From IMG/VR virus record IMGVR_UViG_3300008120_009089: a stretch of DNA of 64,000 nucleotides; one strand, given 5' to 3'. This document shows positions 1 to 64,000 of the stretch, piece after piece. The translations under genes were made by a program, and so were the position numbers. This DNA comes from an uncultured virus (IMG/VR IMGVR_UViG_3300008120_009089). Its lineage: Duplodnaviria; Heunggongvirae; Uroviricota; Caudoviricetes. The first letter of the stretch is position 1, and each line of letters opens with the position of its first letter. The notes beneath the pieces were generated by a model that was not told the DNA's origin, did not search any database, and saw only the letters and a program-made list of their open reading frames with translations.

Positions 1-302
1 AAATATCTATTTTTAATTCTTTCAATAACCTCCTCTTTTGAGTTATATTTTTTTAATATTTTCGAACGTTTATCTTTGTTATTTTTTACCCATTCATATG
101 AACGGTCTATAACATCTTGTTTATTATTTTGATAATATTTATCCTTGATAGATTTAACCACTTCAATATTATTACTAATCCATTTTTTATTTCTACTATA
201 ACAACAATCTTTACAATCTTTACGCAATCCATCCTTAGAGGATTTTCTTTTATAGAAATTTATCTCATCCTTTTCAATATTACAAATACTACAAATTTTC
301 AT
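1..302 (-). CDS. HNH-family endonuclease, N-terminal part (runs off the window)
   Basis: Not in the ORF track. ATG at 302 reads MKICSICNIEKDEINFYKRKSSKDGLRKDCKDC..., the same CxxC..CxxC, Lys-rich N-terminus as the HNH ORFs at 38727, 40684 and 46911. Confidence 0.7.
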   Translation of the reverse strand, partial: MKICSICNIEKDEINFYKRKSSKDGLRKDCKDCCYSRNKKWISNNIEVVKSIKDKYYQNNKQDVIDRSYEWVKNNKDKRSKILKKYNSKEEVIERIKNRY

Positions 303-346
303 TTTATGAAACTTTTTTATTTTATATATAAAAAAGTTTCTCTTTC

Positions 347-538
347 CTAGTATACTTTTTTTATTAATTCTAATACATCTAAAGTACCCTCTCTATATGA
401 AAACTCCTTTAACCTTCTTTCAGGGAAATTAGAATTTCTCCATTTAGATGATACGGATTTAGTAACTTCGAAATACTCTTCTAATTTTTGATTATATCTT
501 TTCTGTATGTAAAATTCTATAAAAAATATATCTATCAT
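347..538 (-). CDS. small hypothetical protein, possibly HTH DNA-binding
   Basis: 63 aa; LEEYFEVTKSVSSKWR is HTH-like. Confidence 0.45.
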   Translation of the reverse strand: MIDIFFIEFYIQKRYNQKLEEYFEVTKSVSSKWRNSNFPERRLKEFSYREGTLDVLELIKKVY

Positions 539-566
539 TCTAATTTATTATTTTTATATATACTCT

Positions 567-908
567 ATGAAAAGAATAAAGTTGTTTGAGGAATTCCAAT
601 TTTCTTTTAATAAAGAAGATAAGATTAAATCTATTAAAAACCTACACGGTTTACCAAAAGAATTAAAAGAAGTTGCTTATGAACTCGTTAAATATGTGAC
701 AAGTGTTAAAAAAGGTAAAGTTTTTGGACTAGAATTACACCCAGAATTAAAAAGGAAAATTAAAGAAGGTGGATATCCAAATGGATATGATATGGGTATT
801 GATAAAGATGGGTATTTTATTCATACTCATAGAGCGCGTAGCAAAAGTCATGATAAACCTAGTGGTATCACAGCTAAAGAAATGAAATTTATAGATTCAA
901 CTGGTTAA
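567..908 (+). CDS. hypothetical protein with N-terminal MKRIKLFEEF tag (putative virion internal protein)
   Basis: ORF, shared N-terminal motif, TATATA box just upstream. Confidence 0.6.
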   Translation: MKRIKLFEEFQFSFNKEDKIKSIKNLHGLPKELKEVAYELVKYVTSVKKGKVFGLELHPELKRKIKEGGYPNGYDMGIDKDGYFIHTHRARSKSHDKPSGITAKEMKFIDSTG

Positions 909-909
909 A

Positions 910-1239
910 TTATCTTAACATCCAGTCACCAGACTTTATTTCTTTGAAGTTTGAAACATCATGTTTATATTCATAAACCCAACAATCTAAATCAGAAGAT
1001 GTTCTAACCTTTTTTCTAATATATTCATCACCTTCAAATTCATCTAATTTATCAAATACAACAGGATCTATTAAATAAACATCACCAACAACTTTACCTT
1101 CACCACTAACAAAGCCTGGATAAAAGTTATCAACTCTATATAATTTCCCCTTAATTGTAGATTTACCACAAAATGTAGTCTTACCTAAAAGATCTCTAGC
1201 AGAGTCTCTAAACATACCATAAACAAATATATACTCCAT
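910..1239 (-). CDS. gamma-glutamylcyclotransferase (GGCT/AIG2-like) family protein
   Basis: YIFVYG, YPG, V.G.VY and LDEFEG motifs. Confidence 0.85.
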   Translation of the reverse strand: MEYIFVYGMFRDSARDLLGKTTFCGKSTIKGKLYRVDNFYPGFVSGEGKVVGDVYLIDPVVFDKLDEFEGDEYIRKKVRTSSDLDCWVYEYKHDVSNFKEIKSGDWMLR

Positions 1240-1250
1240 AAATGTATATA

Positions 1251-1778
1251 TTAATTTAACAAATCGTTAATTATATGATCTCTATAATCATTAAAATATT
1301 TATTGAATTCTTCAACACCTACTCGGAATTCTTCATTCCTATCATTTAAAATTATTATCATTCCATGATAAATAGGATCCCAACAATAAAGATACTTAAT
1401 ATCTTCGTAAAATCTATATTTTCGACTACCATAATTATAGTCTAACTTACAATATTTTGTACAAATACAAACAAGAAAGTTATAAGTTACTTTTATATTT
1501 TCTCCACTTTTTCTATCCCAATGTCGCTTTATTTCTTGTTTTGATTTCGGGTTATATCCCTTTAATTTTTTAACTCTTTTCCAACCAAGTATTTTATTGT
1601 GTATTTCTTTTTTATCATTATTACACTTTTTGATGAACTCTAATTCATCAATACCTAATCGTTTAGCAAACTTCTCAGGACTAAATCTAGTAAACTTATG
1701 AAAATCGACTAAATTATCTTCGGTTATTTTAGTCTTGATTAAACTATCATATAATGAGTTATATTCTTCTAATGTCAT
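1251..1778 (-). CDS. hypothetical protein with C-terminal RDHIINDLL motif
   Basis: ORF 175 aa. Confidence 0.6.
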   Translation of the reverse strand: MTLEEYNSLYDSLIKTKITEDNLVDFHKFTRFSPEKFAKRLGIDELEFIKKCNNDKKEIHNKILGWKRVKKLKGYNPKSKQEIKRHWDRKSGENIKVTYNFLVCICTKYCKLDYNYGSRKYRFYEDIKYLYCWDPIYHGMIIILNDRNEEFRVGVEEFNKYFNDYRDHIINDLLN

Positions 1779-2272
1779 TCTAAAAACTTTAAAATCTTAC
1801 TTGATATGTTACATTGTTTTAAACCTTCTCGCTCACGAGTTTTAACGAAATTATCTAATTCACTTAAATCCATATCATCAATAGCAACCCAATGTGTTAC
1901 CTCTGGATGATTACTTAACCATAAGTTAATTTCATCTACTCGTATATCAGCTTTCTTAGTGATTGTTTGAAGTTCTGGTGTGAAATCAATAGGACCTTTT
2001 ATAACACCATATCGGTGAAATAAATCTTTCATTTCATCTAACGTAGCATGTAAACGCCAATCACTAGAACAAACTATCTCAGCACCAGATGTTAATATTA
2101 TATCATTTAAAACATCAACTGCCATCTTATTGAAATTGTCTAAACGAATGTAAGCAGGAATATCATCTTCGTCTCCACCCTCAAGAATAAATCGTTTCTT
2201 TTTCTGAAAACGACTACTCCATTCACGACTTAAACAAACCACTCCGTCATGATCTAAAAATATTACCTTCAT
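1775..2272 (-). CDS. HAD-superfamily phosphatase (Swiss Army Knife RNA-repair type)
   Basis: IFLDHDGV, IVCSSDWR and WVAIDD motifs. Confidence 0.8.
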   Translation of the reverse strand: MKVIFLDHDGVVCLSREWSSRFQKKKRFILEGGDEDDIPAYIRLDNFNKMAVDVLNDIILTSGAEIVCSSDWRLHATLDEMKDLFHRYGVIKGPIDFTPELQTITKKADIRVDEINLWLSNHPEVTHWVAIDDMDLSELDNFVKTREREGLKQCNISSKILKFLE

Positions 2273-2294
2273 TTTACAAATATATGAAAATTAA

Positions 2295-2480
2295 TTATAA
2301 AAAACTACTATTTCTATTATTATTCTTAATTGATTGTATAGAGAAATCTTTTATGTCACAATCAGTAATTGGATTAGATGAATGACCATATGGAACCGCA
2401 GTATATCTCTTAACACCATCCTTATCAGTTTGAATGATTGAGTAAAGTTTTCCATCTTTTGAGTACCTAAAAATTGTCAT
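2295..2480 (-). CDS. small hypothetical protein
   Basis: ORF 61 aa. Confidence 0.5.
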   Translation of the reverse strand: MTIFRYSKDGKLYSIIQTDKDGVKRYTAVPYGHSSNPITDCDIKDFSIQSIKNNNRNSSFL

Positions 2481-2517
2481 ATCTTTCTTATTTTTAATCT
2501 ATTATATGTATATATTT

Positions 2518-2558
2518 ATGTCAAAATGTCATAATTAGTCTAATGGCATATAATTTGA
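2518..2558 (+). promoter_or_regulatory. operator-like box ATGTCAAAATGTCATA plus sigma54-like promoter TGGCATATAATTTGA
   Basis: Same two boxes with the same 10-nt spacer occur upstream of dnaK (62436-62476). Confidence 0.65.
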
Positions 2559-2589
2559 AGATACTTATATAAAAAAAGAAAAAAAAGTT

Positions 2590-2910
2590 ATGAGAAAAAT
2601 TTATTATTTATTTGATTTAGTTGATTTATTTTCAAATGAAAATATTTTTGAAAATAAAATGAATTATCCAAAAGATGGTGATAAAAATTGGACCAAAACA
2701 ACAGAAGAATTTGAATCTAATGGAATGACTATTAAAAAAGAAACTTGGGTTAGCCTGGATGGAACATCAACGTATGTTAAAACATACACTGAAAACAAAA
2801 AGAGTATTGATGTCAAAGAGCTTGAATCCGCTTTAAAAATAGCAGTTGAAAAAGAAGAATATGAAAAAGCTGCTGAACTTCGTGACCAAATTAAGAAGTT
2901 GAAGAAATAA
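2590..2910 (+). CDS. UvrB/UvrC (UVR) coiled-coil motif protein
   Basis: C-terminal LESALKIAVEKEEYEKAAELRDQIKKL. Confidence 0.8.
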   Translation: MRKIYYLFDLVDLFSNENIFENKMNYPKDGDKNWTKTTEEFESNGMTIKKETWVSLDGTSTYVKTYTENKKSIDVKELESALKIAVEKEEYEKAAELRDQIKKLKK

Positions 2911-2940
2911 AAAAAAGACCTCAAAATTGAGGTCTTTTTT
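2909..2940. terminator. bidirectional intrinsic terminator
   Basis: aaaaaagacctc-aaaatt-gaggtctttttt. Confidence 0.8.
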
Positions 2941-3067
2941 ATTTTAAAAACACTATTCTGTGTTTGGGCCATCCAATATTGGATTTGACTCCACCACCTT
3001 ATTTTTCTAAATAAGGAAAATATGAAAGAAGATATTAATTATAAATTCTTTTTGTAGAAAAGTTTTA

Positions 3068-3244
3068 TTATTTATCACCTTTTTCTTCTTCAACTGAAGC
3101 CGCTCTATAAGGAGTAGCTAACTTCTTAATTTCACCAATGAATTTTCTTGCTTCACCAGCGTTTTTCTTAAATTTACCATTATGAGCTGCGTCAAATTTT
3201 TCCCATAAATCTTTTAATTGTTCATAAACTTCTTGTTTTGACAT
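3068..3244 (-). CDS. small basic protein resembling the Bacteroidetes histone H1-like (Hc1-family) protein
   Basis: Not in the ORF track. 58 aa MSKQEVYEQLKDLWEKFDAAHNGKFKKNAGEARKFIGEIKKLATPYRAASVEEEKGDK; the K..G.ARK....K...R.AS pattern matches. Confidence 0.55.
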   Translation of the reverse strand: MSKQEVYEQLKDLWEKFDAAHNGKFKKNAGEARKFIGEIKKLATPYRAASVEEEKGDK

Positions 3245-3288
3245 ATTATTTTATTTTATTTTTTAGGGTTAAGTACCCTTCGACTTTC

Positions 3289-4512
3289 TTATTCAAATAG
3301 ATCTGCTGCATCACTATCAACATATCCATCATTATCATCATCATCTCCACCCATTACTTCATTGAACTGTTTTTCAACCTCTTCAATTTCATCCAATGAT
3401 TTGAATCTGAAATAATCATTAACAATTGGTGCCATTTTTTCTAAAACATCTTGTGTAAACACCTCTTGAGTAAATAATTGTTTTGTTGTAACTGATTTCC
3501 CTAAGTGAGAAATATACCAACGGTTTCCACCAGGAACAAACTTAATCTCACCAGTTGATTTATCAACTTCTTCTTTACCTTTTGCGATACCAATTTGTTC
3601 AAAGAATTCTGGACGACAAAATGCGTCTAAGCCAGTGTAAGGATTCATACCATGAATAAAAGATATATCAAATCTAATTTTCTTAGGTTTTGCCAATCTA
3701 TTTTTTTGAGTTTTGAAAAGTACTGTAATACCGGAAGCACCTAAATCCATTTCATCCTCTTCAGAAGTTTTTAATTTACTTTTTGACATAAATCCAATTA
3801 CAGATGCTGAATAAAGTAGACCATTACCTCCGCGGAGTCGCTCTTGTGGAAAAAGATCCATTGTTAGATATGTATGGTTTGCCACCAAAAGTGGAATTTC
3901 TAAGTAACCCAAGTCTGTATTTATACTTCTAAACATAGAACCAAGTGCTTTAGCTTTAGTCATATCTTGTTTAATATCACCTTTTAATAAATCTTCTTTT
4001 TCTTTATTTGAAGCCATTTGTCCCAAAGAATCTAAAACAATCATCAATTTAGGCATCTCATAACCAGCTAGTTTTTGTTCTTTTAACTCATCTATCAATT
4101 TTGTTAAAGTTATGTTCACGTCTTCTACTTTATTAGATCTAACTAATCTAAATTTATCTAAAGAGTTATCAATTCCAAATTTTGGTAAGTCTTCTAAATC
4201 AATAGCCTGTTCAGTATCAATGTATATTACTGAATATCCTAATTTCTGAGCTTGTTTAGCACATGAGTAACAAAGAAAGCTCTTACCAGCACCTGATTCA
4301 CCAGCAAACGCAGTTATTCTATTTGTAGCAATACCACCCCCTAATAATCTACCAGATAAAGCAGCATCTAATAAATAAACACCAGTTGTTATAAATTGTT
4401 TTTCTTTAATTTCTTTTTCTACTAAAATTGGAACTGATTTTGCAATATTATCTAATATTGATCCAACTTTACTAAACTCAAATTTCTTCGTTTCTTTTCC
4501 TTGTTTTGCCAT
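3289..4512 (-). CDS. uvsX: UvsX/RecA-like recombinase
   Basis: Walker A GESGAGKS, YIDTE, IVLDSLG, VANHTY, GG.GLLYSAS. Confidence 0.92.
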   Translation of the reverse strand: MAKQGKETKKFEFSKVGSILDNIAKSVPILVEKEIKEKQFITTGVYLLDAALSGRLLGGGIATNRITAFAGESGAGKSFLCYSCAKQAQKLGYSVIYIDTEQAIDLEDLPKFGIDNSLDKFRLVRSNKVEDVNITLTKLIDELKEQKLAGYEMPKLMIVLDSLGQMASNKEKEDLLKGDIKQDMTKAKALGSMFRSINTDLGYLEIPLLVANHTYLTMDLFPQERLRGGNGLLYSASVIGFMSKSKLKTSEEDEMDLGASGITVLFKTQKNRLAKPKKIRFDISFIHGMNPYTGLDAFCRPEFFEQIGIAKGKEEVDKSTGEIKFVPGGNRWYISHLGKSVTTKQLFTQEVFTQDVLEKMAPIVNDYFRFKSLDEIEEVEKQFNEVMGGDDDDNDGYVDSDAADLFE

Positions 4513-4629
4513 TTTAATTAAATTCTTTTTTATACTTTATATATTAAAAAATAATTCCCCCTTTATAAATTTTTTTAAAAACTCCAAAATAAATTATCAA
4601 GGAGGGAATAATTTATTTATATATACAAT

Positions 4630-5679
4630 ATGACTAGGGAAGAATTTTTAGAAAGAGCACGTGATAAGCATGGATATAAATATGAATATCCAAATTTGAA
4701 AGATAAAGTATTATCAACTGATGATATAGATATAATCTATAACGGTGAACTATATAGACAAAAAGTTGTTAAGCACATAACATTGGGTCGTTGTCCAGAG
4801 AAAAATACACCAACAAAAACCACCGAGCAATTTATTAAAGAAGCTAAAGAAGTTTGGGGTGATAAATATGATTATTCATTAGTAAAATATAAGGGAGCTC
4901 TTAAAAAGGTTAAGATAATATATGATGGTCTTATATTTGAACAGGTCGCTATTTCTCATTTACAGGGACAATGTTGTGAAAAAAATTTAACCAAAGATAA
5001 TTTTATAAGAAAATCAATAAATAAACATGGTGATAAATACGATTATTCTATGGTTAAATATATATCAGGTGATATTCCTGTTTTAATAGGATATAAAGGT
5101 GTGTATTATTTACAAAAACCATATAATCACATAGGTGGTTCTAAACCAGAGAATATTGAATTATCAGTAAGAAAGACAACTAAAAAGTTTATACAAGAGG
5201 CTAATTTAGTTCATGATTTTAAGTTTAGTTATGATAAAACTGATTATGTTAAGAATCAGATTAAGGTTATAATTACTTGTCCTATACATGGTGATTTTAA
5301 TCAAACTCCACTTTCACATTTACAGGGTAATGGTTGCCCTAGTTGTAGTGAATCTCGTGGTGAAAAGTTAATTTCTAAATATTTGGATAAGAATGATATT
5401 TCATATTATAGACAGCATAAGTTTCCTGATTGTAAGAATATATTTCAATTACCATTTGATTTTTATTTACCGAAATACAGAACTATAATAGAGTTTGATG
5501 GTAAACAACATTATGAGCCGATTGAACATTTTGGTGGTTTAGAGGCTTATGAGCGTTTAAAGGTGAATGATAAGATTAAGAATGATTATTGTGAGGATAA
5601 TTATATTAATATAATAAGAATTAGATATGATCAGATTGATCGTATTTATTATATATTAAATGAGAGTTTAAGATTATAA
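4630..5679 (+). CDS. putative homing endonuclease (KYDYS-type repeats plus C-terminal PD-(D/E)xK/DUF559-like nuclease)
   Basis: Repeated F..KA...HG.KYDYS units, CPIHG..CPSC, LPFDFYL..IEFDGKQHY. Confidence 0.8.
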   Translation: MTREEFLERARDKHGYKYEYPNLKDKVLSTDDIDIIYNGELYRQKVVKHITLGRCPEKNTPTKTTEQFIKEAKEVWGDKYDYSLVKYKGALKKVKIIYDGLIFEQVAISHLQGQCCEKNLTKDNFIRKSINKHGDKYDYSMVKYISGDIPVLIGYKGVYYLQKPYNHIGGSKPENIELSVRKTTKKFIQEANLVHDFKFSYDKTDYVKNQIKVIITCPIHGDFNQTPLSHLQGNGCPSCSESRGEKLISKYLDKNDISYYRQHKFPDCKNIFQLPFDFYLPKYRTIIEFDGKQHYEPIEHFGGLEAYERLKVNDKIKNDYCEDNYINIIRIRYDQIDRIYYILNESLRL

Positions 5680-6096
5680 ACTAATACATACACAATAGTA
5701 ATCATATCCTTGATGACCTCTTAATAAAGGTTGTTCATACAAAACTTCCACTTTATAATTAGGATATTCGTCTTTTAGGTTATTTATAGCACCTTCCAAT
5801 TTAAGAAGGAATTCATTTGTTATTTTATTAAATTCAATAAAGTCGGATATTTCTCCTTTATATCCATCTGCTGTGAATTTCACTTCTAACTCAGGACAAT
5901 TTATAAATACTCTACAATCTGTTGGGTTTCCACTTTCGGTTACTTCTTCAAGTGTTTCTGAATTGCCCCAACGGAATTCACCACATTCATTATCTTCATT
6001 ATATGAATATTCCACTAAATCAGTGAAACAATGTTTGATATACTCAACATCAATTGAATTATCGGTATTTTCGTTAAATTTTCTTAGGTGTTTCAT
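5674..6096 (-). CDS. MKHLRKFNE-tag protein (paralog of 6476..6868)
   Basis: N-terminal tag; shares IEYIKHCF.DL and LKDEYPNY with 6476..6868. Confidence 0.7.
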   Translation of the reverse strand: MKHLRKFNENTDNSIDVEYIKHCFTDLVEYSYNEDNECGEFRWGNSETLEEVTESGNPTDCRVFINCPELEVKFTADGYKGEISDFIEFNKITNEFLLKLEGAINNLKDEYPNYKVEVLYEQPLLRGHQGYDYYCVCISL

Positions 6097-6479
6097 ACTT
6101 TATATTCAATATTTATTTTTAACTCACCAATTCTATTTACAATGAAGTTAACTTCATTTCCTTCACTTTCTATATCTTTAATTATGGCGTTTATACTATT
6201 AAGTGTTTCTTGTTTAATTCTTAATATTTCCATCTCATTTTCAATTGACGCTTTTAAAAAACCAGCATTTCCATATGGTGATCTATTCCATAATTTACCT
6301 TCAACAGGTTCCAATTTAACTTCAACATAAACACATTGAACACCTTCCACTCTTATTGGTTTTGCTATCAAAATATTAACATTATAGTAACCACTCTCTG
6401 AGATATCAGCAAAAAGTGTTTCTAGATATGATTTAGTTTCATCTTCAAAACTTTCATTAAATTTTCTTAGGTGTTTCAT
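6093..6479 (-). CDS. MKHLRKFNE-tag protein
   Basis: N-terminal tag, ATGA-coupled to neighbours. Confidence 0.7.
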   Translation of the reverse strand: MKHLRKFNESFEDETKSYLETLFADISESGYYNVNILIAKPIRVEGVQCVYVEVKLEPVEGKLWNRSPYGNAGFLKASIENEMEILRIKQETLNSINAIIKDIESEGNEVNFIVNRIGELKINIEYKV

Positions 6480-6868
6480 TTTTTATTATTTATATTTATC
6501 TGGAAGTAGTCATTTGGTCTATCATCATCCTCTTCGTAATTTATTTCAATATTATAATTAGGATATTCATCTTTTAATCTTTTGATTGAGATATCAATTG
6601 ATTTAATAATATGTGATATTCTTTCAGAATTACCAATCATTCTTTCAAAAGTTCCACCCTTAGTTATTCTAGGGATATCTATGGTTAAATCAACATATTC
6701 GTCATTAAGTGTGATTTCATCGTTTGGATTATCACGTAGATAATCTTCATGTGTATCATATTCTACATCACATTCTGGATCATCTGATAAGTCATTAAAA
6801 CAATGTTTGATATATTCTATATCAAGATGCTCATTTATACTTTCGTTAAACTTTCTTAGGTGTTTCAT
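6476..6868 (-). CDS. MKHLRKFNE-tag protein
   Basis: N-terminal tag. Confidence 0.7.
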   Translation of the reverse strand: MKHLRKFNESINEHLDIEYIKHCFNDLSDDPECDVEYDTHEDYLRDNPNDEITLNDEYVDLTIDIPRITKGGTFERMIGNSERISHIIKSIDISIKRLKDEYPNYNIEINYEEDDDRPNDYFQININNKK

Positions 6869-7353
6869 TATTTAAATTTACCTGGGTATATTTTTCTCCA
6901 CTCGTGACCTTGTGGTACATCAGATGCTCTAACACCAAATATCTTTTTCTCTGGACAAGTATCTTCTCCGTTTAATAAGAAGTTGTTATTACAAGCCCAA
7001 ACCTCAATATTTCTATTTATTCTTTGACCAACATGGAAAGGAAATCTAATATTAGCTTTATTGTCAATTGATTCTATTCTCATTGAACTATCTAATACAA
7101 CTGTTATTTGTAAATTTCTATTTCTTTTTCCTGTAAAAATTAGTTCTTTAGAGTTTAAATAGCTTTCACTTATTTCATCTTCTCCATTTTCTAACTCTTG
7201 TTCCATCTCAATCTTCTTTTTCTCTTCCTCTTCATCTAAATAACTAGGTAGATTTATTTCAGTTGGAGTGTCTTGGTTCCACTTGTGTTGAAACTTTCTT
7301 GCGAAGTCTTTATATTTTTCTATCTTTCCCATAAATAATTTTTGATTATACAT
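6868..7353 (-). CDS. hypothetical protein
   Basis: ORF 161 aa, TATATA box upstream. Confidence 0.6.
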   Translation of the reverse strand: MYNQKLFMGKIEKYKDFARKFQHKWNQDTPTEINLPSYLDEEEEKKKIEMEQELENGEDEISESYLNSKELIFTGKRNRNLQITVVLDSSMRIESIDNKANIRFPFHVGQRINRNIEVWACNNNFLLNGEDTCPEKKIFGVRASDVPQGHEWRKIYPGKFK

Positions 7354-7407
7354 TATATATTAAAATATAATTATTATATTTGTAAAACAAACAAAAAAAT
7401 AAAGGTC

Positions 7408-7635
7408 ATGGGAAGAATTAAAGATTTAGTAATTGAGTTACAAAATGAGTTTGGTTATAATATGGAATTCTTACCAGAAGATTTCAATATGGATGAATAT
7501 TTAGCAAAGAGAGCTCAAGAAGTAGAAGTTAAACCATTACCATTATCGAGTGTTGATAGAGATACTTTGAATTTTGCAACTAAAGTAACATACGAACCTT
7601 TATTTTGTGACAAAGTAAAATCAAAAAATAAGTAA
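7408..7635 (+). CDS. small early hypothetical protein (MGRIKDLVIEL...)
   Basis: Start placed at ATG 7408, downstream of TATATTTG (7375-7382). Confidence 0.6.
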   Translation: MGRIKDLVIELQNEFGYNMEFLPEDFNMDEYLAKRAQEVEVKPLPLSSVDRDTLNFATKVTYEPLFCDKVKSKNK

Positions 7636-7657
7636 AAAAACTTTCATATTTTCTTAT

Positions 7658-7686
7658 AAAAGTCTCTAAAACAGAGACTTTTTTTT
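7658..7686. terminator. intrinsic terminator
   Basis: aaaagtctct-aaaac-agagactttttttt. Confidence 0.75.
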
Positions 7687-7707
7687 ATTTTCTTTAATAT
7701 ATAGAAT

Positions 7708-8052
7708 ATGAAGGAAATAAAGGGATTTGAAGTTGTGCATTTAAAACCAAACGCACAAAATTTAGAAATGTGGATAGCATATGACATTGAAAGTAAAATG
7801 GCTATTGGACACATTTTCATGACTATTGAAAATAATCAAAAGATAAAATTCTTAGATGCTTGGGTTGATGAGGATCACCGAAGAAAAGGAATATTCAGAT
7901 CTCTGTGGGACACCAGATGGGACTTTGTAAATCAAAATTACAAAGGATATCTTGTTTATGCTTGGTGTAAAGATACTTCTCTTCCTCTTCTATTAGAGAA
8001 AGGTTTCGAACCAGGTGAAATAGTTACTTATGTAGAAAAATTTATAAACTAA
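7708..8052 (+). CDS. GNAT-family acetyltransferase
   Basis: AWVDEDHRRKGIF motif A; LLEKGF motif. Confidence 0.8.
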   Translation: MKEIKGFEVVHLKPNAQNLEMWIAYDIESKMAIGHIFMTIENNQKIKFLDAWVDEDHRRKGIFRSLWDTRWDFVNQNYKGYLVYAWCKDTSLPLLLEKGFEPGEIVTYVEKFIN

Positions 8053-8093
8053 AATATCTTTTAAATATATACTAATAAATAAAAGTATATACT

Positions 8094-8273
8094 ATGCCAG
8101 CAAAAGATAAAATGTTTTCATTAAGACTTCCAGCAAAATTTTTAGAAGAATATAAAGAATTTTGTGATGAACATTCTATAAACATCTCTAAAAGGATTAG
8201 AAAATTCATGGAGAAGGACTTAGAAGCTTGGAGAATTAGAAAACAACAAATGAATAACAAAAATAGTAATTAA
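8094..8273 (+). CDS. ribbon-helix-helix DNA-binding protein
   Basis: Not in the ORF track. MPAKDKMFSLRLPAKFLEEYKEFCDEHSINISKRIRKFMEKDL has the alternating strand plus two-helix pattern. Confidence 0.7.
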   Translation: MPAKDKMFSLRLPAKFLEEYKEFCDEHSINISKRIRKFMEKDLEAWRIRKQQMNNKNSN

Positions 8274-9016
8274 AAATAATCAGATTTATAAACCCATTTG
8301 TAACCACAATGGGTTTTTCTCTTACCATTACAAACATTTATAACATTAGATTTTTGATATCCAGCTTTTTCAATATCAACTAAACTTACCCATTCACAAA
8401 TAAGGTTATTATCCATATCTAATTGTAGTATTATATCTTTAGATTTTCCATAATTCCAAGATTTTTTACCTTTTTTCGAATCCGAAATTTTATTCTTAGT
8501 TTCATTTGATAATTTCTTACCAAGATTTATATCCCTCAATTTAGCTTTGGTATCTTCTGATAATACTTTACCTCTTTGTGATTCGGACATCTTTTTCTTA
8601 GTCTCATCTGATGTTACTCTATCCTTTCTAGCCAATCTTAATTTCTTTTTAGTTTCTTCCGTGTGTTTCTTTCCCCACATAGGATGGTTTTCACCAGAGA
8701 CATCTCTACCAAAAAAACCATTTACCATTGCAAGAGACTCATTTATATAATCTTTTGAATTAACTACATCAAACTCTATATGTAGTTTCAATTCTTCTGA
8801 TAGTGCATCTAATCTTGTATCATGATATGATAATATTTGTATTTTAAATAAATGTATATTATTATCTATTTCATCATAGAATATTTTTCTATATTTAATT
8901 GATCTTATACTACCAAAATATTTTCCAGATTTTATTTTCTCTTCCGATGTAGATCCTATATAAAATTTAGGCAATTTATATCCACTATAAGTGACTAAGT
9001 ATGTAACATATTTCAT
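8270..9016 (-). CDS. GIY-YIG homing endonuclease with NUMOD3/NUMOD1 DNA-binding repeats
   Basis: VTY..KFYIGS; HTEETKKK and SDETKKKMS repeats; VCNGKRKTHCGYKW. Confidence 0.85.
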   Translation of the reverse strand: MKYVTYLVTYSGYKLPKFYIGSTSEEKIKSGKYFGSIRSIKYRKIFYDEIDNNIHLFKIQILSYHDTRLDALSEELKLHIEFDVVNSKDYINESLAMVNGFFGRDVSGENHPMWGKKHTEETKKKLRLARKDRVTSDETKKKMSESQRGKVLSEDTKAKLRDINLGKKLSNETKNKISDSKKGKKSWNYGKSKDIILQLDMDNNLICEWVSLVDIEKAGYQKSNVINVCNGKRKTHCGYKWVYKSDYF

Positions 9017-9063
9017 ATACTATATATAAAAAGTATAACTACCTACTTGTATTATCCAAAACT

Positions 9064-11301
9064 TTATTCATAAGATGGGAATTTAGGTAAAAAAATTCGA
9101 GAATTCGCATTATCTGCGAATATTAAGTGTTTAGAATCATCTCCTATTATATACATATTAAGTATCTTATTGTGATAACTTTCTGGTATAATATCATTAA
9201 ATAATCTAATATTAGTTACTTTCATATCTGATCCAATCAATTTACAAGTATTGATTGTATCACTTTCGATTAGATATTCAAATGGTGTTATATCAGTTGT
9301 GTTATAATACACTTTTCTTAATATTGTACTAATTAAAGATCCTGCTCTTGATTCATCATCAACATTTCTCTTATAAATCCATTGATCAATCTTTCTTTGT
9401 CTTTGGTCAATATTAATAGTATAACAATACCAAACTCCTTCTTCTAAAGCCACAGTATCATTTGTCTCATAACCCATTAAATCAAAAGTATAAGTATCAG
9501 AGTTTAAAGTAACTGTAATTTTATCATTCTTTAAATCAAATTTATAACCTTGATTTGTAGCATCATTATAATTTGTAAATAAATTATAATTATCATCTAT
9601 TACATAATTATGTATATTAAACCATATATAATATGATAGATTGTCGGATTCTCTTAAATAATTTCTCATATTCAAATATTGAACACCTACTTCACCAAAA
9701 GTAATTGAAGCTAAGTCATAATTAGAACGTGATACAATAGTTGATGAATTTTCAATTAACTCTTTATCTATTGCAGCTGTATAAGATAGTCTTATAGGAT
9801 CTTTAGTAAGAGGTGCTAATTGTTCTTTATTTGCAATAGCGTTTTTAGCTTCATTAATATCATTCCCGAATAATTCATCAATTGTACTATTCTTAGTTAA
9901 CTTATCAACAGTTTGTTTAACATCATTATTAGAGTAATTGATATTTGCTGATTTGTTGAATTTTTTCAATATTAATTTGTAATAAACAGCAGAGTTGTTA
10001 AAATTTCTAAATTGCTGTGCATGATCTACTGTAAATAATCTATTTATGTCACAGAAATAAAGAAAATCTTCTTTAGCTGGTCTTCTTTGTGGACCAAATA
10101 TTTCTTTAAACTGTTGCTTAGTTATATGAACCTGCATAGTTTCAAATAGATTTAAATCAAATTGATTCATCACTATTTGAGAGTCAGGAAAGTTGTTTTG
10201 ATCGACAGAAACTTTTAAATCTCCTTGACAAACAACATTATATAATTGATATTCATTAAATATTTTATCTTCACCTTTTTTATCTGGATCTGTAGCAAAA
10301 TAAATTACTTTATGACCAAATACTTGTTGAGCATCATTACTTAACTTTTGTAGTAAATTCATTGCTGAATTTTGTTGATATGGATTATATAGATTTGCTT
10401 TATCATCAGTTGATAACTGAGGTAAATTACTACCATCCGTAGCACAATTCTGACCATTAATACCTGTTGTATTTGAAGCTGGTACAAAATTCCCGTTAGC
10501 GTCTGTGTAACCCAACATATTAGACTGACAACATTCTCTAATTCCAAATAAATTTGTTTTAAAATAATCTTTACTAACATTTTGAAAGTCACCAATTAAG
10601 TTAATATCTTGTATAGTTACTGTTGAATTTGAGTTATTTGTTATACTATATTCTATTTGAAAAAATCTAATTGGATTTATTCTCAATGTTGAAATGTTTT
10701 GTGTTGTTAAAAACTCCCAGTTAGACCATGTTTTACTATTATCTTGTGAAAATCTATATTTAATATCAACATTAGTTAAGTTACTACCAGATATTATTTC
10801 TATATCAGTTATTCTAAAAACTTTATAAATAAAAGGAGCTTTCATTATAATTGTTTTACCAGATGCAATACTTATTGTCGAACCATCGGTTACTTCTTCT
10901 CTTTCTAATTCACCCTCTAATGAATATTCCAAAAGCTTAACATTTCCAATATCAGAAGTACCAGTTCTAACCCATTTAATCTCTAAATACATCGGAAATG
11001 CAGCCGACCAATCAGGAAAGTTTTCAAAATATTTTGTTAAATCTAACCAAGCAGACCAATCATAACCATTTCTAGATATTCTATAATAATGTTTTAAATA
11101 TCTAGTTGGTGTTAATCCTAAAGTATCATAACTAAATTTTGTAAATCTCTTAACATTTTGTAAATTTGGAAAAGATAAAATATATTCACTATCTATACTT
11201 GTAAATATAGGAGTAGCATTTGATGCTGTAGCAGAAGCTGTTATATCAAATTTATTTGATATTAATATTTTACCAGCTAACTCGTCATATTTTATTTGCA
11301 T
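9064..11301 (-). CDS. gp14-like neck/head-closure protein with extra N-terminal and C-terminal (LamG-like) domains
   Basis: Central FGHKVIYF...QFDL...F...P.KEDFLYF..INRLF.V...YYKL pattern resembles T4 gp14. Confidence 0.6.
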   Translation of the reverse strand: MQIKYDELAGKILISNKFDITASATASNATPIFTSIDSEYILSFPNLQNVKRFTKFSYDTLGLTPTRYLKHYYRISRNGYDWSAWLDLTKYFENFPDWSAAFPMYLEIKWVRTGTSDIGNVKLLEYSLEGELEREEVTDGSTISIASGKTIIMKAPFIYKVFRITDIEIISGSNLTNVDIKYRFSQDNSKTWSNWEFLTTQNISTLRINPIRFFQIEYSITNNSNSTVTIQDINLIGDFQNVSKDYFKTNLFGIRECCQSNMLGYTDANGNFVPASNTTGINGQNCATDGSNLPQLSTDDKANLYNPYQQNSAMNLLQKLSNDAQQVFGHKVIYFATDPDKKGEDKIFNEYQLYNVVCQGDLKVSVDQNNFPDSQIVMNQFDLNLFETMQVHITKQQFKEIFGPQRRPAKEDFLYFCDINRLFTVDHAQQFRNFNNSAVYYKLILKKFNKSANINYSNNDVKQTVDKLTKNSTIDELFGNDINEAKNAIANKEQLAPLTKDPIRLSYTAAIDKELIENSSTIVSRSNYDLASITFGEVGVQYLNMRNYLRESDNLSYYIWFNIHNYVIDDNYNLFTNYNDATNQGYKFDLKNDKITVTLNSDTYTFDLMGYETNDTVALEEGVWYCYTINIDQRQRKIDQWIYKRNVDDESRAGSLISTILRKVYYNTTDITPFEYLIESDTINTCKLIGSDMKVTNIRLFNDIIPESYHNKILNMYIIGDDSKHLIFADNANSRIFLPKFPSYE

Positions 11302-11424
11302 AACATATATATTAAATTATAAAACTTACTTAAATTTTTTATTTAAAATAATTCTAAATAATTTTGTGGATAAATAAATAATATCTATATTTGTATTATA
11401 AATAAGAAACTAAAAAAAAGAGCG

Positions 11425-12660
11425 ATGAATATCAAAGAGAAATTTTTAGAATTAACATCAAGAACATATCCAAATGGTACAGAAGAACAATTGTTTCCAA
11501 TTCTACATTCTACTGTTGATGGTTTACAAACTGATGAATTCGGTAACCTCTTTATTAAGATAGGTGAGAGTGACGTGATGTTTACATCACACTTAGATAC
11601 TGCTACTTCCGCTTTATCTCCAGTAAAACACGTTATTGAAGAAAACATAATCAAAACAGATGGTACTTCTATCTTAGGTGCTGATGATAAAGCTGGTGTG
11701 ACTATTATGTTGTATATGATTAAAAACAACATCCCAGGTCTTTACTACTTTTTCTTAGGTGAAGAAGTTGGTTGTATCGGTTCTAAGAAAGTTGCTGAAG
11801 TTCAAAAGAAAGAAAAAATTGAAGGTATTAACAAAGTTGTTTCTTTTGATAGACGTGGTACTTCTTCAATTATCACACACCAAACTTCTAGACGTTGTTG
11901 TTCAGAAGAATTCGGTGAAGCTCTTTCTAAACAATTCAATGAAGTTGAATCAACATTTGATTATAAAAATGACGATACTGGTGTTTTAACTGACTCTGTA
12001 CAATTTATCTCAATCTATCCAGAGTGTACAAACATTTCAGTTGGTTATTATAGTGAACACACTTTTTCCGAAAGACAAGATATTGATCACTTAACAAAAT
12101 TAGCTGAAGCTTGTTTAAAAGTAAATTGGGCTGAACTTCCAGTTAAACGTGACCCTTCTGTTACAGAATATAAATCATACAAAAGCTACGGATCTTACTG
12201 GGATGATGATTACGGTTATGGATATGGTAGAAGTTACACATCTTCTTGGAATTCTACAAGTGTGAGTAAAGTTAAAACAGAAAATGTTTGGTTCCACGAT
12301 AGAAAATACAACTACTTGTCTAAAGTAGAGATTGAATCTTTATCTAAGAAAGTTGTGTCAGTTGATTTATGTAAAGAGCGTATCTCTTATGAGCAAAACT
12401 TAATTGAAGATTTACTTGTATCATTGGATATTGAGTATATTGATACTGAATGGGATGGTTTCAAATTAACAGTTTACTACAAATTGAACCACAAAACAGA
12501 TTGTACACGTAACGACTTGTTAGAGTACTTACCTGAATTAGACTACTCAAATGGTGATGATTTAGGTGAAGCAACAGTTACTCCTGGTGGAAACTTACCA
12601 AGTAAAACTGATGATGAATATGATTGGGGAGCTTGGGGTGGTTACTGTGACTCTTTCTAA
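11425..12660 (+). CDS. M28/M42-family zinc peptidase
   Basis: SHLDT, LGADDKAG, GEEVG, SFDRRG, GYYSEH. Confidence 0.85.
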   Translation: MNIKEKFLELTSRTYPNGTEEQLFPILHSTVDGLQTDEFGNLFIKIGESDVMFTSHLDTATSALSPVKHVIEENIIKTDGTSILGADDKAGVTIMLYMIKNNIPGLYYFFLGEEVGCIGSKKVAEVQKKEKIEGINKVVSFDRRGTSSIITHQTSRRCCSEEFGEALSKQFNEVESTFDYKNDDTGVLTDSVQFISIYPECTNISVGYYSEHTFSERQDIDHLTKLAEACLKVNWAELPVKRDPSVTEYKSYKSYGSYWDDDYGYGYGRSYTSSWNSTSVSKVKTENVWFHDRKYNYLSKVEIESLSKKVVSVDLCKERISYEQNLIEDLLVSLDIEYIDTEWDGFKLTVYYKLNHKTDCTRNDLLEYLPELDYSNGDDLGEATVTPGGNLPSKTDDEYDWGAWGGYCDSF

Positions 12661-12672
12661 TAATAACTAATG

Positions 12673-12703
12673 AAAAAGACTGATCTAAAAATCAGTCTTT
12701 TTC
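12673..12703. terminator. intrinsic terminator
   Basis: aaaagactgat-ctaaaa-atcagtctttt. Confidence 0.75.
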
Positions 12704-12743
12704 ACTTTTTAATACTATAATATATATAAACAAAAGTTTTTAT

Positions 12744-12917
12744 ATGGCTAAGAATGGGGATATAATTTTTCTTGAAAGAAGGCTTCAAGAATTATTAGAG
12801 AAGGAGGATTACGAAAGAGCTGCTATCGTAAAAAGATGGATTGATGAATTAACTATTTTTTACGATAAAAAAAAGAAAATTTTGGAAGATGATTTATCTA
12901 AAAACAAACAAAGATAA
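12744..12917 (+). CDS. stand-alone UVR-motif mini-protein
   Basis: Not in the ORF track. 57 aa MAKNGDIIFLERRLQELLEKEDYERAAIVKRWIDEL... Confidence 0.65.
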   Translation: MAKNGDIIFLERRLQELLEKEDYERAAIVKRWIDELTIFYDKKKKILEDDLSKNKQR

Positions 12918-13167
12918 TATAGTTTCAATTTCAAGAGAAAATATAAAAAGTCAACAAGATGAATTTCCTAGATACGTTGAATTTGTTGATAGTGTTATTA
13001 TAGAAAGTTACGATTCAATCGATACTTTGAAGTTTAAAGATATTAACCCTATAATTACAATAAACATAAATTCAACTATTCAATATAGAGTAGAGTACAA
13101 AGGTGATCCAGATGATTTTTTAAAATCAATTATTAGAGACAACAAACTAAACGATTTATTAAAATGA
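12889..13167 (+). CDS. hypothetical protein, C-terminal IRDNKLNDLLK
   Basis: ORF plus shared C-terminal motif. Confidence 0.65.
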   Translation: MIYLKTNKDNIVSISRENIKSQQDEFPRYVEFVDSVIIESYDSIDTLKFKDINPIITININSTIQYRVEYKGDPDDFLKSIIRDNKLNDLLK

Positions 13168-13508
13168 TAAAAGGTAGAGTTCTTTATGATTCTGATATAA
13201 AAGATCATAATAAATTAGGAGTTTATGGTATTTTTGATACCAAAAAAGTAACTTGGGAATATTTTGTTATATCTTATATTTCTAAAAACAATGAAATATC
13301 ATTAACGGCTGAAATATGTACCTATGGAAATACAAAACCAACTTTTGATGATATTAAAAGATATGGGTTAAAAGTAAATGAAATTGAAGTTGGTAAAAAA
13401 TTCATTTTAGATTATAAATCTAAATGGGAAAGTGGATTAAATGTAACAACACAAGAAGATAGAGATAGAAAACTAAACGAAATTTTAGACAATGAGAACA
13501 CTAACTGA
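13164..13508 (+). CDS. hypothetical protein, C-terminal DRDRKLNEILD
   Basis: ORF plus shared motif. Confidence 0.65.
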   Translation: MIKGRVLYDSDIKDHNKLGVYGIFDTKKVTWEYFVISYISKNNEISLTAEICTYGNTKPTFDDIKRYGLKVNEIEVGKKFILDYKSKWESGLNVTTQEDRDRKLNEILDNENTN

Positions 13509-13743
13509 AATATACAATAACAAATACGATGTAAGAGAATCAGAAATTCCTAGAGAGTTTTACAAAAGCTTTCAAGAATTCATGTTTGGATCAACTTGTT
13601 ACAAAGACGATTCCTCTGGTGAGGATGAATTTGTTTATTACATATCAGATTTTAAAATGTGGTATAGACTTAACATAAAAGAAATAGAATTATACGAAAA
13701 AAGACAAGAAAGAGATGATAAAATTAATAAATTATTAGATTAA
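13492..13743 (+). CDS. hypothetical protein, C-terminal ERDDKINKLLD
   Basis: ORF plus shared motif. Confidence 0.65.
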   Translation: MRTLTEIYNNKYDVRESEIPREFYKSFQEFMFGSTCYKDDSSGEDEFVYYISDFKMWYRLNIKEIELYEKRQERDDKINKLLD

Positions 13744-13780
13744 TTTATATCATGATGTTACATGTTTTTATATATAGCTT

Positions 13781-14233
13781 ATGTATCAAGTATTTAAAAT
13801 GATATTTACACAAAATTCATATGAATTGAACAATGAGTACTCAAAATTATCTGAGCACGAAAAAGAAACAATTGCAAATATTTTACCAGATGGTTATTTT
13901 GAATTTAATGATAAATTAGAACAATTTAATTTATTTTTGATAATAACTAAAGAAGATTTAGATAGATATGCTAAAATACTTGATGAAAATTTTATTCGTT
14001 TTAAATTAAAAAATATAACTAAGGATCTTTTAAATGGACTAGACATTCAAGAACATTTAAAAGATTATATAAATCCTTTAAATAGACATCGATTCAATAC
14101 CTTTAAAATGAAGTTAGAAGAATGGATAAATCAAAATTTAGACATAGATACTATTTTAGATAGAATAAATCAAATTGGTATTGAAAATCTAACTAAATTA
14201 GAAATAAAGTTTTTGGATAATTATAAAGTTTAA
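13781..14233 (+). CDS. hypothetical protein with C-terminal DUF6576-like motif
   Basis: IDTILDRINQIGIENLTKLEIKFL. Confidence 0.6.
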   Translation: MYQVFKMIFTQNSYELNNEYSKLSEHEKETIANILPDGYFEFNDKLEQFNLFLIITKEDLDRYAKILDENFIRFKLKNITKDLLNGLDIQEHLKDYINPLNRHRFNTFKMKLEEWINQNLDIDTILDRINQIGIENLTKLEIKFLDNYKV

Positions 14234-14267
14234 TGTATATTTGTAAATAACTCTAAAAAAAAATATT

Positions 14268-14435
14268 ATGAAATCACTTTTTATTAAAGCATTAAGACCT
14301 GTTCTTCAAATTTACGCTAACTTCTTAATCACACAATTAGAAACTGATAATTTAGACTTATATGAACATTATATGTCACAAGCTGTTTTATTAGATTTCT
14401 GTGCAACTGAATACTATGATATTTATTTAGACTAA
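14268..14435 (+). CDS. small hypothetical protein (55 aa)
   Basis: Not in the ORF track. MKSLFIKALRPVLQIYANFL...; follows TATATTTG (14236) and is TAATG-coupled to the next gene. Confidence 0.55.
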   Translation: MKSLFIKALRPVLQIYANFLITQLETDNLDLYEHYMSQAVLLDFCATEYYDIYLD

Positions 14436-14812
14436 TGAAAAAATTATACTTAGACGATTTAAGAATACCAAAAGACTCTATCGGATTTGTTCCAGATAAT
14501 TTAAACCAATTTTATTGGGCTAACGACTGGACTATCGTTAGAAACTTTTGGGAGTTCTGTAATTATATCCAAAAGTTTGGATTACCAGACTTTATTTCTT
14601 TCGATCATGATTTAGCTGACGAACACTATGTTAGTGACGTTAACTATAATGATTATAAAGAAAAAACTGGATATGAGGCAGCAAAATGGTTAGTTGATTG
14701 GTGTTTTGATAACAAAAAATCATTACCAGATTTTGTTGTACATTCGGCTAATACTGTTGGTAAAGTAAATATTGAAAGTTATTTAAATAACGCTAAAAAA
14801 CATTTACTATGA
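14435..14812 (+). CDS. cyclic-phosphate processing receiver-like domain protein
   Basis: LYLDDLR, ISFDHDL, TGYEAAKWL, VHSAN. Confidence 0.8.
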   Translation: MKKLYLDDLRIPKDSIGFVPDNLNQFYWANDWTIVRNFWEFCNYIQKFGLPDFISFDHDLADEHYVSDVNYNDYKEKTGYEAAKWLVDWCFDNKKSLPDFVVHSANTVGKVNIESYLNNAKKHLL

Positions 14813-15120
14813 ATTTTTTAAAGGCTCACTTAGTAGCAAACATTAAAAGACTTTATAAAGATTATGAAACTAAATTAGGATTAGATCCTAGTGTTAAATT
14901 TTTATATCTTGATGAACCAGTATTAACCACTAAGAAAAAAATTAATAGAATTAATGCTTGGTACCCATATGCTTTAGATGAAGTTGTAAATAGTGGTTGG
15001 CATGATTTAAAAGGTGGTGAGATAAAAGAGATTTGGCAAAAAATTAAAAGTAATAAAGTCTATGTTGTAAAAAACATTGGTGGTAAATTCTATAAAGTGA
15101 GAAAAAAAGATGATATTTAA
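14809..15120 (+). CDS. hypothetical protein
   Basis: ORF 103 aa within an operon. Confidence 0.55.
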   Translation: MNFLKAHLVANIKRLYKDYETKLGLDPSVKFLYLDEPVLTTKKKINRINAWYPYALDEVVNSGWHDLKGGEIKEIWQKIKSNKVYVVKNIGGKFYKVRKKDDI

Positions 15121-15880
15121 TTTAAGAGATATTAACTTCTATTATAATGGTGTTAGTGAAGATCACAATGTCACATATGATTGTGAGAATAATGGATGCC
15201 ATGATGAAGGTATATGTCGTTGTGGTATGATAACAGATGTTTATATCACAGATGTTGATATTACTCGTATATCAAATATTATTTATGATACTATCAATGA
15301 TGGTGATAATGATTTATCAATAAAGAGAAATGTTAAGTTAGATCTTTTGCTAAATGGTTATGGAAAAGATATGGATCTTTATATGATAGATCGTATTCTT
15401 AGAAAATGGAAAGTATATGATCCGAATTCTTGGGATGTTGATATTTGTGGTGGATATTATGGTCAAGAAATCGAAGATATTTTACTTAAACAAAATATCT
15501 GTGATGAATTAAACTCAGAGATAATTAAAGCTCTTTCAATTGAACCTTTAGGTGAACGAGTTGAGTATCTCTTAAAATTAGAATATAATAAAATTCTACC
15601 TGAATTAAAAGAAAGTGAATGGTCATTAGAAATTGTTGATTTGGATAAAATTATTTTTGGTAGTGAACATCATGTAAAAAAATGTAAAAAAGAGATTGAG
15701 AAAGGATCTGTAAAATACAGAGGATATTTCTATGATGATAAAAATTATAACACGGTATTAACTAAGTTAATAAGAGGTGTTGCCATTAAAAAAGGAGATA
15801 ATTATAGATTGATTGATGGATACCATCGTTGTTTATCAACCGGAAATAACAGAGTTAAACTTTTGATTGCTAAAAAATAA
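15110..15880 (+). CDS. hypothetical protein with Cys cluster and C-terminal ParB/Srx-like motif
   Basis: C..GC..EGICRC; YRLIDGYHR; internal KRNVKLDLLL. Confidence 0.55.
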   Translation: MIFNLRDINFYYNGVSEDHNVTYDCENNGCHDEGICRCGMITDVYITDVDITRISNIIYDTINDGDNDLSIKRNVKLDLLLNGYGKDMDLYMIDRILRKWKVYDPNSWDVDICGGYYGQEIEDILLKQNICDELNSEIIKALSIEPLGERVEYLLKLEYNKILPELKESEWSLEIVDLDKIIFGSEHHVKKCKKEIEKGSVKYRGYFYDDKNYNTVLTKLIRGVAIKKGDNYRLIDGYHRCLSTGNNRVKLLIAKK

Positions 15881-15896
15881 TTATTATATTTGTATT

Positions 15897-16364
15897 ATGA
15901 AAGCTAAAATATTTATATTGATTGGAGTACCAATGTCAGGTAAATCAACTTGGGTAAGAGAAAACTACCCAAACACTAAAGTTATATCTAGAGATGATAT
16001 AGTTTTAGAAGTACATGGATCTAACGATTATAATAAAGCTTTTAATGAAGTTAATCAAAAAGAAGTTAATCGAATATTAGACGAACGCTTATTAGATGCT
16101 TCTAAATCAAACGAAGATGTTATCATAGATATGACTAACATGACTTCTAAAAGAAGAAGATCAACTCTTAAATATTTCACTGACTTCTACAAAGAAGCAG
16201 TTGTATTCCCCGTTTTATCAAACGAAGAATATGATAGAAGAAATAAAATAAGAACTGTTAACGAAAACAAATCAATACCATTAGCAGTTTTAAGAACTAT
16301 GCTTAACTCTTATCAATCACCAACCAAAGAAGAAGGATTTGATAAAATAACTGTATTAAAATAA
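15897..16364 (+). CDS. P-loop kinase (polynucleotide kinase/AAA_33-like)
   Basis: GVPMSGKST, ISRDD, VIIDMTN...RR, P...EGFD; ATG at 15897. Confidence 0.85.
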   Translation: MKAKIFILIGVPMSGKSTWVRENYPNTKVISRDDIVLEVHGSNDYNKAFNEVNQKEVNRILDERLLDASKSNEDVIIDMTNMTSKRRRSTLKYFTDFYKEAVVFPVLSNEEYDRRNKIRTVNENKSIPLAVLRTMLNSYQSPTKEEGFDKITVLK

Positions 16365-16366
16365 TT

Positions 16367-16714
16367 ATGATAACTGTTAAAAAAGCAATACAAGAATTAT
16401 CAGATGCTGTTACAGCATCTGGTAAATCATTAGAACAAATTGGAAAAGTCCCGGTATTTGAATATTTGAGGCAGGCTGGTATAAACCAGGATAGTTTCAA
16501 TGATATTTGGAATAAGTTGGTTGAATTACATACCAAACCAATTGTTACTGCGGTTGGGTCGAAAGTTGATTGGGGTACCGGAATTTCAGGAAAATCTGGT
16601 AATATGGGTACATCAGGACCAGTAGGTGTAATTCAAAATAATCCAGTACCTCAAGAAAAACAAAGAGTTCCGAGGAAATCAGTCTTTGGTGAGATTAAGA
16701 AAATAGCCGGGTAG
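16367..16714 (+). CDS. hypothetical protein
   Basis: ORF 115 aa. Confidence 0.55.
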   Translation: MITVKKAIQELSDAVTASGKSLEQIGKVPVFEYLRQAGINQDSFNDIWNKLVELHTKPIVTAVGSKVDWGTGISGKSGNMGTSGPVGVIQNNPVPQEKQRVPRKSVFGEIKKIAG

Positions 16715-16797
16715 TAAAAAAATACTAAAAATAACTCCATCATTATTTGGTGGAGTTAAACTTATGCCTTATATTTGTTATATAAATAATAAGACAT

Positions 16798-17160
16798 ATG
16801 ACAACTATCAACAACATCGACATTTCAAAATTAAAATACGTAGAAGGACAATTTATTCCATCTAAAGATTTTTCTGATTATATTGATGAAGATACAACGT
16901 ATGTTTCTGAAGAGGGTTATATCTACTTAGATAATGAAGATGATATCTGTGTTGATATTAAATTCGAACAAAATATTTCCGGTTATATTACAGGTTGTCC
17001 TGGAGACTACTGGACACCAGCTTCTTATTCAGCTGTTATTGAAGATGATAGTTTTGATATCTTATCTTTAGAAATTGATGGTGAAGAAGTTGAACTTACT
17101 AAAGAAATCGAAGAGATTTTAAACTCTATTGTTAGAGAGAAAATTTATGGAGTTAAATAA
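16798..17160 (+). CDS. acidic hypothetical protein (GDYWTP motif)
   Basis: ORF after TATATTTG (16770). Confidence 0.6.
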   Translation: MTTINNIDISKLKYVEGQFIPSKDFSDYIDEDTTYVSEEGYIYLDNEDDICVDIKFEQNISGYITGCPGDYWTPASYSAVIEDDSFDILSLEIDGEEVELTKEIEEILNSIVREKIYGVK

Positions 17161-17432
17161 TGAACAAGGAAATTATTGAACAGTATATACACGAATTATG
17201 TTATAAAAAATCATCATCTGAAAATCCATATTTAGATGTCAAGGATCTTAAAATAAATAAAATTGCTATTTTAAATGATGTTGTTGAGACTGTTTACTAT
17301 TTTAACTTAACAAGTCGAAAAGATCCTAATATAAAAATGGAAATAAAAGGACATCATAAATTCACAAAAAAAGATTTTATACCTTACTTGAGAGATAAAA
17401 GACTAGAAGATTTATTGAAATCCATAGACTAA
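17160..17432 (+). CDS. hypothetical protein, C-terminal LRDKRLEDLLK
   Basis: ORF plus shared motif. Confidence 0.6.
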   Translation: MNKEIIEQYIHELCYKKSSSENPYLDVKDLKINKIAILNDVVETVYYFNLTSRKDPNIKMEIKGHHKFTKKDFIPYLRDKRLEDLLKSID

Positions 17433-18766
17433 CTCTGTGGTTTCTTCTCTAAATTAATTTCAACACCTTCTTTTTTGAAGTAAGATGAAATCAATCCTTC
17501 TAAAACTAATAGTAAACAAATCAAACCAAATATCTTAATAACAGAATCCATTCCAGAAATATCTACTATTAACTTAGAGAATAACTTAAATACCAAATTC
17601 CAAGGTTCCTCTAATTGAGAAACTCCAAACTGAGTAAATATAACTTTACTTGGTGAATCAATTAAATTAGGAATACCTAATATAACAGCGTTTAATGCTG
17701 CGAATTCAAACACACCCGGACCACCTAATGCTTTTACAAAATTTGAAAGACCTTTTGCTGCATTTTTAGATATTAAATTTATAGAAGTTGAGATTAAAGC
17801 TTTCATAGGCGCTAATAACAAAAGAATAACTTTCAATACTAATTTCATCCACCATTTAGTTTTTCCTTCCTCTGGTGGTGAGGTTTGTTTCATATCTAAA
17901 AACCATTTCATAAACCAATCTTTAGCATCTAAAACTTTATCAGAAACACTTTTAACAGCCTTAACATCACCAACATTTTTAGTAAACTCATTTCCGTCTT
18001 TATCTTTGAAAGTTATAGTATCACCATCAATTTTAAAAATTTCTTTCTCAGCAGTTTCACCATTATCCCTTGTATAAGAAACTTTATCACCTACTTTAAA
18101 ATCCTCATTTATTGAGTAAAAACTTTTAAGAATATCAAATGATTCTAATTTTAATTCATCTTCTATATTTGAAACTTCAGCTTCAGCATCTGAGATAACT
18201 TTATCATCTACCGTTTCAATTTTTTTATTGAATGATGAAACAAACTTTGTTTTTAAAAAGTCAGTTGTTTGTTTAATGTTTGATAAATCACTTTTTAATT
18301 CTTCTTTGTCTATTTTCTTCTGAGTTATCAACTCAACTATTTTCTTGTCAATTGGTTGTTTGAATTGAGTTGTTATGTTCTTAACATTGTTTTGACTAAT
18401 ATTTAAAAGAACTTTTATAATTGCTTCAAAAAACTTTACAACACCTGATATTAAAGACTTCATACCTTCTTTAATCTTTAAAAGTTTTTCTTTTATAGTA
18501 GAAAACATTTTACCACCAACCTTTTTACCATTATCATAAACTGTTTTAAAGAAATCTTTAATTCCAAATTCTTCTTTCAATAAATCAATTTTATGACTTA
18601 TTAAATTCTCTTTAATGAATAATTTTTCTTCGTTAGTGAATATAGATGATCTTAAACTCATTTCCCATATCGAATTTGAGAAGTCATTAAATATCTGCTT
18701 TTCAATAATTGGAACCTGTTTTCTAACAGATTTTACAAATGATTTATAGTCTCTTATATAGTCCAT
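17429..18766 (-). CDS. hypothetical late protein with hydrophobic C-terminal helices
   Basis: 445 aa; TATATA box upstream; internal FKVGDKV small domain. Confidence 0.6.
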   Translation of the reverse strand: MDYIRDYKSFVKSVRKQVPIIEKQIFNDFSNSIWEMSLRSSIFTNEEKLFIKENLISHKIDLLKEEFGIKDFFKTVYDNGKKVGGKMFSTIKEKLLKIKEGMKSLISGVVKFFEAIIKVLLNISQNNVKNITTQFKQPIDKKIVELITQKKIDKEELKSDLSNIKQTTDFLKTKFVSSFNKKIETVDDKVISDAEAEVSNIEDELKLESFDILKSFYSINEDFKVGDKVSYTRDNGETAEKEIFKIDGDTITFKDKDGNEFTKNVGDVKAVKSVSDKVLDAKDWFMKWFLDMKQTSPPEEGKTKWWMKLVLKVILLLLAPMKALISTSINLISKNAAKGLSNFVKALGGPGVFEFAALNAVILGIPNLIDSPSKVIFTQFGVSQLEEPWNLVFKLFSKLIVDISGMDSVIKIFGLICLLLVLEGLISSYFKKEGVEINLEKKPQS

Positions 18767-18811
18767 AGATTATATATTAAAAATAGAATTCTTAATTTTA
18801 ATATATAAAAT

Positions 18812-20728
18812 ATGAAGATAAGAAAACTCGGAGATAAAAAATGGAAAGTATTGATTTTTCAAGGATCACCTAGAGATCCTGATACTTGTCCTAATATGGA
18901 ATCAAAAACTCACAAAGTAATTGAGTATGTTATAGAAAAATGGTCTCCATTTTTAGAAATAAAAGTTATTGATTTATCTGTAAATAAATCTAAAAAACCA
19001 AATATACAACCTTGTAAGGGTTGTGTTTCAACTGCTGGCGGATTTCATTGTATCGCAGAAGGTGAGAGAGTTGAGACTAAATATGGATATAAAAAAATTG
19101 AAGATATCTTAATAGGAGATGAATTATCAACCGGAACCGTTTATAATTTTATGAAAACCGGTGATAATTCTATTATATATGAGGTTACAACAAGCGACGG
19201 AAGAAAAATAAAATTAACTGATAATCATCCTATAAAAGTAATAAATCCTATTTACAAAAATAATAATAAAAAAAAACTAAAAGGATATACTGAAGAATGG
19301 ATCGATGTTAAGAATCTAAAAACCGGTGATAGAATACCATTTAAATTTACTGGTGAATTTAAAGAAGATGAATCAAATTTAGATAAATATCTTTTATGTG
19401 GCTTATTATGGGGAGATGGAGCGGTTCATCATAAAAGACTTAAATTATGTTATGATGTAAGAGATGAAATTCTAATTGAAAAACTATCTAATAATTTTAA
19501 TATCTCAATTTCTGAGAAGGGAGTTATATCAAAAAATACCGAAGTTAAATGGATAAAATTTAATGACAATGAAACCAATTTATTTATCAACAATCTTATA
19601 TTTGAAGAAAAAAACAAGAATATATATGATCGAAGAATTCCAGAATCCATAATGAATTCATCAAAAAGTCAAGTTTCTAATTTTTTAAATGGTTGGTTTG
19701 CTAGTGATGGATCAATTATTAAAAGAAATAATAGAGGAAACGATTATTATGAAATAAATCTAACAAGTGTTAGTAAAGATTCTTTAAGAGATTGTCAATT
19801 GCTACTTTCTAAATTTGGTATAAAATCATCTATAACCTATTTGGATCATATAGAAACTTTTAGGTTTAATAAATTTATAAAAAGAGCATCTATGTTAGTT
19901 ATAAGTGGCCTTAATGCTAATATTTTTATGGAAAAAATAGGAATATTTAATAAGGATTATAAATTTAAAAAAATTTCTTATAGAAAATCTAAAAATTATG
20001 ACTATTATGGTAAAGTCGAAAAAATAGAAGAAATTGGTAGATCAAATGTTTATGATATATCTGTTTCAAAATCACATAAATTTATATGTGAAGGTATAGA
20101 AGTTCACAATTGTCACTTTCCTTGTAGTTGTTATTTCAAAGGGATGAAAGAACCTGATTTACTTTCAGAGTTAAATGTTTATGAATTACTACAAGAGGCT
20201 GATGCTTTTTTAGTATTTTCTCCAATACACTGGCACTCCTTATCATCACAAGTTAAAACTCTTTTTGATAGATTGGTCAGTGTTAATCAAACTCTTACAA
20301 TTGATGATGCCAAGAAACTAATGGGTTCTGATAATATTAAAAGATCAGAAGTTACTGGTAAGTTCGCTAAGTCTGGTAAATATGACAATCTTCTAAGAAA
20401 TCATTTAGAAGGTAAAGTTGGTGGATTTTACGCACATGGTGATGACGGTGCTGATGATTATGAGGGTAAAGAATTACCAGAATCATATTCCGATGTATTT
20501 GATGATGGTTTTTCAAATAATGCCAAAAATGTCGTAATGCCATTCGTAATGCAACTTAAATATTCTGGAGTTTGGGTTCCTGATAATTTAATAGAAACGT
20601 TTTATACAAATAAAAATATTAATTATTATGTAGCTAATAAGTTAAAGAATAAAGAACTTTATGATAGAGCCGATAATTTAATCAATAATCTTTTAGATTA
20701 TTTAGATGAAAAAAATAAAGAAATATAA
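18812..20728 (+). CDS. flavodoxin-fold NAD(P)H-dependent FMN reductase / iron-sulfur flavoprotein, intein-containing
   Basis: IFQGSPR, PCKGCVST...CHFPCSCY, ADAFLVFSPIHW..LSSQVKTLFDRL. Confidence 0.8.
   Translation: MKIRKLGDKKWKVLIFQGSPRDPDTCPNMESKTHKVIEYVIEKWSPFLEIKVIDLSVNKSKKPNIQPCKGCVSTAGGFHCIAEGERVETKYGYKKIEDILIGDELSTGTVYNFMKTGDNSIIYEVTTSDGRKIKLTDNHPIKVINPIYKNNNKKKLKGYTEEWIDVKNLKTGDRIPFKFTGEFKEDESNLDKYLLCGLLWGDGAVHHKRLKLCYDVRDEILIEKLSNNFNISISEKGVISKNTEVKWIKFNDNETNLFINNLIFEEKNKNIYDRRIPESIMNSSKSQVSNFLNGWFASDGSIIKRNNRGNDYYEINLTSVSKDSLRDCQLLLSKFGIKSSITYLDHIETFRFNKFIKRASMLVISGLNANIFMEKIGIFNKDYKFKKISYRKSKNYDYYGKVEKIEEIGRSNVYDISVSKSHKFICEGIEVHNCHFPCSCYFKGMKEPDLLSELNVYELLQEADAFLVFSPIHWHSLSSQVKTLFDRLVSVNQTLTIDDAKKLMGSDNIKRSEVTGKFAKSGKYDNLLRNHLEGKVGGFYAHGDDGADDYEGKELPESYSDVFDDGFSNNAKNVVMPFVMQLKYSGVWVPDNLIETFYTNKNINYYVANKLKNKELYDRADNLINNLLDYLDEKNKEI
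19049..20110 (+). mobile_element. intein (354 aa) with LAGLIDADG homing endonuclease
   Basis: Starts CIAEG, block B LTDNHP, LLCGLLWGDG and FLNGWFASDG, ends VYDISV...VHN followed by Cys+1. Confidence 0.92.
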
Positions 20729-21216
20729 TGAAAAAGTTTTTTGAGTTTTTTGATGATGAAGATTTAAAATCAAGATTTGAAATACCTTATTTAAAGGGAG
20801 AAATGGATAAAGAGATTTCTAAAAATTTTACAAAAATACCTTTAAGTTCTGGTGATGAGAATACAGATAAATTAGTTGAGAATGTTTTAATTCAATATCC
20901 AATACTAACTAAGTTTCAGTCACAGTTAGTCGATCATGATGGAGATAGATTTGTAGCTTTTTATGCAACTTCATATAAACCAGTACAAGGTATGACTTTT
21001 TATGCTCAAGCTGGATTAGCTTTTATAGAAGATACTTATGTTATTACTTTAATATTGAAAGATGTTGAAGATGACGATCAAGATAATTGGGAGATTAGAG
21101 ATTATGAAGTAACAGAAATGGAAGATGTTTATTCTATAATGGACTCTTTTATGATGGCTTGTGAAAAACTTAATATAGTTAAACCAGAAGATAAATTCTC
21201 TATAATGAGAAACTAA
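20728..21216 (+). CDS. hypothetical protein (MKKFFEF N-terminus)
   Basis: ORF 162 aa. Confidence 0.6.
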   Translation: MKKFFEFFDDEDLKSRFEIPYLKGEMDKEISKNFTKIPLSSGDENTDKLVENVLIQYPILTKFQSQLVDHDGDRFVAFYATSYKPVQGMTFYAQAGLAFIEDTYVITLILKDVEDDDQDNWEIRDYEVTEMEDVYSIMDSFMMACEKLNIVKPEDKFSIMRN

Positions 21217-21452
21217 GACTTCTTAATTAAATGCCAAGTATTTACTAATATAACACCACTATTCAAAAGAATTAGTGGTGTTCTTCCATGATAAAAGGCG
21301 TAAAATAAAAAGATGACACATCCTATATTATTTAATATTCTAAGCCACTTTACATTTTTTACAACAAAAGATATAAAAATTATAACTGACCCAACATATG
21401 CTAAAAATTCAATGTAACTATACATATTGTATATATAAATAAAAAAAACCAC
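21213..21452 (-). CDS. small membrane protein (YgjV-like)
   Basis: Three hydrophobic segments, LRILN.IG motif; true start may be a few codons in. Confidence 0.6.
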   Translation of the reverse strand: MVFFIYIYNMYSYIEFLAYVGSVIIFISFVVKNVKWLRILNNIGCVIFLFYAFYHGRTPLILLNSGVILVNTWHLIKKS

Positions 21453-21470
21453 TGAAATTCAGTGGTTTTT
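21444..21470. terminator. intrinsic terminator
   Basis: aaaaaccactgaa-a-ttcagtggttttt. Confidence 0.75.
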
Positions 21471-21740
21471 TATATTAATCTTCTTCCTCTTGATAGTCTT
21501 TTTAAATTTTCAGGATCTCCCGAAATTTCCAATCTGTTGTCGCAATTATTTTCCATAATATTCAATTTTAAAAGTTACATGACATATATAAACTAAAATA
21601 TAAAAGTTTAAAATAAACTTAATTTATTTTTTAAACTATAATAATTAGTTTTTGAATAGTGATTAAAAAGAGGCTTAAAGATTTATTTTTAAGACCTCTT
21701 TTTTTTGTAAATGAAAAAACATTATTTTTATAAATAAGTA

Positions 21741-22184
21741 ATGAATATTTATAATGAACTATCACTACTACTTCCTATAACAATAAAAATACTAGTAGCA
21801 ACAATATGTGGATCACTAGTTGGTTGGGAAAGAGAAAAGAAAAATAAATTTGCTGGTCTTAGAACAAACCTTCTAATTTGTGTTGGATCAGCAATTTTTA
21901 CTATTGGTTCCTTTTATGCAGGAACTTTGTACAATGTTGACCCAACTCGTATCCTATCAACAATAGTTACTGGTATGGGATTTTTAGGTGGTGGTGTTAT
22001 TATGAGAGATAATGATAAAATGATTGGTATAACAACCGCGGCTTTTATCTGGGTAATATCTGGAATTGGAATATTAGCTGGAATGGGTTTAGTTCTTATA
22101 CCTATAATTTTAACAATAGGACTTTTAATAGTCACTAGATATTTTGAAAAAGTAGAAAGATATATAAGAAATGATAGAAATTGA
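21741..22184 (+). CDS. MgtC/SapB family membrane protein
   Basis: GWERE..NK.AGLRT, DPTRI...IVTGMGFLGGG, GITTAA.IW. Confidence 0.92.
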   Translation: MNIYNELSLLLPITIKILVATICGSLVGWEREKKNKFAGLRTNLLICVGSAIFTIGSFYAGTLYNVDPTRILSTIVTGMGFLGGGVIMRDNDKMIGITTAAFIWVISGIGILAGMGLVLIPIILTIGLLIVTRYFEKVERYIRNDRN

Positions 22185-22659
22185 AAGAAAATTCCTTTTA
22201 AAGGCAATGCCTGATATTCTTCCAAGTGAGATTATAAAAATAGACCAATTTTATTTTAAAAATAAAGAAGGTATTTGGGAAAGAGTTAGACAATACGATT
22301 CTAATGTAAATGGTAAGAAATGGATTCATACCATAAAATATAGAATTAATGATATGTCAAACGAAGAAGTAGAAAAAGAAATATCTAAAAAAGAGTTTGA
22401 TAAGTTTAAAACTAAGTGTTATACAAATAAATTAAACGCTCGTCATATAAGAAAAGAAAGATGGGTTTATCCAGATGGTGACTTAAAATGGGAAGTTGAT
22501 TTATTTAAAGATAATTATCACTTAATTATTGCTGAGATTGAAATACCATCAGAAGATTATGAATTAAATATTCCCGAATTTATAAATAAAAAGAGTTTAT
22601 TGGAAGTCACCGGATTAAAACAATTTAGTAATCGTAGTCTTTCTATTAAACTAAAATAA
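22171..22659 (+). CDS. CYTH-domain protein (triphosphate tunnel metalloenzyme)
   Basis: EIERKFL, WEVD.F, IAEIE. Confidence 0.88.
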   Translation: MIEIERKFLLKAMPDILPSEIIKIDQFYFKNKEGIWERVRQYDSNVNGKKWIHTIKYRINDMSNEEVEKEISKKEFDKFKTKCYTNKLNARHIRKERWVYPDGDLKWEVDLFKDNYHLIIAEIEIPSEDYELNIPEFINKKSLLEVTGLKQFSNRSLSIKLK

Positions 22660-22678
22660 TTTTTCTAATATAAACTCT

Positions 22679-23272
22679 ATGGAAAAATTAGAATTAAGGA
22701 TGTATGGATTCGTGCCATATAACATTAGTGAAATACAAAAAGGAATACAATTTGGACACACCGTAGTTGAATATGGATTAGTAAATCATTTAGATAATGA
22801 TTACTTAAATTGGGCTAAGTATAATAAAACATTTATTATTCTTAATGGTGGTACCTCAAACCACTCTGTTGATAGATATAGAGAAGAAGCTTTCAATAAA
22901 GGTTGGAGAGAAGATGAAACTTATGTTGGATCAATGGAAACAATTAAAACCACTTTAGAAGAAAATGATGTTAAGATTGCTACTTTCTACGAACCAGATT
23001 TAAATGATATGTTATCTGGTATTTGTTTTATTGTGGATGAAAGAGTTTTTAATAAGAAATACTTAGGTCTTGGAGATTGGATTGTTGAAAACTATGGTGA
23101 TATGATTATGGATAATCATGGTTTTGGATTCAATGTTTCAAGATTAGAAAAACAAATAAAGTATTCCGAGATACCAAAAGAACAAAAAATCTATCAAAAA
23201 TGGGTTGAGTACATTGGTGGTGAAAAGAATGTATTTCTTAGAGACTACTTATCAAAATTTAGATTAGCATGA
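22679..23272 (+). CDS. PTH2-like (peptidyl-tRNA hydrolase type 2 fold) phage protein
   Basis: MY.FV...IS.IQKGIQFGH, KT.IIL.GG, FYEPDLN. Confidence 0.55.
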   Translation: MEKLELRMYGFVPYNISEIQKGIQFGHTVVEYGLVNHLDNDYLNWAKYNKTFIILNGGTSNHSVDRYREEAFNKGWREDETYVGSMETIKTTLEENDVKIATFYEPDLNDMLSGICFIVDERVFNKKYLGLGDWIVENYGDMIMDNHGFGFNVSRLEKQIKYSEIPKEQKIYQKWVEYIGGEKNVFLRDYLSKFRLA

Positions 23273-23616
23273 CAACTTGGTTAAAAATAGAAGATAATAT
23301 TTTCGAGATTATTAAATCTGAACATCAATTCACTATTGATAATAGTTGGACTTCTAGTTTTTTTTCAATAGATACTAAATCTAATCCAACTTATTTTGAT
23401 ATAATACTTAATTACTATTCGAGTAAAAAAGTTTTTGATTGGGAAGATAATAAATCAAAGGGGTTTTCAGCTAGTATAAAAACGATGGATATTTTTGATA
23501 ATATTTTATCTTTTACAATAAAGAGTAAAGAGTGGGGTATCAAGGATAAAGCTTATGAAAGAAACGAAAGATTAGAACAAATACTACCAGAAGAAAAAAC
23601 TTCTGATGAAAAATAA
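23269..23616 (+). CDS. hypothetical protein, C-terminal ERNERLEQIL
   Basis: ORF plus shared motif. Confidence 0.6.
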   Translation: MTTWLKIEDNIFEIIKSEHQFTIDNSWTSSFFSIDTKSNPTYFDIILNYYSSKKVFDWEDNKSKGFSASIKTMDIFDNILSFTIKSKEWGIKDKAYERNERLEQILPEEKTSDEK

Positions 23617-23656
23617 AATATAATAAATTACTTTGTAACCAAAATTTTTTAATAAT

Positions 23657-25846
23657 ATGGGAAAAACTAATAAAGACAATCAGTATTACAAAAACTTACC
23701 TGATGTGAGAATGGCTATTGAAGATGATGATGATGATGATAAGACATTCTCTTCATCTTCTAAGAAATCTGATACTAAATCTAAAACTCCAGTTTTAGAT
23801 ACATATAGTCGTGATTTGACTAAAATGGCTGAAGAGGGTAGATTAGACCCTATCGTAGGTCGTGAAAAAGAAATTGAAAGAGTTTCACAAATTCTTTCTC
23901 GTAGAAAGAAAAACAATCCAATTTTAATTGGTGAACCAGGTGTTGGTAAATCTTCAATTGCTGAAGGATTAGCACTTAGAATTGTTCAAAGAAAAGTATC
24001 TAGACTTCTTTTTAATAAAAGAGTTGTTATGCTTGACTTAGCATCTATGGTCGCTGGTACTAAATACCGTGGACAATTTGAGGAAAGAATTAAGGCTTTA
24101 ATGGCTGAAATGGAAAAAAATCCTGATGTCATCCTTTTCATTGATGAAATTCATACTATGATTGGTGCTGGTGGAGCTTCTGGATCAATGGATGCTTCCA
24201 ATATGTTTAAACCAGCTTTAGCAAGAGGTGAAATTCAAATCATTGGTGCTACTACTTTAGACGAGTATAGAAAACACATTGAAAAAGATGGAGCGTTAGA
24301 AAGACGTTTTCAAAAAGTTCAAGTTGAACCTGCTACTCCAGAAGAGACAATGATTATCATTGGTAATATTAAAGATAAATATGAGTCACATCACAATGTT
24401 ACTTACACACCGGAAGCAATTAAGGCTTGTGTTGATTTAACTTCTCGTTATATGACTGATAGATTTTTACCAGATAAGGCTATTGATGCTATGGATGAAG
24501 CTGGATCAAGAGTTCATATTTCAAATATTGTTGTTCCAAAAGAAATTACAGATATTGAAAACAAAATATTGGAGATTAAGGATCAAAAACATGATGTTAT
24601 CAGATCTCAAAAATACGAAGAGGCTGCTAAATTAAGAGATACTGAGAGAAAGTTGAACGATGCTTTGGAAAAGGCTAGAAAAAACTGGGAAGAAGAATCA
24701 TCTAAAAATCGTCAAATTGTAACTGAGGATAATGTAGCAGAGGTTGTATCAATGATTACAGGTATTCCTTTACAAAAAGTAAGTGAAAAGGAAAACAATA
24801 GACTTGCTAAAATGGGTCAAGAAATTGCTGGTAAAGTAGTTGGTCAAGATGAAGCTGTTAAGAAAGTAGTTAGAGCTATTCAAAGAGGTAGAGTTGGTAT
24901 GAAAGATGCTAACAGACCTGTATTCAGTGGTATGTTGATTGGTAACTCTGGTGTTGGTAAAACTGAGTTGGCTAAACAAATCGCTAAATATCTATTTGAC
25001 TCTGAGGACTCTTTAATTAGATTGGATATGTCTGAATATATGGATAAAATTTCAATTTCTAAAATTCAAGGTTCAGCTCCAGGATATGTTGGTTATGAAG
25101 ATAGTAACGTTCTTGATAGAATTAGAAGAAAACCTTATTCTGTTATTCTTTTTGATGAGATTGAAAAAGCAAATCCTGAGGTATTTAACTTATTCTTACA
25201 AATGTTAGATGATGGTCACATGACTGATTCACACGGTAGAAAAGTAAGTTTTAAAAATTGTATTATTTTAATGACTTCTAACGTAGGTACAAGACAAGTT
25301 AAAGATTTTGGTACTGGAGTTGGTTTCTCTACTAAAACAAGAGAAAGTCAAAATGAAGAACACATTAAGGCGATTTTAGATAAAGAGTTGAAAAATAAAT
25401 TTGCTCCTGAGTTTATCAATAGATTAGATGACATTATCTACTTTAGAGATTTAGGTAAAAATGAAATCTTGAAAATTGTTGATTTAGAATTAAATAAAAC
25501 AATTAAGAGAGCATCTGACATTGGTTTCCCAATTGAAATCACAGATGAATTAAAAGATCATCTTGTTGAAGTTGGTTATGATCCTAAATTTGGTGCTAGA
25601 CCTTTAAAGAGAGCTATTCAAAGATGGGTTGATGATATAATTACTGATTATATTATTGAAAATAATCCAGAAGAAGGAACAAAATTCTTATGTGATTATA
25701 ATAAAGAGGATGAACAATCTTTTATTAAACCTATCCACACACCAAGTGAAATTAAAGAGTTACAAGAACATTTACTACCAGAAGTAAAGAATGATGATGT
25801 TAAGGTTGAGAAACCAAAACGAACAAGAAAAAAGAAAGATGAATAA
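23657..25846 (+). CDS. clpC: ClpC-type AAA+ unfoldase lacking the N-terminal Clp repeat domain
   Basis: Two Walker A motifs (GEPGVGKS, GNSGVGKT), LFIDEIH, UVR M-domain KYEEAAKLRD, VGF ClpP-docking loop, GARPL. Confidence 0.9.
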   Translation: MGKTNKDNQYYKNLPDVRMAIEDDDDDDKTFSSSSKKSDTKSKTPVLDTYSRDLTKMAEEGRLDPIVGREKEIERVSQILSRRKKNNPILIGEPGVGKSSIAEGLALRIVQRKVSRLLFNKRVVMLDLASMVAGTKYRGQFEERIKALMAEMEKNPDVILFIDEIHTMIGAGGASGSMDASNMFKPALARGEIQIIGATTLDEYRKHIEKDGALERRFQKVQVEPATPEETMIIIGNIKDKYESHHNVTYTPEAIKACVDLTSRYMTDRFLPDKAIDAMDEAGSRVHISNIVVPKEITDIENKILEIKDQKHDVIRSQKYEEAAKLRDTERKLNDALEKARKNWEEESSKNRQIVTEDNVAEVVSMITGIPLQKVSEKENNRLAKMGQEIAGKVVGQDEAVKKVVRAIQRGRVGMKDANRPVFSGMLIGNSGVGKTELAKQIAKYLFDSEDSLIRLDMSEYMDKISISKIQGSAPGYVGYEDSNVLDRIRRKPYSVILFDEIEKANPEVFNLFLQMLDDGHMTDSHGRKVSFKNCIILMTSNVGTRQVKDFGTGVGFSTKTRESQNEEHIKAILDKELKNKFAPEFINRLDDIIYFRDLGKNEILKIVDLELNKTIKRASDIGFPIEITDELKDHLVEVGYDPKFGARPLKRAIQRWVDDIITDYIIENNPEEGTKFLCDYNKEDEQSFIKPIHTPSEIKELQEHLLPEVKNDDVKVEKPKRTRKKKDE

Positions 25847-25850
25847 TCTT

Positions 25851-25883
25851 TAAAAAGAGAGAGAGATTAAACTCTCTCTTTTT
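25851..25883. terminator. intrinsic terminator
   Basis: aaaagagagagag...ctctctctttttt. Confidence 0.7.
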
Positions 25884-25913
25884 TATTTTATATAAATAAA
25901 AAATAATTAAATA

Positions 25914-26639
25914 ATGAATAGATTTGTTTTTATAATCCCATATAGAAACGTCATTAACTATATTCAAGATTGTGCTAAGTCAATTATTGGTCAGAAATAC
26001 CAAAATTGGATAGCTATTTTTTGTGATGATGCTTCAAATGATGGTACTTCTTTCAATTTACCAAAAGATGAAAGATTTACTTTAAGAAAAAATAAAGAAA
26101 GAATTACTGCCTTACCTAACATACACTATGGTATAGTTGAATCTAATTTAGATGATGAGGATATCATTTGTATTTTAGATGGTGATGATTTTTTAGTGAC
26201 ACCAGATGCTTTAGATATTTTAAATTCTTTATATCAAGACAATACTTTACTTACCTATGGTCAGTATGTTTGGCCAAATGGTCAAATTGGTCATTGTAAA
26301 CCATATACAAGAGAAGAGTTTAAACAACTTAGAAATGGCGGATATTGGGCTTCTCACATGAGAACTTATAAATATAAGTTATATAAGGAGTTAATGAATC
26401 AAGATCCTGAATTAAATTGTTTCAAAGATAAAAATGGCGATTTTTATACTATGAGTTGTGATGTTGCTACAATGACACCACTTATGGAAATTGCTGGGTT
26501 TGATAGAATAAAATTCAATCCTAATCCTATCTATTATTACAGAATACACCAACAAAATGATCATTTTGTTGACTCTAAATTACAGAAAGACGTTGCTGAT
26601 GAACTTTTTGCTAAAAATAGTTTTCAAGAAATGAAATAA
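25914..26639 (+). CDS. glycosyltransferase family 2
   Basis: IIPYRN, CDDASNDGT, LDGDD. Confidence 0.85.
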   Translation: MNRFVFIIPYRNVINYIQDCAKSIIGQKYQNWIAIFCDDASNDGTSFNLPKDERFTLRKNKERITALPNIHYGIVESNLDDEDIICILDGDDFLVTPDALDILNSLYQDNTLLTYGQYVWPNGQIGHCKPYTREEFKQLRNGGYWASHMRTYKYKLYKELMNQDPELNCFKDKNGDFYTMSCDVATMTPLMEIAGFDRIKFNPNPIYYYRIHQQNDHFVDSKLQKDVADELFAKNSFQEMK

Positions 26640-26680
26640 AAACTTTGTTATAAAAACAAATATAAAAAATAAAAAATAAT

Positions 26681-27304
26681 ATGCTTTTAGATTTTAACGG
26701 TATTTTAAGAAAATACAACATGGAGATTAATGGTGTTCTACATATTGGAGCTCACTATGGTGAAGAACATTCATTATATAAAATGAATAATATAAATAAG
26801 ATTGTTTATTTTGAACCTTTGAAAAATAACTTCCAAGTATTGGAATCAAAAGTTGGTTCAGATGCAACTTTATATAACATTGCTTTAGGAGCAGAAGAAA
26901 AAGAAATTGAAATGTTTGTTGAAACAGCAAATAATGGTCAATCTTCTTCTATATTAGAACCAGCTTTACACTTAGTACAATATCCTGGTATTGTTTTTCA
27001 CGATAGGGAAATGGTACAGATGAAAAGATTAGATGATGTTATTGATAACTCAAATAAAGAATACAACTTTATTAATATTGATGTTCAAGGATATGAGTTA
27101 GAAGTTTTTAAAGGAGCTACCGAAACATTAAAAAATGTAGATTACATCATTGCTGAAATTAACAGAGATGAGGTTTATAAAAACTGTGCTAAAATAGATG
27201 AGTTGTGTCAATTCTTGGGTCAATTTGGTTTTGTATTTGTAGAACAAAACTGGGTAGGTGGTACTTGGGGAGATGGTCTTTTTGTTAAAAAAAATAAATT
27301 ATAA
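26681..27304 (+). CDS. FkbM-family methyltransferase
   Basis: LHIGAHYG, FEP, INIDVQGYELEVFKG. Confidence 0.9.
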   Translation: MLLDFNGILRKYNMEINGVLHIGAHYGEEHSLYKMNNINKIVYFEPLKNNFQVLESKVGSDATLYNIALGAEEKEIEMFVETANNGQSSSILEPALHLVQYPGIVFHDREMVQMKRLDDVIDNSNKEYNFINIDVQGYELEVFKGATETLKNVDYIIAEINRDEVYKNCAKIDELCQFLGQFGFVFVEQNWVGGTWGDGLFVKKNKL

Positions 27305-28047
27305 TGAGAAAAATTTCAATTGCTATACCTTATTACAATAATAGCAAATTTATGAAAGAAACTCTATCTTATCCAATTACGGATGATAGAGTTTCTGAAA
27401 TAATAATTTGTGATGATAACTCATCTGATTTAGATGAGTTAAAAGTTATTATATCTGAATTAAACTCAGATAAAGTTAAACTTATTGAAAATAGTGAGAA
27501 CTTAGGTGTTTATCTTAACAAGATAAGAGCTATAAAAAATTGTAGTAATGATTGGGTTATTTTATTTGATTCTGATAATGTTATTGGTGAAAATTATATC
27601 AATCACCTATATGAAATAGATGATTGGAATAGTGATACGATATACGCACCAGCTTTCATCGAGAAAATAAACGAGAATGGTCATCACGATAGTTATTTTG
27701 ATTATAGAATTTATTCAGGATTAATAACTAAAGAGAACTTCAGAAATTTAGATCACTTTAATAGTTTATTTCAAACTATGATGAATACTTGTAACTATTT
27801 TGTCAACAAAGAAAATTATATAAAATGTTCCGAAAAAAACAGTCCAAACTATGACACTAGGTTAATATCTTCTTTAGATTCAATTACATTGTTATCTGAT
27901 TGGCTAACATCCGATAATAAACTGTTTTTAATAAAAGATATGGGATATAAACATAGAATACATAGTAACTCTTCCTATTTAAAACATATGAATAAGATTA
28001 ATGAAGGTGAGTGGACTAGACAGTTATATCAAAAAATTATGAGCTAA
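27304..28047 (+). CDS. glycosyltransferase family 2
   Basis: IAIPYYN, ICDDNS, NLG, LFDSDN. Confidence 0.85.
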   Translation: MRKISIAIPYYNNSKFMKETLSYPITDDRVSEIIICDDNSSDLDELKVIISELNSDKVKLIENSENLGVYLNKIRAIKNCSNDWVILFDSDNVIGENYINHLYEIDDWNSDTIYAPAFIEKINENGHHDSYFDYRIYSGLITKENFRNLDHFNSLFQTMMNTCNYFVNKENYIKCSEKNSPNYDTRLISSLDSITLLSDWLTSDNKLFLIKDMGYKHRIHSNSSYLKHMNKINEGEWTRQLYQKIMS

Positions 28048-28048
28048 A

Positions 28049-28789
28049 ATGAATATATCTTTATGTATACCAAATTATGAAAGAATTGAAATATTAATTG
28101 ATTCTTTTATCAAAGTTTTAAATGATGATAGAATATCAGAAATTGTTATAATGGATGATAACTCATCAAATTATGCTAATATAAAATTAGCATTAGATGG
28201 ATTATCTAATAACAAAATCAAACTATATAAACAAGATATAAATTTAGGAACATTTTTTAATAAACTTGAGTGTGTTAAAAAAGCGGAGAATGAATATATA
28301 ATTTTATTAGACTCTGATAATATTATTGATGTAACATACATTGATAAAATATATCAAACTGATTGGTCTAAGAATAAACTAATATCACCAGAAAGATTAA
28401 TTCATCATGAACATAACATGTGGAATGAAAAAGGTATTTTTATAAAATATACTAAATTTAATGGGGTTAGGATTGATAAGGCATTTTGTAAAAAACACTT
28501 TTTAGATGGTGGTGACTTATTAGATGTCTTATTAAATACTGGTAATTTTTTTGTTAATAAAGAATCATATATAAAATCATTTGATATAAACACATTTAAT
28601 AGAGATGTTGATATTTGTGATGTTGGATTTTTTAATTATTTATTTTTAAGTTCAAATGAAACCAATTATATAGAAGTTTGTCCTGATTTAGAATATACAC
28701 ATAGAGTACACCAAGGTAGTTACTATATGAATAATTCTTCTAAAAGTGGTAATCAAATTAATATACTAAAAAATATTTTTACACAATGA
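28049..28789 (+). CDS. glycosyltransferase family 2 (paralog of the previous gene)
   Basis: LCIPNY, MDDNS, LLDSDN, Y.HR.H..S. Confidence 0.85.
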   Translation: MNISLCIPNYERIEILIDSFIKVLNDDRISEIVIMDDNSSNYANIKLALDGLSNNKIKLYKQDINLGTFFNKLECVKKAENEYIILLDSDNIIDVTYIDKIYQTDWSKNKLISPERLIHHEHNMWNEKGIFIKYTKFNGVRIDKAFCKKHFLDGGDLLDVLLNTGNFFVNKESYIKSFDINTFNRDVDICDVGFFNYLFLSSNETNYIEVCPDLEYTHRVHQGSYYMNNSSKSGNQINILKNIFTQ

Positions 28790-29628
28790 TGATACAAACA
28801 CCTGACTCATTAAGAGTTGTTATAAATGTTCACTATCCACCTTTTAACTCACAAATATTTGAAGAGTTTTTTTATAGTAAATATTTACAAAACCAGATAG
28901 AAACTGAGAGAATATACCTTCCAATTTTTTGGACAAGTTTGTATGTTAATAGAAACTATGGTAATGGAGATTTATCCGATATTCAAAATTTTATTGATAA
29001 TCTAGATAAAGATAAAAAATATTATACAATTGTTCAATACGATGATAATATTTTAAATAACTTTGGTGATTTAGATATTAAAATATTTGCTATGGGTGGT
29101 CATGGTAAATATTCCGATAAATGTTATCCAATTCCGTTGAATTGTTTACCACCACCAAATATTTTTATAAATCCTGATAAAGATATATTTGCTTCTTTTA
29201 TTGGTAGTGATACACACCCAGTTAGAGTCGCAATGAGAAATTCATTAGGAGGTGATTCTAAGTACTTTATTTCACAACCAATTGGTTATGAACAATTTAG
29301 AGATGTTATGTCGAGAAGTATTTTTTCTCTTTGTCCAAGAGGATATGGTGAAACATCCTTTAGAATATGTGAAGCTCTTCAAAACGAATCTATACCAGTC
29401 TATATTTATGATAACCCACTAGTTCCTTTTAATACTGAATTTAATTTTGATGAGATTGGAGTACAAATTCATGTTAATGATATTTCAAAATTAGATGAAA
29501 TATTATCTTCTAAAACACCTGAGGATATAAATAGATATGTTGAGAGAGGTAGAGAGATTTATAAAAAATATTTTGACTATGATGGATGTTTTAACTCTAT
29601 TATAGAAATATTACAAAAAAATAATTAA
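28786..29628 (+). CDS. exostosin-like (GT47) glycosyltransferase
   Basis: S.FSLCPRGYG.TSFR.CEAL...IPVYI. Confidence 0.8.
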   Translation: MMIQTPDSLRVVINVHYPPFNSQIFEEFFYSKYLQNQIETERIYLPIFWTSLYVNRNYGNGDLSDIQNFIDNLDKDKKYYTIVQYDDNILNNFGDLDIKIFAMGGHGKYSDKCYPIPLNCLPPPNIFINPDKDIFASFIGSDTHPVRVAMRNSLGGDSKYFISQPIGYEQFRDVMSRSIFSLCPRGYGETSFRICEALQNESIPVYIYDNPLVPFNTEFNFDEIGVQIHVNDISKLDEILSSKTPEDINRYVERGREIYKKYFDYDGCFNSIIEILQKNN

Positions 29629-29631
29629 AAG

Positions 29632-30444
29632 ATGATTTCAGTTTATTTTAATGGTAGATTAGGTAATCAAATATTTCAATATTTAGCTACTAGATTAGCA
29701 TCATATAACAGTGGTATTAAATTTTTTGTACCAAAAAGTAAAGAAGAAGGTAATAATTTAGCAAATTATTGTAGAAAGTTTGGATACTATGAGATGTCAA
29801 ATCCATCAAATCCACATTATTGGATTGGTGATAAACTATTTGATATAGACTTTGGTGAAATCGATGGTGATTTACTACACAAACAAGAAGAAGGATCTCT
29901 TGATAATGTATCAGATAATACTTTTTTAAATGGTTTTTTTCAATCCGAAAACTATTTTATAGATAAAAAAGATTTAGTAAAATCTTGGATTCCTATTAGA
30001 AAAGAAAATATAGATAAAACAATTGATTTGATTCAAAAATATCCAATTGATGAATATTGTTATATACACTTCAGAGGAGCTGATTATAAAGATATTCATC
30101 ATTGGTACTTACCTATTACTTACTATCAAGATGCTATTGATAAAGTTAGAGAAGTAAAAAATGATTTAAAGTTTTTAGTAATAACGGATGATGTTGAGGA
30201 GGCTAAGAAATTTTTCCCAGATTTTGATGTTATTAGTAATGAGATGGAAATTGATTTTTGCTTACTTTATCAATCTAAATATACGGTTATACCAAATTCT
30301 TCTTTTTCTTGGTGGGCTAGTTGGTTAAATGATGATAATATAATTACTGTTGCTCCTGAAAGATGGTTTAATTATAATGTTGGTGGTGAATTTGATCCTC
30401 CTAAAATTAAAAGTGATAAATTCACATACATTGATAAAAAATAA
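29632..30444 (+). CDS. alpha-1,2-fucosyltransferase (GT11)
   Basis: GRLGNQIFQ, GFFQSE, HFRGADY, NSSFSWW. Confidence 0.88.
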   Translation: MISVYFNGRLGNQIFQYLATRLASYNSGIKFFVPKSKEEGNNLANYCRKFGYYEMSNPSNPHYWIGDKLFDIDFGEIDGDLLHKQEEGSLDNVSDNTFLNGFFQSENYFIDKKDLVKSWIPIRKENIDKTIDLIQKYPIDEYCYIHFRGADYKDIHHWYLPITYYQDAIDKVREVKNDLKFLVITDDVEEAKKFFPDFDVISNEMEIDFCLLYQSKYTVIPNSSFSWWASWLNDDNIITVAPERWFNYNVGGEFDPPKIKSDKFTYIDKK

Positions 30445-30451
30445 AAAGATT

Positions 30452-31237
30452 ATGATTATAAGTAAAATACAAGGTGGTTTAGGAAATCAAATGTTTCAAT
30501 GGGCTTATGGTAGATATTTATCTCATAAACATGATACCGAGTTGAGATTAGATACTAATTTCTATAATTATAGATTACCCGGTACAACTCAAAGAGAGTT
30601 TTTATTAAATAGATTTACAAACATTTCAACAAATACAGATTTAAGAGTATCATTAGTTGGTCCTATCTATAAAATAGAAGATAATTTTATTTTTAAAGAG
30701 GTGCCAAAGCCAGTGAATGTAAATTATTATCTAGATGGATATTGGCAAAGTGAAAAATATTTTAAAGAAATAGAATCTTTGATTAGAGAAGATTTTAAAC
30801 CAAGTGATGAGATGTTGAGTAAACTATTAAAAACTCCATTGATTGATAAAAATAATATTTCACTTCATATAAGAAGAACTGATTATGTTACCTCAAATGG
30901 TTATCATCCAGTACAATCTATTGAGTATTATAATAAAGCAGTTGAGACAATTGGTGAATATGATTACATCTTTGTTTTTTCTGATGATATAAAATGGTGT
31001 AAAGAAAATTTACATTTTGATAATATGATATTTATGGAAGGTTTTACTGACATTCAAGATTTATATTTGATGTCTTTTTGTAAGAATAATATTATTGCTA
31101 ATAGTTCATTCAGTTGGTGGGGGGCTTGGTTAAATAATAATATGAATAAAAAAGTAGTTGCTCCTGAGAAATGGTTTGGTGATATGGCTAATATTAACAC
31201 AACTGATATTATACCAGAAAGTTGGATAAAGATATGA
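30452..31237 (+). CDS. alpha-1,2-fucosyltransferase (GT11)
   Basis: GGLGNQMFQ, GYWQSE, HIRRTDY, NSSFSWWGAWL; start at ATG 30452. Confidence 0.9.
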   Translation: MIISKIQGGLGNQMFQWAYGRYLSHKHDTELRLDTNFYNYRLPGTTQREFLLNRFTNISTNTDLRVSLVGPIYKIEDNFIFKEVPKPVNVNYYLDGYWQSEKYFKEIESLIREDFKPSDEMLSKLLKTPLIDKNNISLHIRRTDYVTSNGYHPVQSIEYYNKAVETIGEYDYIFVFSDDIKWCKENLHFDNMIFMEGFTDIQDLYLMSFCKNNIIANSSFSWWGAWLNNNMNKKVVAPEKWFGDMANINTTDIIPESWIKI

Positions 31238-32340
31238 AGTATGATTATTTAATAGTTGGATCGGGATTATTTGGCTCAGTTTTTGCTAGAGAAATGAAAA
31301 ACTCTGGTAAAAGTTGTTTAATTATTGAAAAGAGAAAACATATTGCCGGTAACCTTTATACTGAGAATATACATGGTATCAATGTTCATAAATATGGACC
31401 TCATATATTTCATACTTCGGATGATAAAGTTTGGGAATATGTTAATAAGTATGCTAAGTTTAATCATTTTAGATATGAACCTTTAGCAAACTATAATGGT
31501 GAGATTTATAATCTACCATTCAACATGAATACATTTGGTAAAATGTGGAATATTTTTACACCTGAAGAGGTTAAATCTAAAATAGATTCTCAGAGAATAA
31601 ATATTGATAATCCAAGAAATTTAGAAGAGTTTGCTCTTTCTATGGTTGGTAAAGATATTTATGAAAAACTAATCAAAGAATATACAAAAAAACAATGGGG
31701 TAAAGATCCTTCTGAATTACCAACTTCTATAATTAAAAGAATACCAATTCGATTTAAATATGATAATAACTATTATAGAGATAAATATCAAGGTATACCA
31801 ATTGGTGGATATACTAAGATGATAGAAAATATAGTTGGTGATATAGAAGTAATTTATGGTGAAGATTTTTTATCTAAACGTGAATATTATGAATCTATAT
31901 CAAATAAAATTGTTTACACTGGAAAGATTGATGAGTTTTTTGATTATGAATTTGGTAAATTAGAATATAGAAGTTTAAGATTTGATGAAGAAATATTACC
32001 TATCTCAAATTATCAAGGTGTTGCTGGTGTTAATTACACTAGCGAGAATGTATCATATACCCGTATAATAGAACATAAACACTTTGACTTATTAGATGAT
32101 ACTAAATACACTATAATAACCAAGGAGTATCCACAAAAGTATAATGGTGAAAATGAAGCTTACTACCCTGTTAATGATTATTTAAACAATTCTATATATA
32201 ATCTCTATAAAGAAAGAAGTAAAGCTTTAGATAAATATATCTTTGGTGGTAGATTAGCAAATTATAAATATTATGACATGCACCAAGTAATAGCAGAAGC
32301 TTTAAAAAAATCAAAAGATGAGATATGGTCGAAGTTGTAA
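31234..32340 (+). CDS. glf: UDP-galactopyranose mutase
   Basis: IVGSGLFG, HKYGPHIFHT, YT.KQWG, YQGIP..GY, GRLA.YKYYDMHQ. Confidence 0.93.
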   Translation: MKYDYLIVGSGLFGSVFAREMKNSGKSCLIIEKRKHIAGNLYTENIHGINVHKYGPHIFHTSDDKVWEYVNKYAKFNHFRYEPLANYNGEIYNLPFNMNTFGKMWNIFTPEEVKSKIDSQRINIDNPRNLEEFALSMVGKDIYEKLIKEYTKKQWGKDPSELPTSIIKRIPIRFKYDNNYYRDKYQGIPIGGYTKMIENIVGDIEVIYGEDFLSKREYYESISNKIVYTGKIDEFFDYEFGKLEYRSLRFDEEILPISNYQGVAGVNYTSENVSYTRIIEHKHFDLLDDTKYTIITKEYPQKYNGENEAYYPVNDYLNNSIYNLYKERSKALDKYIFGGRLANYKYYDMHQVIAEALKKSKDEIWSKL

Positions 32341-32936
32341 TAGCTAAATATAAAGAAGATATAAGTTGGACAAAACTATTTAAGAGATCTAAACTTTTTA
32401 TTTATGACAAAAGTGGTGATGATAATGGTTATATAAATTTACCAAATTTTGGTAGAGAAGCTCATACCTATCTATATCATATAGTTAATAATTATGATAA
32501 TTTATCTGATTATGTTTGTTTCCTACAAGGTAATCCATATGATGGAGTAAAGGGTAATTTAAGTCAAAATATTGAGACTATTGACTCTTATAACGGATCA
32601 GACTTTCTTTGTTTATCACATCTTTTAAAATGTAACTTGGATGGCGGACCTGTACACCCTGGTTTGAATATAAAAGAAATTATATTTGATAAATATTTTG
32701 AAAATAGTCCAAATGAATTATATTTTATAGTAGGAGCTCAATTTTTAGTTAGTAGAAATTTTATAAAAATGAGACCTAAGCAATTTTATATTAACCTACT
32801 AAGTGAGTTTGATAGAGATGATATAAATGATACAGTGATTCCACCACATAAAGGTGGTGGTGTTAATAAAATGCCGTGGATAATGGAGAGAATTTGGTTC
32901 TATGTATTTAACGAAAAATATAAATTAAAATTATGA
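32325..32936 (+). CDS. DUF3431-like protein (putative glycosyltransferase)
   Basis: VVIAKY.ED.SW, LPN.GREAHTYL.HI..NYD.L, GAQF.VS, ERIW. Confidence 0.75.
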   Translation: MVEVVIAKYKEDISWTKLFKRSKLFIYDKSGDDNGYINLPNFGREAHTYLYHIVNNYDNLSDYVCFLQGNPYDGVKGNLSQNIETIDSYNGSDFLCLSHLLKCNLDGGPVHPGLNIKEIIFDKYFENSPNELYFIVGAQFLVSRNFIKMRPKQFYINLLSEFDRDDINDTVIPPHKGGGVNKMPWIMERIWFYVFNEKYKLKL

Positions 32937-33694
32937 TTAACGAAAAAGATATTTGTTTTGTAACAACAACACTATATACTAAATTTTTGAATTATCAATC
33001 AAAAATTTTAAAGAGTAATTTTCCTGAAAGTCAACATATAGTAGTTGATGGTAGAAAGGAATGGCCCAATTCTTGGTTTTATTGGATTGAAGAAGTTAAA
33101 AAAACTGATTGTAAATACTTTGTTCATATTGATGAAGATTTCTTTTTAACATCAAAGGATGAGTTTTTAAAAGCTGTTCAGAAACTTGAAAGTGTTGATA
33201 TACTTGGTGTATCAGATGGATATTCTCAATTTAGAGGTGCTAATCCAGTGGCTATTAATGCTTTTTTACTTATGGGTAAAATTGAATTTTTGAGAAAAGT
33301 TAATTTCTCAAATATACAATTTGGGTTTCATCCTGTTAATGGTTGGCTTAATAACTATGGAATTAAGTTTGAAGAAGATTATAAAAAAGATTTTAAATAT
33401 CAACACGAAATTCAAGGTGGTTCTAATTTTAATTATGAACAAGAGCCTTACTACGCATTTTTATGGACTATGAAAAAGTTAGGTTGTAAATTTGATTATT
33501 TATATCCACACTTTGATGAGAGATTTAAATCGACAAATCCTAGATTAGATAAAGATTCACCAGATATAGGAATTCATATGTGGTATACAAGAAACTGGTC
33601 TAGTAATGAAGATGTACATGGTATGACTAATATTGATAGATACAATTCTGTTGAAAGTTATATACTTGAAAATTTAATATTAGAAAATGAATAG
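32933..33694 (+). CDS. putative GT-A fold glycosyltransferase
   Basis: FVHIDEDFF DxD motif; cluster context. Confidence 0.55.
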   Translation: MINEKDICFVTTTLYTKFLNYQSKILKSNFPESQHIVVDGRKEWPNSWFYWIEEVKKTDCKYFVHIDEDFFLTSKDEFLKAVQKLESVDILGVSDGYSQFRGANPVAINAFLLMGKIEFLRKVNFSNIQFGFHPVNGWLNNYGIKFEEDYKKDFKYQHEIQGGSNFNYEQEPYYAFLWTMKKLGCKFDYLYPHFDERFKSTNPRLDKDSPDIGIHMWYTRNWSSNEDVHGMTNIDRYNSVESYILENLILENE

Positions 33695-34370
33695 AGTTTA
33701 TATAAATGTTGCTGTGATGGGTTCTGTTAATGAAGTTTTGACAAACCTATTAAATAGAATTAAAGATAGTAGTTTATACGAAAATTGTGATGTAATCAAT
33801 TTAGTCATTAATGGTGATATAAACTTATTAAAGGTGAATTTAGATGATCCTAAATATAAAATTTGGAATAAATATAAAGATACTTCATATAATGAGTTTC
33901 CAACTTTAGATCTAATTTGGAAACATTCACAAGACGAAGATTTCAATGTTCTTTATTTACACACAAAAGGAGTAAGTAGAAATCATCCTTTTATAACGGA
34001 TTGGACTAATTACTTATCTTATTTTAGTATAAATAAATGGGAAGATAGATTAGAAGAGTTAAAAGAGAATGATTGTACTGGTGTTAATTTAAGAGGTAAT
34101 CCAGAAGATATCAAATTTCATCCTATGTATTGGGGATATGGTAAAGCCCCTAAACATTATTCTGGTAATTTTTGGTGGAGTAAATCTTCACATATTAAAA
34201 ATTTATGTAATCCAATCACTTGGATGCCTAATAATGATTATCTGAAATGGAGAATGATGTGTGAAATGTGGGTTTGTCAATTACCAGAATCAAAATACTA
34301 TAATGCTCATACATCAGATGTTGATCATTACCAAAATCCATATCCAGGAGAATTATATGAAACAGTTTAA
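33687..34370 (+). CDS. putative glycosyltransferase-like protein
   Basis: EFPTL, YLHTKGV, HYSGNFWW motifs; cluster context. Confidence 0.55.
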   Translation: MNRVYINVAVMGSVNEVLTNLLNRIKDSSLYENCDVINLVINGDINLLKVNLDDPKYKIWNKYKDTSYNEFPTLDLIWKHSQDEDFNVLYLHTKGVSRNHPFITDWTNYLSYFSINKWEDRLEELKENDCTGVNLRGNPEDIKFHPMYWGYGKAPKHYSGNFWWSKSSHIKNLCNPITWMPNNDYLKWRMMCEMWVCQLPESKYYNAHTSDVDHYQNPYPGELYETV

Positions 34371-34518
34371 TCCCAGTGATGAGTTATCGAAGTTACTTTC
34401 TCAAGAATTAGCTAAGTCTATTGATAAAGAAATTATGAATGAACTATTTAGACTTTTTCCAAAAGTAACAATGAGTAGAAGAAATAAAATTAATAAAATA
34501 TACAAAAAAGGTGATTAA
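34357..34518 (+). CDS. 53-aa mini-protein: major-capsid-like helix plus RRNKINKIY tail
   Basis: ATG 34357, MKQFNPSDELSKLLSQELAKSIDKEIMNELFRLFPKVTMSRRNKINKIYKKGD. Confidence 0.6.
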   Translation: MKQFNPSDELSKLLSQELAKSIDKEIMNELFRLFPKVTMSRRNKINKIYKKGD

Positions 34519-34537
34519 ATTAATCACCTTTTTTTTC
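34505..34537. terminator. bidirectional terminator between convergent genes
   Basis: aaaaaggtgatt-aaatt-aatcaccttttt. Confidence 0.8.
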
Positions 34538-35168
34538 TCCAATGAGCAACTAAGTAGTTATCACCTATTAAATTATTATCAATAATAACTGGTGTATCAA
34601 AGTCTTCAAGTATTTTTGCTTTATTATAAAGAAACTCAATATCATAGAAGTTAAAATGAAATGTCATTGTAAATTCTTTAGATGTTACTTTTTGTTGTGA
34701 GTAATTAAATGTATTATCACTTAAAGCTTTTAATATTATTTCATAAAATCGAATTATATAGATAGCATCTCTGTGTATATCAACACAAGTAATAGTAAAT
34801 GGATAAAGAAATTGATTATCTAAATCTAAATAGTGTTTTGTTACAATATCAAATAAAAGCCAATAATTTAAATCAGAGTCAACAGATCTAAAAGTTATTG
34901 TTAACTCGTGAGTTGTTGATATATCCTGAACATTTTTAGCAGGTTTGAATTGTCTTTCTTTACCTCTTGGTAGAACTTGTTTTGGTAAATCAATAGAAAT
35001 ACCTGGAAAGTTAACAGATTTAATAGTAGAGTTAATATAATCTATTATATTTTCGTATTGAACCCAATTCTTTTCAAGAATAGGCTTATATGTCTCAACT
35101 AACTCTGGCTTTAAAAAGTTACTCGGTAAATTAAATATAAACTGACTGGACTGTGAACTTAACCTCAT
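34524..35168 (-). CDS. tail tube-fold protein (T4 gp3/gp19-like)
   Basis: SVNFPGISI, ELTITF..D..LNY, FTMTF.F..Y.IE. Confidence 0.6.
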   Translation of the reverse strand: MRLSSQSSQFIFNLPSNFLKPELVETYKPILEKNWVQYENIIDYINSTIKSVNFPGISIDLPKQVLPRGKERQFKPAKNVQDISTTHELTITFRSVDSDLNYWLLFDIVTKHYLDLDNQFLYPFTITCVDIHRDAIYIIRFYEIILKALSDNTFNYSQQKVTSKEFTMTFHFNFYDIEFLYNKAKILEDFDTPVIIDNNLIGDNYLVAHWRKKR

Positions 35169-35185
35169 TTATTTATTATTAATTT

Positions 35186-37315
35186 TTATGGTTTTTTATT
35201 AGGTGTTGTTTGACCTGAAATTAACTTTCTAGTAACGATAGCAGTTTCTTTTGGCATCTTAGGATCTTTAATGATATCTGGTGCCTTAGGAGCTTCATTA
35301 TTAAGAATTTGAATATTATCAAGACTGTCGTAAATTTTAAATAATCCAGTATAAATAACTGTACTATTAGCACCTGTTGTACCAACAATATAAAAAATAT
35401 TTACTTTAGCATCATAAATCTTTTTAACATTTAAAAATTTAGATTCAGGTATTTTAAATACAACTTGTCCTAACTTTAAGTTTACTTCTTTTGATTCAGT
35501 CATCAATTTAAAATCATGTGATGATGTATCATTTTTTATAACCATTTTAACTTCTGTAAAAGATGTTAAATCTAAATAGTCTGGTTGTGTACTAACACCA
35601 CTTGCAATAACAAACTTCATTATGTTATCAAATGGATATATTAATACTTGTAATTTTCCAATACCATAGAAAGTTGTGCTATTAACTATTGAGTTTTCTG
35701 ATTTTGCTATAATATTAAATCTATCAACAAAAACTGGAAAAGGTACTTTTACTTCTTGGACTTGTACATTTCCAGCACCACCGCCTCCACCAAGACCCGC
35801 TCCGTTTCCGCCACCAGCACCACCAGCGCCTGTGTTTACATTAGGATAACCACCATTTGGATTACCAGAACCACCCGCTCCGGTTCCTGTACCAGCACCT
35901 GTACCAACACCTGTACCAGCACCTGTACCAGCACCTGTACCAGTGCCTGTTCCGTTTCCAGTACCGGTTCCTAAACCATTTGTATTATTAATATTGTTTC
36001 CTTGATTTTGTAAAGCTAATAGATCTTTAAATGTTCCATTTGATCCAGAAAATAGTGCTTTTCCTATAGCTATTCCATTTTTATATCCAACACCTATTTG
36101 TTTTCCAAAATTTCTACCAGATACAGAATTTGATTTACCTAAAGAGTTAGTATTCCCTAATAAAGCAGCATCTATATTATTTTTAATATTATAAACTTTT
36201 GGTTTTAATGCGTTATCTAAATTTATTTTAGATAAACGTATGCTATATTTGGTTATTTCATCTTGTAACATACCATAAGAAGCTCTTCTTAATATAAACG
36301 AATCATCAACTGAATCTATAAGTCTCATTTCAACATCTATAATTGCGGTTGTTGTTGAGAATTTAATAATTGGTCTATAATCAACTGTTTCGTTAAAACC
36401 ATCATTTATAGTAACTGTTGTCTTTTTACCTCTTATATTTTGCTCATAAGTAATAATATCATACTGAACATAGTATCTACGTCCTTCTCTTACAGAATCA
36501 TCAATAAACTTTTTAAACTCAGCAATATTATTATTATATGTTCCAAATATTTCAAAATAATCACCATCGGATGAGTGTTGAATTTTTAATCCTAATCTTT
36601 CAAATTCTGGTGTTTGTGGTAAAGTTGTCGTAACTTTAGTTCCTAAAATATAATTTGTTCTACCATTAATCGTCTCAATACCATCAACAAAGTAAAAATC
36701 TATGAAAATTGGAGATGTTGAGCTTAAACCAATACCATCCGTTAAATTAAAATTAATACTATTTTCTTTTGGATATTCTCCAGTTAGTTGAGCTGCAACT
36801 TCACTAACAGCTGGTATATCAATTGATATATTTTTACCCCATAGTTTTTCTTGAAAATAAAGTGGTGGTGCTGAATAATTTAGTAAATTTGATTGACTAG
36901 TATTAGTCATGTCAAAAAAGAAATTTGATAAATCAAAACTTATTGTATTTGTTCTATCAAATGTATAAACTTTAATATAAAAACCTAAATGCTCACCGAA
37001 AGTCCAGTTTACTGGAATATGAATTTTAACTGTATCATGTCTGACTGGTATACCAACTGAATAGTCTTTATATTGTAAATATGAATAGTAAGTCGTATCA
37101 ACTACTGAAAACTTACCTGATATTGCATCTAATCTAAAAAGTTGATTTGATGGTATATTACCAGAAACACCATCTGGATCACCAACGTATGATCTTCTTC
37201 TATCTCTTGAGTCAATTAATATTTGATATTTCTCAGCTATAAGATTACCATCATTATAAATATATTCTAATAATATATCTTTATCTAATTTTAAATATTT
37301 TGAAATCTTAGCCAT
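35186..37315 (-). CDS. large putative virion structural protein with Gly/Thr/Ala low-complexity linker
   Basis: 709 aa, beta-rich, late-type TATATA promoter, next to a tail gene. Confidence 0.55.
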   Translation of the reverse strand: MAKISKYLKLDKDILLEYIYNDGNLIAEKYQILIDSRDRRRSYVGDPDGVSGNIPSNQLFRLDAISGKFSVVDTTYYSYLQYKDYSVGIPVRHDTVKIHIPVNWTFGEHLGFYIKVYTFDRTNTISFDLSNFFFDMTNTSQSNLLNYSAPPLYFQEKLWGKNISIDIPAVSEVAAQLTGEYPKENSINFNLTDGIGLSSTSPIFIDFYFVDGIETINGRTNYILGTKVTTTLPQTPEFERLGLKIQHSSDGDYFEIFGTYNNNIAEFKKFIDDSVREGRRYYVQYDIITYEQNIRGKKTTVTINDGFNETVDYRPIIKFSTTTAIIDVEMRLIDSVDDSFILRRASYGMLQDEITKYSIRLSKINLDNALKPKVYNIKNNIDAALLGNTNSLGKSNSVSGRNFGKQIGVGYKNGIAIGKALFSGSNGTFKDLLALQNQGNNINNTNGLGTGTGNGTGTGTGAGTGAGTGVGTGAGTGTGAGGSGNPNGGYPNVNTGAGGAGGGNGAGLGGGGGAGNVQVQEVKVPFPVFVDRFNIIAKSENSIVNSTTFYGIGKLQVLIYPFDNIMKFVIASGVSTQPDYLDLTSFTEVKMVIKNDTSSHDFKLMTESKEVNLKLGQVVFKIPESKFLNVKKIYDAKVNIFYIVGTTGANSTVIYTGLFKIYDSLDNIQILNNEAPKAPDIIKDPKMPKETAIVTRKLISGQTTPNKKP
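35770..35980 (-). repeat. Gly-rich (GTGA)n repeat; 12-nt unit ccagcacctgta
   Basis: Tandem copies visible at about 35890-35945. Confidence 0.85.
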
Positions 37316-37349
37316 TTAAGTCTATAATGTTTTAGATATATATTAAAAA

Positions 37350-37386
37350 AGAAAACCTCTCATTTATACAATCAGAGGTTTTCTTT
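37350..37386. terminator. intrinsic terminator
   Basis: aaagaaaacctct...agaggttttcttt. Confidence 0.7.
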
Positions 37387-37773
37387 TAATAGTCTTTCTT
37401 TAACACATTCAACTATTTGTTCTTCGGTTAAATCTGGATGATTTAAACAAATTTGTTTATATAATTCTTGTTCTTCTAAAGCTAATTTTTCAATTTCTTT
37501 ATTGATTGGATTAGTAAAGTTTTCTAACTTTTTCCCTTCAGTTTCTATTTCATCAATTATTTTTAGTAACTCATTTAAAGAAGAATAACTTTCGTTGTTT
37601 TTATTTTCCTCTTTTTTCATGTCCTTTTCTAAATTATCAAGTTTTTTATAAGCATCATTCAACATTTGTAACGTTTCTTTTGCTTTTTCTTGATACTTAT
37701 TTAAATCACTTAACATATTGATATAAGTTTTTCTAATATTAACAGCTGCTAATAAGAATCTTTCGTCTATCAT
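37372..37773 (-). CDS. coiled-coil hypothetical protein
   Basis: ORF 133 aa. Confidence 0.6.
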   Translation of the reverse strand: MIDERFLLAAVNIRKTYINMLSDLNKYQEKAKETLQMLNDAYKKLDNLEKDMKKEENKNNESYSSLNELLKIIDEIETEGKKLENFTNPINKEIEKLALEEQELYKQICLNHPDLTEEQIVECVKERLLKENL

Positions 37774-38681
37774 TGTTGCTCAGTCTCTTTTTTGGCTCTT
37801 GGTTTTCGAGTGACTTTTTTTACTTCAGAAACTTTAATTTCTTCTTTTTCTTGTTTTAAATTTCTTTTTGTTGAAGCTATTGGTTTTTTTCTAGTTGTTG
37901 TTTTTTTAACTGATTTGTTATAAACCATTTCTTTTATCTTTTCAGAAATTTGAAATTTTAAATTTTCTGGATTTTTTAATAAATCATTAGCTATTTCAGA
38001 TGCTAAGAAATCTATAATACTTTTTTCATATGAATCCTCCATCATTTCAATAAAGTCTAATCTAGGAATTTTATTATTTAGAGTTAAATCTAAACTAAAC
38101 TCAACTACTTTTTTGGCATTTCTGAACATTATGTGAATTGGATCTTCTGGTTTAGCAAGAGGTCTTTGAACAACATCACCTTCTTCATTTCTTTGAACCT
38201 CTACTCTTTGCACATTATTATCAACAACTGGAGGTATATAAGTTTGTTGTGGTGGTGTTGGTAATTCTTCATCATCGATTAATCTAGATAAAGCTTCCTG
38301 TTGTCTAACAGTTGCTTCTCTATTATCAATCACACCATACTTTCTAGCCAATTCCTCTCTTTCATCTTCAATTGATGAATAAACAACCGCACTATCATCA
38401 CTAGTTGGTCTAACTTGACCACTATAATTAGACATATTTACAGTTCCATCATCAACCATATTATCGGTTGGTATGTTTTTAATTGTTTCAGTTAATGATT
38501 CAAAAGCTGATCTATTATTAAGAAATGAACGAGGATCAATTTCTTCTACAAAGTAATTTGTATCACCTAATCTTCGAACATCAATTTTTTGTTTGTTTTC
38601 TAGAATTGCGATATTTTCAAATGAATCAATTACCTTAACAACCTCTCCAGTTCTAATATCTCTAAATTTTTTACCTTTCAT
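37770..38681 (-). CDS. hypothetical protein with basic C-terminal tail
   Basis: ORF 303 aa. Confidence 0.6.
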   Translation of the reverse strand: MKGKKFRDIRTGEVVKVIDSFENIAILENKQKIDVRRLGDTNYFVEEIDPRSFLNNRSAFESLTETIKNIPTDNMVDDGTVNMSNYSGQVRPTSDDSAVVYSSIEDEREELARKYGVIDNREATVRQQEALSRLIDDEELPTPPQQTYIPPVVDNNVQRVEVQRNEEGDVVQRPLAKPEDPIHIMFRNAKKVVEFSLDLTLNNKIPRLDFIEMMEDSYEKSIIDFLASEIANDLLKNPENLKFQISEKIKEMVYNKSVKKTTTRKKPIASTKRNLKQEKEEIKVSEVKKVTRKPRAKKETEQQ

Positions 38682-38726
38682 AAAAATATATATATTTTTT
38701 AACTTCTGATTATATATATCTAAACC

Positions 38727-39407
38727 TTATTTGTTTAAATCAAAATCTATTTTATCCCTTTTAATAAACCTATTAGTATAAGAATCCAATGGTTGAAGAT
38801 TTGTATAATGATTCAACTTTATAACATCGTCCTCGTTGATCGCACTGGATAACGGAATTATATGATCTATATCCCAAATTACTCCATAATTATCCCAAGA
38901 CATATCACCAACAAATCTTTCCTCTAAATAATTTTTAAAAAACTCAATATCACAACCCAAAATATCTATCGACTTTTTATTCTTAGATAAACCTTTACAT
39001 TTAATGGAGTTTCTTATTATCCTAGATATAACAGATTTTAACTTAAAAATGGGATCATTTTTTCTCCTCTCTCGCTGATAATTTGTTTTATACGATCTTA
39101 TTTTTTCTCTATTTATCCTTGAATATTCTGACTTATATTTCTTTATTTTTTCTCTATTTTCTTCAGAATATTCTTTTTGATAAGTTAACTTTCGTTCCCT
39201 GTCTAAATTATATCTTTCTTTCTCTCTTTCTTTTATAGAGTCTTTATTTTTAGAATAGTATTCTTTTGATTTCTCTTTTAATTTCTCTTTATTTCTAAGA
39301 GCATATTCCTTTTTATATAAACTCTCACATTCTTTACAAGAATTTTTTGTTTTTACGAATAAGATCAATTCTTTTTCAATTCCACATTTTATACAAATTT
39401 TAGTCAT
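38727..39407 (-). CDS. HNH homing endonuclease
   Basis: CxxC..CxxC; LGC; MSWDNYG..WDIDHIIP...NHYTNLQPL. Confidence 0.85.
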   Translation of the reverse strand: MTKICIKCGIEKELILFVKTKNSCKECESLYKKEYALRNKEKLKEKSKEYYSKNKDSIKEREKERYNLDRERKLTYQKEYSEENREKIKKYKSEYSRINREKIRSYKTNYQRERRKNDPIFKLKSVISRIIRNSIKCKGLSKNKKSIDILGCDIEFFKNYLEERFVGDMSWDNYGVIWDIDHIIPLSSAINEDDVIKLNHYTNLQPLDSYTNRFIKRDKIDFDLNK

Positions 39408-39420
39408 AAGTTATATATAA

Positions 39421-39453
39421 AAAAAGTGTCCTCTTTTTTGAGGACACTTTTTT
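39421..39453. terminator. intrinsic terminator after the ssb gene
   Basis: aaaaagtgtcctc-ttttt-gaggacacttttt. Confidence 0.8.
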
Positions 39454-39470
39454 TATTGATTTTTCAAATC

Positions 39471-40445
39471 TTACAAATCTGAAAAGAAATCGTCTTCCGA
39501 TTCTACTTGTGTAGTAGTAGTCTTTTGAGTAAACGTTTCTTCGAACTCAAAATCATCTGAAGATGGTTTTGTTTCAGTTTTAGTCGCTGAGAATGAAGAA
39601 GAAGCTTTTCCAGTTAAGAAGTTAACGATTTCGTTAATCTTACCATTTTGCTCATCAGTCAATCTTTTTGGTGCGTATTCCTCTAAATCATGCTCTCTAT
39701 CTGTTAAGAAATCTTTAACAATAGATTGAGCTTCTGGTTTAACTCTTACTTTACCATCAATTTCGATAGTTGGTACATTTTTGAATACACCGTTTTTGAA
39801 TACTGGTAAAGAAGTTGTCTCACTTTTAAAAGTTGACATTTTATAATCTGGGTAAGTTTCATCACCTGTTTGAATTTCTTTAACAATAAGTACGAAATCT
39901 TTTCCTTCTGCTAAATCAAATACATTACAAGGTACTCCAGAAATTTCACCATTTTTCTCTTGAGAGATTTTATCTTTAATAGTTTTACCGTATTGGAAAA
40001 TCATAATTTTACCAACTAATTCTGGTTGTTGTTCATCTTCAACTACAAGAACATAAGAGTAATACTTTTTAGAATATTTTAATTGTCTTGCTTTTTCAAT
40101 TAAAACTGCGTTTTTAGAGTTTGTCATTGTGTAATACAAATCTGTTAAAGCACATTTCTCATTGAAGTTTTTTGGACTATCAAACCATCCAGCTAATTCT
40201 CTAGGGTTTTTGATATCTACGAAGTGTGTGATTTTCTCGATAGCCATTTGACCTACTTTACCTTCTTTTGTTAAGTTAGGTAAAAGTCTAACTACTGATC
40301 TCCATCCTCTTTTTTTGTCTTTCACTTTTGAAAGATCTACTCGGTAAATACCGTCGTTGTTTGTTGTTGTCTTTTGCTCATTTAAGAAGTCCATTTTGCT
40401 GTCTAAGCCTCCATTAAATAGATCATCAATGTTTTCATTTGCCAT
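39471..40445 (-). CDS. single-stranded DNA-binding protein, T4 gp32-like
   Basis: VRLLP, YY.YVLVV.D...PE..GK..F.YGK.I.DKI, FDL.EG.DF.L, DY..S.F, acidic tail DDFFSDL. Confidence 0.85.
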   Translation of the reverse strand: MANENIDDLFNGGLDSKMDFLNEQKTTTNNDGIYRVDLSKVKDKKRGWRSVVRLLPNLTKEGKVGQMAIEKITHFVDIKNPRELAGWFDSPKNFNEKCALTDLYYTMTNSKNAVLIEKARQLKYSKKYYSYVLVVEDEQQPELVGKIMIFQYGKTIKDKISQEKNGEISGVPCNVFDLAEGKDFVLIVKEIQTGDETYPDYKMSTFKSETTSLPVFKNGVFKNVPTIEIDGKVRVKPEAQSIVKDFLTDREHDLEEYAPKRLTDEQNGKINEIVNFLTGKASSSFSATKTETKPSSDDFEFEETFTQKTTTTQVESEDDFFSDL

Positions 40446-40518
40446 AATTGCTTTTTATTTATTTTTAATACTGACTTTGTTGTCAGTTAATATTTATATT
40501 AGAAATAATTTGGAAAGT

Positions 40519-40668
40519 TTAATTTTTTTTCATATATTCCTCAATTAATTTCTCTATAACTTTTGATTTATCTAAAAGATTATCATCTATATGCTTTTCA
40601 AAAACTTCATATAAATTTGGATCCATAGAAAAATATATTTTTAATTTTCTTTTAGTTTTAATTTTCAT
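40519..40668 (-). CDS. ribbon-helix-helix protein (49 aa)
   Basis: Not in the ORF track. MKIKTKRKLKIYFSMDPNLYEVFEKHIDDNLLDKSKVIEKLIEEYMKKN. Confidence 0.65.
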   Translation of the reverse strand: MKIKTKRKLKIYFSMDPNLYEVFEKHIDDNLLDKSKVIEKLIEEYMKKN

Positions 40669-40683
40669 ATTTTATTTTATATT

Positions 40684-41271
40684 TTAATCAGACCATTTGT
40701 TTCCTTTAGATAGATTATCCTTAGCCCATAGTGGTTGAAAATTAGTGTAATGGTTTAACTCGTATATCTCATCTTCTGTATTAGCCCAACTTATCGGCGT
40801 TTTGTGGTCTAAGTGCCATTTACCATGATTTTCCCAAGTCATTCCTTCATTGAATTGACTTTCTATGTGAATTTTGAATTCTTCAAATGAACAGCCTAGT
40901 ATATTATTCACTTTTGATTTTTTTGAAAATCCTCTTTTCTTAATCGATGTGTAAATCAACTTTCTTATAGATATCGATAGTTTAAATAGATTATCATATT
41001 TTTTTCTTTCATTTATATAAATATTTCTATTTTCTCTATTCTCTTCTTGATATTTTTTATTTCTCTCTATTATATAATCTTTATTTTTAGAGTAATTTTC
41101 TCTAGATCTCTGTATAAGAATATCTCTATTATCAATATAATATTCTTTCATTTTTTCTTTTCTAGAATCATTATATTTTTTATTTAAAATTTTATTACAT
41201 TCTATACAAACTGACCATCTTTTAAATTGAGATAAATCTTTTTCTAATTCACATTTACTGCATTTTTTCAT
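40684..41271 (-). CDS. HNH homing endonuclease
   Basis: CxxC..CxxC; GMTWENHGKWHLDHKTP...NHYTNFQPLWAKDNLSK. Confidence 0.85.
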   Translation of the reverse strand: MKKCSKCELEKDLSQFKRWSVCIECNKILNKKYNDSRKEKMKEYYIDNRDILIQRSRENYSKNKDYIIERNKKYQEENRENRNIYINERKKYDNLFKLSISIRKLIYTSIKKRGFSKKSKVNNILGCSFEEFKIHIESQFNEGMTWENHGKWHLDHKTPISWANTEDEIYELNHYTNFQPLWAKDNLSKGNKWSD

Positions 41272-41293
41272 AAGTTATATATTAATATATAAC

Positions 41294-41326
41294 TTCTACC
41301 TTTTCTACCTTTTCTACCTTTTCTAC
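41294..41326. repeat. 9-nt tandem repeat (ttctacctt) x ~3.5
   Basis: ttctaccttttctaccttttctaccttttctac. Confidence 0.85.
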
Positions 41327-41569
41327 TTAATTTTGTTGGTTAATTCCCATAATCTTTTCAGATAAATATTCTGTATAAGCAATACTACCCAAACTCTCTT
41401 TTGTGTATTGAGAATAATCTGGCTTATACCATCTACTATCAAAATAATTATTATGTGAATTATCAATTACTTCACCCCTAAAAATTTTTAAGATTTTTTG
41501 AGCTCTTAAAAAAGAATTATATCCAACATCATTTCTATATGGATCAACACTTATATAATATGGGTTCAT
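41327..41569 (-). CDS. mini-protein with YISVDPY...VGY segment and RAQKILKIF motif
   Basis: ORF 80 aa. Confidence 0.55.
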   Translation of the reverse strand: MNPYYISVDPYRNDVGYNSFLRAQKILKIFRGEVIDNSHNNYFDSRWYKPDYSQYTKESLGSIAYTEYLSEKIMGINQQN

Positions 41570-41736
41570 TTTCTAATTGTTTTAATACGTTCAACTTGAT
41601 ATTTCATTATATCGACATTTTTATATTGGTTTAAGAAATCAACTATTTTTTTATACATCTCAATAGGTGTTTCTAATAAAATACATCCATATGGATAAAC
41701 CCCCTCATTTATAAACTCAATATATTTTTTTATCAT
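41566..41736 (-). CDS. 56-aa protein with MIKKYIEFINE tag
   Basis: Not in the ORF track; TATATA box upstream; ATGA-coupled to 41327..41569. Confidence 0.55.
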   Translation of the reverse strand: MIKKYIEFINEGVYPYGCILLETPIEMYKKIVDFLNQYKNVDIMKYQVERIKTIRK

Positions 41737-41802
41737 ATTCTATATATTTATATCGCCATTCCAAAAAAGTTATTATATTTGTAAAACAAAATAAGACGAG
41801 TT

Positions 41803-41973
41803 ATGGAAAGATATTCAATGAAAGAGGTTTTAAAACAAAAGTATGGAGAAGTAGAAAAATCTAAAGGTGGTAAAGTTGCTACCAAAAGAGCTACTAAAAA
41901 TGCTGAGAAAAAAGAAACTGGTAAATATGTTACCAAAATCGTAGATGGTGTTAAATATATGGTTTTGAAATAA
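41803..41973 (+). CDS. small basic early protein (56 aa)
   Basis: Not in the ORF track. MERYSMKEVLKQKYG...; follows TATATTTG (41774); TAATG-coupled. Confidence 0.6.
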   Translation: MERYSMKEVLKQKYGEVEKSKGGKVATKRATKNAEKKETGKYVTKIVDGVKYMVLK

Positions 41974-42374
41974 TGACTAGTGAAGAAATAATAGAAGGCA
42001 ATAAAATCATAGCTGAGTTTATGGTTCCTAACTGGGAACTTCTTAAATCAGATACTTATGAGGGTGGAATTGAAACTAAAGACTTATGGGTAGCCGCGAG
42101 TCTTTGTAGTGAAGAATATGGAACACTAAGATATCATATTTCATATGACTCACTCTTTAGAGTGATTGATAAATTAGAAGAAGATATTTATAATTGGGTT
42201 ACTTTATCTGGTCATAGATGTTTAATAGAAGAAAAATGTCCATATAGTGGTAAAGTCTATAAAAAAGTAGAGTATAACGGACTAAACTCAAAAGGTAGTA
42301 AAATAGAAAACTACTGGAGAACAGTAGTTGATTTTATAAAATATCTCAATGAAGAAAAAAAGAGTGATTTATAA
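41973..42374 (+). CDS. hypothetical phage protein
   Basis: N-terminal NKIIAEFM; Y..S.D.L..VI.K motif. Confidence 0.6.
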   Translation: MTSEEIIEGNKIIAEFMVPNWELLKSDTYEGGIETKDLWVAASLCSEEYGTLRYHISYDSLFRVIDKLEEDIYNWVTLSGHRCLIEEKCPYSGKVYKKVEYNGLNSKGSKIENYWRTVVDFIKYLNEEKKSDL

Positions 42375-42389
42375 TCACTCTTTTTTTTT
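42355..42389. terminator. bidirectional terminator
   Basis: aaaaaagagtgatt-tat-aatcactctttttt. Confidence 0.8.
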
Positions 42390-42390
42390 A

Positions 42391-42714
42391 TTAGTTTAAA
42401 CTATAATAACCTGGGCCAGGATAACCTTCAAATCCTGGAGGTGGTCCATCTTGATCATCGTCTTCATCTTCATCATAATAATCTTCATCATCGTCATCCG
42501 AATCAAAATCAAAACCCATATTTACCAATTCAGACATAACTTCATCGGTTAGTTTCATATCACCTTTTCTTTCTTCCATGTAATTATCAAACATACCTAC
42601 TGTGAACTTACCTTTTTCCTTTTTAATTTCTTCTAGTTTTGGTAGAATATCTTCAGCAATTTCTTCAGCTAAACTCTTATCATTATAACCTTCAAACGTT
42701 TTTAAATATTTCAT
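42391..42714 (-). CDS. MKYLKTFE-tag acidic protein
   Basis: N-terminal tag; Asp-rich C-terminal half. Confidence 0.65.
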   Translation of the reverse strand: MKYLKTFEGYNDKSLAEEIAEDILPKLEEIKKEKGKFTVGMFDNYMEERKGDMKLTDEVMSELVNMGFDFDSDDDDEDYYDEDEDDDQDGPPPGFEGYPGPGYYSLN

Positions 42715-42729
42715 ATCTATTTTTATTTT

Positions 42730-42960
42730 TTAAATTCTCTTGAAATTATTTATCTCAACACACATATCAATATCTTCATAAGATTCACCATCAGAAACAT
42801 CACTACCTTGTTCAACTAGAAACTTATTTAACTCTTCTCTTGTAGGCATTTGTGGGTGCTCAATAAAATAGATGTAGTGATCAGAACTTTCACTTGTAGT
42901 CGTTAAAACAAATTGTTTCATCTGACTATTATTTTCATTATATTTATTTAAGTATTTCAT
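42730..42960 (-). CDS. MKYLNKYNE-tag protein
   Basis: Start placed at ATG 42960. Confidence 0.6.
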   Translation of the reverse strand: MKYLNKYNENNSQMKQFVLTTTSESSDHYIYFIEHPQMPTREELNKFLVEQGSDVSDGESYEDIDMCVEINNFKRI

Positions 42961-42970
42961 ATTGTATTTT

Positions 42971-43615
42971 TTATTTTTTAATGTATTCATATACATATTT
43001 TTTAAATCTCTTTTGAGTTTCTAAATCCATAGAAGAATAAACATTTTGAATCCAAGATACTTTTTTACCACCTCTCAAAACATCTAAAATATCATCATCA
43101 CTCATTCCCACTTTTCTACATTGAACAATAAATGAGTCAGCATAAGCCATAACTTCATCGGTTGAACTAAAATATTTCTTATGATCCACTGGTGATCTTT
43201 CTAAGTTTCTTATAGTTACATCTGGTCTTCTTTGAGCTTGTTGTTTATGTACAGATTCGTGTCTTAATACTTCTTCCAAAAAGTCTAATAACCTATTCTT
43301 TAATGGACTATTAATAGACTTTATAAACTCATTCTCATCTATACAGATATACATTTTATTAGTATAAACATTATGAGCTCCCCATCGAATACCACCCATT
43401 AATGGAGGCATATCAACCGGAACCAACTCGATTTCCTTTTTTGTTTGTAGTTTAGATTTAAAGTATTCAACATCAACAAACTCAACATTCATATCATTGA
43501 ATATCTCTTTTAAGTTATCTAATGTTATGTTACTCATTGATCTAACTTTTTCAAGAGCTTCCGTGAAATCATATGGTTGAATTACAGCCTCATTAAATCT
43601 TTTCAAATATTTCAT
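42971..43615 (-). CDS. MKYLKRFNE-tag protein with HExxH zincin-like motif
   Basis: LRHESVHKQQ...Y....DEVMAYA. Confidence 0.6.
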   Translation of the reverse strand: MKYLKRFNEAVIQPYDFTEALEKVRSMSNITLDNLKEIFNDMNVEFVDVEYFKSKLQTKKEIELVPVDMPPLMGGIRWGAHNVYTNKMYICIDENEFIKSINSPLKNRLLDFLEEVLRHESVHKQQAQRRPDVTIRNLERSPVDHKKYFSSTDEVMAYADSFIVQCRKVGMSDDDILDVLRGGKKVSWIQNVYSSMDLETQKRFKKYVYEYIKK

Positions 43616-43638
43616 AATGTATATATTAATTTTAATTA

Positions 43639-43983
43639 TTAATTTCTTCTTATATATGATATGTGTAAATTATAATTGATATAATCAATTGAGAATGTCG
43701 CTGGATTTCTAATTGATTTAGAATCAACTTCTCCTCTTCTATACAATCTGAATCCAAATCCTTTAAGATAATTATCCAAATGGTTAAATACATCTGATAT
43801 TTCATCTAAAGTAAATTTATTCTTTGATGAGATATCGATTGTAACTTGATCAACTGGTTTATCAAAATAACTAATAGTATATTTAAAATAACTTGGTAGT
43901 TCCATCAAAACATCTTCAATATATTCCTTATCAGGTAATTCTAAAACAGATTCAAACAACTTAAAGCTTTTTATCCTTTTCAT
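43639..43983 (-). CDS. MKRIKSFKLFES-tag protein
   Basis: N-terminal tag. Confidence 0.65.
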   Translation of the reverse strand: MKRIKSFKLFESVLELPDKEYIEDVLMELPSYFKYTISYFDKPVDQVTIDISSKNKFTLDEISDVFNHLDNYLKGFGFRLYRRGEVDSKSIRNPATFSIDYINYNLHISYIRRN

Positions 43984-44447
43984 ATTTTATTTACTTTTTT
44001 ATTTTCTTCAAGATTGTCCATCAATTTATTCATATAACCTCTCAAATCAATTGTGTACGCAACACGAACTCTATTACTAGACATTCCTATTCTATTACCA
44101 ATACACACATAATCTAAATGTTCTTTTAATAAACGAAGAAACCTTTCTAATAAATCTTTATTTTTATCTTGTTCAACTTCATCCATAGTAACCATAAGCA
44201 TTAAACCATTTCCATCATCATCACCATGAAAGGTTGAACTAAAATCATCACAAGAACGACCAAATCTATCCTCATTTTTTAAATAAATAGATTGAATATT
44301 TACTTTACAATCAACTAAATGATCTTCTAACTCATAAAGTATACCTTCTATATCCTCTCTAACCTCAGATAGAACAACAACTCTATCTTTTGCCGTCATT
44401 TTACTACCTGTTGATTCAAACAACTTAAAACTTTTTATCCTTTTCAC
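43980..44447 (-). CDS. MKRIKSFKLFES-tag protein (GTG start)
   Basis: N-terminal tag identical to its neighbour. Confidence 0.65.
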   Translation of the reverse strand: MKRIKSFKLFESTGSKMTAKDRVVVLSEVREDIEGILYELEDHLVDCKVNIQSIYLKNEDRFGRSCDDFSSTFHGDDDGNGLMLMVTMDEVEQDKNKDLLERFLRLLKEHLDYVCIGNRIGMSSNRVRVAYTIDLRGYMNKLMDNLEENKKVNKI

Positions 44448-44450
44448 AAT

Positions 44451-44741
44451 TTATTTATTTTGTTTATTATCTTCACCTTTAAACGGACCTAACATACCTT
44501 TTAAGTTCCAAGAAGAGACAAACTTCTTGTTGTGTTTTTCATAGTCTTCATATGACTCAATACCACTATCAATAGGATTTTCAATATATTGAATGTTAGC
44601 ACCTTGTTTATTCATATCAGAAATACGATTACCAATATCAGTTTTAGCTGACATCTTCATAACTTTTTTTAACTGATCTACTGTTTGTTGACGAGGTAAA
44701 GCCTCATTTATACTAAACTCTTCAAATTTCAATATCTTCAT
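44451..44741 (-). CDS. MKILKFEEFSINE-tag protein
   Basis: N-terminal tag. Confidence 0.65.
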   Translation of the reverse strand: MKILKFEEFSINEALPRQQTVDQLKKVMKMSAKTDIGNRISDMNKQGANIQYIENPIDSGIESYEDYEKHNKKFVSSWNLKGMLGPFKGEDNKQNK

Positions 44742-44751
44742 ATTCTATATA

Positions 44752-45114
44752 TTAATTTTTACGACTATAAATACCAACCGACAGTGCATAATTATATGAG
44801 TTATCCGGTAAATCATAGAACTTAACATCTTCTAATTCATATCCTTCAAACCTAATTTTATATTGTGGTAATCTTGGAATATCTTTTAATCTCTTTTCAC
44901 CAAGTTCTTTAGCCATTTGTACCATTTCATCTCTATCATAAACATCATAGTTTGAAAAACATCTATCACACCAACCTTCGGTATAAATAATTTTATCTCC
45001 AATTTTAGTTATGATATTTGTTTGAGATGGAATATCAGAATCGGGTATAGAGTTTACTAAGTCCGATAATTCGGATTCAAAGTTAAAACTCTCAAATAAT
45101 TTAAGTTTTTTCAT
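44752..45114 (-). CDS. MKKLKLFES-tag protein
   Basis: N-terminal tag. Confidence 0.65.
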   Translation of the reverse strand: MKKLKLFESFNFESELSDLVNSIPDSDIPSQTNIITKIGDKIIYTEGWCDRCFSNYDVYDRDEMVQMAKELGEKRLKDIPRLPQYKIRFEGYELEDVKFYDLPDNSYNYALSVGIYSRKN

Positions 45115-45158
45115 TATTTATATATTTAATTTTTAATATATAAAAATAAAACGACAAG

Positions 45159-45464
45159 ATGAAAAATATCAAAACTTGGGATATGTTCAACGAAGGTAAA
45201 ACAATGAAAGCATCTAAATCATCTGATTCTGATGTTAAAGTTGAAAAATTCAGAGAAACTATTGAGAACTTCTTGAAAAATATGAAAGACGCTAAAGTTA
45301 AAACTGTTGGTACAGATTTAGAAGTTAACTTAGAAGATGTTAAAGTTCAAGTAATGTTCCGTAAAGATTATGTTGGTGTTAAGAAAGTAGGTGAGAAAGC
45401 CGAAGAATTCAAATACGACCAATTAGGAAAAATTAAAAGTGAAATCAAAAAACACTTAAAATAA
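45159..45464 (+). CDS. MKNIKTWDMFNE-tag protein
   Basis: N-terminal tag, TATATA box. Confidence 0.65.
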   Translation: MKNIKTWDMFNEGKTMKASKSSDSDVKVEKFRETIENFLKNMKDAKVKTVGTDLEVNLEDVKVQVMFRKDYVGVKKVGEKAEEFKYDQLGKIKSEIKKHLK

Positions 45465-45491
45465 AAAAAAACCACTCAATTGAGTGGTTTT
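45465..45491. terminator. bidirectional terminator
   Basis: aaaaccactcaa-ttgagtggtttt. Confidence 0.75.
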
Positions 45492-45829
45492 ATTATTTCT
45501 TCTATTATTTCATTTCTCGATTCAGACTTAATCATATTAAGTAAATCCCCATATGTAATTTCTTCACTTAATAATTCATCTTTGTAATAAATATCAAACT
45601 CAGCAAAACTAGCAGTGTCTCCATCCATTCTTGGTAATTCACCATCATATCCTCTATACGAAACCATTGTAAGTCCTCTGAAAAATCCCCAACCACTTGA
45701 AACTAATAGATTTTGATTCCATTCAGTGTAATCAGATTCTATTGTAACTTCGGTTCCACCAACATAATATTCATCTGGTTTTGCAATGAATTTAAAGTCC
45801 TTTAAAAAATCAATCTTAGAAATCATCAT
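45476..45829 (-). CDS. hypothetical protein, C-terminal [10 protein letters not shown]
   Basis: ORF plus degenerate shared motif. Confidence 0.6.
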
Positions 45830-46775
45830 CTAAACTATCAAAGTCAATATTCTTATCAGAAGCTTTTTGATATTCAGAAACTCTTTTCTCGAAGAAGTTA
45901 GATTTGTTTTGTAAAGAAAGCATATCCATAAAATCAAAAGGATTTTCAGAGTTATAAACTTTCTTACAACCTAATTCAGTTAACCAGAAGTCAGCAACGA
46001 ACTCTATGTATTGTTGCATCATCTTAGCGTTCATACCAATTAAAGAAACTGGTAAAGAATCAGTAACGAATTCTTTTTCAATCTCAACTGCTTCAGTAAT
46101 AATCTCAGTAATTCTTTCAGCACTAACTTTATTCGTGATGTATTTGTTATGTAACAAACAAGCGAACTCACAGTGTAAACCTTCATCTCTTGAAATTAAC
46201 TCATTAGAGAATGCTAAACCTGGCATTAAACCTCTTTTCTTTAACCAGAAAATAGAACAGAATGATCCAGAGAAAAAGATACCTTCAACAGCAGCAAAGG
46301 CAATTAATCTTTCAGCAAATGAATCAGATTCAATCCATTTAAGTGCCCACTCAGCTTTCTTTTTAACAGATGGTACTGTTTCAATAGCATTGAATAAATG
46401 ATCTCTTTCTTTAGAATCTTTGATATAAGTATCAATCAATAAAGAGTAAGTTTCAGAGTGAACATTCTCCATTGCTATTTGAAAACCATAAAAACTTTTA
46501 GCCTCTGGATACTGAACTTCTTTTAAGAAATTCTCAGCTAAGTTTTCATTTACGATACCATCAGATGCAGCGAAGAATGCTAAAACATTTTTAATATAAT
46601 GTTTTTCATCATCATTTAATTTTTCATTCCAGTCAGTTAAATCTTGTGCTAAATCAATCTCTTCGCTCGTCCAAAATGACATTTCAGCAGTTTTATACTT
46701 TTCCCAAATGTCATGATATTTCAACGGAAACATCACAAAACGACTTTTGTTTTCTTTTAAAATATGTTCTTCCAT
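45816..46775 (-). CDS. nrdB: ribonucleotide reductase class Ia beta subunit
   Basis: [46 protein letters not shown]. Confidence 0.95.
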
Positions 46776-46828
46776 AATAATTTATTTTGTTTTTTTTATA
46801 TATTCAATTTGAAATTTGTTTAGTTTTT

Positions 46829-46921
46829 AAAAAAAGAAAACCACCGAGGAGCGAATTCAGTGGTTTTCAAAAATATAGTCCACCCAGAGGGGCTTTAACT
46901 ATAACGGGTCCTAAGCCGTTT
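46829..46921 (-). ncRNA. candidate structured RNA with segments antisense to 23S rRNA H69-H71, ending in an intrinsic terminator
   Basis: Three hairpins; the + strand reads TAACTATAACGGGTCCTAAG (46896-46915) and AGGAGCGAATTC (46847-46858). Confidence 0.5.
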
Positions 46922-47474
46922 CTTTAAATTTATTACCTTTTGACAAATTATCTTTTGCCCAAAGTGGTTGTAAGTTTGATAGAGAATTTACTGTACTCAA
47001 TTTTGTATTTTTATTAAATTTACTTATTGGTTTTTTATGATCAATATGCCATTCACCATAATTATCCCAAGACATTCCGTCTTTAAATTGACATTCTATT
47101 CTTTGTTTCAATTTAAGACTATTATACCCTAAAATCTCAAATGTTTTTTTATTCTTTTTTACTCCAAAATATTTTAAACATCTTCTTAGAATATCCCTAG
47201 CTGAATTTCCGATTCTAATATTTAGATTATTTTTTCTAAGTTCCTTTCTTCTCTCCGAATAACTACTCTCATAATTCTTTGATTTTATTTTATAATCACC
47301 GGTATTCCTATATAATCGTTTTCTTTCTAAAACTCTATTAGTATTTGATTTGTAATGTTTTTTAACCATATCTTTTGAGCAATCTTTACAATAAATTTGA
47401 TATCCAGTTTTAGAATTTTTCTTCTTGTGAAAATCACTCAACTCTTTATCAATGGAACATTTTTTACAAATCAT
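46911..47474 (-). CDS. HNH homing endonuclease
   Basis: CxxC..CxxC; GMSWDNYGEWHIDHKKP...NLQPLWAKDNLSK. Confidence 0.85.
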   Translation of the reverse strand: MICKKCSIDKELSDFHKKKNSKTGYQIYCKDCSKDMVKKHYKSNTNRVLERKRLYRNTGDYKIKSKNYESSYSERRKELRKNNLNIRIGNSARDILRRCLKYFGVKKNKKTFEILGYNSLKLKQRIECQFKDGMSWDNYGEWHIDHKKPISKFNKNTKLSTVNSLSNLQPLWAKDNLSKGNKFKETA

Positions 47475-47512
47475 ATTTTATATATTAAAAAATTATCCGT
47501 ATGTTTGCTATT

Positions 47513-47896
47513 ATGAAAAGGTTATTTTTAGACGATTGGCGAATTCCTAGAGACTGTGCTACTTATATGTGGCAAAGAAAGGTGAATTGTACCGTATTCC
47601 ACGAAGAATGGGATATAGTAAGATCGTATGGTCAATTTAAATCTTGGATAATTGAAAATGGTATACCAGATTTAGTAGCATTTGATTATGATTTAGCTGA
47701 TGTTGAAGAATTAAAAGAAGAACTTCCATTTGAATATTGGTTTAATCTAGATGAAAATAGAGTTTATACTGGATTGGATTGTGTTATTTTTTTACTTAAC
47801 TATTGTAAAGAAAGAAACTTAAACTTTCCTGAATATATTATTCATTCAGCAAATCCGGATGGAAGTGATGAAATAAAAAAACTTTTAGCTGTGTAA
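47513..47896 (+). CDS. cyclic-phosphate processing receiver-like domain protein (second copy)
   Basis: LFLDDWR, VAFDYDL, TGLDC, IHSANP. Confidence 0.8.
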   Translation: MKRLFLDDWRIPRDCATYMWQRKVNCTVFHEEWDIVRSYGQFKSWIIENGIPDLVAFDYDLADVEELKEELPFEYWFNLDENRVYTGLDCVIFLLNYCKERNLNFPEYIIHSANPDGSDEIKKLLAV

Positions 47897-47912
47897 GATA
47901 TACAATGTTTAT

Positions 47913-48134
47913 ATGAGAGCTTTTTTGATTATAGACACAGAAGATTTAAGAAAAGAAATTGAGGTAACACATACTCAAGTAAACTCCTTAATACCTATTA
48001 TTAAGAAGATAAATAAAAATCATAGTGATTATCAATCACATGATTCATGGGAATTATTTGTGGAAATTTTAAACACAGAACCCGTAATAAGTGTTGATGA
48101 TATAACATCAATAAATATCTCATATCATATTTAG
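47913..48134 (+). CDS. small hypothetical protein
   Basis: ORF 73 aa. Confidence 0.5.
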   Translation: MRAFLIIDTEDLRKEIEVTHTQVNSLIPIIKKINKNHSDYQSHDSWELFVEILNTEPVISVDDITSINISYHI

Positions 48135-48158
48135 TAATTAATTATAAAACAACATAAA

Positions 48159-48473
48159 ATGTTAAAACACGAAGTTAAAATTGAGTTTCAAAACTCAGAA
48201 GTTTTAAAATCTATTATTGAAAAATCCTACTTTGAGGAAGGAACTAATGGTAAATTATTTGGTAAAAGTAATTACTTAGTTATGTCTAGTGACATAGAAC
48301 CAGAAGCATTTGAAATCTTAAAAGAAGTTAAAAACTCAACAGTTAAAATCTGTAATCAAGAAATTATCGATGGTTCAATGAGATTTATCGTTGAGGAAAC
48401 TGAAGGTGAGTTGAGAATGTATCCAGCATCTATTTATTGTGTAAAAGAAGAAGATAAGTATAGCTTTTATTAA
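48159..48473 (+). CDS. hypothetical protein
   Basis: ORF 104 aa. Confidence 0.6.
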   Translation: MLKHEVKIEFQNSEVLKSIIEKSYFEEGTNGKLFGKSNYLVMSSDIEPEAFEILKEVKNSTVKICNQEIIDGSMRFIVEETEGELRMYPASIYCVKEEDKYSFY

Positions 48474-49117
48474 TATTCAAAATTATATTTATTACTTTTA
48501 AGTAAATTTATTCTTCTTTTTGTTATACAACAATTATCTATACCACCTATGATATAAGGTGGTATAGACTCTTTAAAACCTTGATAAATTGATATTTTAT
48601 GGTCTATCGTCGGATATGACATATCATTGGAGTTTAATTTCATATTTTCCAAAATGTTCTCTTTATCATAAAAATCAAGACCATCCCAAATCTCAAATAA
48701 ATAAGGTTTATTTCTATTGGTTATTCTATTAACTAATTTTCTATATTTTTTAAAATCAATAGAAGATTCAAATGGTATATAAATACCCTTTTCCTCTTTA
48801 GTTTTTATCATCTTATTCGAATTATTATATTTTGAGTCACCATATATTCTTTCTTTTGTAATAGAAGTCTTTTTATTTTTACAACCTTTACATGAATAAT
48901 AATTATATCTACTTTTATTCCTCAAATAGGCTCTATATTGTAGCTTTTTATGAGATCCACATATTTCACAACAACAATCTATTATAATTGGACTTTTATG
49001 AGATAAATGATTTATGTCAATTTCTATAATATCATACATCTTAACATCATAAAATTCACTTAGTCTGTTATAGTTTAGAGGAACTATTGTCGTTTTTATC
49101 TTTTTTGTTAATAACAT
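48470..49117 (-). CDS. putative HNH-like endonuclease
   Basis: CEICG..CKGC; PTIDHKIS...N...T.R.IN..K. Confidence 0.65.
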   Translation of the reverse strand: MLLTKKIKTTIVPLNYNRLSEFYDVKMYDIIEIDINHLSHKSPIIIDCCCEICGSHKKLQYRAYLRNKSRYNYYSCKGCKNKKTSITKERIYGDSKYNNSNKMIKTKEEKGIYIPFESSIDFKKYRKLVNRITNRNKPYLFEIWDGLDFYDKENILENMKLNSNDMSYPTIDHKISIYQGFKESIPPYIIGGIDNCCITKRRINLLKSNKYNFEY

Positions 49118-49194
49118 AAGATTCGTAATTTAATATATATATTAAATTACGAATGTCTGCTAATGGACATATGATAAAAAAATAAATTTTCCTT

Positions 49195-50214
49195 ATGATA
49201 AAACTTGATTGGAATGATATTAGTATAGTACCAGCGATGATCTCTTCAATTTCTTCAAGAAGTGAGATAAATCCATATTTAAATGATAAGTTACCACTAT
49301 TTACAGCTCCTATGGATACAGTAATAGATGAGAAAAACATAAATGAATTTGAAAAAAACTATATAAACATTTGCTTACCAAGAAATGTTAAGTATGATAC
49401 TTTAAAAAATGATAACTATTTTTACTCTTATGGATTAGACGAAATCTACAATTTATACAATTCAGATTCTAAATTACCAAAGAAGGTTCTTATTGACGTA
49501 GCAAACGGAAATATGCTTAGACTTTGGGAGGTTTCTAAACTATTAAAGGAAAAATTTGGAGACAACATTGAACTTATGGTTGGTAATATCGCTAATCCAA
49601 AAACTTATAGAGAATTTTGTGAAATTGGTGTTGATTGGATCAGAGTTGGTATTGGTGGTGGTTCTGCTTGTACAACTTCAGCTAACGTCGCTATTCACTA
49701 TCCAATGGCTTCTTTAATAAGAGAATGTAAAGATCTTTCTTATGGTGTTGATAAACCAACAAAGATTATCGCTGATGGTGGATTTAAAAACTTTTCAGAT
49801 ATAATTAAAGCTTTAGCGATGGGTGCTGATGCTGTTATGTTGGGTGGTGTTTTCAACAAATGTTTAGAAAGTTGTAGTGATAGTTTTTCTAAAAACGAAT
49901 TAGGAGACTTTACACAACTATCTAAAGAAGAAGCTGAGAAATACTTTGATGAAGGTGCTACTATCTATAAGTATTATAGAGGTATGTCAACAAAAGAAGT
50001 TCAAAAGTCTTGGAATAGAAAAGTAATTAAAACTGGAGAAGGCATTAGTAAATATAATAATGTAGAATATAAATTATCTGGTTGGTGTGAAAACTTTACA
50101 GATTATTTAAAGTCTGCTATGTCTTATACCGGGTGTAGAACTTTAGAAGAATACTGTGGAGAAGTTGAGTGGATTCAAATTAGTGATAACGCTTTTAATA
50201 GATTTAATAAGTAA
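49195..50214 (+). CDS. GMP reductase / IMP dehydrogenase family protein
   Basis: TAPMDTV, IDVANG, GNIA, GIGGGSACTT, IIADGG, YRGMST, SAMSYTG. Confidence 0.9.
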   Translation: MIKLDWNDISIVPAMISSISSRSEINPYLNDKLPLFTAPMDTVIDEKNINEFEKNYINICLPRNVKYDTLKNDNYFYSYGLDEIYNLYNSDSKLPKKVLIDVANGNMLRLWEVSKLLKEKFGDNIELMVGNIANPKTYREFCEIGVDWIRVGIGGGSACTTSANVAIHYPMASLIRECKDLSYGVDKPTKIIADGGFKNFSDIIKALAMGADAVMLGGVFNKCLESCSDSFSKNELGDFTQLSKEEAEKYFDEGATIYKYYRGMSTKEVQKSWNRKVIKTGEGISKYNNVEYKLSGWCENFTDYLKSAMSYTGCRTLEEYCGEVEWIQISDNAFNRFNK

Positions 50215-50215
50215 A

Positions 50216-50245
50216 CAAAAAACCAGTCAATGACTGGTTTTTTTT
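50216..50245. terminator. bidirectional terminator
   Basis: aaaaaaccagtca-a-tgactggtttttt. Confidence 0.8.
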
Positions 50246-50870
50246 ATTCATTATCTATTGATATAATATAATCTATTAGAGATTTGATACTATCAAACTT
50301 TTTAGTTCTATATTGAACGAGATATAATTCATTCTCACTAACATAATTAACCTTATGATCATAATCTTCTAAATGTTCATATTGAACACCAAACTGAACA
50401 ATATCTTTATGTTCACCATTTATTGTATAATTAACTCTTTTTAAGTTATCACCTAAAAATTTCATACTTTTTATGATTAAATCTAAATCAGTATTATCGA
50501 AATAGAATTTACTTAATTTAAAAGCAAATTGGTTTGTATCTGGATTAAATCCAGATGTAAAAAAACCTTTAAGTTGTTCAAAATACTTATTTGAGATATT
50601 ATATTTTTTACTCGTTGTTCCATGACCGTGTTCAAATATCCAATCACATTGTTCTTTATTAAAATCAAATATACTAACCGGTAATGACTTAGAATGAGAT
50701 TCTTCACCCTCTTCTTTTCTTTTTGTTAGAACAGCATTTATATCTCTAATTTTATCACCCAATTCGTTATATTCAATTCTTGACCAATGTAATAACTCTT
50801 CAAGATCCTCTGTATCCATTGAATCATAAGAATGAACTTTATTTTCGTTATAACTCTTTATGTATTTCAT
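50244..50870 (-). CDS. MKYIKSYNE-tag protein
   Basis: N-terminal tag. Confidence 0.65.
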   Translation of the reverse strand: MKYIKSYNENKVHSYDSMDTEDLEELLHWSRIEYNELGDKIRDINAVLTKRKEEGEESHSKSLPVSIFDFNKEQCDWIFEHGHGTTSKKYNISNKYFEQLKGFFTSGFNPDTNQFAFKLSKFYFDNTDLDLIIKSMKFLGDNLKRVNYTINGEHKDIVQFGVQYEHLEDYDHKVNYVSENELYLVQYRTKKFDSIKSLIDYIISIDNE

Positions 50871-51835
50871 TACTTTATATTTTTATTTTCATAATTGTGG
50901 TTTAATGTAATTCTCATAAATGTTCTACGTTTACCTTTACTAATCAAAAGAGTTTCATGTGGTGTATTACTTGACATAAAATACAATTGATTCTTTTCAA
51001 ATACAACTTTTCTATCATCGGTCAATTGTTCTTGCATTTTTTCAAATGAACCTTCTCCTAAAATCTCACCATAGAACTCACCACTCCAAGCCTGACACCC
51101 AACTTCAGTTGATACAGTTAGAATACCTCCTTTACTTTCAGACACATAATCAGCAATTGGAATAATAACATCTTTATACGGTAATACCCAATCCATTTTA
51201 ACATGAGAGTTATCAGACTTAGCTTCATATTGATACTCTTTTATACGAGCACCTCCCCAACTTGGTTGTGGTTCAGCACCACCCCAAGAAGCTTTAAAAT
51301 CATCATCGTACCTAGCACCACCCCAACTTGGCTTTGGTTCAGCACCACCCCAACTTGGCTTTGGTTCAGCACCACCCCAAGAAGCTTTAAATTCATCCTC
51401 GTAATCTTCAACATCATCGAAGAAATCATCACTTAAAACATCATCAACTTTTGTCTCGTTTAATTTTTTGAAGTTAGGATCAACACAAAAATTACCATCA
51501 ATATGAACTCCTTCTCTTCTAAGAAACTCATCAGTTGTGAAGAATTTAGTATCAATTGTAACATAGTGTGTATTCGCGCCTTCTTGTAGAGGTATATTTT
51601 TAATTACTTCATTAAAAGCTTCCTCCCATATTTTAAATCCTTCGGGTAAAGAAACCCAACCTCCTGTATTTTCAAATGGCATAACACTTAATTTAAAATC
51701 TCCAAACTCTGGATCTGGTAAAATAACTTCACCTAGATTTTTAACATTAGTTCTGTGATAGTTAACATTTTCTATCAATCTAACATTATTTCTTAAACTC
51801 TCTTTAAAATTTTCAATATTTTTCAAATACTTCAT
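50870..51835 (-). CDS. putative 2OG-Fe(II) oxygenase-fold protein with internal SWGGA repeats and N-terminal tag
   Basis: RREGVHIDG (HxD), TPHE (distal His), RTFMRIT (2OG-binding Arg). Confidence 0.55.
   Translation of the reverse strand: MKYLKNIENFKESLRNNVRLIENVNYHRTNVKNLGEVILPDPEFGDFKLSVMPFENTGGWVSLPEGFKIWEEAFNEVIKNIPLQEGANTHYVTIDTKFFTTDEFLRREGVHIDGNFCVDPNFKKLNETKVDDVLSDDFFDDVEDYEDEFKASWGGAEPKPSWGGAEPKPSWGGARYDDDFKASWGGAEPQPSWGGARIKEYQYEAKSDNSHVKMDWVLPYKDVIIPIADYVSESKGGILTVSTEVGCQAWSGEFYGEILGEGSFEKMQEQLTDDRKVVFEKNQLYFMSSNTPHETLLISKGKRRTFMRITLNHNYENKNIK
51245..51392 (-). repeat. five SWGGA peptide repeats (27-nt unit, nested duplication)
   Basis: FKASWGGAEPKP-SWGGAEPKP-SWGGARYDDD-FKASWGGAEPQP-SWGGARIK. 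Confidence 0.9.
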
Positions 51836-51866
51836 ACTTCATATTATTTTTTTATTACTTTATATA

Positions 51867-52768
51867 TTAAATATCAGATTTATATTTCCATATATAACCA
51901 CCACTAGATTTTGATTTACCAGTACAAACACTTCTTATACCCTGTGTCAATATACCCAAATCAACAGAGGCTGCTTTATATTCTCATACTCTTTTATGAA
52001 ATTTCCATTTAAATCATATTGATATATCGGTTTGAATTTATCACCTCCTTTATTAAAACTAACCGGTGTTAGATCACCTTCAAATCTCCACACATATCCA
52101 CCAACCATTTTAACTTTATTCTTACAACATTTTGATATATTGCCATGTGATAGGTTATTTATTTTAGAAGCGTTATTTATTGAGGGGTAAATATTTATTA
52201 AATTCATATCAATATCATACTGATAAACCGATTTACAGTCTTGTATTAAGATATCATTTAACTTTTGTTCTTCTGTTTTAGAATCCTCATATCTTTTATT
52301 AGATATTCTTAATTTATCACGTTCTTCTTCTTTACTAAAACGTTCTTTAGCTTTAATACTCAATTCTTTCTTAGTTTCCTCTGATAGAATAAGTTTATAG
52401 TTTTTATACCTTTCAATCTGTGATTCAGACATTTTTTTCTTTGTTTCATCGGACATTTTTTTATTCTTATTTCCACCTGAGTCCGTATTTGTCAGAGGAT
52501 GTCCCTCACTTTTAAATTTATCAATCCAATATATTTCTCTTTCGCATACCTCATTATATGATAATATATTCTCCTCAATTGACTCAATTATAGGTTTTAA
52601 ACCATTTAATTTTAAACTTTTAACCCAATTTGATTTATGAGATTTTGAGTTTTCCGAATAATGAGATTTAAGTCTTTGTTTTAAATCATTAAATGTTAAT
52701 CCAATATATCTAATTTCATTAGATATTGGGTCTATGAGCTTGTATATAGTATATTTTATTTCTTCCAT
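51867..52768 (-). CDS. GIY-YIG homing endonuclease with NUMOD repeats; -1 frameshift near 51975 in the last NUMOD1
   Basis: IYKL.DP...IRYIGLT, E.YWI, LTN..GG; the last domain is completed in another frame (VCTGKSKSSGGYIWKY, stop 51867). Confidence 0.8.
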
Positions 52769-52821
52769 ATACTATATATAATTTATTTTAACCTCCCCCC
52801 GTTAAAATTGTGTCGTTTTGG

Positions 52822-53622
52822 TTATTTCTTCACCATAAAAAAGAAACTGGAATTTGATTGACCCTTGATTTCATCCTCCACTTCTTTAACTTCTTCTTTA
52901 CCTTGAGATATTAAATCTGCGCTATTTATTTTTATCGAACCGGGAAGTTGAAAATCATAACGACCAACCATATTACCCAACATAACTTTAGACCAACCAA
53001 CACAATACTTATAAAAAAGATCATCTTTAAATAAATTTTCTCTTGGTATGTTAGCATAAGCCTCCATAACAACATCATATTTAACATCAGTTAATATGTG
53101 TATTCTGTGATTTAAGTGATTGAAGTGGTGTTTAAGTGTATATTTATTTAACTGATTTAACATATCACTCATGTTATCTAATACAGTTTTATATAAACCT
53201 AATTCACCAATAGTTGTTACATAAGATGATAGATATGGTTGATTTGTAACACCTAAGTTAACTGATAAATTTGGTGTATTAATACCTAATTGAAATAAAC
53301 TATCTCCTCGTACTTCATAAAGATAAGCAACTGACTGAATTTCACATGGAACTTCAACATATCTATAACTCGTAAATTCTTCGGTGAAGAAAGCTTCTTT
53401 TCTTATTAAGAAGTACATTTTCTGTACAGCGTATTGGTACCATCTGTAAAAATAAGGAAGAGCTCTATTTTCTATTATTTGTCTAACACTAGCATCTGGT
53501 AAAGTTTTAGGTAAAGCACACGCAATTGTTAACTCGGTTTGAACCAAATCAACCATTTCTTCAATTGTGTAGCCACCTTGGTAAGGAACATATTCATCAC
53601 CATAACCGTTTAAATCAGCCAT
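52822..53622 (-). CDS. neck protein, T4 gp13-like
   Basis: C-terminal LG...G.Y..QLPG.I.IN...L...G.EE...E.EI. Confidence 0.7.
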   Translation of the reverse strand: MADLNGYGDEYVPYQGGYTIEEMVDLVQTELTIACALPKTLPDASVRQIIENRALPYFYRWYQYAVQKMYFLIRKEAFFTEEFTSYRYVEVPCEIQSVAYLYEVRGDSLFQLGINTPNLSVNLGVTNQPYLSSYVTTIGELGLYKTVLDNMSDMLNQLNKYTLKHHFNHLNHRIHILTDVKYDVVMEAYANIPRENLFKDDLFYKYCVGWSKVMLGNMVGRYDFQLPGSIKINSADLISQGKEEVKEVEDEIKGQSNSSFFFMVKK

Positions 53623-53692
53623 AAAAATTATTTTATTTTAGTGTATATATTAAAATAATTTTACTATATTTGTAAGACAAAATCGGAGAGTT

Positions 53693-53869
53693 ATGAAAGG
53701 GAAAATTAAAATCGGAAAAATTACACAAGAGCAAATCTTAACAGTTTATAAGAAAGCGTCTAGAGAGATGGAATTAGAGAACTCTACTGGTTGGGTTGCT
53801 AAACATAAAGTTCATAAATCAGCTAAGAACTATACAAGAAAAGATAAACACAAAGTTAGCTTTGTATAA
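53693..53869 (+). CDS. small basic protein, ArfA-like (alternative ribosome rescue) C-terminal motif
   Basis: Not in the ORF track. 58 aa ...KKASREMELE...KHKVHKSAKNYTRKDKHK; follows TATATTTG (53665). Confidence 0.5.
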   Translation: MKGKIKIGKITQEQILTVYKKASREMELENSTGWVAKHKVHKSAKNYTRKDKHKVSFV

Positions 53870-53870
53870 T

Positions 53871-53900
53871 AAAAAAAGAGAGAATTTAATTCTCTCTTTT
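53871..53900. terminator. bidirectional terminator
   Basis: aaaagagagaatt-t-aattctctctttt. Confidence 0.8.
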
Positions 53901-54072
53901 ATTTTGAATATATTTTTCTAATTTTAGATTGTCTATTTGAAATTATCCATCGTCTCAATTCTTCAATGAACAAATTATCTGGGTATATTCTACCATTATT
54001 CCTATTCATTCGATCAAATTTTTGTAAAACTCCGTGTAAAATATATTTACCATCAACTATTTCTACTTTCAT
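53899..54072 (-). CDS. 57-aa mini-protein: prohead-protease N-terminal fragment plus RQSKIRKIY tail
   Basis: Not in the ORF track; ATGA overlap with the dnaJ stop; [57 protein letters not shown]. Confidence 0.7.
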
Positions 54073-55139
54073 ACTTTAAATGTATTTGAGTTTTTAAACT
54101 TCTCTAAAATCATTCTTTCATCAAGTGGAATATCTTTTGGTATTTTCAAATTAAATTTTATATAAAGATCTCCTAAACCATAATTTAAGTCTGGAATACC
54201 TTTACCTGAAATTCTAATTGTTTTCCCGTGTTCTGTTCCAGCTTCAACTAAAACCGGTATATCACCATGTGGTGTTGATACAGTTATATTATTACCACAA
54301 AGAGCATCTATAACAGATATTGTTTTTTCTACAACTATATTATTACCTTCTCTTTTGAATGAGAAGTCTTGAGCTTCTTCTATAATAATAAAAAGATCAC
54401 CTGGTATTCCATTTCTAACATCATTTCCATTACCATTCATTTTCAACTGCATTCCATTTGAAACACCTGCTGGTACTTGAATATCAACTACTTGTTCTTG
54501 TAAAGTAGTACCATCTCCATGGCAATGATTACACTTATTGTGAATTTGTTCACCAGAACCTCCACAATCTGGACAATGTGTTTGAGTTCTTACTTGTCCA
54601 AATGGTGTATTTTGAACAACAACTCTTTGTCCTGTTCCATTACAAACTAAACATTCTCTTACATCAGAACCTCCTTTTCCATCACAAGGATTACATTTTA
54701 CTTGTCTTCTGTATTTTAATTTTTTAGTTGTTCCTTTAAGTATCTCATCAATATTAACAACAACTTTAATTCTTAAATCACCACCTTTTTTAGTTCTTTG
54801 TCTTTGTTGTTGTCTTCCACCAAAAGGATTACCACCAAAGATATCACCAAACTGTGAAAATATATCATCCATTGAAAATCCGTGACCACCACCAAATGGA
54901 TTACCTCCTCCAAATGGATTACCACCAGTTGAACCAAATCTATCATAACTCTGGCGTTTAGAAGGATCGCTAAGAGTTTCATAAGCTTCAGCCGCCTCTT
55001 TAAATTTAGCCTCTGCTTCTGGATTATTAGGATTTTTATCTGGATGAAACTGCATAGCCATCTTACGATAAGCTTTTTTAATTTCATCATCAGTTGCTCC
55101 TTTATTAACTCCTAAAATAGTATAATAGTCTTTATTCAT
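54069..55139 (-). CDS. dnaJ: chaperone DnaJ
   Basis: J-domain HPD, G/F region, four CxxCxGxG repeats. Confidence 0.96.
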
Positions 55140-55151
55140 TTTTTAGATTTT

Positions 55152-55478
55152 TTATTTTAATATATTATTTAGTAATATGTCTCTTTTAATAGATTTAAGA
55201 GGTTCATTAAATCTTATTTTTGTATTTGAATTATAATCAAACCAAAATGAATCATTTTCATAAGTAGTCCAATTATAATCTTTTTTTGTATGAAATCTTA
55301 AAATTGGTAGTTTATTCATAATATCTCTACATAGTTCAATGATTTTATCTTCATCAAACTCTTCCTCATCTATTTTATTAACCTCATCACAAAAGTAGTC
55401 CATTACTTCACCAACAGTCTCATTAACTACTCTTAAATAGTTTTTATCTGTTCTAGTACTTTCGATATACCAATTCAT
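55152..55478 (-). CDS. hypothetical protein, C-terminal KRDILLNNILK
   Basis: ORF plus shared motif. Confidence 0.6.
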   Translation of the reverse strand: MNWYIESTRTDKNYLRVVNETVGEVMDYFCDEVNKIDEEEFDEDKIIELCRDIMNKLPILRFHTKKDYNWTTYENDSFWFDYNSNTKIRFNEPLKSIKRDILLNNILK

Positions 55479-56011
55479 TTTAATGTCTTTTTAAGTTTCA
55501 AATCTCTTATCTCTAATTTAATTTCATCATATGTTTTATTTCTACAATTAGAAATCATTTTGTTTATATAGTTTTGACAAACTAAGTTTAAAGTTTCTAT
55601 ACCCATATCTAAATACTTAAACTCTATTAAACAATTTTTAATTTTTGGTAGAAAGTCAACTAAATAGTTGATAAAATCATCAACATCCCAATATAGTTGA
55701 AATAATTCTAGCTTTTTATCACCATATTCCGAGAAATTAAATAAAGTTGGTTTGTTTATAAAAACCATAGACCAAGTTTTTCTAATGGCTGGTATGATAA
55801 GTACTTCTAGTTCATCCTCATCATCACCAATTTTACCAGATAATAAACTAAAAACCTCAATTCTATTATCTAAAACATATTCTAAATCAGATTTAAGATT
55901 TGATTTTAATTCATCATCAACACCAGTAAGCATAGAATCAACAAGACTTTGTTTATATAAGTCTTGTTGTAATAATTCTATAAAGCTTTTTTTGTTTACT
56001 GGTAAGTTCAT
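55475..56011 (-). CDS. hypothetical protein, C-terminal IRDLKLKKTLK
   Basis: ORF plus shared motif. Confidence 0.6.
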   Translation of the reverse strand: MNLPVNKKSFIELLQQDLYKQSLVDSMLTGVDDELKSNLKSDLEYVLDNRIEVFSLLSGKIGDDEDELEVLIIPAIRKTWSMVFINKPTLFNFSEYGDKKLELFQLYWDVDDFINYLVDFLPKIKNCLIEFKYLDMGIETLNLVCQNYINKMISNCRNKTYDEIKLEIRDLKLKKTLK

Positions 56012-56538
56012 TATTCACCTAATATGATTTTAGGATATCTAAATGGTTTACCATCTAATGTATATCCCTTACTAACAACATCAACAATTTTCTTTTCACC
56101 AATTGGTAAAATTGATATAACTTCGTGTAAATCAGTATCATACTCTTCAGTTTGAATAGTTTCAATTCCTTGACCTTTTAAAAACTTTTCAATTTTAGAA
56201 GCGATTAACTCAACACCTTCTCGAGCTGAATCATCTTTAATATTTTTGATTGCTAAAGAAATATCAGAGTCCATATCCAAAATAGAAGTAATCATAGAAA
56301 CTTTTGTATTATTTCTTAATTCTTCTTTTTCTTTGATAACTCTTTTTTTATAGTTATCAAATTCAGCAGCTAATCTTAAATAATTATTATTTGATTCTTT
56401 TAATTGTTCTTCTAAATGAGAAACGTGTAGTCTTGGATTATCTTCTAATACAATTTCTTCATTCTTACCAGTTAAGTCAAGACCAACTTTTTGATCATCA
56501 ATTTTCATACTCTCTACTTCAATCTTTTTATCTTCCAT
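56011..56538 (-). CDS. grpE: nucleotide exchange factor GrpE
   Basis: YLRLAAEFDNYKKR, D.DLHE, V.KGY.L.GK..R. Confidence 0.92.
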   Translation of the reverse strand: MEDKKIEVESMKIDDQKVGLDLTGKNEEIVLEDNPRLHVSHLEEQLKESNNNYLRLAAEFDNYKKRVIKEKEELRNNTKVSMITSILDMDSDISLAIKNIKDDSAREGVELIASKIEKFLKGQGIETIQTEEYDTDLHEVISILPIGEKKIVDVVSKGYTLDGKPFRYPKIILGE

Positions 56539-56542
56539 TTTA

Positions 56543-57031
56543 TTAATAATTAAATTTTAACATTTTCTTTATTGTTGCGGAGTTGTAAAACTCATAAGTA
56601 ACATTCTTATCAACTACTTTGTGTATTTCTAATTTTTCAACTTCTAATTTAAAGTTATCAACATATTCAACTAATTCTCTAAGAGATTTAGCATAAGATG
56701 CTGATGGTACCCAATAATCCGGAAACTTATCTAAAAATTTATCAACAGCTGTATCGAATGTTTTCTTTCTAATAAGTAAATATTCATTCACTTTAGAAGA
56801 TTTGTTTGTTAAGATTTCAATGATGTAATTATTAAATTTGAAAATTAAGTTATCAGTTTCAATAACTTTTAAAAGTCCAATAACAAGAGCATCTTGTTCA
56901 GAGATAGAAACTTCAGTATTTTCCCTTAAAATTCTCTCAGCTTCTTTATCGGAACCACCTAAAATGTAATAAACGTAAGTGTCCCATAAACATCTTTTAA
57001 CTATATCTTCTGGATATATATTTATAGTCAT
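56543..57031 (-). CDS. hypothetical protein
   Basis: ORF 162 aa, first gene of the grpE-dnaJ operon. Confidence 0.6.
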   Translation of the reverse strand: MTINIYPEDIVKRCLWDTYVYYILGGSDKEAERILRENTEVSISEQDALVIGLLKVIETDNLIFKFNNYIIEILTNKSSKVNEYLLIRKKTFDTAVDKFLDKFPDYWVPSASYAKSLRELVEYVDNFKLEVEKLEIHKVVDKNVTYEFYNSATIKKMLKFNY

Positions 57032-57113
57032 AATATTATAATATTTTTCTTTATTATAGAAACATACATATATAAAGTTTATAATGTAATATATAACACA
57101 AAAAAATTAAAGA

Positions 57114-57290
57114 ATGAAGCATAAAATCAAAACACCAAACGGAGTAGGAACTCTAGAGAAAATATACGCTAGTGAATTGGGGTTTTTAATGGTTAGAGTT
57201 TACTTTCCTGATACAAAATCATTTATAACATATAATGTTGATAAGTTAGAAAATTTTTTAGAAAATACACAATTAAAATTAGAAAAGTAG
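57114..57290 (+). CDS. small hypothetical protein (58 aa)
   Basis: Not in the ORF track. MKHKIKTPNGVGTLEKIYASELGFLMVRVYF... Confidence 0.55.
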   Translation: MKHKIKTPNGVGTLEKIYASELGFLMVRVYFPDTKSFITYNVDKLENFLENTQLKLEK

Positions 57291-57316
57291 TATATTTGTG
57301 GAAAATTTAAAAAGTA

Positions 57317-57383
57317 ATGGAACAGACAAAATACAATCGGACATATCATCTACCTTGGTCACCAGGATCAACAAATGATGATA
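57317..57383 (+). pseudogene. orphaned 5' fragment of the RNA ligase gene
   Basis: MEQTKYNRTYHLPWSPGSTNDD versus MSKYPRTYHLPFSPGTTNDD at 58386. Confidence 0.85.
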
Positions 57384-58299
57384 ATTTATTTAAAACTAAA
57401 GAAGTTAAATCTTTAGTTTTTTTTATTTCACTTTCCCATATGTATATCACAAAATAACCTATTTCTTCCGCTTTTATCCTTTTATCTCTATCTTTATCCC
57501 ATATATCAGATACTTTCTTATAACCACCTGGGAATTTAATACTTTCATCTATATTATAGATCTCTGGATTACAATGCCAATAATCACCATTTACTTCAAT
57601 TAAAATGTTAGTATTCACTAACCTAAAATCAAATAATTTACCCTTTAGTGGGAATTGAGTTGTATATGATATTGATAGATTGTTAAGAACTTCTGATATT
57701 TTGGTTTCTAAATTAGATTTGCCATTATAATTAAATATTTTATTTTTTTGTTCATCATTTAAATTGTTCCAATATTTTTTAATTGATTCTTTTTGTTTAC
57801 ACTTTCTTATTTCATTTTCATCATCAGTTAAATTGTTCCAAGCAAAATTATTATCTATTATCCATTTTTTAAATTCATTATTTTTGAATATGTTATCAAC
57901 ACCATAATTTTTCATAAATGTGTCTGATTTTTTATTTTTAATATCCAATACCTTTGACACATTATCAACTCCATACTTCTCCATACAAGTTTTTTTATAC
58001 TTAATAGATGATATTAATTTTGAACTTTCTGAAATACTCCTCTTAGGTATTGAATAATACTCCAAAAGAAATATAAAAGATTTAAAATCGATATTAAAAT
58101 CATTTTTAATATCAACTAGACTTTTTAAATTCTCAACATAATTTAATGTAATAACCTCTCTTTTTGAAATATGTGGAAAATTTTTTTGAATAAACATAAA
58201 TTTTATTTCTCTTTTATCATTTGTAGTTTTTAATTTACAATGATATATGTGTGGGTTATTAAAAACCACAACATCACAAAAGGGACACTTTCTAATCAT
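57346..58299 (-). CDS. putative homing endonuclease (KYGVDN repeats plus DUF559/PD-(D/E)xK nuclease)
   Basis: KTCMEKYGVDN; FDF....LIEVNGDYWH...D..K...G..V.YIWE. Confidence 0.8.
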   Translation of the reverse strand: MIRKCPFCDVVVFNNPHIYHCKLKTTNDKREIKFMFIQKNFPHISKREVITLNYVENLKSLVDIKNDFNIDFKSFIFLLEYYSIPKRSISESSKLISSIKYKKTCMEKYGVDNVSKVLDIKNKKSDTFMKNYGVDNIFKNNEFKKWIIDNNFAWNNLTDDENEIRKCKQKESIKKYWNNLNDEQKNKIFNYNGKSNLETKISEVLNNLSISYTTQFPLKGKLFDFRLVNTNILIEVNGDYWHCNPEIYNIDESIKFPGGYKKVSDIWDKDRDKRIKAEEIGYFVIYIWESEIKKTKDLTSLVLNKLSSFVDPGDQGR

Positions 58300-58385
58300 A
58301 CATTATATATTAAAGTGAAAAAGTTGTTTTTTACCATTTTTTCAGTTATATTTGTAACATAAACAATATTTTTGAATATCTTATC

Positions 58386-59030
58386 ATGAGTAAATACCCA
58401 AGAACATATCATTTACCTTTCTCACCCGGTACTACCAATGATGATAGAATATCTGAGAGTGTTAAATCTATTTTGGGTATTGATATTATCATAACCGAAA
58501 AGTTAGATGGATCTAACTCATCGATGATAAATGAGGGTGTCTTTGCTAGATCACATATAGATTTTTCTAAAAATCCATGGGATAATGAAGTTAGACAACT
58601 ACACGAAATAAAAGTAAAAGGTAATTTAGAAGATGATGTTTTTTTATTCGGTGAGAATATGGAAGGCATTCATTCAATAGAATATACAAATTTAAAATCA
58701 TACTTTTATTTATTTGGTGTTAGAGATAATAACATCTGGACACCTTGGAGTGTGGTTGAAGAATATTCTTACTTATTGGATTTACCACTTGTACCAGTTT
58801 TATTTAAAGGTATTGTAAATACCGAAAAAGAATTAAAAGACTTAGTTATGGGTTTTGTAACAGAACAATCTGAATTAGGTGGATCAAGAGAAGGTATTGT
58901 CGTAAGAAATGCTGGTGTGTTTCATAATGATAATTTCTCGGATAATGTAATGAAATGGGTTAGAAAAGGTCATGTTCAGACAGATGAACATTGGACCAAG
59001 AATTGGAAAAAATCAAATATAAATTATTAA
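58386..59030 (+). CDS. ATP-dependent RNA ligase family protein (Rnl2-like nucleotidyltransferase domain)
   Basis: KYPRT.HLP.SPG, TEKLDGSN, FGEN, FYLF, REGIVVR, KWVR. Confidence 0.85.
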   Translation: MSKYPRTYHLPFSPGTTNDDRISESVKSILGIDIIITEKLDGSNSSMINEGVFARSHIDFSKNPWDNEVRQLHEIKVKGNLEDDVFLFGENMEGIHSIEYTNLKSYFYLFGVRDNNIWTPWSVVEEYSYLLDLPLVPVLFKGIVNTEKELKDLVMGFVTEQSELGGSREGIVVRNAGVFHNDNFSDNVMKWVRKGHVQTDEHWTKNWKKSNINY

Positions 59031-59031
59031 T

Positions 59032-59214
59032 ATGACAATAGAAGAAAAAATTAAACTTAACAAAGAAATTAGATCTTATAAAGGTGATAATCAATTTATC
59101 ATTTCTTTACAGAAAGCTCTGAAAGGTAATTATGTTCAAAAAGTAGAACATAATGGTAAGAATGTTAAAATTCTTTCTGATAAACAATACGAAGCAGCTA
59201 AGATAAATTTCTAA
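59032..59214 (+). CDS. small hypothetical protein
   Basis: Y.G.N.FI.SL...LSDKQ motif. Confidence 0.55.
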   Translation: MTIEEKIKLNKEIRSYKGDNQFIISLQKALKGNYVQKVEHNGKNVKILSDKQYEAAKINF

Positions 59215-59244
59215 ACATTATATTCTACTCAGTATATAATCAAT

Positions 59245-59442
59245 ATGGAAAATTATATTGAAGATATGAAATTATTAGGAACCGTACACTCTCACGGTTC
59301 AATAGATGAATATTACCATGTAAGAATTAAAGATGGTAAACAAACAACATTTGAATTTAGAGTTGTTAAACATACAAAACAGAGAGTGAGTAGTTATAAA
59401 ATAGATCAATCAGATCTACCAAAATCAATAGAACTTCAATGA
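59245..59442 (+). CDS. small hypothetical protein
   Basis: ORF 65 aa. Confidence 0.5.
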   Translation: MENYIEDMKLLGTVHSHGSIDEYYHVRIKDGKQTTFEFRVVKHTKQRVSSYKIDQSDLPKSIELQ

Positions 59443-59855
59443 GAGTAGGATTTACATGTTCTTGCTTTGACCTTTTTCATGCTGGTCATATTATGATGTT
59501 GAAAGAAGCTAAATCAATTTGCGATTATTTAATTGTTGGATTACAAACAGATCCTACAATAGATAGACCAGAAAAGAATAAACCAATACAAAGTGTTGTT
59601 GAAAGATTTATTCAATTAGAGGCTTGTAAATATGTAGATGAAGTTGTTGTTTACGCAACTGAAAAAGACTTACTAGATATTCTTTATTCTTATCCGATTA
59701 ATGTTAGAATAGTTGGAGAAGAATATAAAGATAAAGACTTCACAGGTAAAGATCTATCACACATAGAAATGTATTACAACTCTAGAAAACATTCATTCTC
59801 AACAACCGAACTAAGAGGTAGAGTTATCGAAAGATATAAAAGTGATAAAAAATAA
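59439..59855 (+). CDS. cytidylyltransferase (TagD/glycerol-3-phosphate cytidylyltransferase-like)
   Basis: FDLFHAGH, LIVGLQTDP, ER..QL..CKYVDEV, SFSTT. Confidence 0.88.
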   Translation: MRVGFTCSCFDLFHAGHIMMLKEAKSICDYLIVGLQTDPTIDRPEKNKPIQSVVERFIQLEACKYVDEVVVYATEKDLLDILYSYPINVRIVGEEYKDKDFTGKDLSHIEMYYNSRKHSFSTTELRGRVIERYKSDKK

Positions 59856-59889
59856 TATTATTTTATTAATTTTTCCGTATTTTTGTAAA

Positions 59890-59991
59890 ATGAAATTTGA
59901 ACGTGTTAAAAAAATCATACAAAAAATAGATTGGATTTGGGTATTCTTTCCCATTTACTATTATTGGAAAGATATAGATGATTTAACTTAA
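59890..59991 (+). CDS. 33-aa aromatic/hydrophobic peptide
   Basis: Not in the ORF track. MKFERVKKIIQKIDWIWVFFPIYYYWKDIDDLT directly after TATTTTTG (59878). Confidence 0.4.
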   Translation: MKFERVKKIIQKIDWIWVFFPIYYYWKDIDDLT

Positions 59992-60008
59992 CTTAAAATT
60001 TTAATAAG

Positions 60009-61232
60009 ATGTACAATATACCAACATATAACGAAGCTGTCAAACTAACTCAAGGTAAAAGATATGTACCTGAGATAGATCAATATTTAGACGCTGCTTT
60101 CTACGAGGCTAAACTTGTAGTTGATGGGTATAATGTATCTATATTCAACTATCGTTTAGCAACTTACAATGACTTTAAATACAACGATGCTTTTGAATTA
60201 AGAGGTTTAGTTTACGTCTTTAATGAAGATGGTTCTGTGTATAAATCATATAGATTGTTACATAAATTTTTCAACTTAAACCAAGTTGAAGAAACTCAAT
60301 ACTCTTTAGTAAAAGATCGAGTTGTTAAATCTGTTTTCAATAAAGAAGATGGTTCTATTGGTTCTTTCATAAAATTACCAAACGGAAATGTTGTTGCTAA
60401 ATCTAAAATGTCTTTTGAATCAGACCAAGCTTATGGTATGAACAAAATATACAACTCTAACGCAGATATAAAAAGATTTGTTGATTGGTCATTAGATAAC
60501 GATTTAGTTGCTGTATTTGAGTATGTGGCTCCACACAACCGTATAGTTTTAAAATATGATAAAGAAGAATTAATCTTATTAAGATTAAGAAGAAACTCTA
60601 CTGGTGAATACTTAAACCTCCACGATTATTCAGATGTTATAGGTAATTTAAAAACTGCTGAGTCTTTTGATCTATCATTAGATGAATTGGTTGAATTGGC
60701 TAAAACTGTTGAAGGTGTTGAAGGTTGGGTAGTTGACTTAGATGGTTTATTTGTTAAAATAAAAACTGTTTGGTATTGTGAAAGACATGGTCTTTTAACA
60801 GAAGACTTGTATCGTGAAAACATACTAGTTAAATACATATTAGATGATAAAATAGATGATGTCTTAGGTCAAATCCCAGAAGATGAAAAAGAAGCACACG
60901 CTCGTATAGAAAAAATAATAGCGGCTGTCTCTAAGGCAGTTAAAATGAAAGTTGATTCTATATTAGAAGATTGGAAAGTGTTTCAAACTATGGCTGATGG
61001 TAAAGATTGGACTGGTGATTTAAAAGATCAACTAATGAGAAAGTCTTATGCTATGAAGTATAAGAAAACTAAAAATTTTGGAGCTGTGATGTCTATGGCG
61101 AAAGGTAACGATGTCTATGATATAGTTACTGAACAAATAGCTAAGGAAACTTTTAGATTACAAAATGCGAGAGCGTTTTTATTTCAAATAGATCCAACTC
61201 TAAACTTTAAAGATGGTGAAATAGAAGATTAA
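60009..61232 (+). CDS. RNA ligase 1 (T4 RnlA-like)
   Basis: FNY, ELRGL, HKFFNLNQ, KEDGS, FEYVAP.NRIV..Y, EGWV, KIKT.WY. Confidence 0.88.
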   Translation: MYNIPTYNEAVKLTQGKRYVPEIDQYLDAAFYEAKLVVDGYNVSIFNYRLATYNDFKYNDAFELRGLVYVFNEDGSVYKSYRLLHKFFNLNQVEETQYSLVKDRVVKSVFNKEDGSIGSFIKLPNGNVVAKSKMSFESDQAYGMNKIYNSNADIKRFVDWSLDNDLVAVFEYVAPHNRIVLKYDKEELILLRLRRNSTGEYLNLHDYSDVIGNLKTAESFDLSLDELVELAKTVEGVEGWVVDLDGLFVKIKTVWYCERHGLLTEDLYRENILVKYILDDKIDDVLGQIPEDEKEAHARIEKIIAAVSKAVKMKVDSILEDWKVFQTMADGKDWTGDLKDQLMRKSYAMKYKKTKNFGAVMSMAKGNDVYDIVTEQIAKETFRLQNARAFLFQIDPTLNFKDGEIED

Positions 61233-61252
61233 GGGAGGTGAAATATCCTCTC

Positions 61253-61537
61253 TTAAAAACTTCTAAAATCTTTTACACCACCTATATTCTGTAAAATTGG
61301 TGAGCTATTTTTAATTGATGGTTTGGAACTAACTGTAATCACATCATCTAAACCTAAACTAGACTTCATCAAGTCTGGATACTTTGTAAAGTAATCCGTT
61401 AAGAATTTAATATTCTCTTCCTCTGATTTATCATTATCCCAAAGATGTCCAAGATTTTGTTTATTTGTTTCAATATAATCAACAACTTCTTTATTAATAA
61501 CTGGATTCCAATTAGACCACTCAACTATATACTTCAT
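61253..61537 (-). CDS. hypothetical late protein (MKYIVEW N-terminus)
   Basis: ORF plus TATATA box. Confidence 0.55.
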   Translation of the reverse strand: MKYIVEWSNWNPVINKEVVDYIETNKQNLGHLWDNDKSEEENIKFLTDYFTKYPDLMKSSLGLDDVITVSSKPSIKNSSPILQNIGGVKDFRSF

Positions 61538-61580
61538 ATTTTATATATTAAACTTTCAATATTGAAATTCTATAAATGAT

Positions 61581-62447
61581 ATGAACACATTATATGGGAT
61601 GGTTACACTTAAAGTAACCAATGAATATGCGGATAAAGCGGTTGATTCATTTTTGAGAAATACTTATTTAGAACCAGGTGACAGATTTATAATGATTGAT
61701 AATGATGGTGATTTTAAATCAAATTGGAATAATGGTAGAATAAAAGAAGAAGATATTATAGTAAATAGTAAAATTGAAAATTTTTCTCATAACATGAATA
61801 TTCTTATGAGAATTGCGGTTGAAGAAGAAAAAAACCTTATCTTCATGAGTAATGATGTTATCTTTACTCCAAATTGGTCAAAGTTATTGGGGAATAGTGA
61901 TTATATACTAACTGTTCCATCTTGTAATCAAACACATACCGATTTGGGAATACCTGGATTTTTATCACTAAATGACTTTAATGAAAGATATGATATACTA
62001 AATCAGATATCAGAACACGTTAATAAACAACCATCTTACTTTCAAAGAATGCTAATGGCTTTTTATGTTTGTAGAATACCACTAAAGATAATAAAAGAAG
62101 TTGGTGAGTATGATGAAATGTTTACCGTTGGTGGTGAAGATGTTGATTATAGACTAAGATGTTTAATGAAAGGTTTTGGTGTCACTTATACACCATCATT
62201 CCTATTACATTTTAATGGAAAATCTTCTTGGAATGGAGTTGAAAATACACAACAAATAAAAGAAAGAGAATATAAGTACACAATGCAATTTATATCTAAA
62301 TGGGGATTAGATTTAAAAGATCTTTGTTTAGTTAATACTGATGTTATGAGAGTTGTAAATAAATATAACCTATACAACTTTATGAACGAAGGTAACTATA
62401 ATGGTTTACTATTATATGTCATAAATAAAACAAGTATGTCAAAATGA
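61581..62447 (+). CDS. glycosyltransferase family 2
   Basis: MIDND, NFS.N.N, MSNDV, VG.YDE.F..GGEDVDY.LR....G. Confidence 0.8.
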   Translation: MNTLYGMVTLKVTNEYADKAVDSFLRNTYLEPGDRFIMIDNDGDFKSNWNNGRIKEEDIIVNSKIENFSHNMNILMRIAVEEEKNLIFMSNDVIFTPNWSKLLGNSDYILTVPSCNQTHTDLGIPGFLSLNDFNERYDILNQISEHVNKQPSYFQRMLMAFYVCRIPLKIIKEVGEYDEMFTVGGEDVDYRLRCLMKGFGVTYTPSFLLHFNGKSSWNGVENTQQIKEREYKYTMQFISKWGLDLKDLCLVNTDVMRVVNKYNLYNFMNEGNYNGLLLYVINKTSMSK

Positions 62448-62476
62448 CATATAAATTAAAGTGGCACACAATTTGA
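62436..62476 (+). promoter_or_regulatory. palindromic operator (TATGTCA-AAA-TGACATA) plus sigma54-like promoter TGGCACACAATTTGA
   Basis: Upstream of dnaK; twin element at 2518-2558. Confidence 0.7.
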
Positions 62477-62506
62477 CAATGTATAAATAAAAAACAAAAA
62501 TAAAAT

Positions 62507-64000
62507 ATGGCAAAAGACGTAATTATTGGAATTGACTTAGGAACAACTAACTCGTGTGTAGCAGTAGTTGAAGGTGGTGAACCAATCGTAATCAGTAATG
62601 CTGAAGGTAAAAGAACAACTCCTTCTATTATTTCATTTACAGAAAATGATAGAAAGATTGGTGATCCAGCAAAAAGACAAGCGGTTACTAACCCTAAAAA
62701 AACTATCTACTCAATTAAAAGATTTATTGGTAAAGATTTTAATGTTTGTAAAGATGAGGTAACTAGAGTACCTTATGAAGTAGTTTCAAACGGAGCTAAT
62801 GTACCTACTGTTAAAATCGATGATAGAAATTATACTCCACAGGAGTTATCAGCAATGATTCTTCAAAAGATGAAGAAAACAGCTGAAGATTATTTAGGAT
62901 ATGAAGTGAAAAGAGCGGTTATTACCGTACCAGCTTACTTCGGTGATGCTGAGAGAACTGCAACTATTGAGGCTGGTGAAATCGCTGGTTTAAAAGTTGA
63001 AAGAATTATCAACGAACCTACAGCAGCGGCTTTAGCGTATGGTTTAGATAAGAAAAACACAGACTCTAAAATTTTAGTATTTGACTGTGGTGGTGGTACT
63101 CATGACGTTTCTGTGTTAGAGATTGGTGATGGTGTATTTGAAGTAAAATCTACTGACGGTGATACTCACTTAGGTGGTGACGACTTTGATAATGCAATTA
63201 TTACTTGGATGGTTGAAGAATTCAAATCTGAAAACTCTATGGATTTATCAAAAGATCCTATGGCTTTACAAAGATTGAAAGATGCGGCTGAAAAAGCTAA
63301 AATTGAATTATCTTCTACATCTGAAAGTGAAATTAACTTACCTTACATCACAGCTAGAGACGGAATGCCTCTTCACTTTGTTAAGAAATTAACTAAGGCT
63401 AAATTTGAACAATTAACTTCATCTTTAGTTGATAGAGCTATCAGTTGTGCTAAATCAGCTTTGAAAAACGCAGGTTTAAAACCAGCTGATATTGACGAAG
63501 TTATCTTAGTAGGTGGTTCTACAAGAATTCCAGCAATTCAAGATGCTATTGAAAGTTATATTGGTAAGAAACCAAACAAATCCGTGAACCCTGATGAAGT
63601 TGTTGCTTTAGGTGCGGCTATTCAAGGAGCTGTTTTAACCGGTGGTATTACTGACGTTTTACTTTTAGATGTTACTCCACTTTCTTTAGGTATTGAAACA
63701 ATGGGTGGTGTGTTTACTAAATTAATTGAAGCAAACACTACTATTCCAACTAAGAAAAGTGAAACATTCTCAACAGCATCCGATAATCAACCTTCAGTAG
63801 AATTACACGTTTTACAAGGTGAAAGAGCGATGGCTAAAGACAACCGAACTTTAGGTCGTTTCCACTTAGATGGTATCATGCCAGCTCCAAGAGGAATTCC
63901 TCAAATCGAGGTGACTTTTGATATAGATGCTAATGGTATCTTATCTGTACACGCTAAAGATAAGGCAACTGGTAAAGAAAATAAAATCCGTATCGAAGGT
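62507..64000 (+). CDS. dnaK: chaperone DnaK/Hsp70 (runs off the window end)
   Basis: Not in the ORF track. [20 protein letters not shown]..., [37 protein letters not shown]. Confidence 0.97.

Follow-up and report, generated by a model that had tools for sequence, protein, structure and literature searches.

Sequence source and ORF sets

Do small phage proteins that are otherwise unrelated end in one shared peptide, and what would such a peptide be for? The question arose from the original prediction for the window (the whole stretch of 64,000 nucleotides analysed here), which listed 13 ORFs as carriers of a common C-terminal helix. The window comes from an AT-rich megaphage most closely related to a 634-kb and a 642-kb genome of the Mahaphage clade; LR745206.1 and LR756502.1, both from this clade, are the named nearest relatives of the tag-bearing megaphage subgroup. 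ORF sets were generated as crude greedy longest-ORF calls, so that stop positions are robust and gene counts approximate. The window set contained 101 ORFs of at least 50 aa, and the predicted positions correspond to the low coordinate of each ORF.

Detection of the tag in the window

All 13 peptides were found in the ORFs to which they had been assigned. Nine of these instances are solid, two are plausible (53899 and 15110) and two are unsupported (34357 and 41327). The nine core ORFs (1251, 12889, 13164, 13492, 17160, 23269, 45476, 55152 and 55475) share the pattern R-[DN]-x-x-[IL]-x-x-[ILT]-[LI], starting 10–18 residues before the C-terminus. The consensus spans about 10 residues (Arg, acidic or amide, any residue, usually Lys or Arg, Ile or Leu, two further free positions, Ile or Leu, and Leu, Ile or Gly) and in most cases a single further residue separates it from the stop.

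Among the window ORFs, RD..[IL]..[IL]L occurs six times, always within the last 20 aa, compared with means of 0.16 in total and 0.01 at the terminus in whole-protein shuffles, none of which (0/300) reached the observed count. For R[DN]..[IL]..[IL]L, eight occurrences, seven of them terminal, stand against shuffle means of 0.28 and 0.01. The loosest predicted pattern is weakly enriched overall (14 versus 7.1 shuffled, reached by 4/300); its terminal count is 11 versus 0.56 (0/300). When only the last 20 residues were shuffled, 7 of the 101 ORFs with a terminal R-[DN]-x-x-[IL]-x-x-[IL]-L compared with a mean of 0.035 (0/1000 reached 7). The comparison with shuffled controls, proposed earlier as a check, shows the tag to be enriched at C-termini. 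The motif was absent from the first 20 residues of the window ORFs, as was its reversed form from the last 20.

All 742 six-frame ORFs of the window were searched with an independent HMM, built only from 144 LR756502.1 tags. The 11 best matches were 11 of the 13 predicted instances, with modest domain E-values (1e-4 to 2.7). The ORF at 34357 reached rank 14 (E 9.4) and the internal site at 41327 gave no match; neither is supported as a tag instance.

Tagged ORFs and their surroundings

The ORF at 1251..1778 (minus strand, 175 aa, HMM rank 7) ends in RDHIINDLLN, with the arginine 10 residues from the end (tag DNA 1257-1283). On the plus strand, the 92-aa ORF at 12889..13167, which overlaps a UVR mini-protein gene (12744-12917), ends in RDNKLNDLLK (tag DNA 13135-13161) and takes HMM rank 1; its orthologue in G003 (67% identity) retains the tag. 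The ORF at 13164..13508 (plus, 114 aa) has RDRKLNEIL followed by six residues (tag DNA 13461-13487), a pattern retained in the homologues P0001 and P0002 and in an LR756502.1 orthologue. The 83-aa ORF at 13492..13743 (plus) ends in RDDKINKLLD (tag DNA 13711-13737), and its G003 orthologue also carries the tag at its end. At 17160..17432 (plus, 90 aa, HMM rank 5), RDKRLEDLL is followed by KSID (tag DNA 17391-17417). The 115-aa ORF at 23269..23616 (plus), directly upstream of clpC, contains RNERLEQIL followed by nine residues (tag DNA 23560-23586); in G003 and LR756502.1, tagged orthologues occupy the same position relative to clpC.

The remaining core ORFs are on the minus strand. Directly downstream of nrdB, the 117-aa ORF at 45476..45829 has RNEIIEEII followed by KPLN (tag DNA 45491-45517), and its LR756502.1 orthologue ends in RDSKLNKLIR. 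Between grpE and dnaJ, the 108-aa ORF at 55152..55478 (HMM rank 3) ends in RDILLNNILK (tag DNA 55158-55184); the 178-aa ORF at 55475..56011, which abuts grpE, ends in RDLKLKKTLK (tag DNA 55481-55507). The predicted operon context (clpC, grpE-dnaJ, nrdB and a UVR mini-protein) is correct by coordinates. In LR756502.1, grpE directly adjoins dnaJ, and the window order grpE/tagged/tagged/dnaJ is not retained.

Two instances are borderline. The 256-aa ORF at 15110..15880 (plus, HMM rank 11) carries a tag-like sequence, RNVKLDLLL, in its interior at residue 73 (tag DNA 15326-15352), and its G003 orthologue has RDSKLSYLL at an equal distance from the end. The 57-aa ORF at 53899..54072 (minus, HMM rank 10, E 1.2) carries an R-Q version within its last 11 residues (tag DNA 53908-53934); R-Q variants are also present in LR756502.1.

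Proteome-wide spread and selection on the peptide

Roughly a tenth of the proteins in this AT-rich megaphage subgroup carry the tag. In a 186-kb contig, 22/233 ORFs have it within the last 20 aa (28 instances overall), and in LR756502.1 it occurs in 136/965 ORFs versus 1.24 expected. The arginine lies exactly 10 residues from the end in 13/28 instances of the 186-kb contig, and in LR756502.1 the arginine-to-stop distance peaks at the same value (69/136). In roughly half of the tags another 2–9 residues follow, and 6/28 in the 186-kb contig are internal, so that the tag does not depend on a free C-terminus. Six-frame searches found the motif in the real coding frame only, the choice among synonymous codons within the tags mirrors that of the genome at large, and Ile and Leu replace each other. 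Selection acts on the tag peptide, not on the DNA.

Tagged bodies and orthologue retention

The N-terminal parts had been described as unrelated, and blastp indeed gave no significant pairwise similarity among the tag bearers of the window. After removal of the tags, phmmer left 24/24 bodies of the 186-kb contig as singletons; the 133 bodies of LR756502.1 formed 124 clusters (119/133 singletons) and the 134 bodies of LR756504.1 formed 98, the largest with 10 members. Only 5/135 tagged LR756502.1 proteins had Pfam matches, all to unrelated families, including flavokinase and a BtpA domain. The bodies, which span 55 to 622 aa, are small, unrelated, fast-evolving and fast-turning-over ORFans.

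The tag pattern was retained in 9/9 true orthologue pairs. Residue by residue, these pairs are little more alike in the tag (46% identity) than in the body (40%); what is retained is the pattern alone. In the family of the 55475 ORF (96 representatives at ≤50% identity), 70 members have the tag by the strict pattern and about 15 more by eye; among the 10 columns that hardly vary in the family is that of the tag arginine.

Tag dialects in sister genomes

The R-D HMM gave 55 matches in LR756502.1 (E up to 0.1) and 28 in LR745206.1 (E up to 0.01), and 0 matches in four other megaphages. LR756504.1 uses the dialect R-K-x-[KRI]-I-x-x-L: R...I..L is found in 111/923 ORF ends versus 4.4 expected, the arginine-to-stop distance peaks at 9 residues (65/176), and an R-K HMM yielded 46 matches in its own genome and 0 in four others. 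LR756501.1 has an unrelated tag instead, DPYGEExW, at 107 sites, 40 of them terminal. In LR756504.1 and LR756501.1, certain tagged mini-proteins represent pieces of the major head (capsid) protein, head maturation protease or tail sheath of the phage itself; this is compatible with a function as baits but no proof of it.

A probable docking tag for one shared partner

The motif is probably, at a moderate level of confidence, a portable C-terminal docking tag of about 10 residues for one co-evolving reader. The tag would form a short amphipathic helix, as suggested by hydrophobic residues at i, i+3 and i+4 with flanking charges; 144 tags have no proline between positions 0 and +8, and two AlphaFold models draw the tag as a helix, at pLDDT 42 and 37. 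This helix would plug each tagged protein into one shared reader, and the variable body would give specificity, for instance through binding to a target from the host or the phage. A reader that co-evolves with the tag would account for the change from D to K at the second tag position in one sister lineage and for the different tag in another, a dialect or wholly different tag being what is expected of such a pair. The original prediction had combined a tag-plus-cargo design with a common hub and a possible routing of host defence proteins to proteolysis: the portable tag on varied cargo is upheld by the unrelated bodies, the orthologue retention and the dialects, whereas its named hubs (ClpC/ClpP, the DnaK machinery or a scaffold) are candidates. 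It had also stated that no description was known, and the literature searched likewise contained none of this tag. We know of no counterpart to a tag on 10–14% of a proteome.

The model for an adaptor library is provided by the poxvirus ankyrin/F-box-like (PRANC) and BTB-Kelch proteins, large and fast-evolving multigene families whose genes are clustered in certain parts of the genome and whose members combine a variable part for binding with a conserved docking module at the C-terminus. These modules are folded, comprise ~30–50 residues and bind host ubiquitin ligases; the phage tag, in contrast, is a 10-residue peptide and the host is a bacterium.

As reader of the docking tag, the phage ClpC-ClpP machine is the leading candidate, although a tentative one; tagged proteins could then be tethered adaptors or baits, or timed substrates. 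The window encodes a ClpC-type AAA+ unfoldase (23657..25846, plus strand; Pfam AAA_2, AAA_lid_9, ClpB_D2-small and UVR) with more than 120 relatives at 83–91% identity, and both LR756502.1 and LR756504.1 encode ClpP and ClpS. A tagged ORF adjoins clpC in 4/5 genomes; those in G002, G003 and LR756502.1 are a single arrangement common to the three rather than independent events, and the one in LR756501.1 has an estimated chance of ~8% of arising by accident (40 tagged among 1005 ORFs, two neighbours). One tagged mini-protein copies ClpC residues 303-337, the UVR segment. The evidence pointing to Clp from this neighbourhood and copy is weak, and the distribution of ClpP does not follow that of the tag: ClpP is present in Lak-A1 and LR756500.1, where both tag HMMs give 0 matches, and absent from LR756501.1 although that genome has its own tag.

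Like the ClpX-binding tail of SspB and the ssrA tag, tethering peptide and degron at or near the C-terminus, the motif would be a short C-terminal peptide linking unrelated proteins to one AAA+ machine, but its last residues are variable. Known adaptors, moreover, dock on the N-domain, which the phage ClpC lacks (no Clp_N match in Pfam). The UVR motif (PF02151), present in the ClpC middle domain and in two window mini-proteins that lie beside tagged genes, resembles the tag in having an arginine-aspartate pair followed by spaced Ile/Leu residues. However, PF02151 had 0 matches among 28 tagged proteins (E up to 1), and in the UVR segments of the window (2590-2910 and ClpC) the hydrophobic positions after R-D stand in another register.

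Alternative explanations

A loading signal for a capsid or other compartment, by which the tag binds the procapsid interior, a scaffold or another phage shell and cargo is packed and delivered with the DNA, is unlikely. Many unrelated cargos sharing one terminal peptide are the typical design of such systems, as in the T4 capsid targeting sequence and the encapsulin cargo-loading peptides, which are read by a single protein shell, and the head-protein, protease and sheath fragments of the sister genomes fit this explanation as well. However, the T4 sequence is N-terminal and found on a handful of proteins, whereas the phage tag is C-terminal and found on >100. Operon partners of the tagged genes in the window are nrdB, RNA-repair genes, grpE/dnaJ and clpC rather than structural genes, and capsid genes do not adjoin them; the annotated virion structural proteins of the 186-kb contig are large and lie outside the tagged set.

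About equally unlikely is a pure degron, marking short-lived early proteins as substrates of ClpC-ClpP or a host protease with no adaptor role. Terminal degrons are the usual way in which AAA+ proteases choose their substrates, and the position near the C-terminus, the phage ClpC and the ClpP and ClpS of relatives agree with this idea. It is at odds with the variable last residue, the tolerance of extensions and internal sites, the independence of ClpP presence from the tag, and conserved positions that resemble one helix face rather than an unstructured tail.

It is rather improbable that the helix serves self-association, with tagged proteins oligomerising with themselves or each other and no dedicated reader. 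The hydrophobic spacing with flanking charges and the lack of proline would suit such a helix, and dialects could drift without a partner; yet stable coiled coils are usually longer than nine residues, there would seem to be a cost in letting >100 different proteins mix without discrimination, and in LR756501.1 mini-proteins of the same kind carry a replacement motif that is acidic-aromatic and non-helical.

Descent from one ancient, hugely diverged paralogue family, with the C-terminal helix as the best-kept part of a common fold, has little probability. Tagged genes do stand in tandem arrays, some of which are true paralogues, as the LR756504.1 clusters illustrate, but the bodies differ more than tenfold in length, are nearly all singletons in the 186-kb contig and LR756502.1, and range from a flavokinase and a BtpA-like domain to pieces of a head protein and of the ClpC UVR segment.

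A DNA, RNA or nascent-chain signal (for example stop-codon context, translational coupling or a ribosome-tunnel effect) would account for the sharp arginine-to-stop peaks in LR756502.1 and LR756504.1 but is very improbable, given that roughly every second tag has another distance to the stop, some sites being internal, that synonymous codons vary as elsewhere in the genome, and that six-frame matches are confined to the coding frame.

Enrichment of the C-terminal tag

The C-terminal tag of the window is real. The original prediction had listed 13 peptides of the type R-[DNxx]-x-K-[IL]-x-x-[IL]-L, most of them at the ends of otherwise unrelated small proteins, and all of them were present where it had placed them. 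Nine instances are solid (proteins at 1251, 12889, 13164, 13492, 17160, 23269, 45476, 55152 and 55475) and two are plausible (53899 and the internal site of 15110, retained in the orthologue on the related contig G003), whereas those at 34357 and 41327 were left unsupported.

Counts were obtained from the 101 window ORFs of at least 50 aa, identified as greedy longest-ORF calls with table 11, for which stops and hence C-termini are reliable and gene numbers approximate. The pattern RD..[IL]..[IL]L was found six times, each time within the terminal 20 residues (whole-protein shuffles: 0.16 overall and 0.01 terminal), and R[DN]..[IL]..[IL]L eight times, with seven terminal matches (0.28 and 0.01). 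The comparison was repeated with shuffles of the last 20 residues, which preserve any terminal composition bias. These gave 0.035 terminal tags against the seven observed, and none of 1000 shuffles reached seven, so that the proposed excess over shuffled controls was borne out. The motif was absent from the first 20 residues, and the reversed motif from the last 20 residues, of the same 101 ORFs. When the 742 six-frame ORFs of the window were searched with an HMM of 144 tags from the huge-phage genome LR756502.1, the top 11 matches were 11 of the 13 listed instances, with modest individual E-values (1e-4 to 2.7). The motif patterns were adjusted after the data had been seen, against which the shuffle controls and cross-genome HMM tests guard only partly.

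Comparison genomes

By similarity of the window's UvsX, the closest records were uncultured huge phages throughout: LR745206.1 (634 kb, 85% identity), LR756502.1 (642 kb, 81%), LR756504.1 (636 kb, 59%), LR756501.1 (735 kb, 50%) and Lak-A1 (541 kb, 34%). According to excerpts of Al-Shayeb et al. 2020 (PMC7162821), the Mahaphage clade includes genomes of 634, 636, 642 and 735 kb, with Bacteroidetes as predicted hosts. Over positions 1-61244, taken as the reverse complement, the window is identical to the overlapping IMG/VR contig G002 (186,465 bp).

Nature and extent of the tag

The tag is a peptide signal. A DNA-level motif was rejected because the DNA beneath the tags varies at synonymous sites and the codons at conserved positions match those used across the genome, apart from a slight bias toward A-ending codons (133 LR756502.1 tags); in a six-frame search of G002, all good matches lay in the long coding frame. 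Identity with the UVR motif was likewise rejected, since PF02151 matched none of the 28 tagged G002 proteins at E<=1, while the true UVR proteins of the window are recognized by it (2590-2910, E 2.5e-10; 12744-12917, 2.3e-4; ClpC, 5.9e-5). The peptide may form a short amphipathic helix, as suggested by an i, i+3, i+4 spacing of hydrophobic residues, the absence of proline from the nine tag positions (144 tags) and the helix drawn at the tag in two low-confidence AlphaFold2 models (13164 and 12889 proteins; mean pLDDT 42.3 and 36.7), which were too poor for fold searches. Hydrophobic periodicity N-terminal to the tag gave no clear helical signal.

G002 contains 28 instances among 233 ORFs; 22 fall within the terminal 20 residues, and in 13 the arginine is placed exactly 10 residues from the C-terminus. 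Among the 965 ORFs of LR756502.1, the strict pattern gave 68 matches, 51 of them terminal (expected 2.5 and 0.13), and a wider pattern that admits Gly-Ile endings gave 172 and 136 (expected 21 and 1.2); 69 of the 136 show the same distance of exactly 10 residues between arginine and C-terminus. Tagged proteins of this genome are grouped in runs and short (median 114 aa vs 152 aa overall); among the 477 ORFs of <=150 aa, 116 bear a tag. A single one of the 136 exceeds 301 aa, a 622-aa ORFan without a Pfam match.

Retention in orthologues

The tag is retained in orthologues as a pattern. It ends the proteins of all nine true orthologue pairs (G002 vs G003 or LR756502.1), in which identity per residue was 46% over the nine tag positions, scarcely more than the 40% over the bodies, i.e. 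the proteins minus the tag. For the 178-aa protein at 55475, 96 cluster representatives were recovered from a library of 1.8 billion proteins. Seventy of these end in the strict tag, about 15 more in variants that are obvious by eye, and the remainder are fragments or have unrelated ends. The tag arginine is among ten nearly invariant columns in a 62-row alignment of the family. Lysine follows this arginine in 4 of the 70 tagged representatives, so that both the R-D form of the tag and the R-K form described below occur in one protein family. The family profile had no match in the PDB at E<=1, and a Pfam search gave one stray match in 62 members and no relative.

Lineage-specific dialects

An HMM for the R-D tag, built from an alignment of 28 tags (A2), found 55 matches in LR756502.1 (E<=0.1) and 28 in LR745206.1 (E<=0.01), and none in LR756504.1, LR756501.1, Lak-A1 or a further huge-phage genome, LR756500.1. 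When gapped triplets were counted de novo at the ends of ORFs, LR756504.1 proved to have an R-K dialect, in which lysine follows the arginine in 90 of 176 cases, the Ile/Leu spacing is that of the R-D tag and the end mostly lies nine residues past the arginine. The triplet R...I..L occurs in 111 of 923 ORF ends of this genome (4.4 expected). An R-K HMM (100 tags) had 46 matches in LR756504.1 and none in LR756502.1, LR756501.1, Lak-A1 or LR756500.1. LR756501.1 has neither form; it carries instead [LI]-DPYGEE-x-W, with 107 occurrences in 1005 ORFs (loci L090-L126, e.g. 552409-555773). Forty of these lie within 20 residues of the C-terminus, including 26 at a distance of exactly 10; the other sites are internal, some in large proteins, with up to four per protein. 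The search of LR745206.1, Lak-A1 and LR756500.1 used HMMs alone, and absence of a tag there refers to the R-D and R-K forms.

Long tandem arrays of genes for 70-100 aa that end in the R-K tag were observed in LR756504.1 (loci L058-L089, e.g. 221-5571 and 20537-28353). Many of the array genes share an F-x-T-h-x-E-[YH] stretch immediately before the tag.

Diversity and origin of the tagged bodies

At the sequence level, the bodies are unrelated, as the original prediction had held: blastp detected no significant match among the window bearers. With phmmer, the tag-stripped bodies fell into 24 clusters for 24 proteins in G002, 124 for 133 in LR756502.1 and 98 for 134 in LR756504.1. A single, diverged paralogue family is very unlikely; at E<=1e-3, 24/24 (G002) and 119/133 (LR756502.1) bodies were singletons. 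Pfam matches were obtained for 5 of 135 tagged LR756502.1 proteins (flavokinase, BtpA-like domain, DUF6011, DUF2158 and zinc ribbon) and, above the cut-off, for none of the 28 in G002. Those for 3 of 60 proteins in LR756504.1 (RNase II/R, S1 and PhoH), whose endings fit the loose pattern only, were taken as false positives.

The bodies turn over rapidly. A homologue in LR756504.1 was found for 2 of 153 tagged vs 206 of 812 untagged LR756502.1 proteins and, among ORFs of <=150 aa, for 2 of 116 vs 42 of 361. The 12889 protein gave no tblastn match in 50,697 phage records, and its tail no usable match in the ESM Atlas.

Several bodies resemble the phages' own proteins. A 178-aa mini-protein of LR756504.1 with an R-K tag matches residues 124-285 of its own major head protein, assigned by PHROG (E 6e-16). 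In LR756501.1, mini-proteins bearing DPYGEExW match the head protein of sister genomes (78 and 169 aa; E down to 6e-8), the head maturation protease (207 and 178 aa; PHROG; E down to 2e-52) and the tail sheath (146 aa; PHROG; E 2e-11). A 102-aa tagged mini-protein of G002, encoded outside the window, matches the UVR segment of the phage ClpC (residues 303-337; E 3e-6). The main reason for regarding the tags as functionally equivalent modules is that two unrelated tags are found on the same kind of fragment.

Candidate readers

The tag is a conserved, positionally fixed and lineage-specific peptide on unrelated proteins. In the mechanism proposed, its helix would dock every tagged protein on one common reader, which would co-evolve with the tag. 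ClpC-ClpP may be this reader, and the evidence points both ways. Hints in its favour are the ClpC-UVR mini-protein of G002, the clpC gene in the window (23657-25846) and ClpP and ClpS in the relatives, with three ClpP and one ClpS in LR756502.1 that have homologues in LR756504.1. In G002, G003 and LR756502.1, the ORF immediately upstream of clpC is tagged, but these neighbourhoods are one inherited arrangement. In LR756501.1, the ORF immediately downstream of clpC carries the DPYGEExW tag, and in LR756504.1 no tagged ORF adjoins the gene. The tolerance of extensions and internal positions counts against ClpC-ClpP. Tag and ClpP also did not co-occur across genomes: ClpP is present in the tagged LR756502.1, LR756504.1 and LR745206.1, but also in Lak-A1 and LR756500.1, which had no matches to either tag HMM, and it is absent from LR756501.1 despite its own DPYGEExW tag. 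Complex prediction of ClpC (25-row alignment) with the 92-aa protein at 12889 (two rows) scored 0.00 in both runs, a result that speaks neither for nor against binding. By Pfam, the phage ClpC is without a Clp_N domain.

Phyletic profiling was abandoned as a route to the reader, since 45 LR756502.1 proteins have a homologue in LR756504.1 but lack one in LR756501.1, too many for a choice among them, and since the broader distribution of ClpP does not fit. The 45 include the three ClpP, ClpS and GrpE.

In design only, the tag resembles the tethers and degrons of Clp proteases, the signals that load capsids and encapsulins, and poxviral adaptor docking modules. For a capsid or encapsulin loading signal, the tagged genes of the window were not found beside structural genes; their neighbours are nrdB, clpC, grpE, dnaJ, RNA-repair and UVR mini-protein genes. 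Shell families of bacterial microcompartments were absent from the Pfam matches of 101 window ORFs and the PHROG matches of 129 further G002 ORFs. For comparison with the sliding-clamp tails of T4-type polymerase and late transcription factors, LR756502.1 offers one tagged ORF of >301 aa; the polymerase gene itself was not located.

We consider it improbable that the tagged proteins form a targeted-degradation toolkit, in which more than 100 fast-evolving baits, some copying capsid, protease or sheath surfaces sensed by host immunity, would each be fused to a docking peptide that hands the catch to the phage ClpC-ClpP, with tag and reader co-evolving and versions replaced between lineages.

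Literature searches returned no account of a terminal tag spread across a phage proteome. Excerpts of Iyer et al. 2021 (PMC7824862) mention ClpP, ClpS and DnaJ in jumbo phages and no terminal tag, and the words 'C-terminal' and 'Clp' are absent from the main text of Al-Shayeb et al. 2020 (PMC7162821). A tag of this kind would be one organising principle for about a tenth of the genes in the largest known phages, now blank 'hypothetical proteins'. If it is an address label, finding the reader would give hundreds of ORFans a common pathway at once, with proteolysis, packaging and localisation as candidates. The dialects (R-D in one lineage, R-K in another and an unrelated acidic-aromatic tag in a third) provide a natural handle for a search by co-variation. 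A portable 10-residue tag with its matching reader would be a useful protein-control tool in Bacteroidota, the host phylum predicted for these genomes in excerpts of Al-Shayeb et al. 2020 (PMC7162821).

Upstream octamer

The octamer AATATATA (or ATTATATA) often starts 12 nt upstream of start codons in the window, e.g. before 910-1239, 9064-11301, 17429-18766, 40684-41271 and 57346-58299. In G002, 58 of 233 genes have it within the 80 nt that precede them (4.1 expected); the corresponding counts are 198 of 965 for LR756502.1 and 117 of 923 for LR756504.1. The octamer is probably a promoter or initiation signal of the clade. Its apparent avoidance of tagged genes (1 of 198 motif-bearing LR756502.1 genes is tagged) was dropped as a clue to timing because it is confounded by operons: most tagged genes of the window are non-first operon genes, and the first gene bears the octamer.

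Genome content

The window has a G+C content of 26-31% and encodes T4-type replication and recombination proteins (gp32, a UvsX/RecA-like protein and NrdB), RNA ligases and RNA-repair domains, a glycosyltransferase block, DnaJ, GrpE and a ClpC-type unfoldase without N-domain. In this ClpC (23657-25846), an acidic, Ser/Lys-rich stretch of ~45 residues replaces Clp_N. Its relatives with 83-91% identity number more than 120, all of ~700-713 aa, and come from metagenome contigs as long as 629 kb.

The RNA-repair set is dispersed (1775-2272, 14435-14812, 15867-16364, 22171-22659, 47501-47896, 58386-59030 and 60009-61232) and comprises a HAD_SAK_2 domain, two cREC_REC receivers, an AAA_33 kinase, a CYTH domain and two RNA ligases. 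The segment 25914-34370 is a block of about ten genes for sugar modification in the same orientation (three GT2, GT47, GT11, FkbM methyltransferase, UDP-galactopyranose mutase and DUF3431). An intein carrying a LAGLIDADG endonuclease splits a flavodoxin/FMN-reductase-like gene (18812-20728), and a PhoH-like gene at another place in G002 (L011:7411-9273) also has a LAGLIDADG insert. Three tandem paralogues of 128-140 aa without Pfam matches lie at 5674-6868 and are alike at their N-termini (blastp E 3e-12 to 8e-4). Three to four head-to-tail copies of a 9-nt unit (~41287-41326, minus strand) are intergenic, immediately 3' of the ORF at 41327-41569. In LR756502.1, a gene for a PrkA AAA kinase adjoins a DUF444 gene (273831-277142, L031). 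Both have homologues in LR756504.1 and none in LR756501.1, a distribution shared by NAMPT and an aspartyl/asparaginyl-type tRNA synthetase.

Follow-up and report, generated by a model that had tools for sequence, protein, structure and literature searches.

A widespread family of phage structured RNAs with conserved loops complementary to the helix 69-70 region of 23S ribosomal RNA

Directly behind a putative HNH endonuclease gene of an AT-rich uncultured virus (a record of 127 kb with a completeness estimate of 46%) lies a short GC-enriched island that carries a piece of the 23S rRNA sequence, which raises the question of whether a phage might encode an RNA directed against the ribosome of its host. 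In this study, we analysed the 64,000-nt stretch of the record that holds the island, referred to as the window, together with its relatives in viral contigs. The GC content rises to 0.42 at positions 46850-46939, compared with about 0.2-0.3 in the surroundings. On the plus strand, the 20-mer at 46896-46915 aligns with positions 1911-1929 of the E. coli 23S gene rrlH at 19 out of 19 letters with one inserted G, covering the loop and 3' strand of helix 69 (H69) and the start of the H69-H70 junction. A second piece, GGAGCGAATTC at 46848-46858, is a somewhat degenerate copy of a block of the relatives, (G)GTAGCGAA(TTC), which corresponds to 23S 1929-1937. The island, the conserved match with its additional G and the resemblance of the second piece to the next rRNA segment had been described in an original prediction made from the letters alone, and all three hold. 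Tested against the whole 23S rRNA, the resemblance of the window itself is not significant and lies within chance, its local score being equalled in 9 of 30 Markov-simulated 64-kb windows. The significance of the element is thus due to its relatives only.

The transcribed strand of the island is predicted to be structured. The minus-strand RNA from 46926 to 46822 folds into three hairpins, the last followed by U7, with a minimum free energy (MFE) of -30.6 kcal/mol (z = -3.13; 2 of 200 shuffled sequences were equally stable), in agreement with the fold originally drawn. Taking the MFE fold and the covariance model described below together, the whole element spans 46828-46921 on the minus strand, about 94 nt with three hairpins and a U-run, and starts at the stop codon of the HNH gene. 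Hairpin P1 (46904-46919) is closed by AACGG/CCGUU in the MFE fold (ACGG/CCGU with an additional A-U pair) and presents the loop CUUAGGAC at 46908-46915, the most conserved block of the family and complementary to 23S 1922-1929; the TAG stop of the HNH gene falls within this loop sequence. Hairpin P2 (46874-46903), UAUAGU/ACUAUA around a small GC hairpin (46882-46893), constitutes the variable middle module, the position of which is taken in relatives by a UACG- or UUCG-capped hairpin, an antisense-H69 hairpin or a GGCUGCUG hairpin. The third hairpin (46836-46868) comprises 12 bp, including one G·U pair, with the 9-nt loop AUUCGCUCC at 46848-46856, and is followed by the U-run at 46828-46835. 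The loop AUUCGCUCC corresponds, in degenerate form, to the family block AUUCGCUAC, which is complementary to 23S 1929-1937; relative to the family consensus this loop is one letter short, and the best 23S duplex predicted for it is at another site.

With a 12-bp stem and U7 on the minus strand, 43 nt past the HNH stop, the third hairpin displays the sequence features of an intrinsic terminator; a consensus terminator scanner overlooked it, since the loop limit of the scanner is 8 and the loop here has 9 residues. Downstream, the ribonucleotide reductase small subunit gene nrdB follows on the same strand (45816-46775; Pfam Ribonuc_red_sm, E 2.6e-116), with its nearest relatives in huge uncultured phages and Tenacibaculum phages. 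Within the 3' end of the HNH gene, a sigma-70-like promoter (46974-46947, 9 of 12 consensus letters) is no better than chance, as 4 such sites were found against 5.8 expected. The element may consequently be the 3'UTR of the upstream mRNA or also a stand-alone sRNA gene. Metatranscriptome contigs on 45900-47500 cover small shares, in parts of nrdB only, and no contig was found at 46818-47500. On the plus strand, the P1 hairpin followed by TCTTTAAATT (46903-46930) scores as terminator-like and could halt transcripts running against the HNH gene.

The exact 20-mer is found in 8 loci of viral contigs, which represent 3 sequence types of common architecture: an A-run, a hairpin with the loop (G)GTAGCGA(ATTC), a variable linker and the 20-mer. 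Stems and both flanks are wholly different among the three types, which are unrelated to each other. The relaxed pattern GTAGCGA-N15-45-ACTATAACGG gave 109 viral loci, 69 of which passed a hairpin filter, yielding 43 distinct sequences with the window included; within this subclass, 9 of the 43 have the extra G, a C in the RNA, most members being without it. A pattern reduced to the two loop blocks (GTAGCGA-N22-52-GGTCCTAA) and two patterns for the class C described below (CAGCAGCCG-N4-34-GGTCCTAAG and TGCTCACTT-N30-60-CAGCAGCCG) matched at least 120 viral loci each, and altogether the pattern scans of viral contigs uncovered well over 150 distinct elements of the same build. That an ordinary GC-rich terminator region merely resembles rRNA by chance, as the score of the window against simulated windows would favour, is refuted by this comparison and has practically no probability left: the two blocks recur throughout these elements with unrelated stems and flanks, they are adjacent in the rRNA, and one subclass contains 21 contiguous rRNA letters.

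The two-loop-block pattern also revealed a second, larger subclass, class C, residing on fragments of phages of about 350 kb (CheckV estimate). Its layout consists of a two-tier hairpin with the loop GGTAGCGAAT, a hairpin NNN-CAGCAGCCG-NNN, a hairpin with the loop GGTCCTAAGG and a conserved tail, and it ends without a U-run. In columns 98-107 of the class-C alignment A1, the place of the U-run after the last hairpin is occupied by the conserved single-stranded tail AAAGUGAGCA, which has no rRNA counterpart, its best match of 7 out of 10 letters being equalled by 300 of 300 shuffles. One class-C record is a complete phage genome of 352,754 bp with terminal repeats (G006) and carries one strong and one degenerate copy of the element; extra copies of rRNA-sense words above expectation were found neither in this genome nor in the window. 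The degenerate copy (L515:17537-17623, 38.3 bits) keeps the GGCUGCUG hairpin and the tail and is without the UUAGGACC block, and the strong copy (L525:8068-10552) lies between a gene resembling DNA/RNA non-specific endonucleases and the gene of the large terminase subunit. A covariance model, R1, was built from 54 class-C sequences. Its sole match in the window is 46828-46930 (16.9 bits, E 0.097), and on the whole 127-kb record it again finds only this element (E 0.028), which ties the form present in the window to class C independently of the pattern scans.

Members of the family range over 30-kb phages carrying ribonucleotide reductase (RNR), T4-like phages and 350-kb jumbo phages. Among the 120 matches listed for bacterial and archaeal genomes with the non-class-C pattern, there is no true instance, all being chance matches or real 23S genes, and the family looks phage-only. 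For one 131-nt query from the locus L169, blastn gave no match at E <= 1 in GenBank phages, and no cultured carrier was found. Rfam 15 gave no match at gathering threshold in the whole window, with 3 chance-level matches (E 5-9) in 46600-47100, and none at E <= 0.1 in any of 20 related loci. ARAGORN called 0 tRNA or tmRNA genes in the window, and a tRNA-like reading, suggested by the 7-nt U-turn-like loops, was dropped for want of such a call. In the accessible portions of the literature, no paper on a phage RNA complementary to 23S or 16S rRNA was found. The element is hence one member of a widespread and uncatalogued family of phage structured RNAs of 90-110 nt.

The structure and the strand of this RNA follow from the family alignments. 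Across the 54 class-C sequences, 94.0% of the cells pair, compared with 68.1% in shuffles, and the covariation score of 0.687 stands against 0.220 in shuffled alignments (reached in 0 of 500) and at most 0.163 with slid partners. For the strand co-directional with the flanking genes, the variable pairs display about 30 G·U cells against 6 A·C in alignment-based counts, a T-run of at least 4 follows the last hairpin in 43/43 distinct members of the window subclass, and in 31/31 loci with long flanks a co-directional ORF ends 12-163 nt upstream. UACG and UUCG tetraloops, which are stable, occur only on the strand antisense to rRNA. The RNA strand is therefore co-directional with the flanking genes and antisense to rRNA, which here is the minus strand. 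The element starts at the stop codon of the upstream gene or a few bases past it, and in the window subclass it ends in an intrinsic terminator. For most class-C elements, the stop of the upstream ORF lies at most about 15 nt from the first block, in some cases being a UAG inside it, as in the window, and part of the class has a consensus TTGACA-N17-TATAAT promoter for the next gene right behind the element on the same strand. The structured minus-strand RNA that had been proposed, antisense to 23S rRNA and with its complementary parts in loops, is thereby supported. Translation control or protection had been put forward along with it as possible actions on the ribosome.

Function could also reside in the plus strand: a small RNA, or else single-stranded DNA, would imitate parts of rRNA (an H69-like hairpin, GGUCCUAAGG, GGUAGCGAAU and the 530 loop) and serve as a decoy for an rRNA-binding enzyme, a toxin or a modification enzyme. 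Such a mimic would account for the H69-like hairpin of several subclasses, where the stem covaries (CCGTTA/TAACGG, CGGTA/TACCG, GCA/TGC) and the loop stays rRNA-like, and it may draw on a -10-like TAnnnT just ahead of GCTCAC in class C and on the hairpin with a T-rich tail that follows GGTCCTAA in the RNR-linked subclass and in the window. A first crude count of G·U and A·C cells over automatically chosen stems was mixed as well, but was replaced by the alignment-based counts, and these favour the opposite strand by 30 to 6. Since the co-directional ORFs, the T-runs, the class-C promoter and the UNCG tetraloops all belong to the opposite strand and the rRNA pieces stand in permuted order, we regard a functional plus strand as quite improbable.

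Within the antisense RNA, conservation concentrates in two unpaired blocks, while the helices covary freely. The 5' block, (C)UUAGGAC(C), lies near the 5' end of the RNA, and the second block, (A)UUCGCUAC(C), is located in the loop of the last hairpin. CCTTAGGACC is the reverse complement of 23S 1921-1930 at 10/10 letters, a match reached anywhere in 16S, 23S or 5S rRNA by 6 of 300 shuffles, and the second block complements 23S 1929-1937, directly adjoining the target of the first. We take the combined stretch, 23S 1921-1937, to be universally conserved and to comprise the base of helix 69 together with the 5' strand of helix 70. The apparently permuted order of the rRNA pieces arises because the 5' block complements the 5' half of this stretch and the 3' loop its 3' half; in a simple reading, this arrangement would allow two separate loops to grip adjacent target segments. 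The original prediction had named homologues that keep their stems and lose the complementary loops as one of the outcomes that would refute it. The opposite was observed, the stems covarying and the loops being conserved.

To what extent each block is retained can be read from 118 distinct class-C members that were anchored on the tail and the middle hairpin only and were thus unselected for the loops. CCTAAGG is present in 108 of them, one-letter variants occur in 7, and it is absent from 3 chance-like matches. The last loop reads GTAGCGA in 69 members, GCACGAC in 31, TGGCG in 9 and otherwise in 9. The first block is accordingly near-universal, and the second is frequent yet replaceable. The rRNA matches of the GCACGAC and TGGCG variants are no better than chance. 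The notion that GCACGAC, TGGCG and ATTCCCGG tile both strands of helix 70/71 is not supported, as 6-mers match equally well in either orientation; one single member has a 9-mer. By our reading, the variant UUUGGGACC (L215) would keep its rRNA pairing through G·U. An antisense copy of helix 69 exists in some subclasses only and is lacking in most of the family.

The middle hairpin of class C adds a possible third contact, since its CGGCTGCTG complements 16S 519-527, presumably the 530 loop, at 9/9 letters (6 of 300 shuffles, p about 0.02). This complementarity is suggestive only, chance matches of 8-9 letters occurring as well. In the 8-mer histogram, ACCGTTATA matches the region around position 95 of 23S rRNA in the opposite orientation in 45 members, which is a chance match.

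Structure predictions agree with an exposed position of the loop blocks, which are 0.63-1.00 unpaired across the elements examined; for the window, the mean unpaired probability is 0.97 for UUAGGA and 1.00 for the terminator loop. Cofolding with a fragment of 23S 1900-1945 gains a predicted -11 to -21 kcal/mol, compared with 0 to -7 for the reversed fragment. RNAduplex runs of the whole 105-nt RNA against full 16S and 23S rRNA yielded long spurious duplexes (median -64 kcal/mol, like shuffles) and were discarded, so that the duplex results retained refer to short blocks and the 46-nt fragment only. The sequence signature of a loop-presenting antisense RNA, conserved unpaired complementary loops together with covarying helices, is present in the family.

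Regarding the neighbouring genes, the 187-aa HNH ORF (46911-47474, minus strand; Pfam HNH, E 0.0032, below the curated cut-off) lies upstream of the element and outside it, apart from its stop codon. It had been proposed that the RNA is a guide for the adjacent HNH protein; a homing or target site, or an immunity variant marked by the extra G, would be further ways in which the element could belong to the endonuclease. In two related phages (L130/L217 and L111/L173), the HNH gene likewise lies directly upstream, and 23S 1917-1931 is, as we understand it, a stretch where rDNA introns and homing endonucleases are known to cluster. Two Acidobacteriota 23S genes are interrupted after TCCTAAGGT. 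Viral contigs contain 448 relatives of the HNH protein, but the element was found in only 2 of 80 loci encoding such relatives, both from the phage of the window itself, and most elements stand behind non-nuclease genes: ribonucleotide reductase (large subunit), a UVR-motif protein, holin, amidase, small hypervariable proteins and others. Some of the 9 members with the extra G have no HNH gene, permuted rRNA-like halves in covarying hairpins would be needless for a DNA recognition site, and there is no match to the HNH-associated RNA families of Rfam. We consider an HNH-related role very improbable, and the guide proposal is not supported; nor is the alternative of a DNA decoy or target site. 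The HNH gene thus appears to be an incidental neighbour that came to lie beside the element. A HEARO or IscB omega-RNA type was rejected on the same linkage of 2 in 80, the lack of an Rfam match and the nature of the protein, a 187-aa ORF with an HNH domain only.

Several further observations concern this neighbourhood and the rDNA site. In both Acidobacteriota MAG genes (L332 and L345) the break right after TCCTAAGGT looks like an intron at the 1931 site, and in L332 the first intron bases are able to pair with both exon ends. A protein of 131 aa encoded at 47501-47896 on the plus strand has a Pfam match to cREC_REC ('cyclic-phosphate processing receiver domain', E 2.4e-15); its gene diverges from the HNH gene and, in L130 and L111, which are related loci, is not adjacent to the element. 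A second nuclease-like ORF of 215 aa with a Cys-rich N-terminus and an IDHK motif (48470-49117, minus strand) lies 1 kb from the HNH gene and has no Pfam match at E <= 0.01. Between 43980 and 45464, four small ORFs of 96-155 aa on both strands share the N-terminal pattern MKxxKxFExF, and small-protein arrays at the element loci L125, L137, L142 and L152 all start with MKxTEF(R/K)KLI(R/K)EEVRKVL; such N-termini recall the capsid-targeting N-termini of T4 internal proteins.

The genetic context points to another alternative, a purely cis-acting module of mRNA 3' ends (terminator, mRNA stabiliser or protein-binding site) that spreads as a mobile cassette and for which the complementarity to rRNA would be irrelevant or a relic, in the latter case of a captured antisense rDNA fragment. 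The constant position right behind a stop codon and the canonical terminator in 43/43 members of the window subclass would be expected of such a module, and flanks differ between otherwise identical elements (L012-L016), as for a shuffled cassette. The last loop is swapped for unrelated sequences in 40% of the class-C members, and a close relative of the window, L019, with an HNH protein 98% identical, survives with a clean 71-nt deletion of P2, terminator hairpin and U-run; either the element is dispensable or the L019 copy may be dead. At the deletion site (L019:3560-3590, related to 46828-46903 of the window), CUUAGGACCCGUUAU is joined straight to the upstream region of nrdB. A relic, however, would not hold 10 + 9 letters invariant across very different phages while the stems change, and class C, ending without a U-run, does not qualify as a mere terminator. 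In many cases the gene downstream is that of the large terminase subunit, with many others too, but no conserved neighbouring protein gene was found across the loci examined. On balance, an exclusively cis-acting module seems unlikely to us. A large terminase gene of the T4 type also follows the element in the UVR-linked subclass (L161).

We therefore return to the loop-presenting antisense RNA and compare it with known systems. In CopA/CopT, RNA I/RNA II and Sok/hok, the loop-presenting antisense RNAs of plasmids and phages, stable hairpins likewise show target-complementary loops, with a terminator hairpin at the 3' end. Those RNAs are encoded opposite their own target gene and pair with mRNA, whereas the presumed target of the element is host rRNA encoded elsewhere, and its two loops address adjacent halves of one target stretch. 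Two loops of one RNA that pair with adjacent target segments in the same 5'-to-3' order are known from group II introns, where EBS2/EBS1 recognise IBS2-IBS1, and this likeness explains the permuted order of the rRNA-like pieces. The element itself is no group I or group II intron, being of about 94-100 nt, without catalytic domains and without an Rfam intron match, and it lies between a stop codon and the upstream region of the next gene. I-CeuI and other homing sites of rDNA introns (23S 1917-1931) share the same universally conserved sequence, but are contiguous double-stranded DNA in rRNA genes, whereas the pieces of the element are permuted and placed in the hairpin loops of an antisense RNA.

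Pairing with rRNA has precedents in other contexts. Calicivirus TURBS and Shine-Dalgarno sequences pair with small-subunit rRNA and position ribosomes for (re)initiation. Like TURBS, the element is part of a viral mRNA by a stop codon and complementary to an rRNA loop; unlike TURBS and Shine-Dalgarno sequences, its main complement is 23S rRNA, and in the window subclass the transcript ends right after it. Pre-rRNA is the pairing partner of snoRNAs and of archaeal guide sRNAs, some of which serve as guides for helix 69 (reviews: PMC7277114, PMC7991803). As in those guides, which act on unfolded rRNA, conserved single-stranded parts of the element complement conserved rRNA sites. The box motifs of such RNAs (RUGAUGA/CUGA for C/D, and those of H/ACA) are absent from the invariant columns of A1; the CUGA of the window is not conserved in the 43-member set, and no Rfam snoRNA match was obtained. 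Unlike for snoRNAs, we know of no partner protein of the element. Nothing snoRNA-like of this kind was found for bacteria or phages in the accessible literature. A further likeness exists to 3'UTR-derived, terminator-embedded bacterial sRNAs, for example CisR of V. cholerae (PMC13250501), in that a seed region is followed by the mRNA's own terminator hairpin directly behind the coding region. Those sRNAs have mRNA targets, one linear seed and a host- or lineage-specific occurrence, whereas the element is found in very different phages and carries anti-rRNA loops. Ribosomal RNA as the presumed target would be new for phage or bacterial regulatory RNAs.

We propose as our leading, though tentative, model, at a little under an even chance, that the element acts as a loop-presenting antisense RNA pairing with single-stranded 23S rRNA. 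The RNA would be transcribed with the flanking genes, and its two loops would seize adjacent halves of 23S 1921-1937 while this stretch is single-stranded, in nascent 23S rRNA, late pre-50S particles or free 50S particles. Within the large subunit, helices 68-71 belong to the parts that fold last, which makes nascent 23S rRNA and late pre-50S particles plausible partners. Pairing could then hinder or exploit the maturation of the host large subunit or subunit joining; alternatively, it could result in rRNA-dependent control of the terminator. The family, its structure and strand, the conserved loops and their complementarity are established by the comparisons above, whereas rRNA as the partner and the effect of pairing are inferred. 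It should be noted that the target stretch adopts structure and is buried in part once ribosomes are mature, so that pairing needs unfolded rRNA. The stoichiometry is also unfavourable, as a 3'UTR element could hardly equal the ribosomes in number, and the replaceable last loop, the lack of the antisense helix 69 in most of the family, the degenerate terminator loop of the window and the L019 deletion likewise count against rRNA pairing.

More specifically, and with more doubt, the element might be a portable, snoRNA-like 'anti-ribosome' module that clamps the helix 69-70 junction of nascent 23S rRNA and thereby blocks or redirects ribosome assembly, or else its terminator might sense free rRNA. 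The form found in jumbo phages would also clamp the 530 loop of 16S rRNA. Such a module might keep the host from investing in further ribosomes and free the nucleotides of rRNA for phage DNA synthesis, an idea with which the frequent place of the element beside ribonucleotide reductase genes would fit. If either the anti-ribosome or the terminator-sensing reading is true, no earlier mechanism in which an RNA acts on rRNA would be known from bacteria or phages.

Even without a function in rRNA binding, the elements described herein constitute a large family of structured RNAs that is absent from Rfam. If the pairing is real, phages manipulate host rRNA directly by RNA, and rRNA is, to our knowledge, a target class not described so far for bacterial or phage regulatory RNAs. 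With a universal target sequence, the module would act whatever the host, and its distribution over unrelated phages would be accounted for. The family would then offer a testable way of controlling ribosome assembly or subunit joining in bacteria by means of RNA, and a natural design for antisense inhibitors against the H69-H70 region.

Follow-up and report, generated by a model that had tools for sequence, protein, structure and literature searches.

Organization of the locus

The window analyzed here is the whole stretch of 64,000 nucleotides taken from an uncultured virus of the Caudoviricetes (IMG/VR record IMGVR_UViG_3300008120_009089). It is contained in two virus records, G001 (126,978 bases, estimated to be 46% complete) and G002 (186,465 bases, estimated to be 69% complete); window and G001 differ by at least one base, at window position 2940 within a T homopolymer. 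The nearest named relatives are the uncultured phages LR745206.1 (634,780 bases, hereafter W01) and LR756502.1 (642,428 bases, hereafter W02), with identities to a 5-kb query of 71% over 59% and 69.5% over 56%, respectively. The head genes in these phages are of the T4 type, as seen for the Gp23 capsid protein (PF07068, E 2e-26), the portal (PF07230, E 1e-58) and the large terminase.

The end of the phage dnaJ gene is followed, in the same operon, by a mini-gene of 57 codons whose product joins an excerpt from the start of a prohead protease to a short C-terminal tail (Table 1). The ORF given in the preliminary description was reproduced with an identical translation and a TAA stop codon, and so was its ATGA junction, in which the mini-gene ATG (54072-54070) overlaps the dnaJ TGA (54071-54069). 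On account of this overlap the mini-gene is probably coupled translationally to dnaJ, and we infer that it is co-transcribed with dnaJ and expressed. In one metatranscriptome run a single contig of 237 nt was placed on the 5' end of dnaJ (54953-55190), and none over the mini-gene.

The terminator announced after the mini-gene was also found, as a hairpin with a stem of 12 bp (three G-C pairs), a loop of 3 and a T-run on either strand, which overlaps the mini-gene stop codon by 2 nt and would serve both the mini-gene and a convergent gene of 58 codons. The two sites returned by the hairpin scan are one and the same hairpin read on either strand; shuffled sequences gave 0.7 +/- 1.0. Read-through into a longer product by way of a recoded stop was considered and ruled out by the TAA codon, the terminator and the lack of protease sequence downstream. 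The AF2 model of the mini-protein, of moderate confidence (pLDDT 69), displays a hairpin at residues 2-13, a loop and a single helix spanning residues 32-56; a Foldseek search with this model gave no match at E<=0.001.

Table 1. Features of the mini-gene locus and other tail-bearing ORFs of the window (positions are those of the window).
Feature	Position	Strand	Evidence
57-codon mini-gene (protease-start excerpt plus tail)	53899..54072, TAA included	-	ORF translation; ORF of 50-63 aa in relatives
ATGA, overlap of dnaJ stop and mini-gene start	54069..54072	-	sequence; also in L014
Phage dnaJ, upstream gene of the same operon	54069..55139	-	Pfam DnaJ, DnaJ_CXXCXGXG, DnaJ_C
Putative bidirectional hairpin terminator, common to the mini-gene and the convergent 58-aa gene	53874..53900	both	hairpin scan
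Excerpt homologous to protease strand, NRN loop and start of first helix	53953..54054 (residues 7-40)	-	hmmsearch, hhalign, P0137 match, phrog_207
Common C-terminal tail, inside predicted helix 32-56	53902..53937 (residues 46-57)	-	tail census, codon variation, AF2
Second mini-ORF with the same tail flavour, ending ...SRRNKINKIYKKGD	34357..34518	+	tail list; start at an internal ATG inferred
108-aa operon protein ending in related tail ...IKRDILLNNILK	55152..55478	-	translation, tail list
178-aa operon protein ending in related tail ...EIRDLKLKKTLK	55475..56011	-	translation, tail list

The window also codes for GrpE, Hsp70/DnaK and homing endonucleases. The phage has an Hsp70 system of its own, with GrpE and DnaJ at 54069..56538 (-) and DnaK at 62507..64000 (+; HSP70, E 1e-226); the two proteins encoded between grpE and dnaJ bear the tail and have no known function. 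The convergent gene, at 53693..53869 (+), encodes a basic protein of 58 aa without family match, which is kept in W01 and in the related phage L014 (dN/dS 0.16). A free-standing GIY-YIG homing endonuclease gene with NUMOD1 and NUMOD3 (51947..52768, -) flanks the chaperone operon, and a second endonuclease-like gene (57346..58299, -; homing/HNH endonuclease by PHROG) lies on the other flank; both are missing from the corresponding stretches of W01, W02 and L014. A protein of 321 aa (50870..51835, -) has tandem SWGGAEPKP repeats within an acidic linker, and matches phrog_8970, a family with unassigned function.

Relationship to the head maturation protease

The protease of this clade is a protein of 699-707 aa, whose first 265 residues match phrog_207 "head maturation protease" (E 4e-30) and are followed by about ten acidic 14-residue repeats (scaffold). 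The preliminary description likened the mini-protein to the N-terminal segment of gp21-type proteases; this likeness is real but local, being weak for the single sequence and significant for the family profile. A check against Peptidase_S77 profiles had been proposed, and as a single sequence the mini-protein did not pass it: no Pfam hit was obtained at E<=1, PF03420 (Peptidase_S77) included, so that the sequence falls below the curated threshold, and phrog_207 was matched at E 0.09 over residues 7-38. A tblastn search with the 57-aa protein gave 152 weak matches (best E 0.3), located mostly at the N-termini of annotated prohead protease genes; among the matches listed, 32 of 40 bear a prohead or head-maturation name, and the identity of the excerpt to distant T4-type proteases ranged from 33 to 42%.

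The family profile, on the other hand, does match proteases. Built from nine members and run against the 1,083 ORFs of at least 150 aa from W01, W02 and G002, it placed the two proteases at the top (E 4e-5 and 3.3e-4), aligning protease residues 21-60, with the next match at E 0.069. When the W01 member was left out, the profile matched two of the 4,137 ORFs of W01, the mini-gene and the protease, and one of the 4,641 ORFs of W02, the protease. Comparison of the family with the W01 protease by hhalign gave P 7e-4 over residues 22-63, with an identity of about 26%. Moreover, a six-frame profile search of five further genomes recovered one mini-gene, together with a protease ORF of roughly 700 aa in four of the five (E 4e-4 to 8e-3), and a library-wide profile search matched protein P0137 (E 4e-5), which Pfam assigns to Peptidase_S77 (30.5 bits, cut-off 27). 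Among PDB sequences the profile found no gp21, its sole match (E 0.8) being due to chance. As judged by these profile comparisons, residues about 7-45 of the mini-protein are homologous to the protease N-terminus, comprising its strand, NRN-GRIYP loop and first helix.

The catalytic residues of Peptidase_S77 are His and Ser. That the region holding them is missing from the mini-protein, as had been pointed out, is evident from the alignment, which is limited to residues 21-63 of the 699-707 aa proteases. Conservation of the clade protease amounts to 82-89% in the best 80 of the 266 contig stretches that match it, yet the excerpt is only about 26% identical to this protein, and a word search for longer proteins containing words of the mini-protein returned none that is full-length; therefore the excerpt is old and independently evolving, and not a recent duplicate.

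A local remnant of a full-length protease was rejected as the origin of the ORF, as PF03420 finds none in G001 and no further protease-like sequence flanks the mini-gene. The full-length protease, which according to the preliminary description was to be sought elsewhere in the genome, was not found in G001 or G002 by tblastn with the W01 protease; it could not be located owing to the limited completeness of these contigs (46% and 69%). In G002, with 1,065 ORFs, the family profile matched only the mini-gene and one tail-bearing sister, the latter through its tail. The AF2 model of the protease N-domain, built from a shallow alignment, had a pLDDT of 41.8 and was set aside, and the predicted complex between mini-protein and protease N-domain, both taken from phage G005, scored 0.00 in a prediction run without controls, which weighs neither for nor against binding.

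Conservation and selection of the mini-gene

A word-based search retrieved four relatives of 57-61 aa with identities of 75-98%, and metagenome contigs yielded seven further ones with 46-75% identity in the best-matching segment; in the latter the frame is open for 59-99 codons from stop to stop and encodes 51-61 aa from the ATG. The family profile was then searched against 1.84 billion cluster representatives, giving 255 matches at E<=1e-3. The best 150 of these comprise 93 single-stretch proteins of 38-72 aa with the same design, 12 proteins of 82-162 aa, and 45 long repeat proteins that match through the hairpin half only and were judged false positives (the one examined, P0010, is a DUF5122 beta-propeller). 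The tail was present within the last 22 aa in 82 of the 96 small family members examined, and indels between members are in frame.

Values of dN/dS were 0.12, 0.17, 0.32 and 0.22 in four of the five measurable pairs. The remaining pair, window and L014, is the closest one, and here dN/dS was 0.75 and purifying selection is not evident, against 0.05-0.20 in the genes neighbouring the mini-gene in the same two phages. The test of conservation and dN/dS that had been suggested thus came out in favour of a conserved, selected gene in four pairs and not in the closest one. In this same comparison (L014 6001..6183) the mini-gene has a dS of 0.185, compared with 0.54-1.16 in four neighbour genes, whereas its dN is equal or higher; a rough Poisson estimate gives P 0.0001-0.015 for the dS shortfall. 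Possible explanations are rapid change of the protein, recent genetic exchange across lineages, and a constraint at the nucleotide level.

The protease mini-gene is carried by the phage of the window, L014, L016, L019, G005 and W01, and profile searches showed it to be absent from W02 and from four of five large related contigs; the mini-gene is dispensable, as its distribution is patchy. Relatives show short tailed ORFs, and not a frameshifted, tail-less remnant of a full-length protease. The view that this is not a decayed gene is therefore upheld by the existence of a family of like size and design, by its in-frame indels and by the dN/dS of 0.12-0.32 in four pairs: the mini-gene is a real, conserved and selected accessory gene and not a remnant, and belongs to a family that is widespread in huge T4-type phages.

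The shared C-terminal tail

The last residues of the mini-protein fit the consensus R-x-x-K-[IL]-x-x-[ILV]-[FLYW] (R-x-x-K-I-x-x-[IL]-[FLYW]). A census was carried out with the motif R-x(1,2)-[KR]-[IL]-x-x-[ILM] starting within the last 18 residues, and the motif was found in 125 of 971 proteins of W01, 126 of 995 of W02 and 23 of 244 of G002 (about 9-13%), which is 7.2-8.2 times the uniform expectation. Two flavours can be distinguished: a common one, hydrophobic-R-D-x-K-[IL]-x-x-[IL]-L, in proteins of 70-250 aa, and a basic one, R-K-x-K-I-[KN]-[KN]-I-[FLYW], in ORFs of 35-90 aa, to which the mini-gene of the window belongs. The earlier claim that the tail is common to other mini-ORFs was confirmed by this census and by the second mini-ORF of the window (Table 1). 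The body of that second mini-ORF is weakly capsid-like (phrog_138 major head protein, E 0.021) and aligns weakly to residues 352-375 of the capsid protein.

The codons of the conserved tail residues vary synonymously, which places the constraint at the protein level and rules out the tail as a DNA motif such as a promoter or terminator. The last hydrophobic residue depends on the genome, being F in 12 of 18 cases in W01, L in 10 of 10 in W02 and Y in 3 of 4 in G002, orthologous pairs included; this suggests co-evolution with one shared partner.

A second terminal motif is also distributed proteome-wide in these phages, at the N-terminus: M-K-[YH]-[IL]-K-x-[FY]-[NE]-E, counted in 19 of 246 ORFs of G002, 73 of 997 of W01 and 100 of 1,021 of W02. 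Window examples are found at 5674..6868 (-) and 50244..51835 (-), and the set includes three tandem paralogues beginning MKHLRKFNE.

Sister mini-genes built the same way

The slot after dnaJ is conserved and its cargo differs, being the protease start in the window and L014 and other bodies in W01 and W02. In W01 (L001 5025..5421; 460435..460831, -) dnaJ is followed by two overlapping mini-ORFs that bear the tail. The body of one, GD-x-YY...W, is similar to N-terminal regions in large PHROG families (phrog_8309, E 3e-5); that of the other reproduces scaffold repeats from the protease protein (51 aa at 55% identity; E 8e-15 by blastp and 2e-37 by phmmer). The overlapping mini-ORF after dnaJ in W02 has a GD-x-YY body.

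Elsewhere in these genomes, two mini-gene families copy capsid residues 494-548 and 410-460 (E 2e-10 and 1e-6 with family profiles, the two capsid proteins being the top matches), one mini-gene copies a stretch near protease residues 142-156 (two matches at E 0.01; phrog_207, E 0.07), and another a segment of DNA polymerase B (E 2e-4 by blastp-short, 0.008 by phmmer). Yet another resembles the Walker-A region of the terminase (E 0.03, with both terminases at the top), which is probably its parent. With one exception the well-supported parents are head or packaging proteins. For a tail-bearing mini-ORF of W01 (265897..266055), the reading as "polymerase motif B" was rejected; this mini-ORF copies the C-terminal INSYYSIY motif of G002 paralogues. 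Outside the window, G002 128640..138327 (-) contains five paralogues of 493-801 aa, which start with MTQ.KVGWR, end in ...INSYYS[IV]Y and alternate with proteins of 73-75 aa.

The association between tail and parent was compared with that of control ORFs. Bodies carrying the basic tail matched protease, capsid or DNA polymerase B at E<0.01 in 4 of 35 cases, against none of 101 small ORFs with the common tail and 2 of 551 tail-less ones (2 of 652 in total; Fisher p 8e-5); shuffled bodies matched any protein in 4 of 175 cases.

L016 and G005 have arrays of three to four mini-genes, flanked by NusG and dCMP deaminase. Both phages keep the same arrangement, in which NusG is followed by the capsid excerpt, the protease excerpt, a third mini-gene and dCMP deaminase, with overlapping ORFs. 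The third member of this cassette has no significant parent; the portal, top-ranked at E 0.13, is possibly the one. The 146 neighbours of 26 mini-genes are mostly metabolic or without assigned function, and not structural. A consistent link to homing endonucleases was not supported, given that these 146 neighbours hold one Pfam homing endonuclease, the GIY-YIG of the phage of the window, and one TnsA-like endonuclease.

Since several sister mini-genes consist of an excerpt plus the same tail, fragment-plus-tag is a design. The mini-gene of the window belongs to this class of tagged excerpts by its excerpt from a head or packaging protein within 35-90 aa, its common tail and the selection seen in its relatives; the overlapping or chained position in a non-structural region, typical of the class, was found in the window, L014, L016 and G005. 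A search of the literature, supplements aside, retrieved no description of genes for tagged head-protein excerpts, and as a gene design these are undescribed.

Possible functions

The reading that we favour, tentatively and with somewhat less than even confidence, is that the mini-protein acts as a tagged competitive mimic, most likely blunting the sensing of head-assembly proteins by the host. The excerpt would occupy the partner that normally recognizes this element of the protease, while the common tail would give a second contact, with a hub protein or with a surface common to all bearers of the tail; the purpose would be to blunt host sensing of head-assembly proteins, the prohead protease being a published trigger. 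The background for this idea, already invoked in the preliminary description, holds in the accessible parts of three publications: a review names the prohead protease as a reported CBASS trigger (PMC13276650), escapers of type I CBASS map to the scaffolding prohead protease, whose scaffold domain can trigger CBASS toxicity (10.1101/2023.05.21.541620; Richmond-Buccola et al.), and prohead proteases including T4 gp21 activate CD-NTases by cleavage of the activation loop (PMC12991175; Hobbs and Kranzusch 2026).

Several observations stand against such a decoy. What triggers CBASS in those accessible parts is proteolysis or the scaffold domain rather than the N-terminal element, and an excerpt with about 26% identity to the clade protease would be a poor mimic of the phage's own protein. 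The distribution is patchy, with the mini-gene missing from many relatives; some sister excerpts (terminase Walker A, polymerase motif) correspond to buried catalytic motifs, which are not obvious recognition surfaces; each genome has more than 100 unrelated proteins that end in the tail, which hence is not specific to decoys; and the closest pair, window and L014, has a dN/dS of 0.75.

A more general proposal, which we regard as possible though doubtful, is that huge T4-type phages hold a modular "excerpt-and-tag" set, in which elements of head and packaging proteins (capsid, maturation protease, scaffold, terminase and possibly portal) are each combined with one tail helix and expressed from non-structural operons. 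The products would blind or divert immunity that senses those proteins, and the tail would recruit all decoys to one partner.

The parentage of the sister mini-genes, head or packaging proteins in all well-supported cases but one, is also what would be expected of a regulator of head assembly in the phage itself, acting as a dominant negative or on timing, an alternative that we consider rather unlikely but the strongest of those weighed here. As a free peptide, the N-terminal element would compete for a contact that the protease uses in folding or oligomerization and restrain the enzyme outside the prohead, and the sisters would do likewise for capsid, portal and scaffold. Protein fragments often inhibit their parents by titrating native contacts, according to the accessible part of one study (PMC9245647), and the capsid mini-genes are nearest to the capsid of their own genome (W02, 50% vs 41%; W01, 39.5% vs 37.8%). 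However, the family is missing from many relatives that have the same protease, conserved at 82-89% among the best 80 of 266 stretches, the genes lie outside the structural regions, either downstream of dnaJ or in the interval from NusG to dCMP deaminase, and the identity of about 26% to the clade protease weighs against this alternative as well.

The occurrence of a basic tail on about a tenth of the proteome, in phages whose protease-scaffold protein has long acidic 14-residue repeats, brings to mind an internal head peptide. T4 loads internal proteins via a short shared peptide, and the tail would correspondingly be a capsid-targeting signal by which small proteins are loaded into a very large head, for instance onto the acidic scaffold repeats, and delivered with the DNA. 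We hold this to be improbable, as the T4 signal is N-terminal and cleaved whereas the tag is C-terminal, no invariant L/I-x-E site is seen when the family alignment is read by eye, and more than 100 species of cargo would be unusual.

The excerpt is at least as similar to distant T4-type proteases (33-42%, tblastn) as to the clade protease (26%), and the window-L014 pair evolves fast (dN/dS 0.75 vs 0.05-0.20 in neighbours); both points would suit a weapon against co-infecting related phages, in which conserved excerpts poison the assembly of the competitor and the phage's own diverged proteins are spared. There is little to be expected from this explanation, given that the scaffold and capsid mini-genes are nearest to the proteins of their own genome. 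Just as slim are the prospects of a chaperone-linked pseudo-client, whose tail would mark it for the Hsp70 system of the phage (DnaK, DnaJ and GrpE), so that the mini-protein regulates or primes the handling of head proteins. DnaK-binding peptides are basic and contain Ile/Leu, like the tail; GrpE and Hsp70 genes are nearby, and in four phages (window, L014, W01 and W02) the end of dnaJ overlaps with a mini-ORF bearing the tail, with three different bodies among them, but the protease mini-gene does not lie beside dnaJ in L016, L019, G005 and W01, and the common form of the tail often has acidic residues. Finally, a functionless relic or recombination by-product staying open by chance, as the very short length, the patchiness and the dN/dS of 0.75 in the closest pair could suggest, is highly improbable in view of the size and design shared by 93 of the best 150 family matches, the tail kept in 82 of 96 small members, the in-frame indels, the dN/dS of 0.12-0.32 in four pairs and the lack of flanking protease-like sequence.

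If the mini-proteins do act as competitive mimics, they would represent a novel type of counter-defence or of assembly control in phages, in which the phage's own conserved proteins are excerpted and tagged. They would also show, at the level of single residues, which parts of capsid, protease, scaffold, terminase and possibly portal are important for recognition, and the sensing of late phage proteins by bacteria would become directly testable. That roughly one protein in ten carries the tail points to a hub interaction in huge phages. Whatever the function, a family of at least 93 cluster representatives with a clear modular design had stayed unannotated.

Comparison with known systems

Among the closest known systems are the T4 gp21-type protease itself (MEROPS S77, PF03420) and the phrog_207 protein, with which the mini-protein shares the N-terminal strand, the NRN-x-R-I-Y loop and the first helix. 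The mini-protein differs in its length of 57 aa, compared with about 200 aa for the Peptidase_S77 domain, in lacking the catalytic His/Ser region and the scaffold repeats, and in bearing a foreign C-terminal tail; moreover, the gene is found after dnaJ and not among the head genes, and by domain length it lies outside that family.

The capsid-targeted internal proteins of T4 are comparable in that they, too, are small, belong to a T4-type phage and have one short terminal peptide in common. The T4 capsid-targeting sequence is N-terminal and is removed by gp21 at L/I-x-E. In the mini-proteins, by contrast, the shared peptide is a C-terminal helix with no evident cleavage site, and the bodies are excerpts of head proteins, which sets them apart from proteins defined by an N-terminal signal.

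C-terminal amphipathic helices target MinD and FtsA to the membrane, and MuA has a basic C-terminal ClpX signal. Compared by eye, these short basic-hydrophobic C-terminal segments are like the tail (e.g. ...KIKNIFGG); nevertheless, the basic residues of the tail lie partly on the hydrophobic face, and up to eight residues may trail the motif.

With respect to CBASS, the parent of the mini-protein is a demonstrated trigger, and phages escape by altering it (accessible parts of PMC12991175 and 10.1101/2023.05.21.541620). The triggers described there are the proteolytic activity and the scaffold domain, whereas the mini-protein holds neither.

Eukaryotic microProteins are short excerpts of larger proteins that act as regulators. 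Dominant-negative fragments (Savinov et al. 2022, PMC9245647, accessible part) are likewise short excerpts, and the mini-protein could, like them, compete for the contacts of its parent. In contrast to such fragment libraries, as that part of the study presents them, and to microProteins, the genes described here are natural phage genes that form families and arrays, draw on several head proteins and share a common tag.
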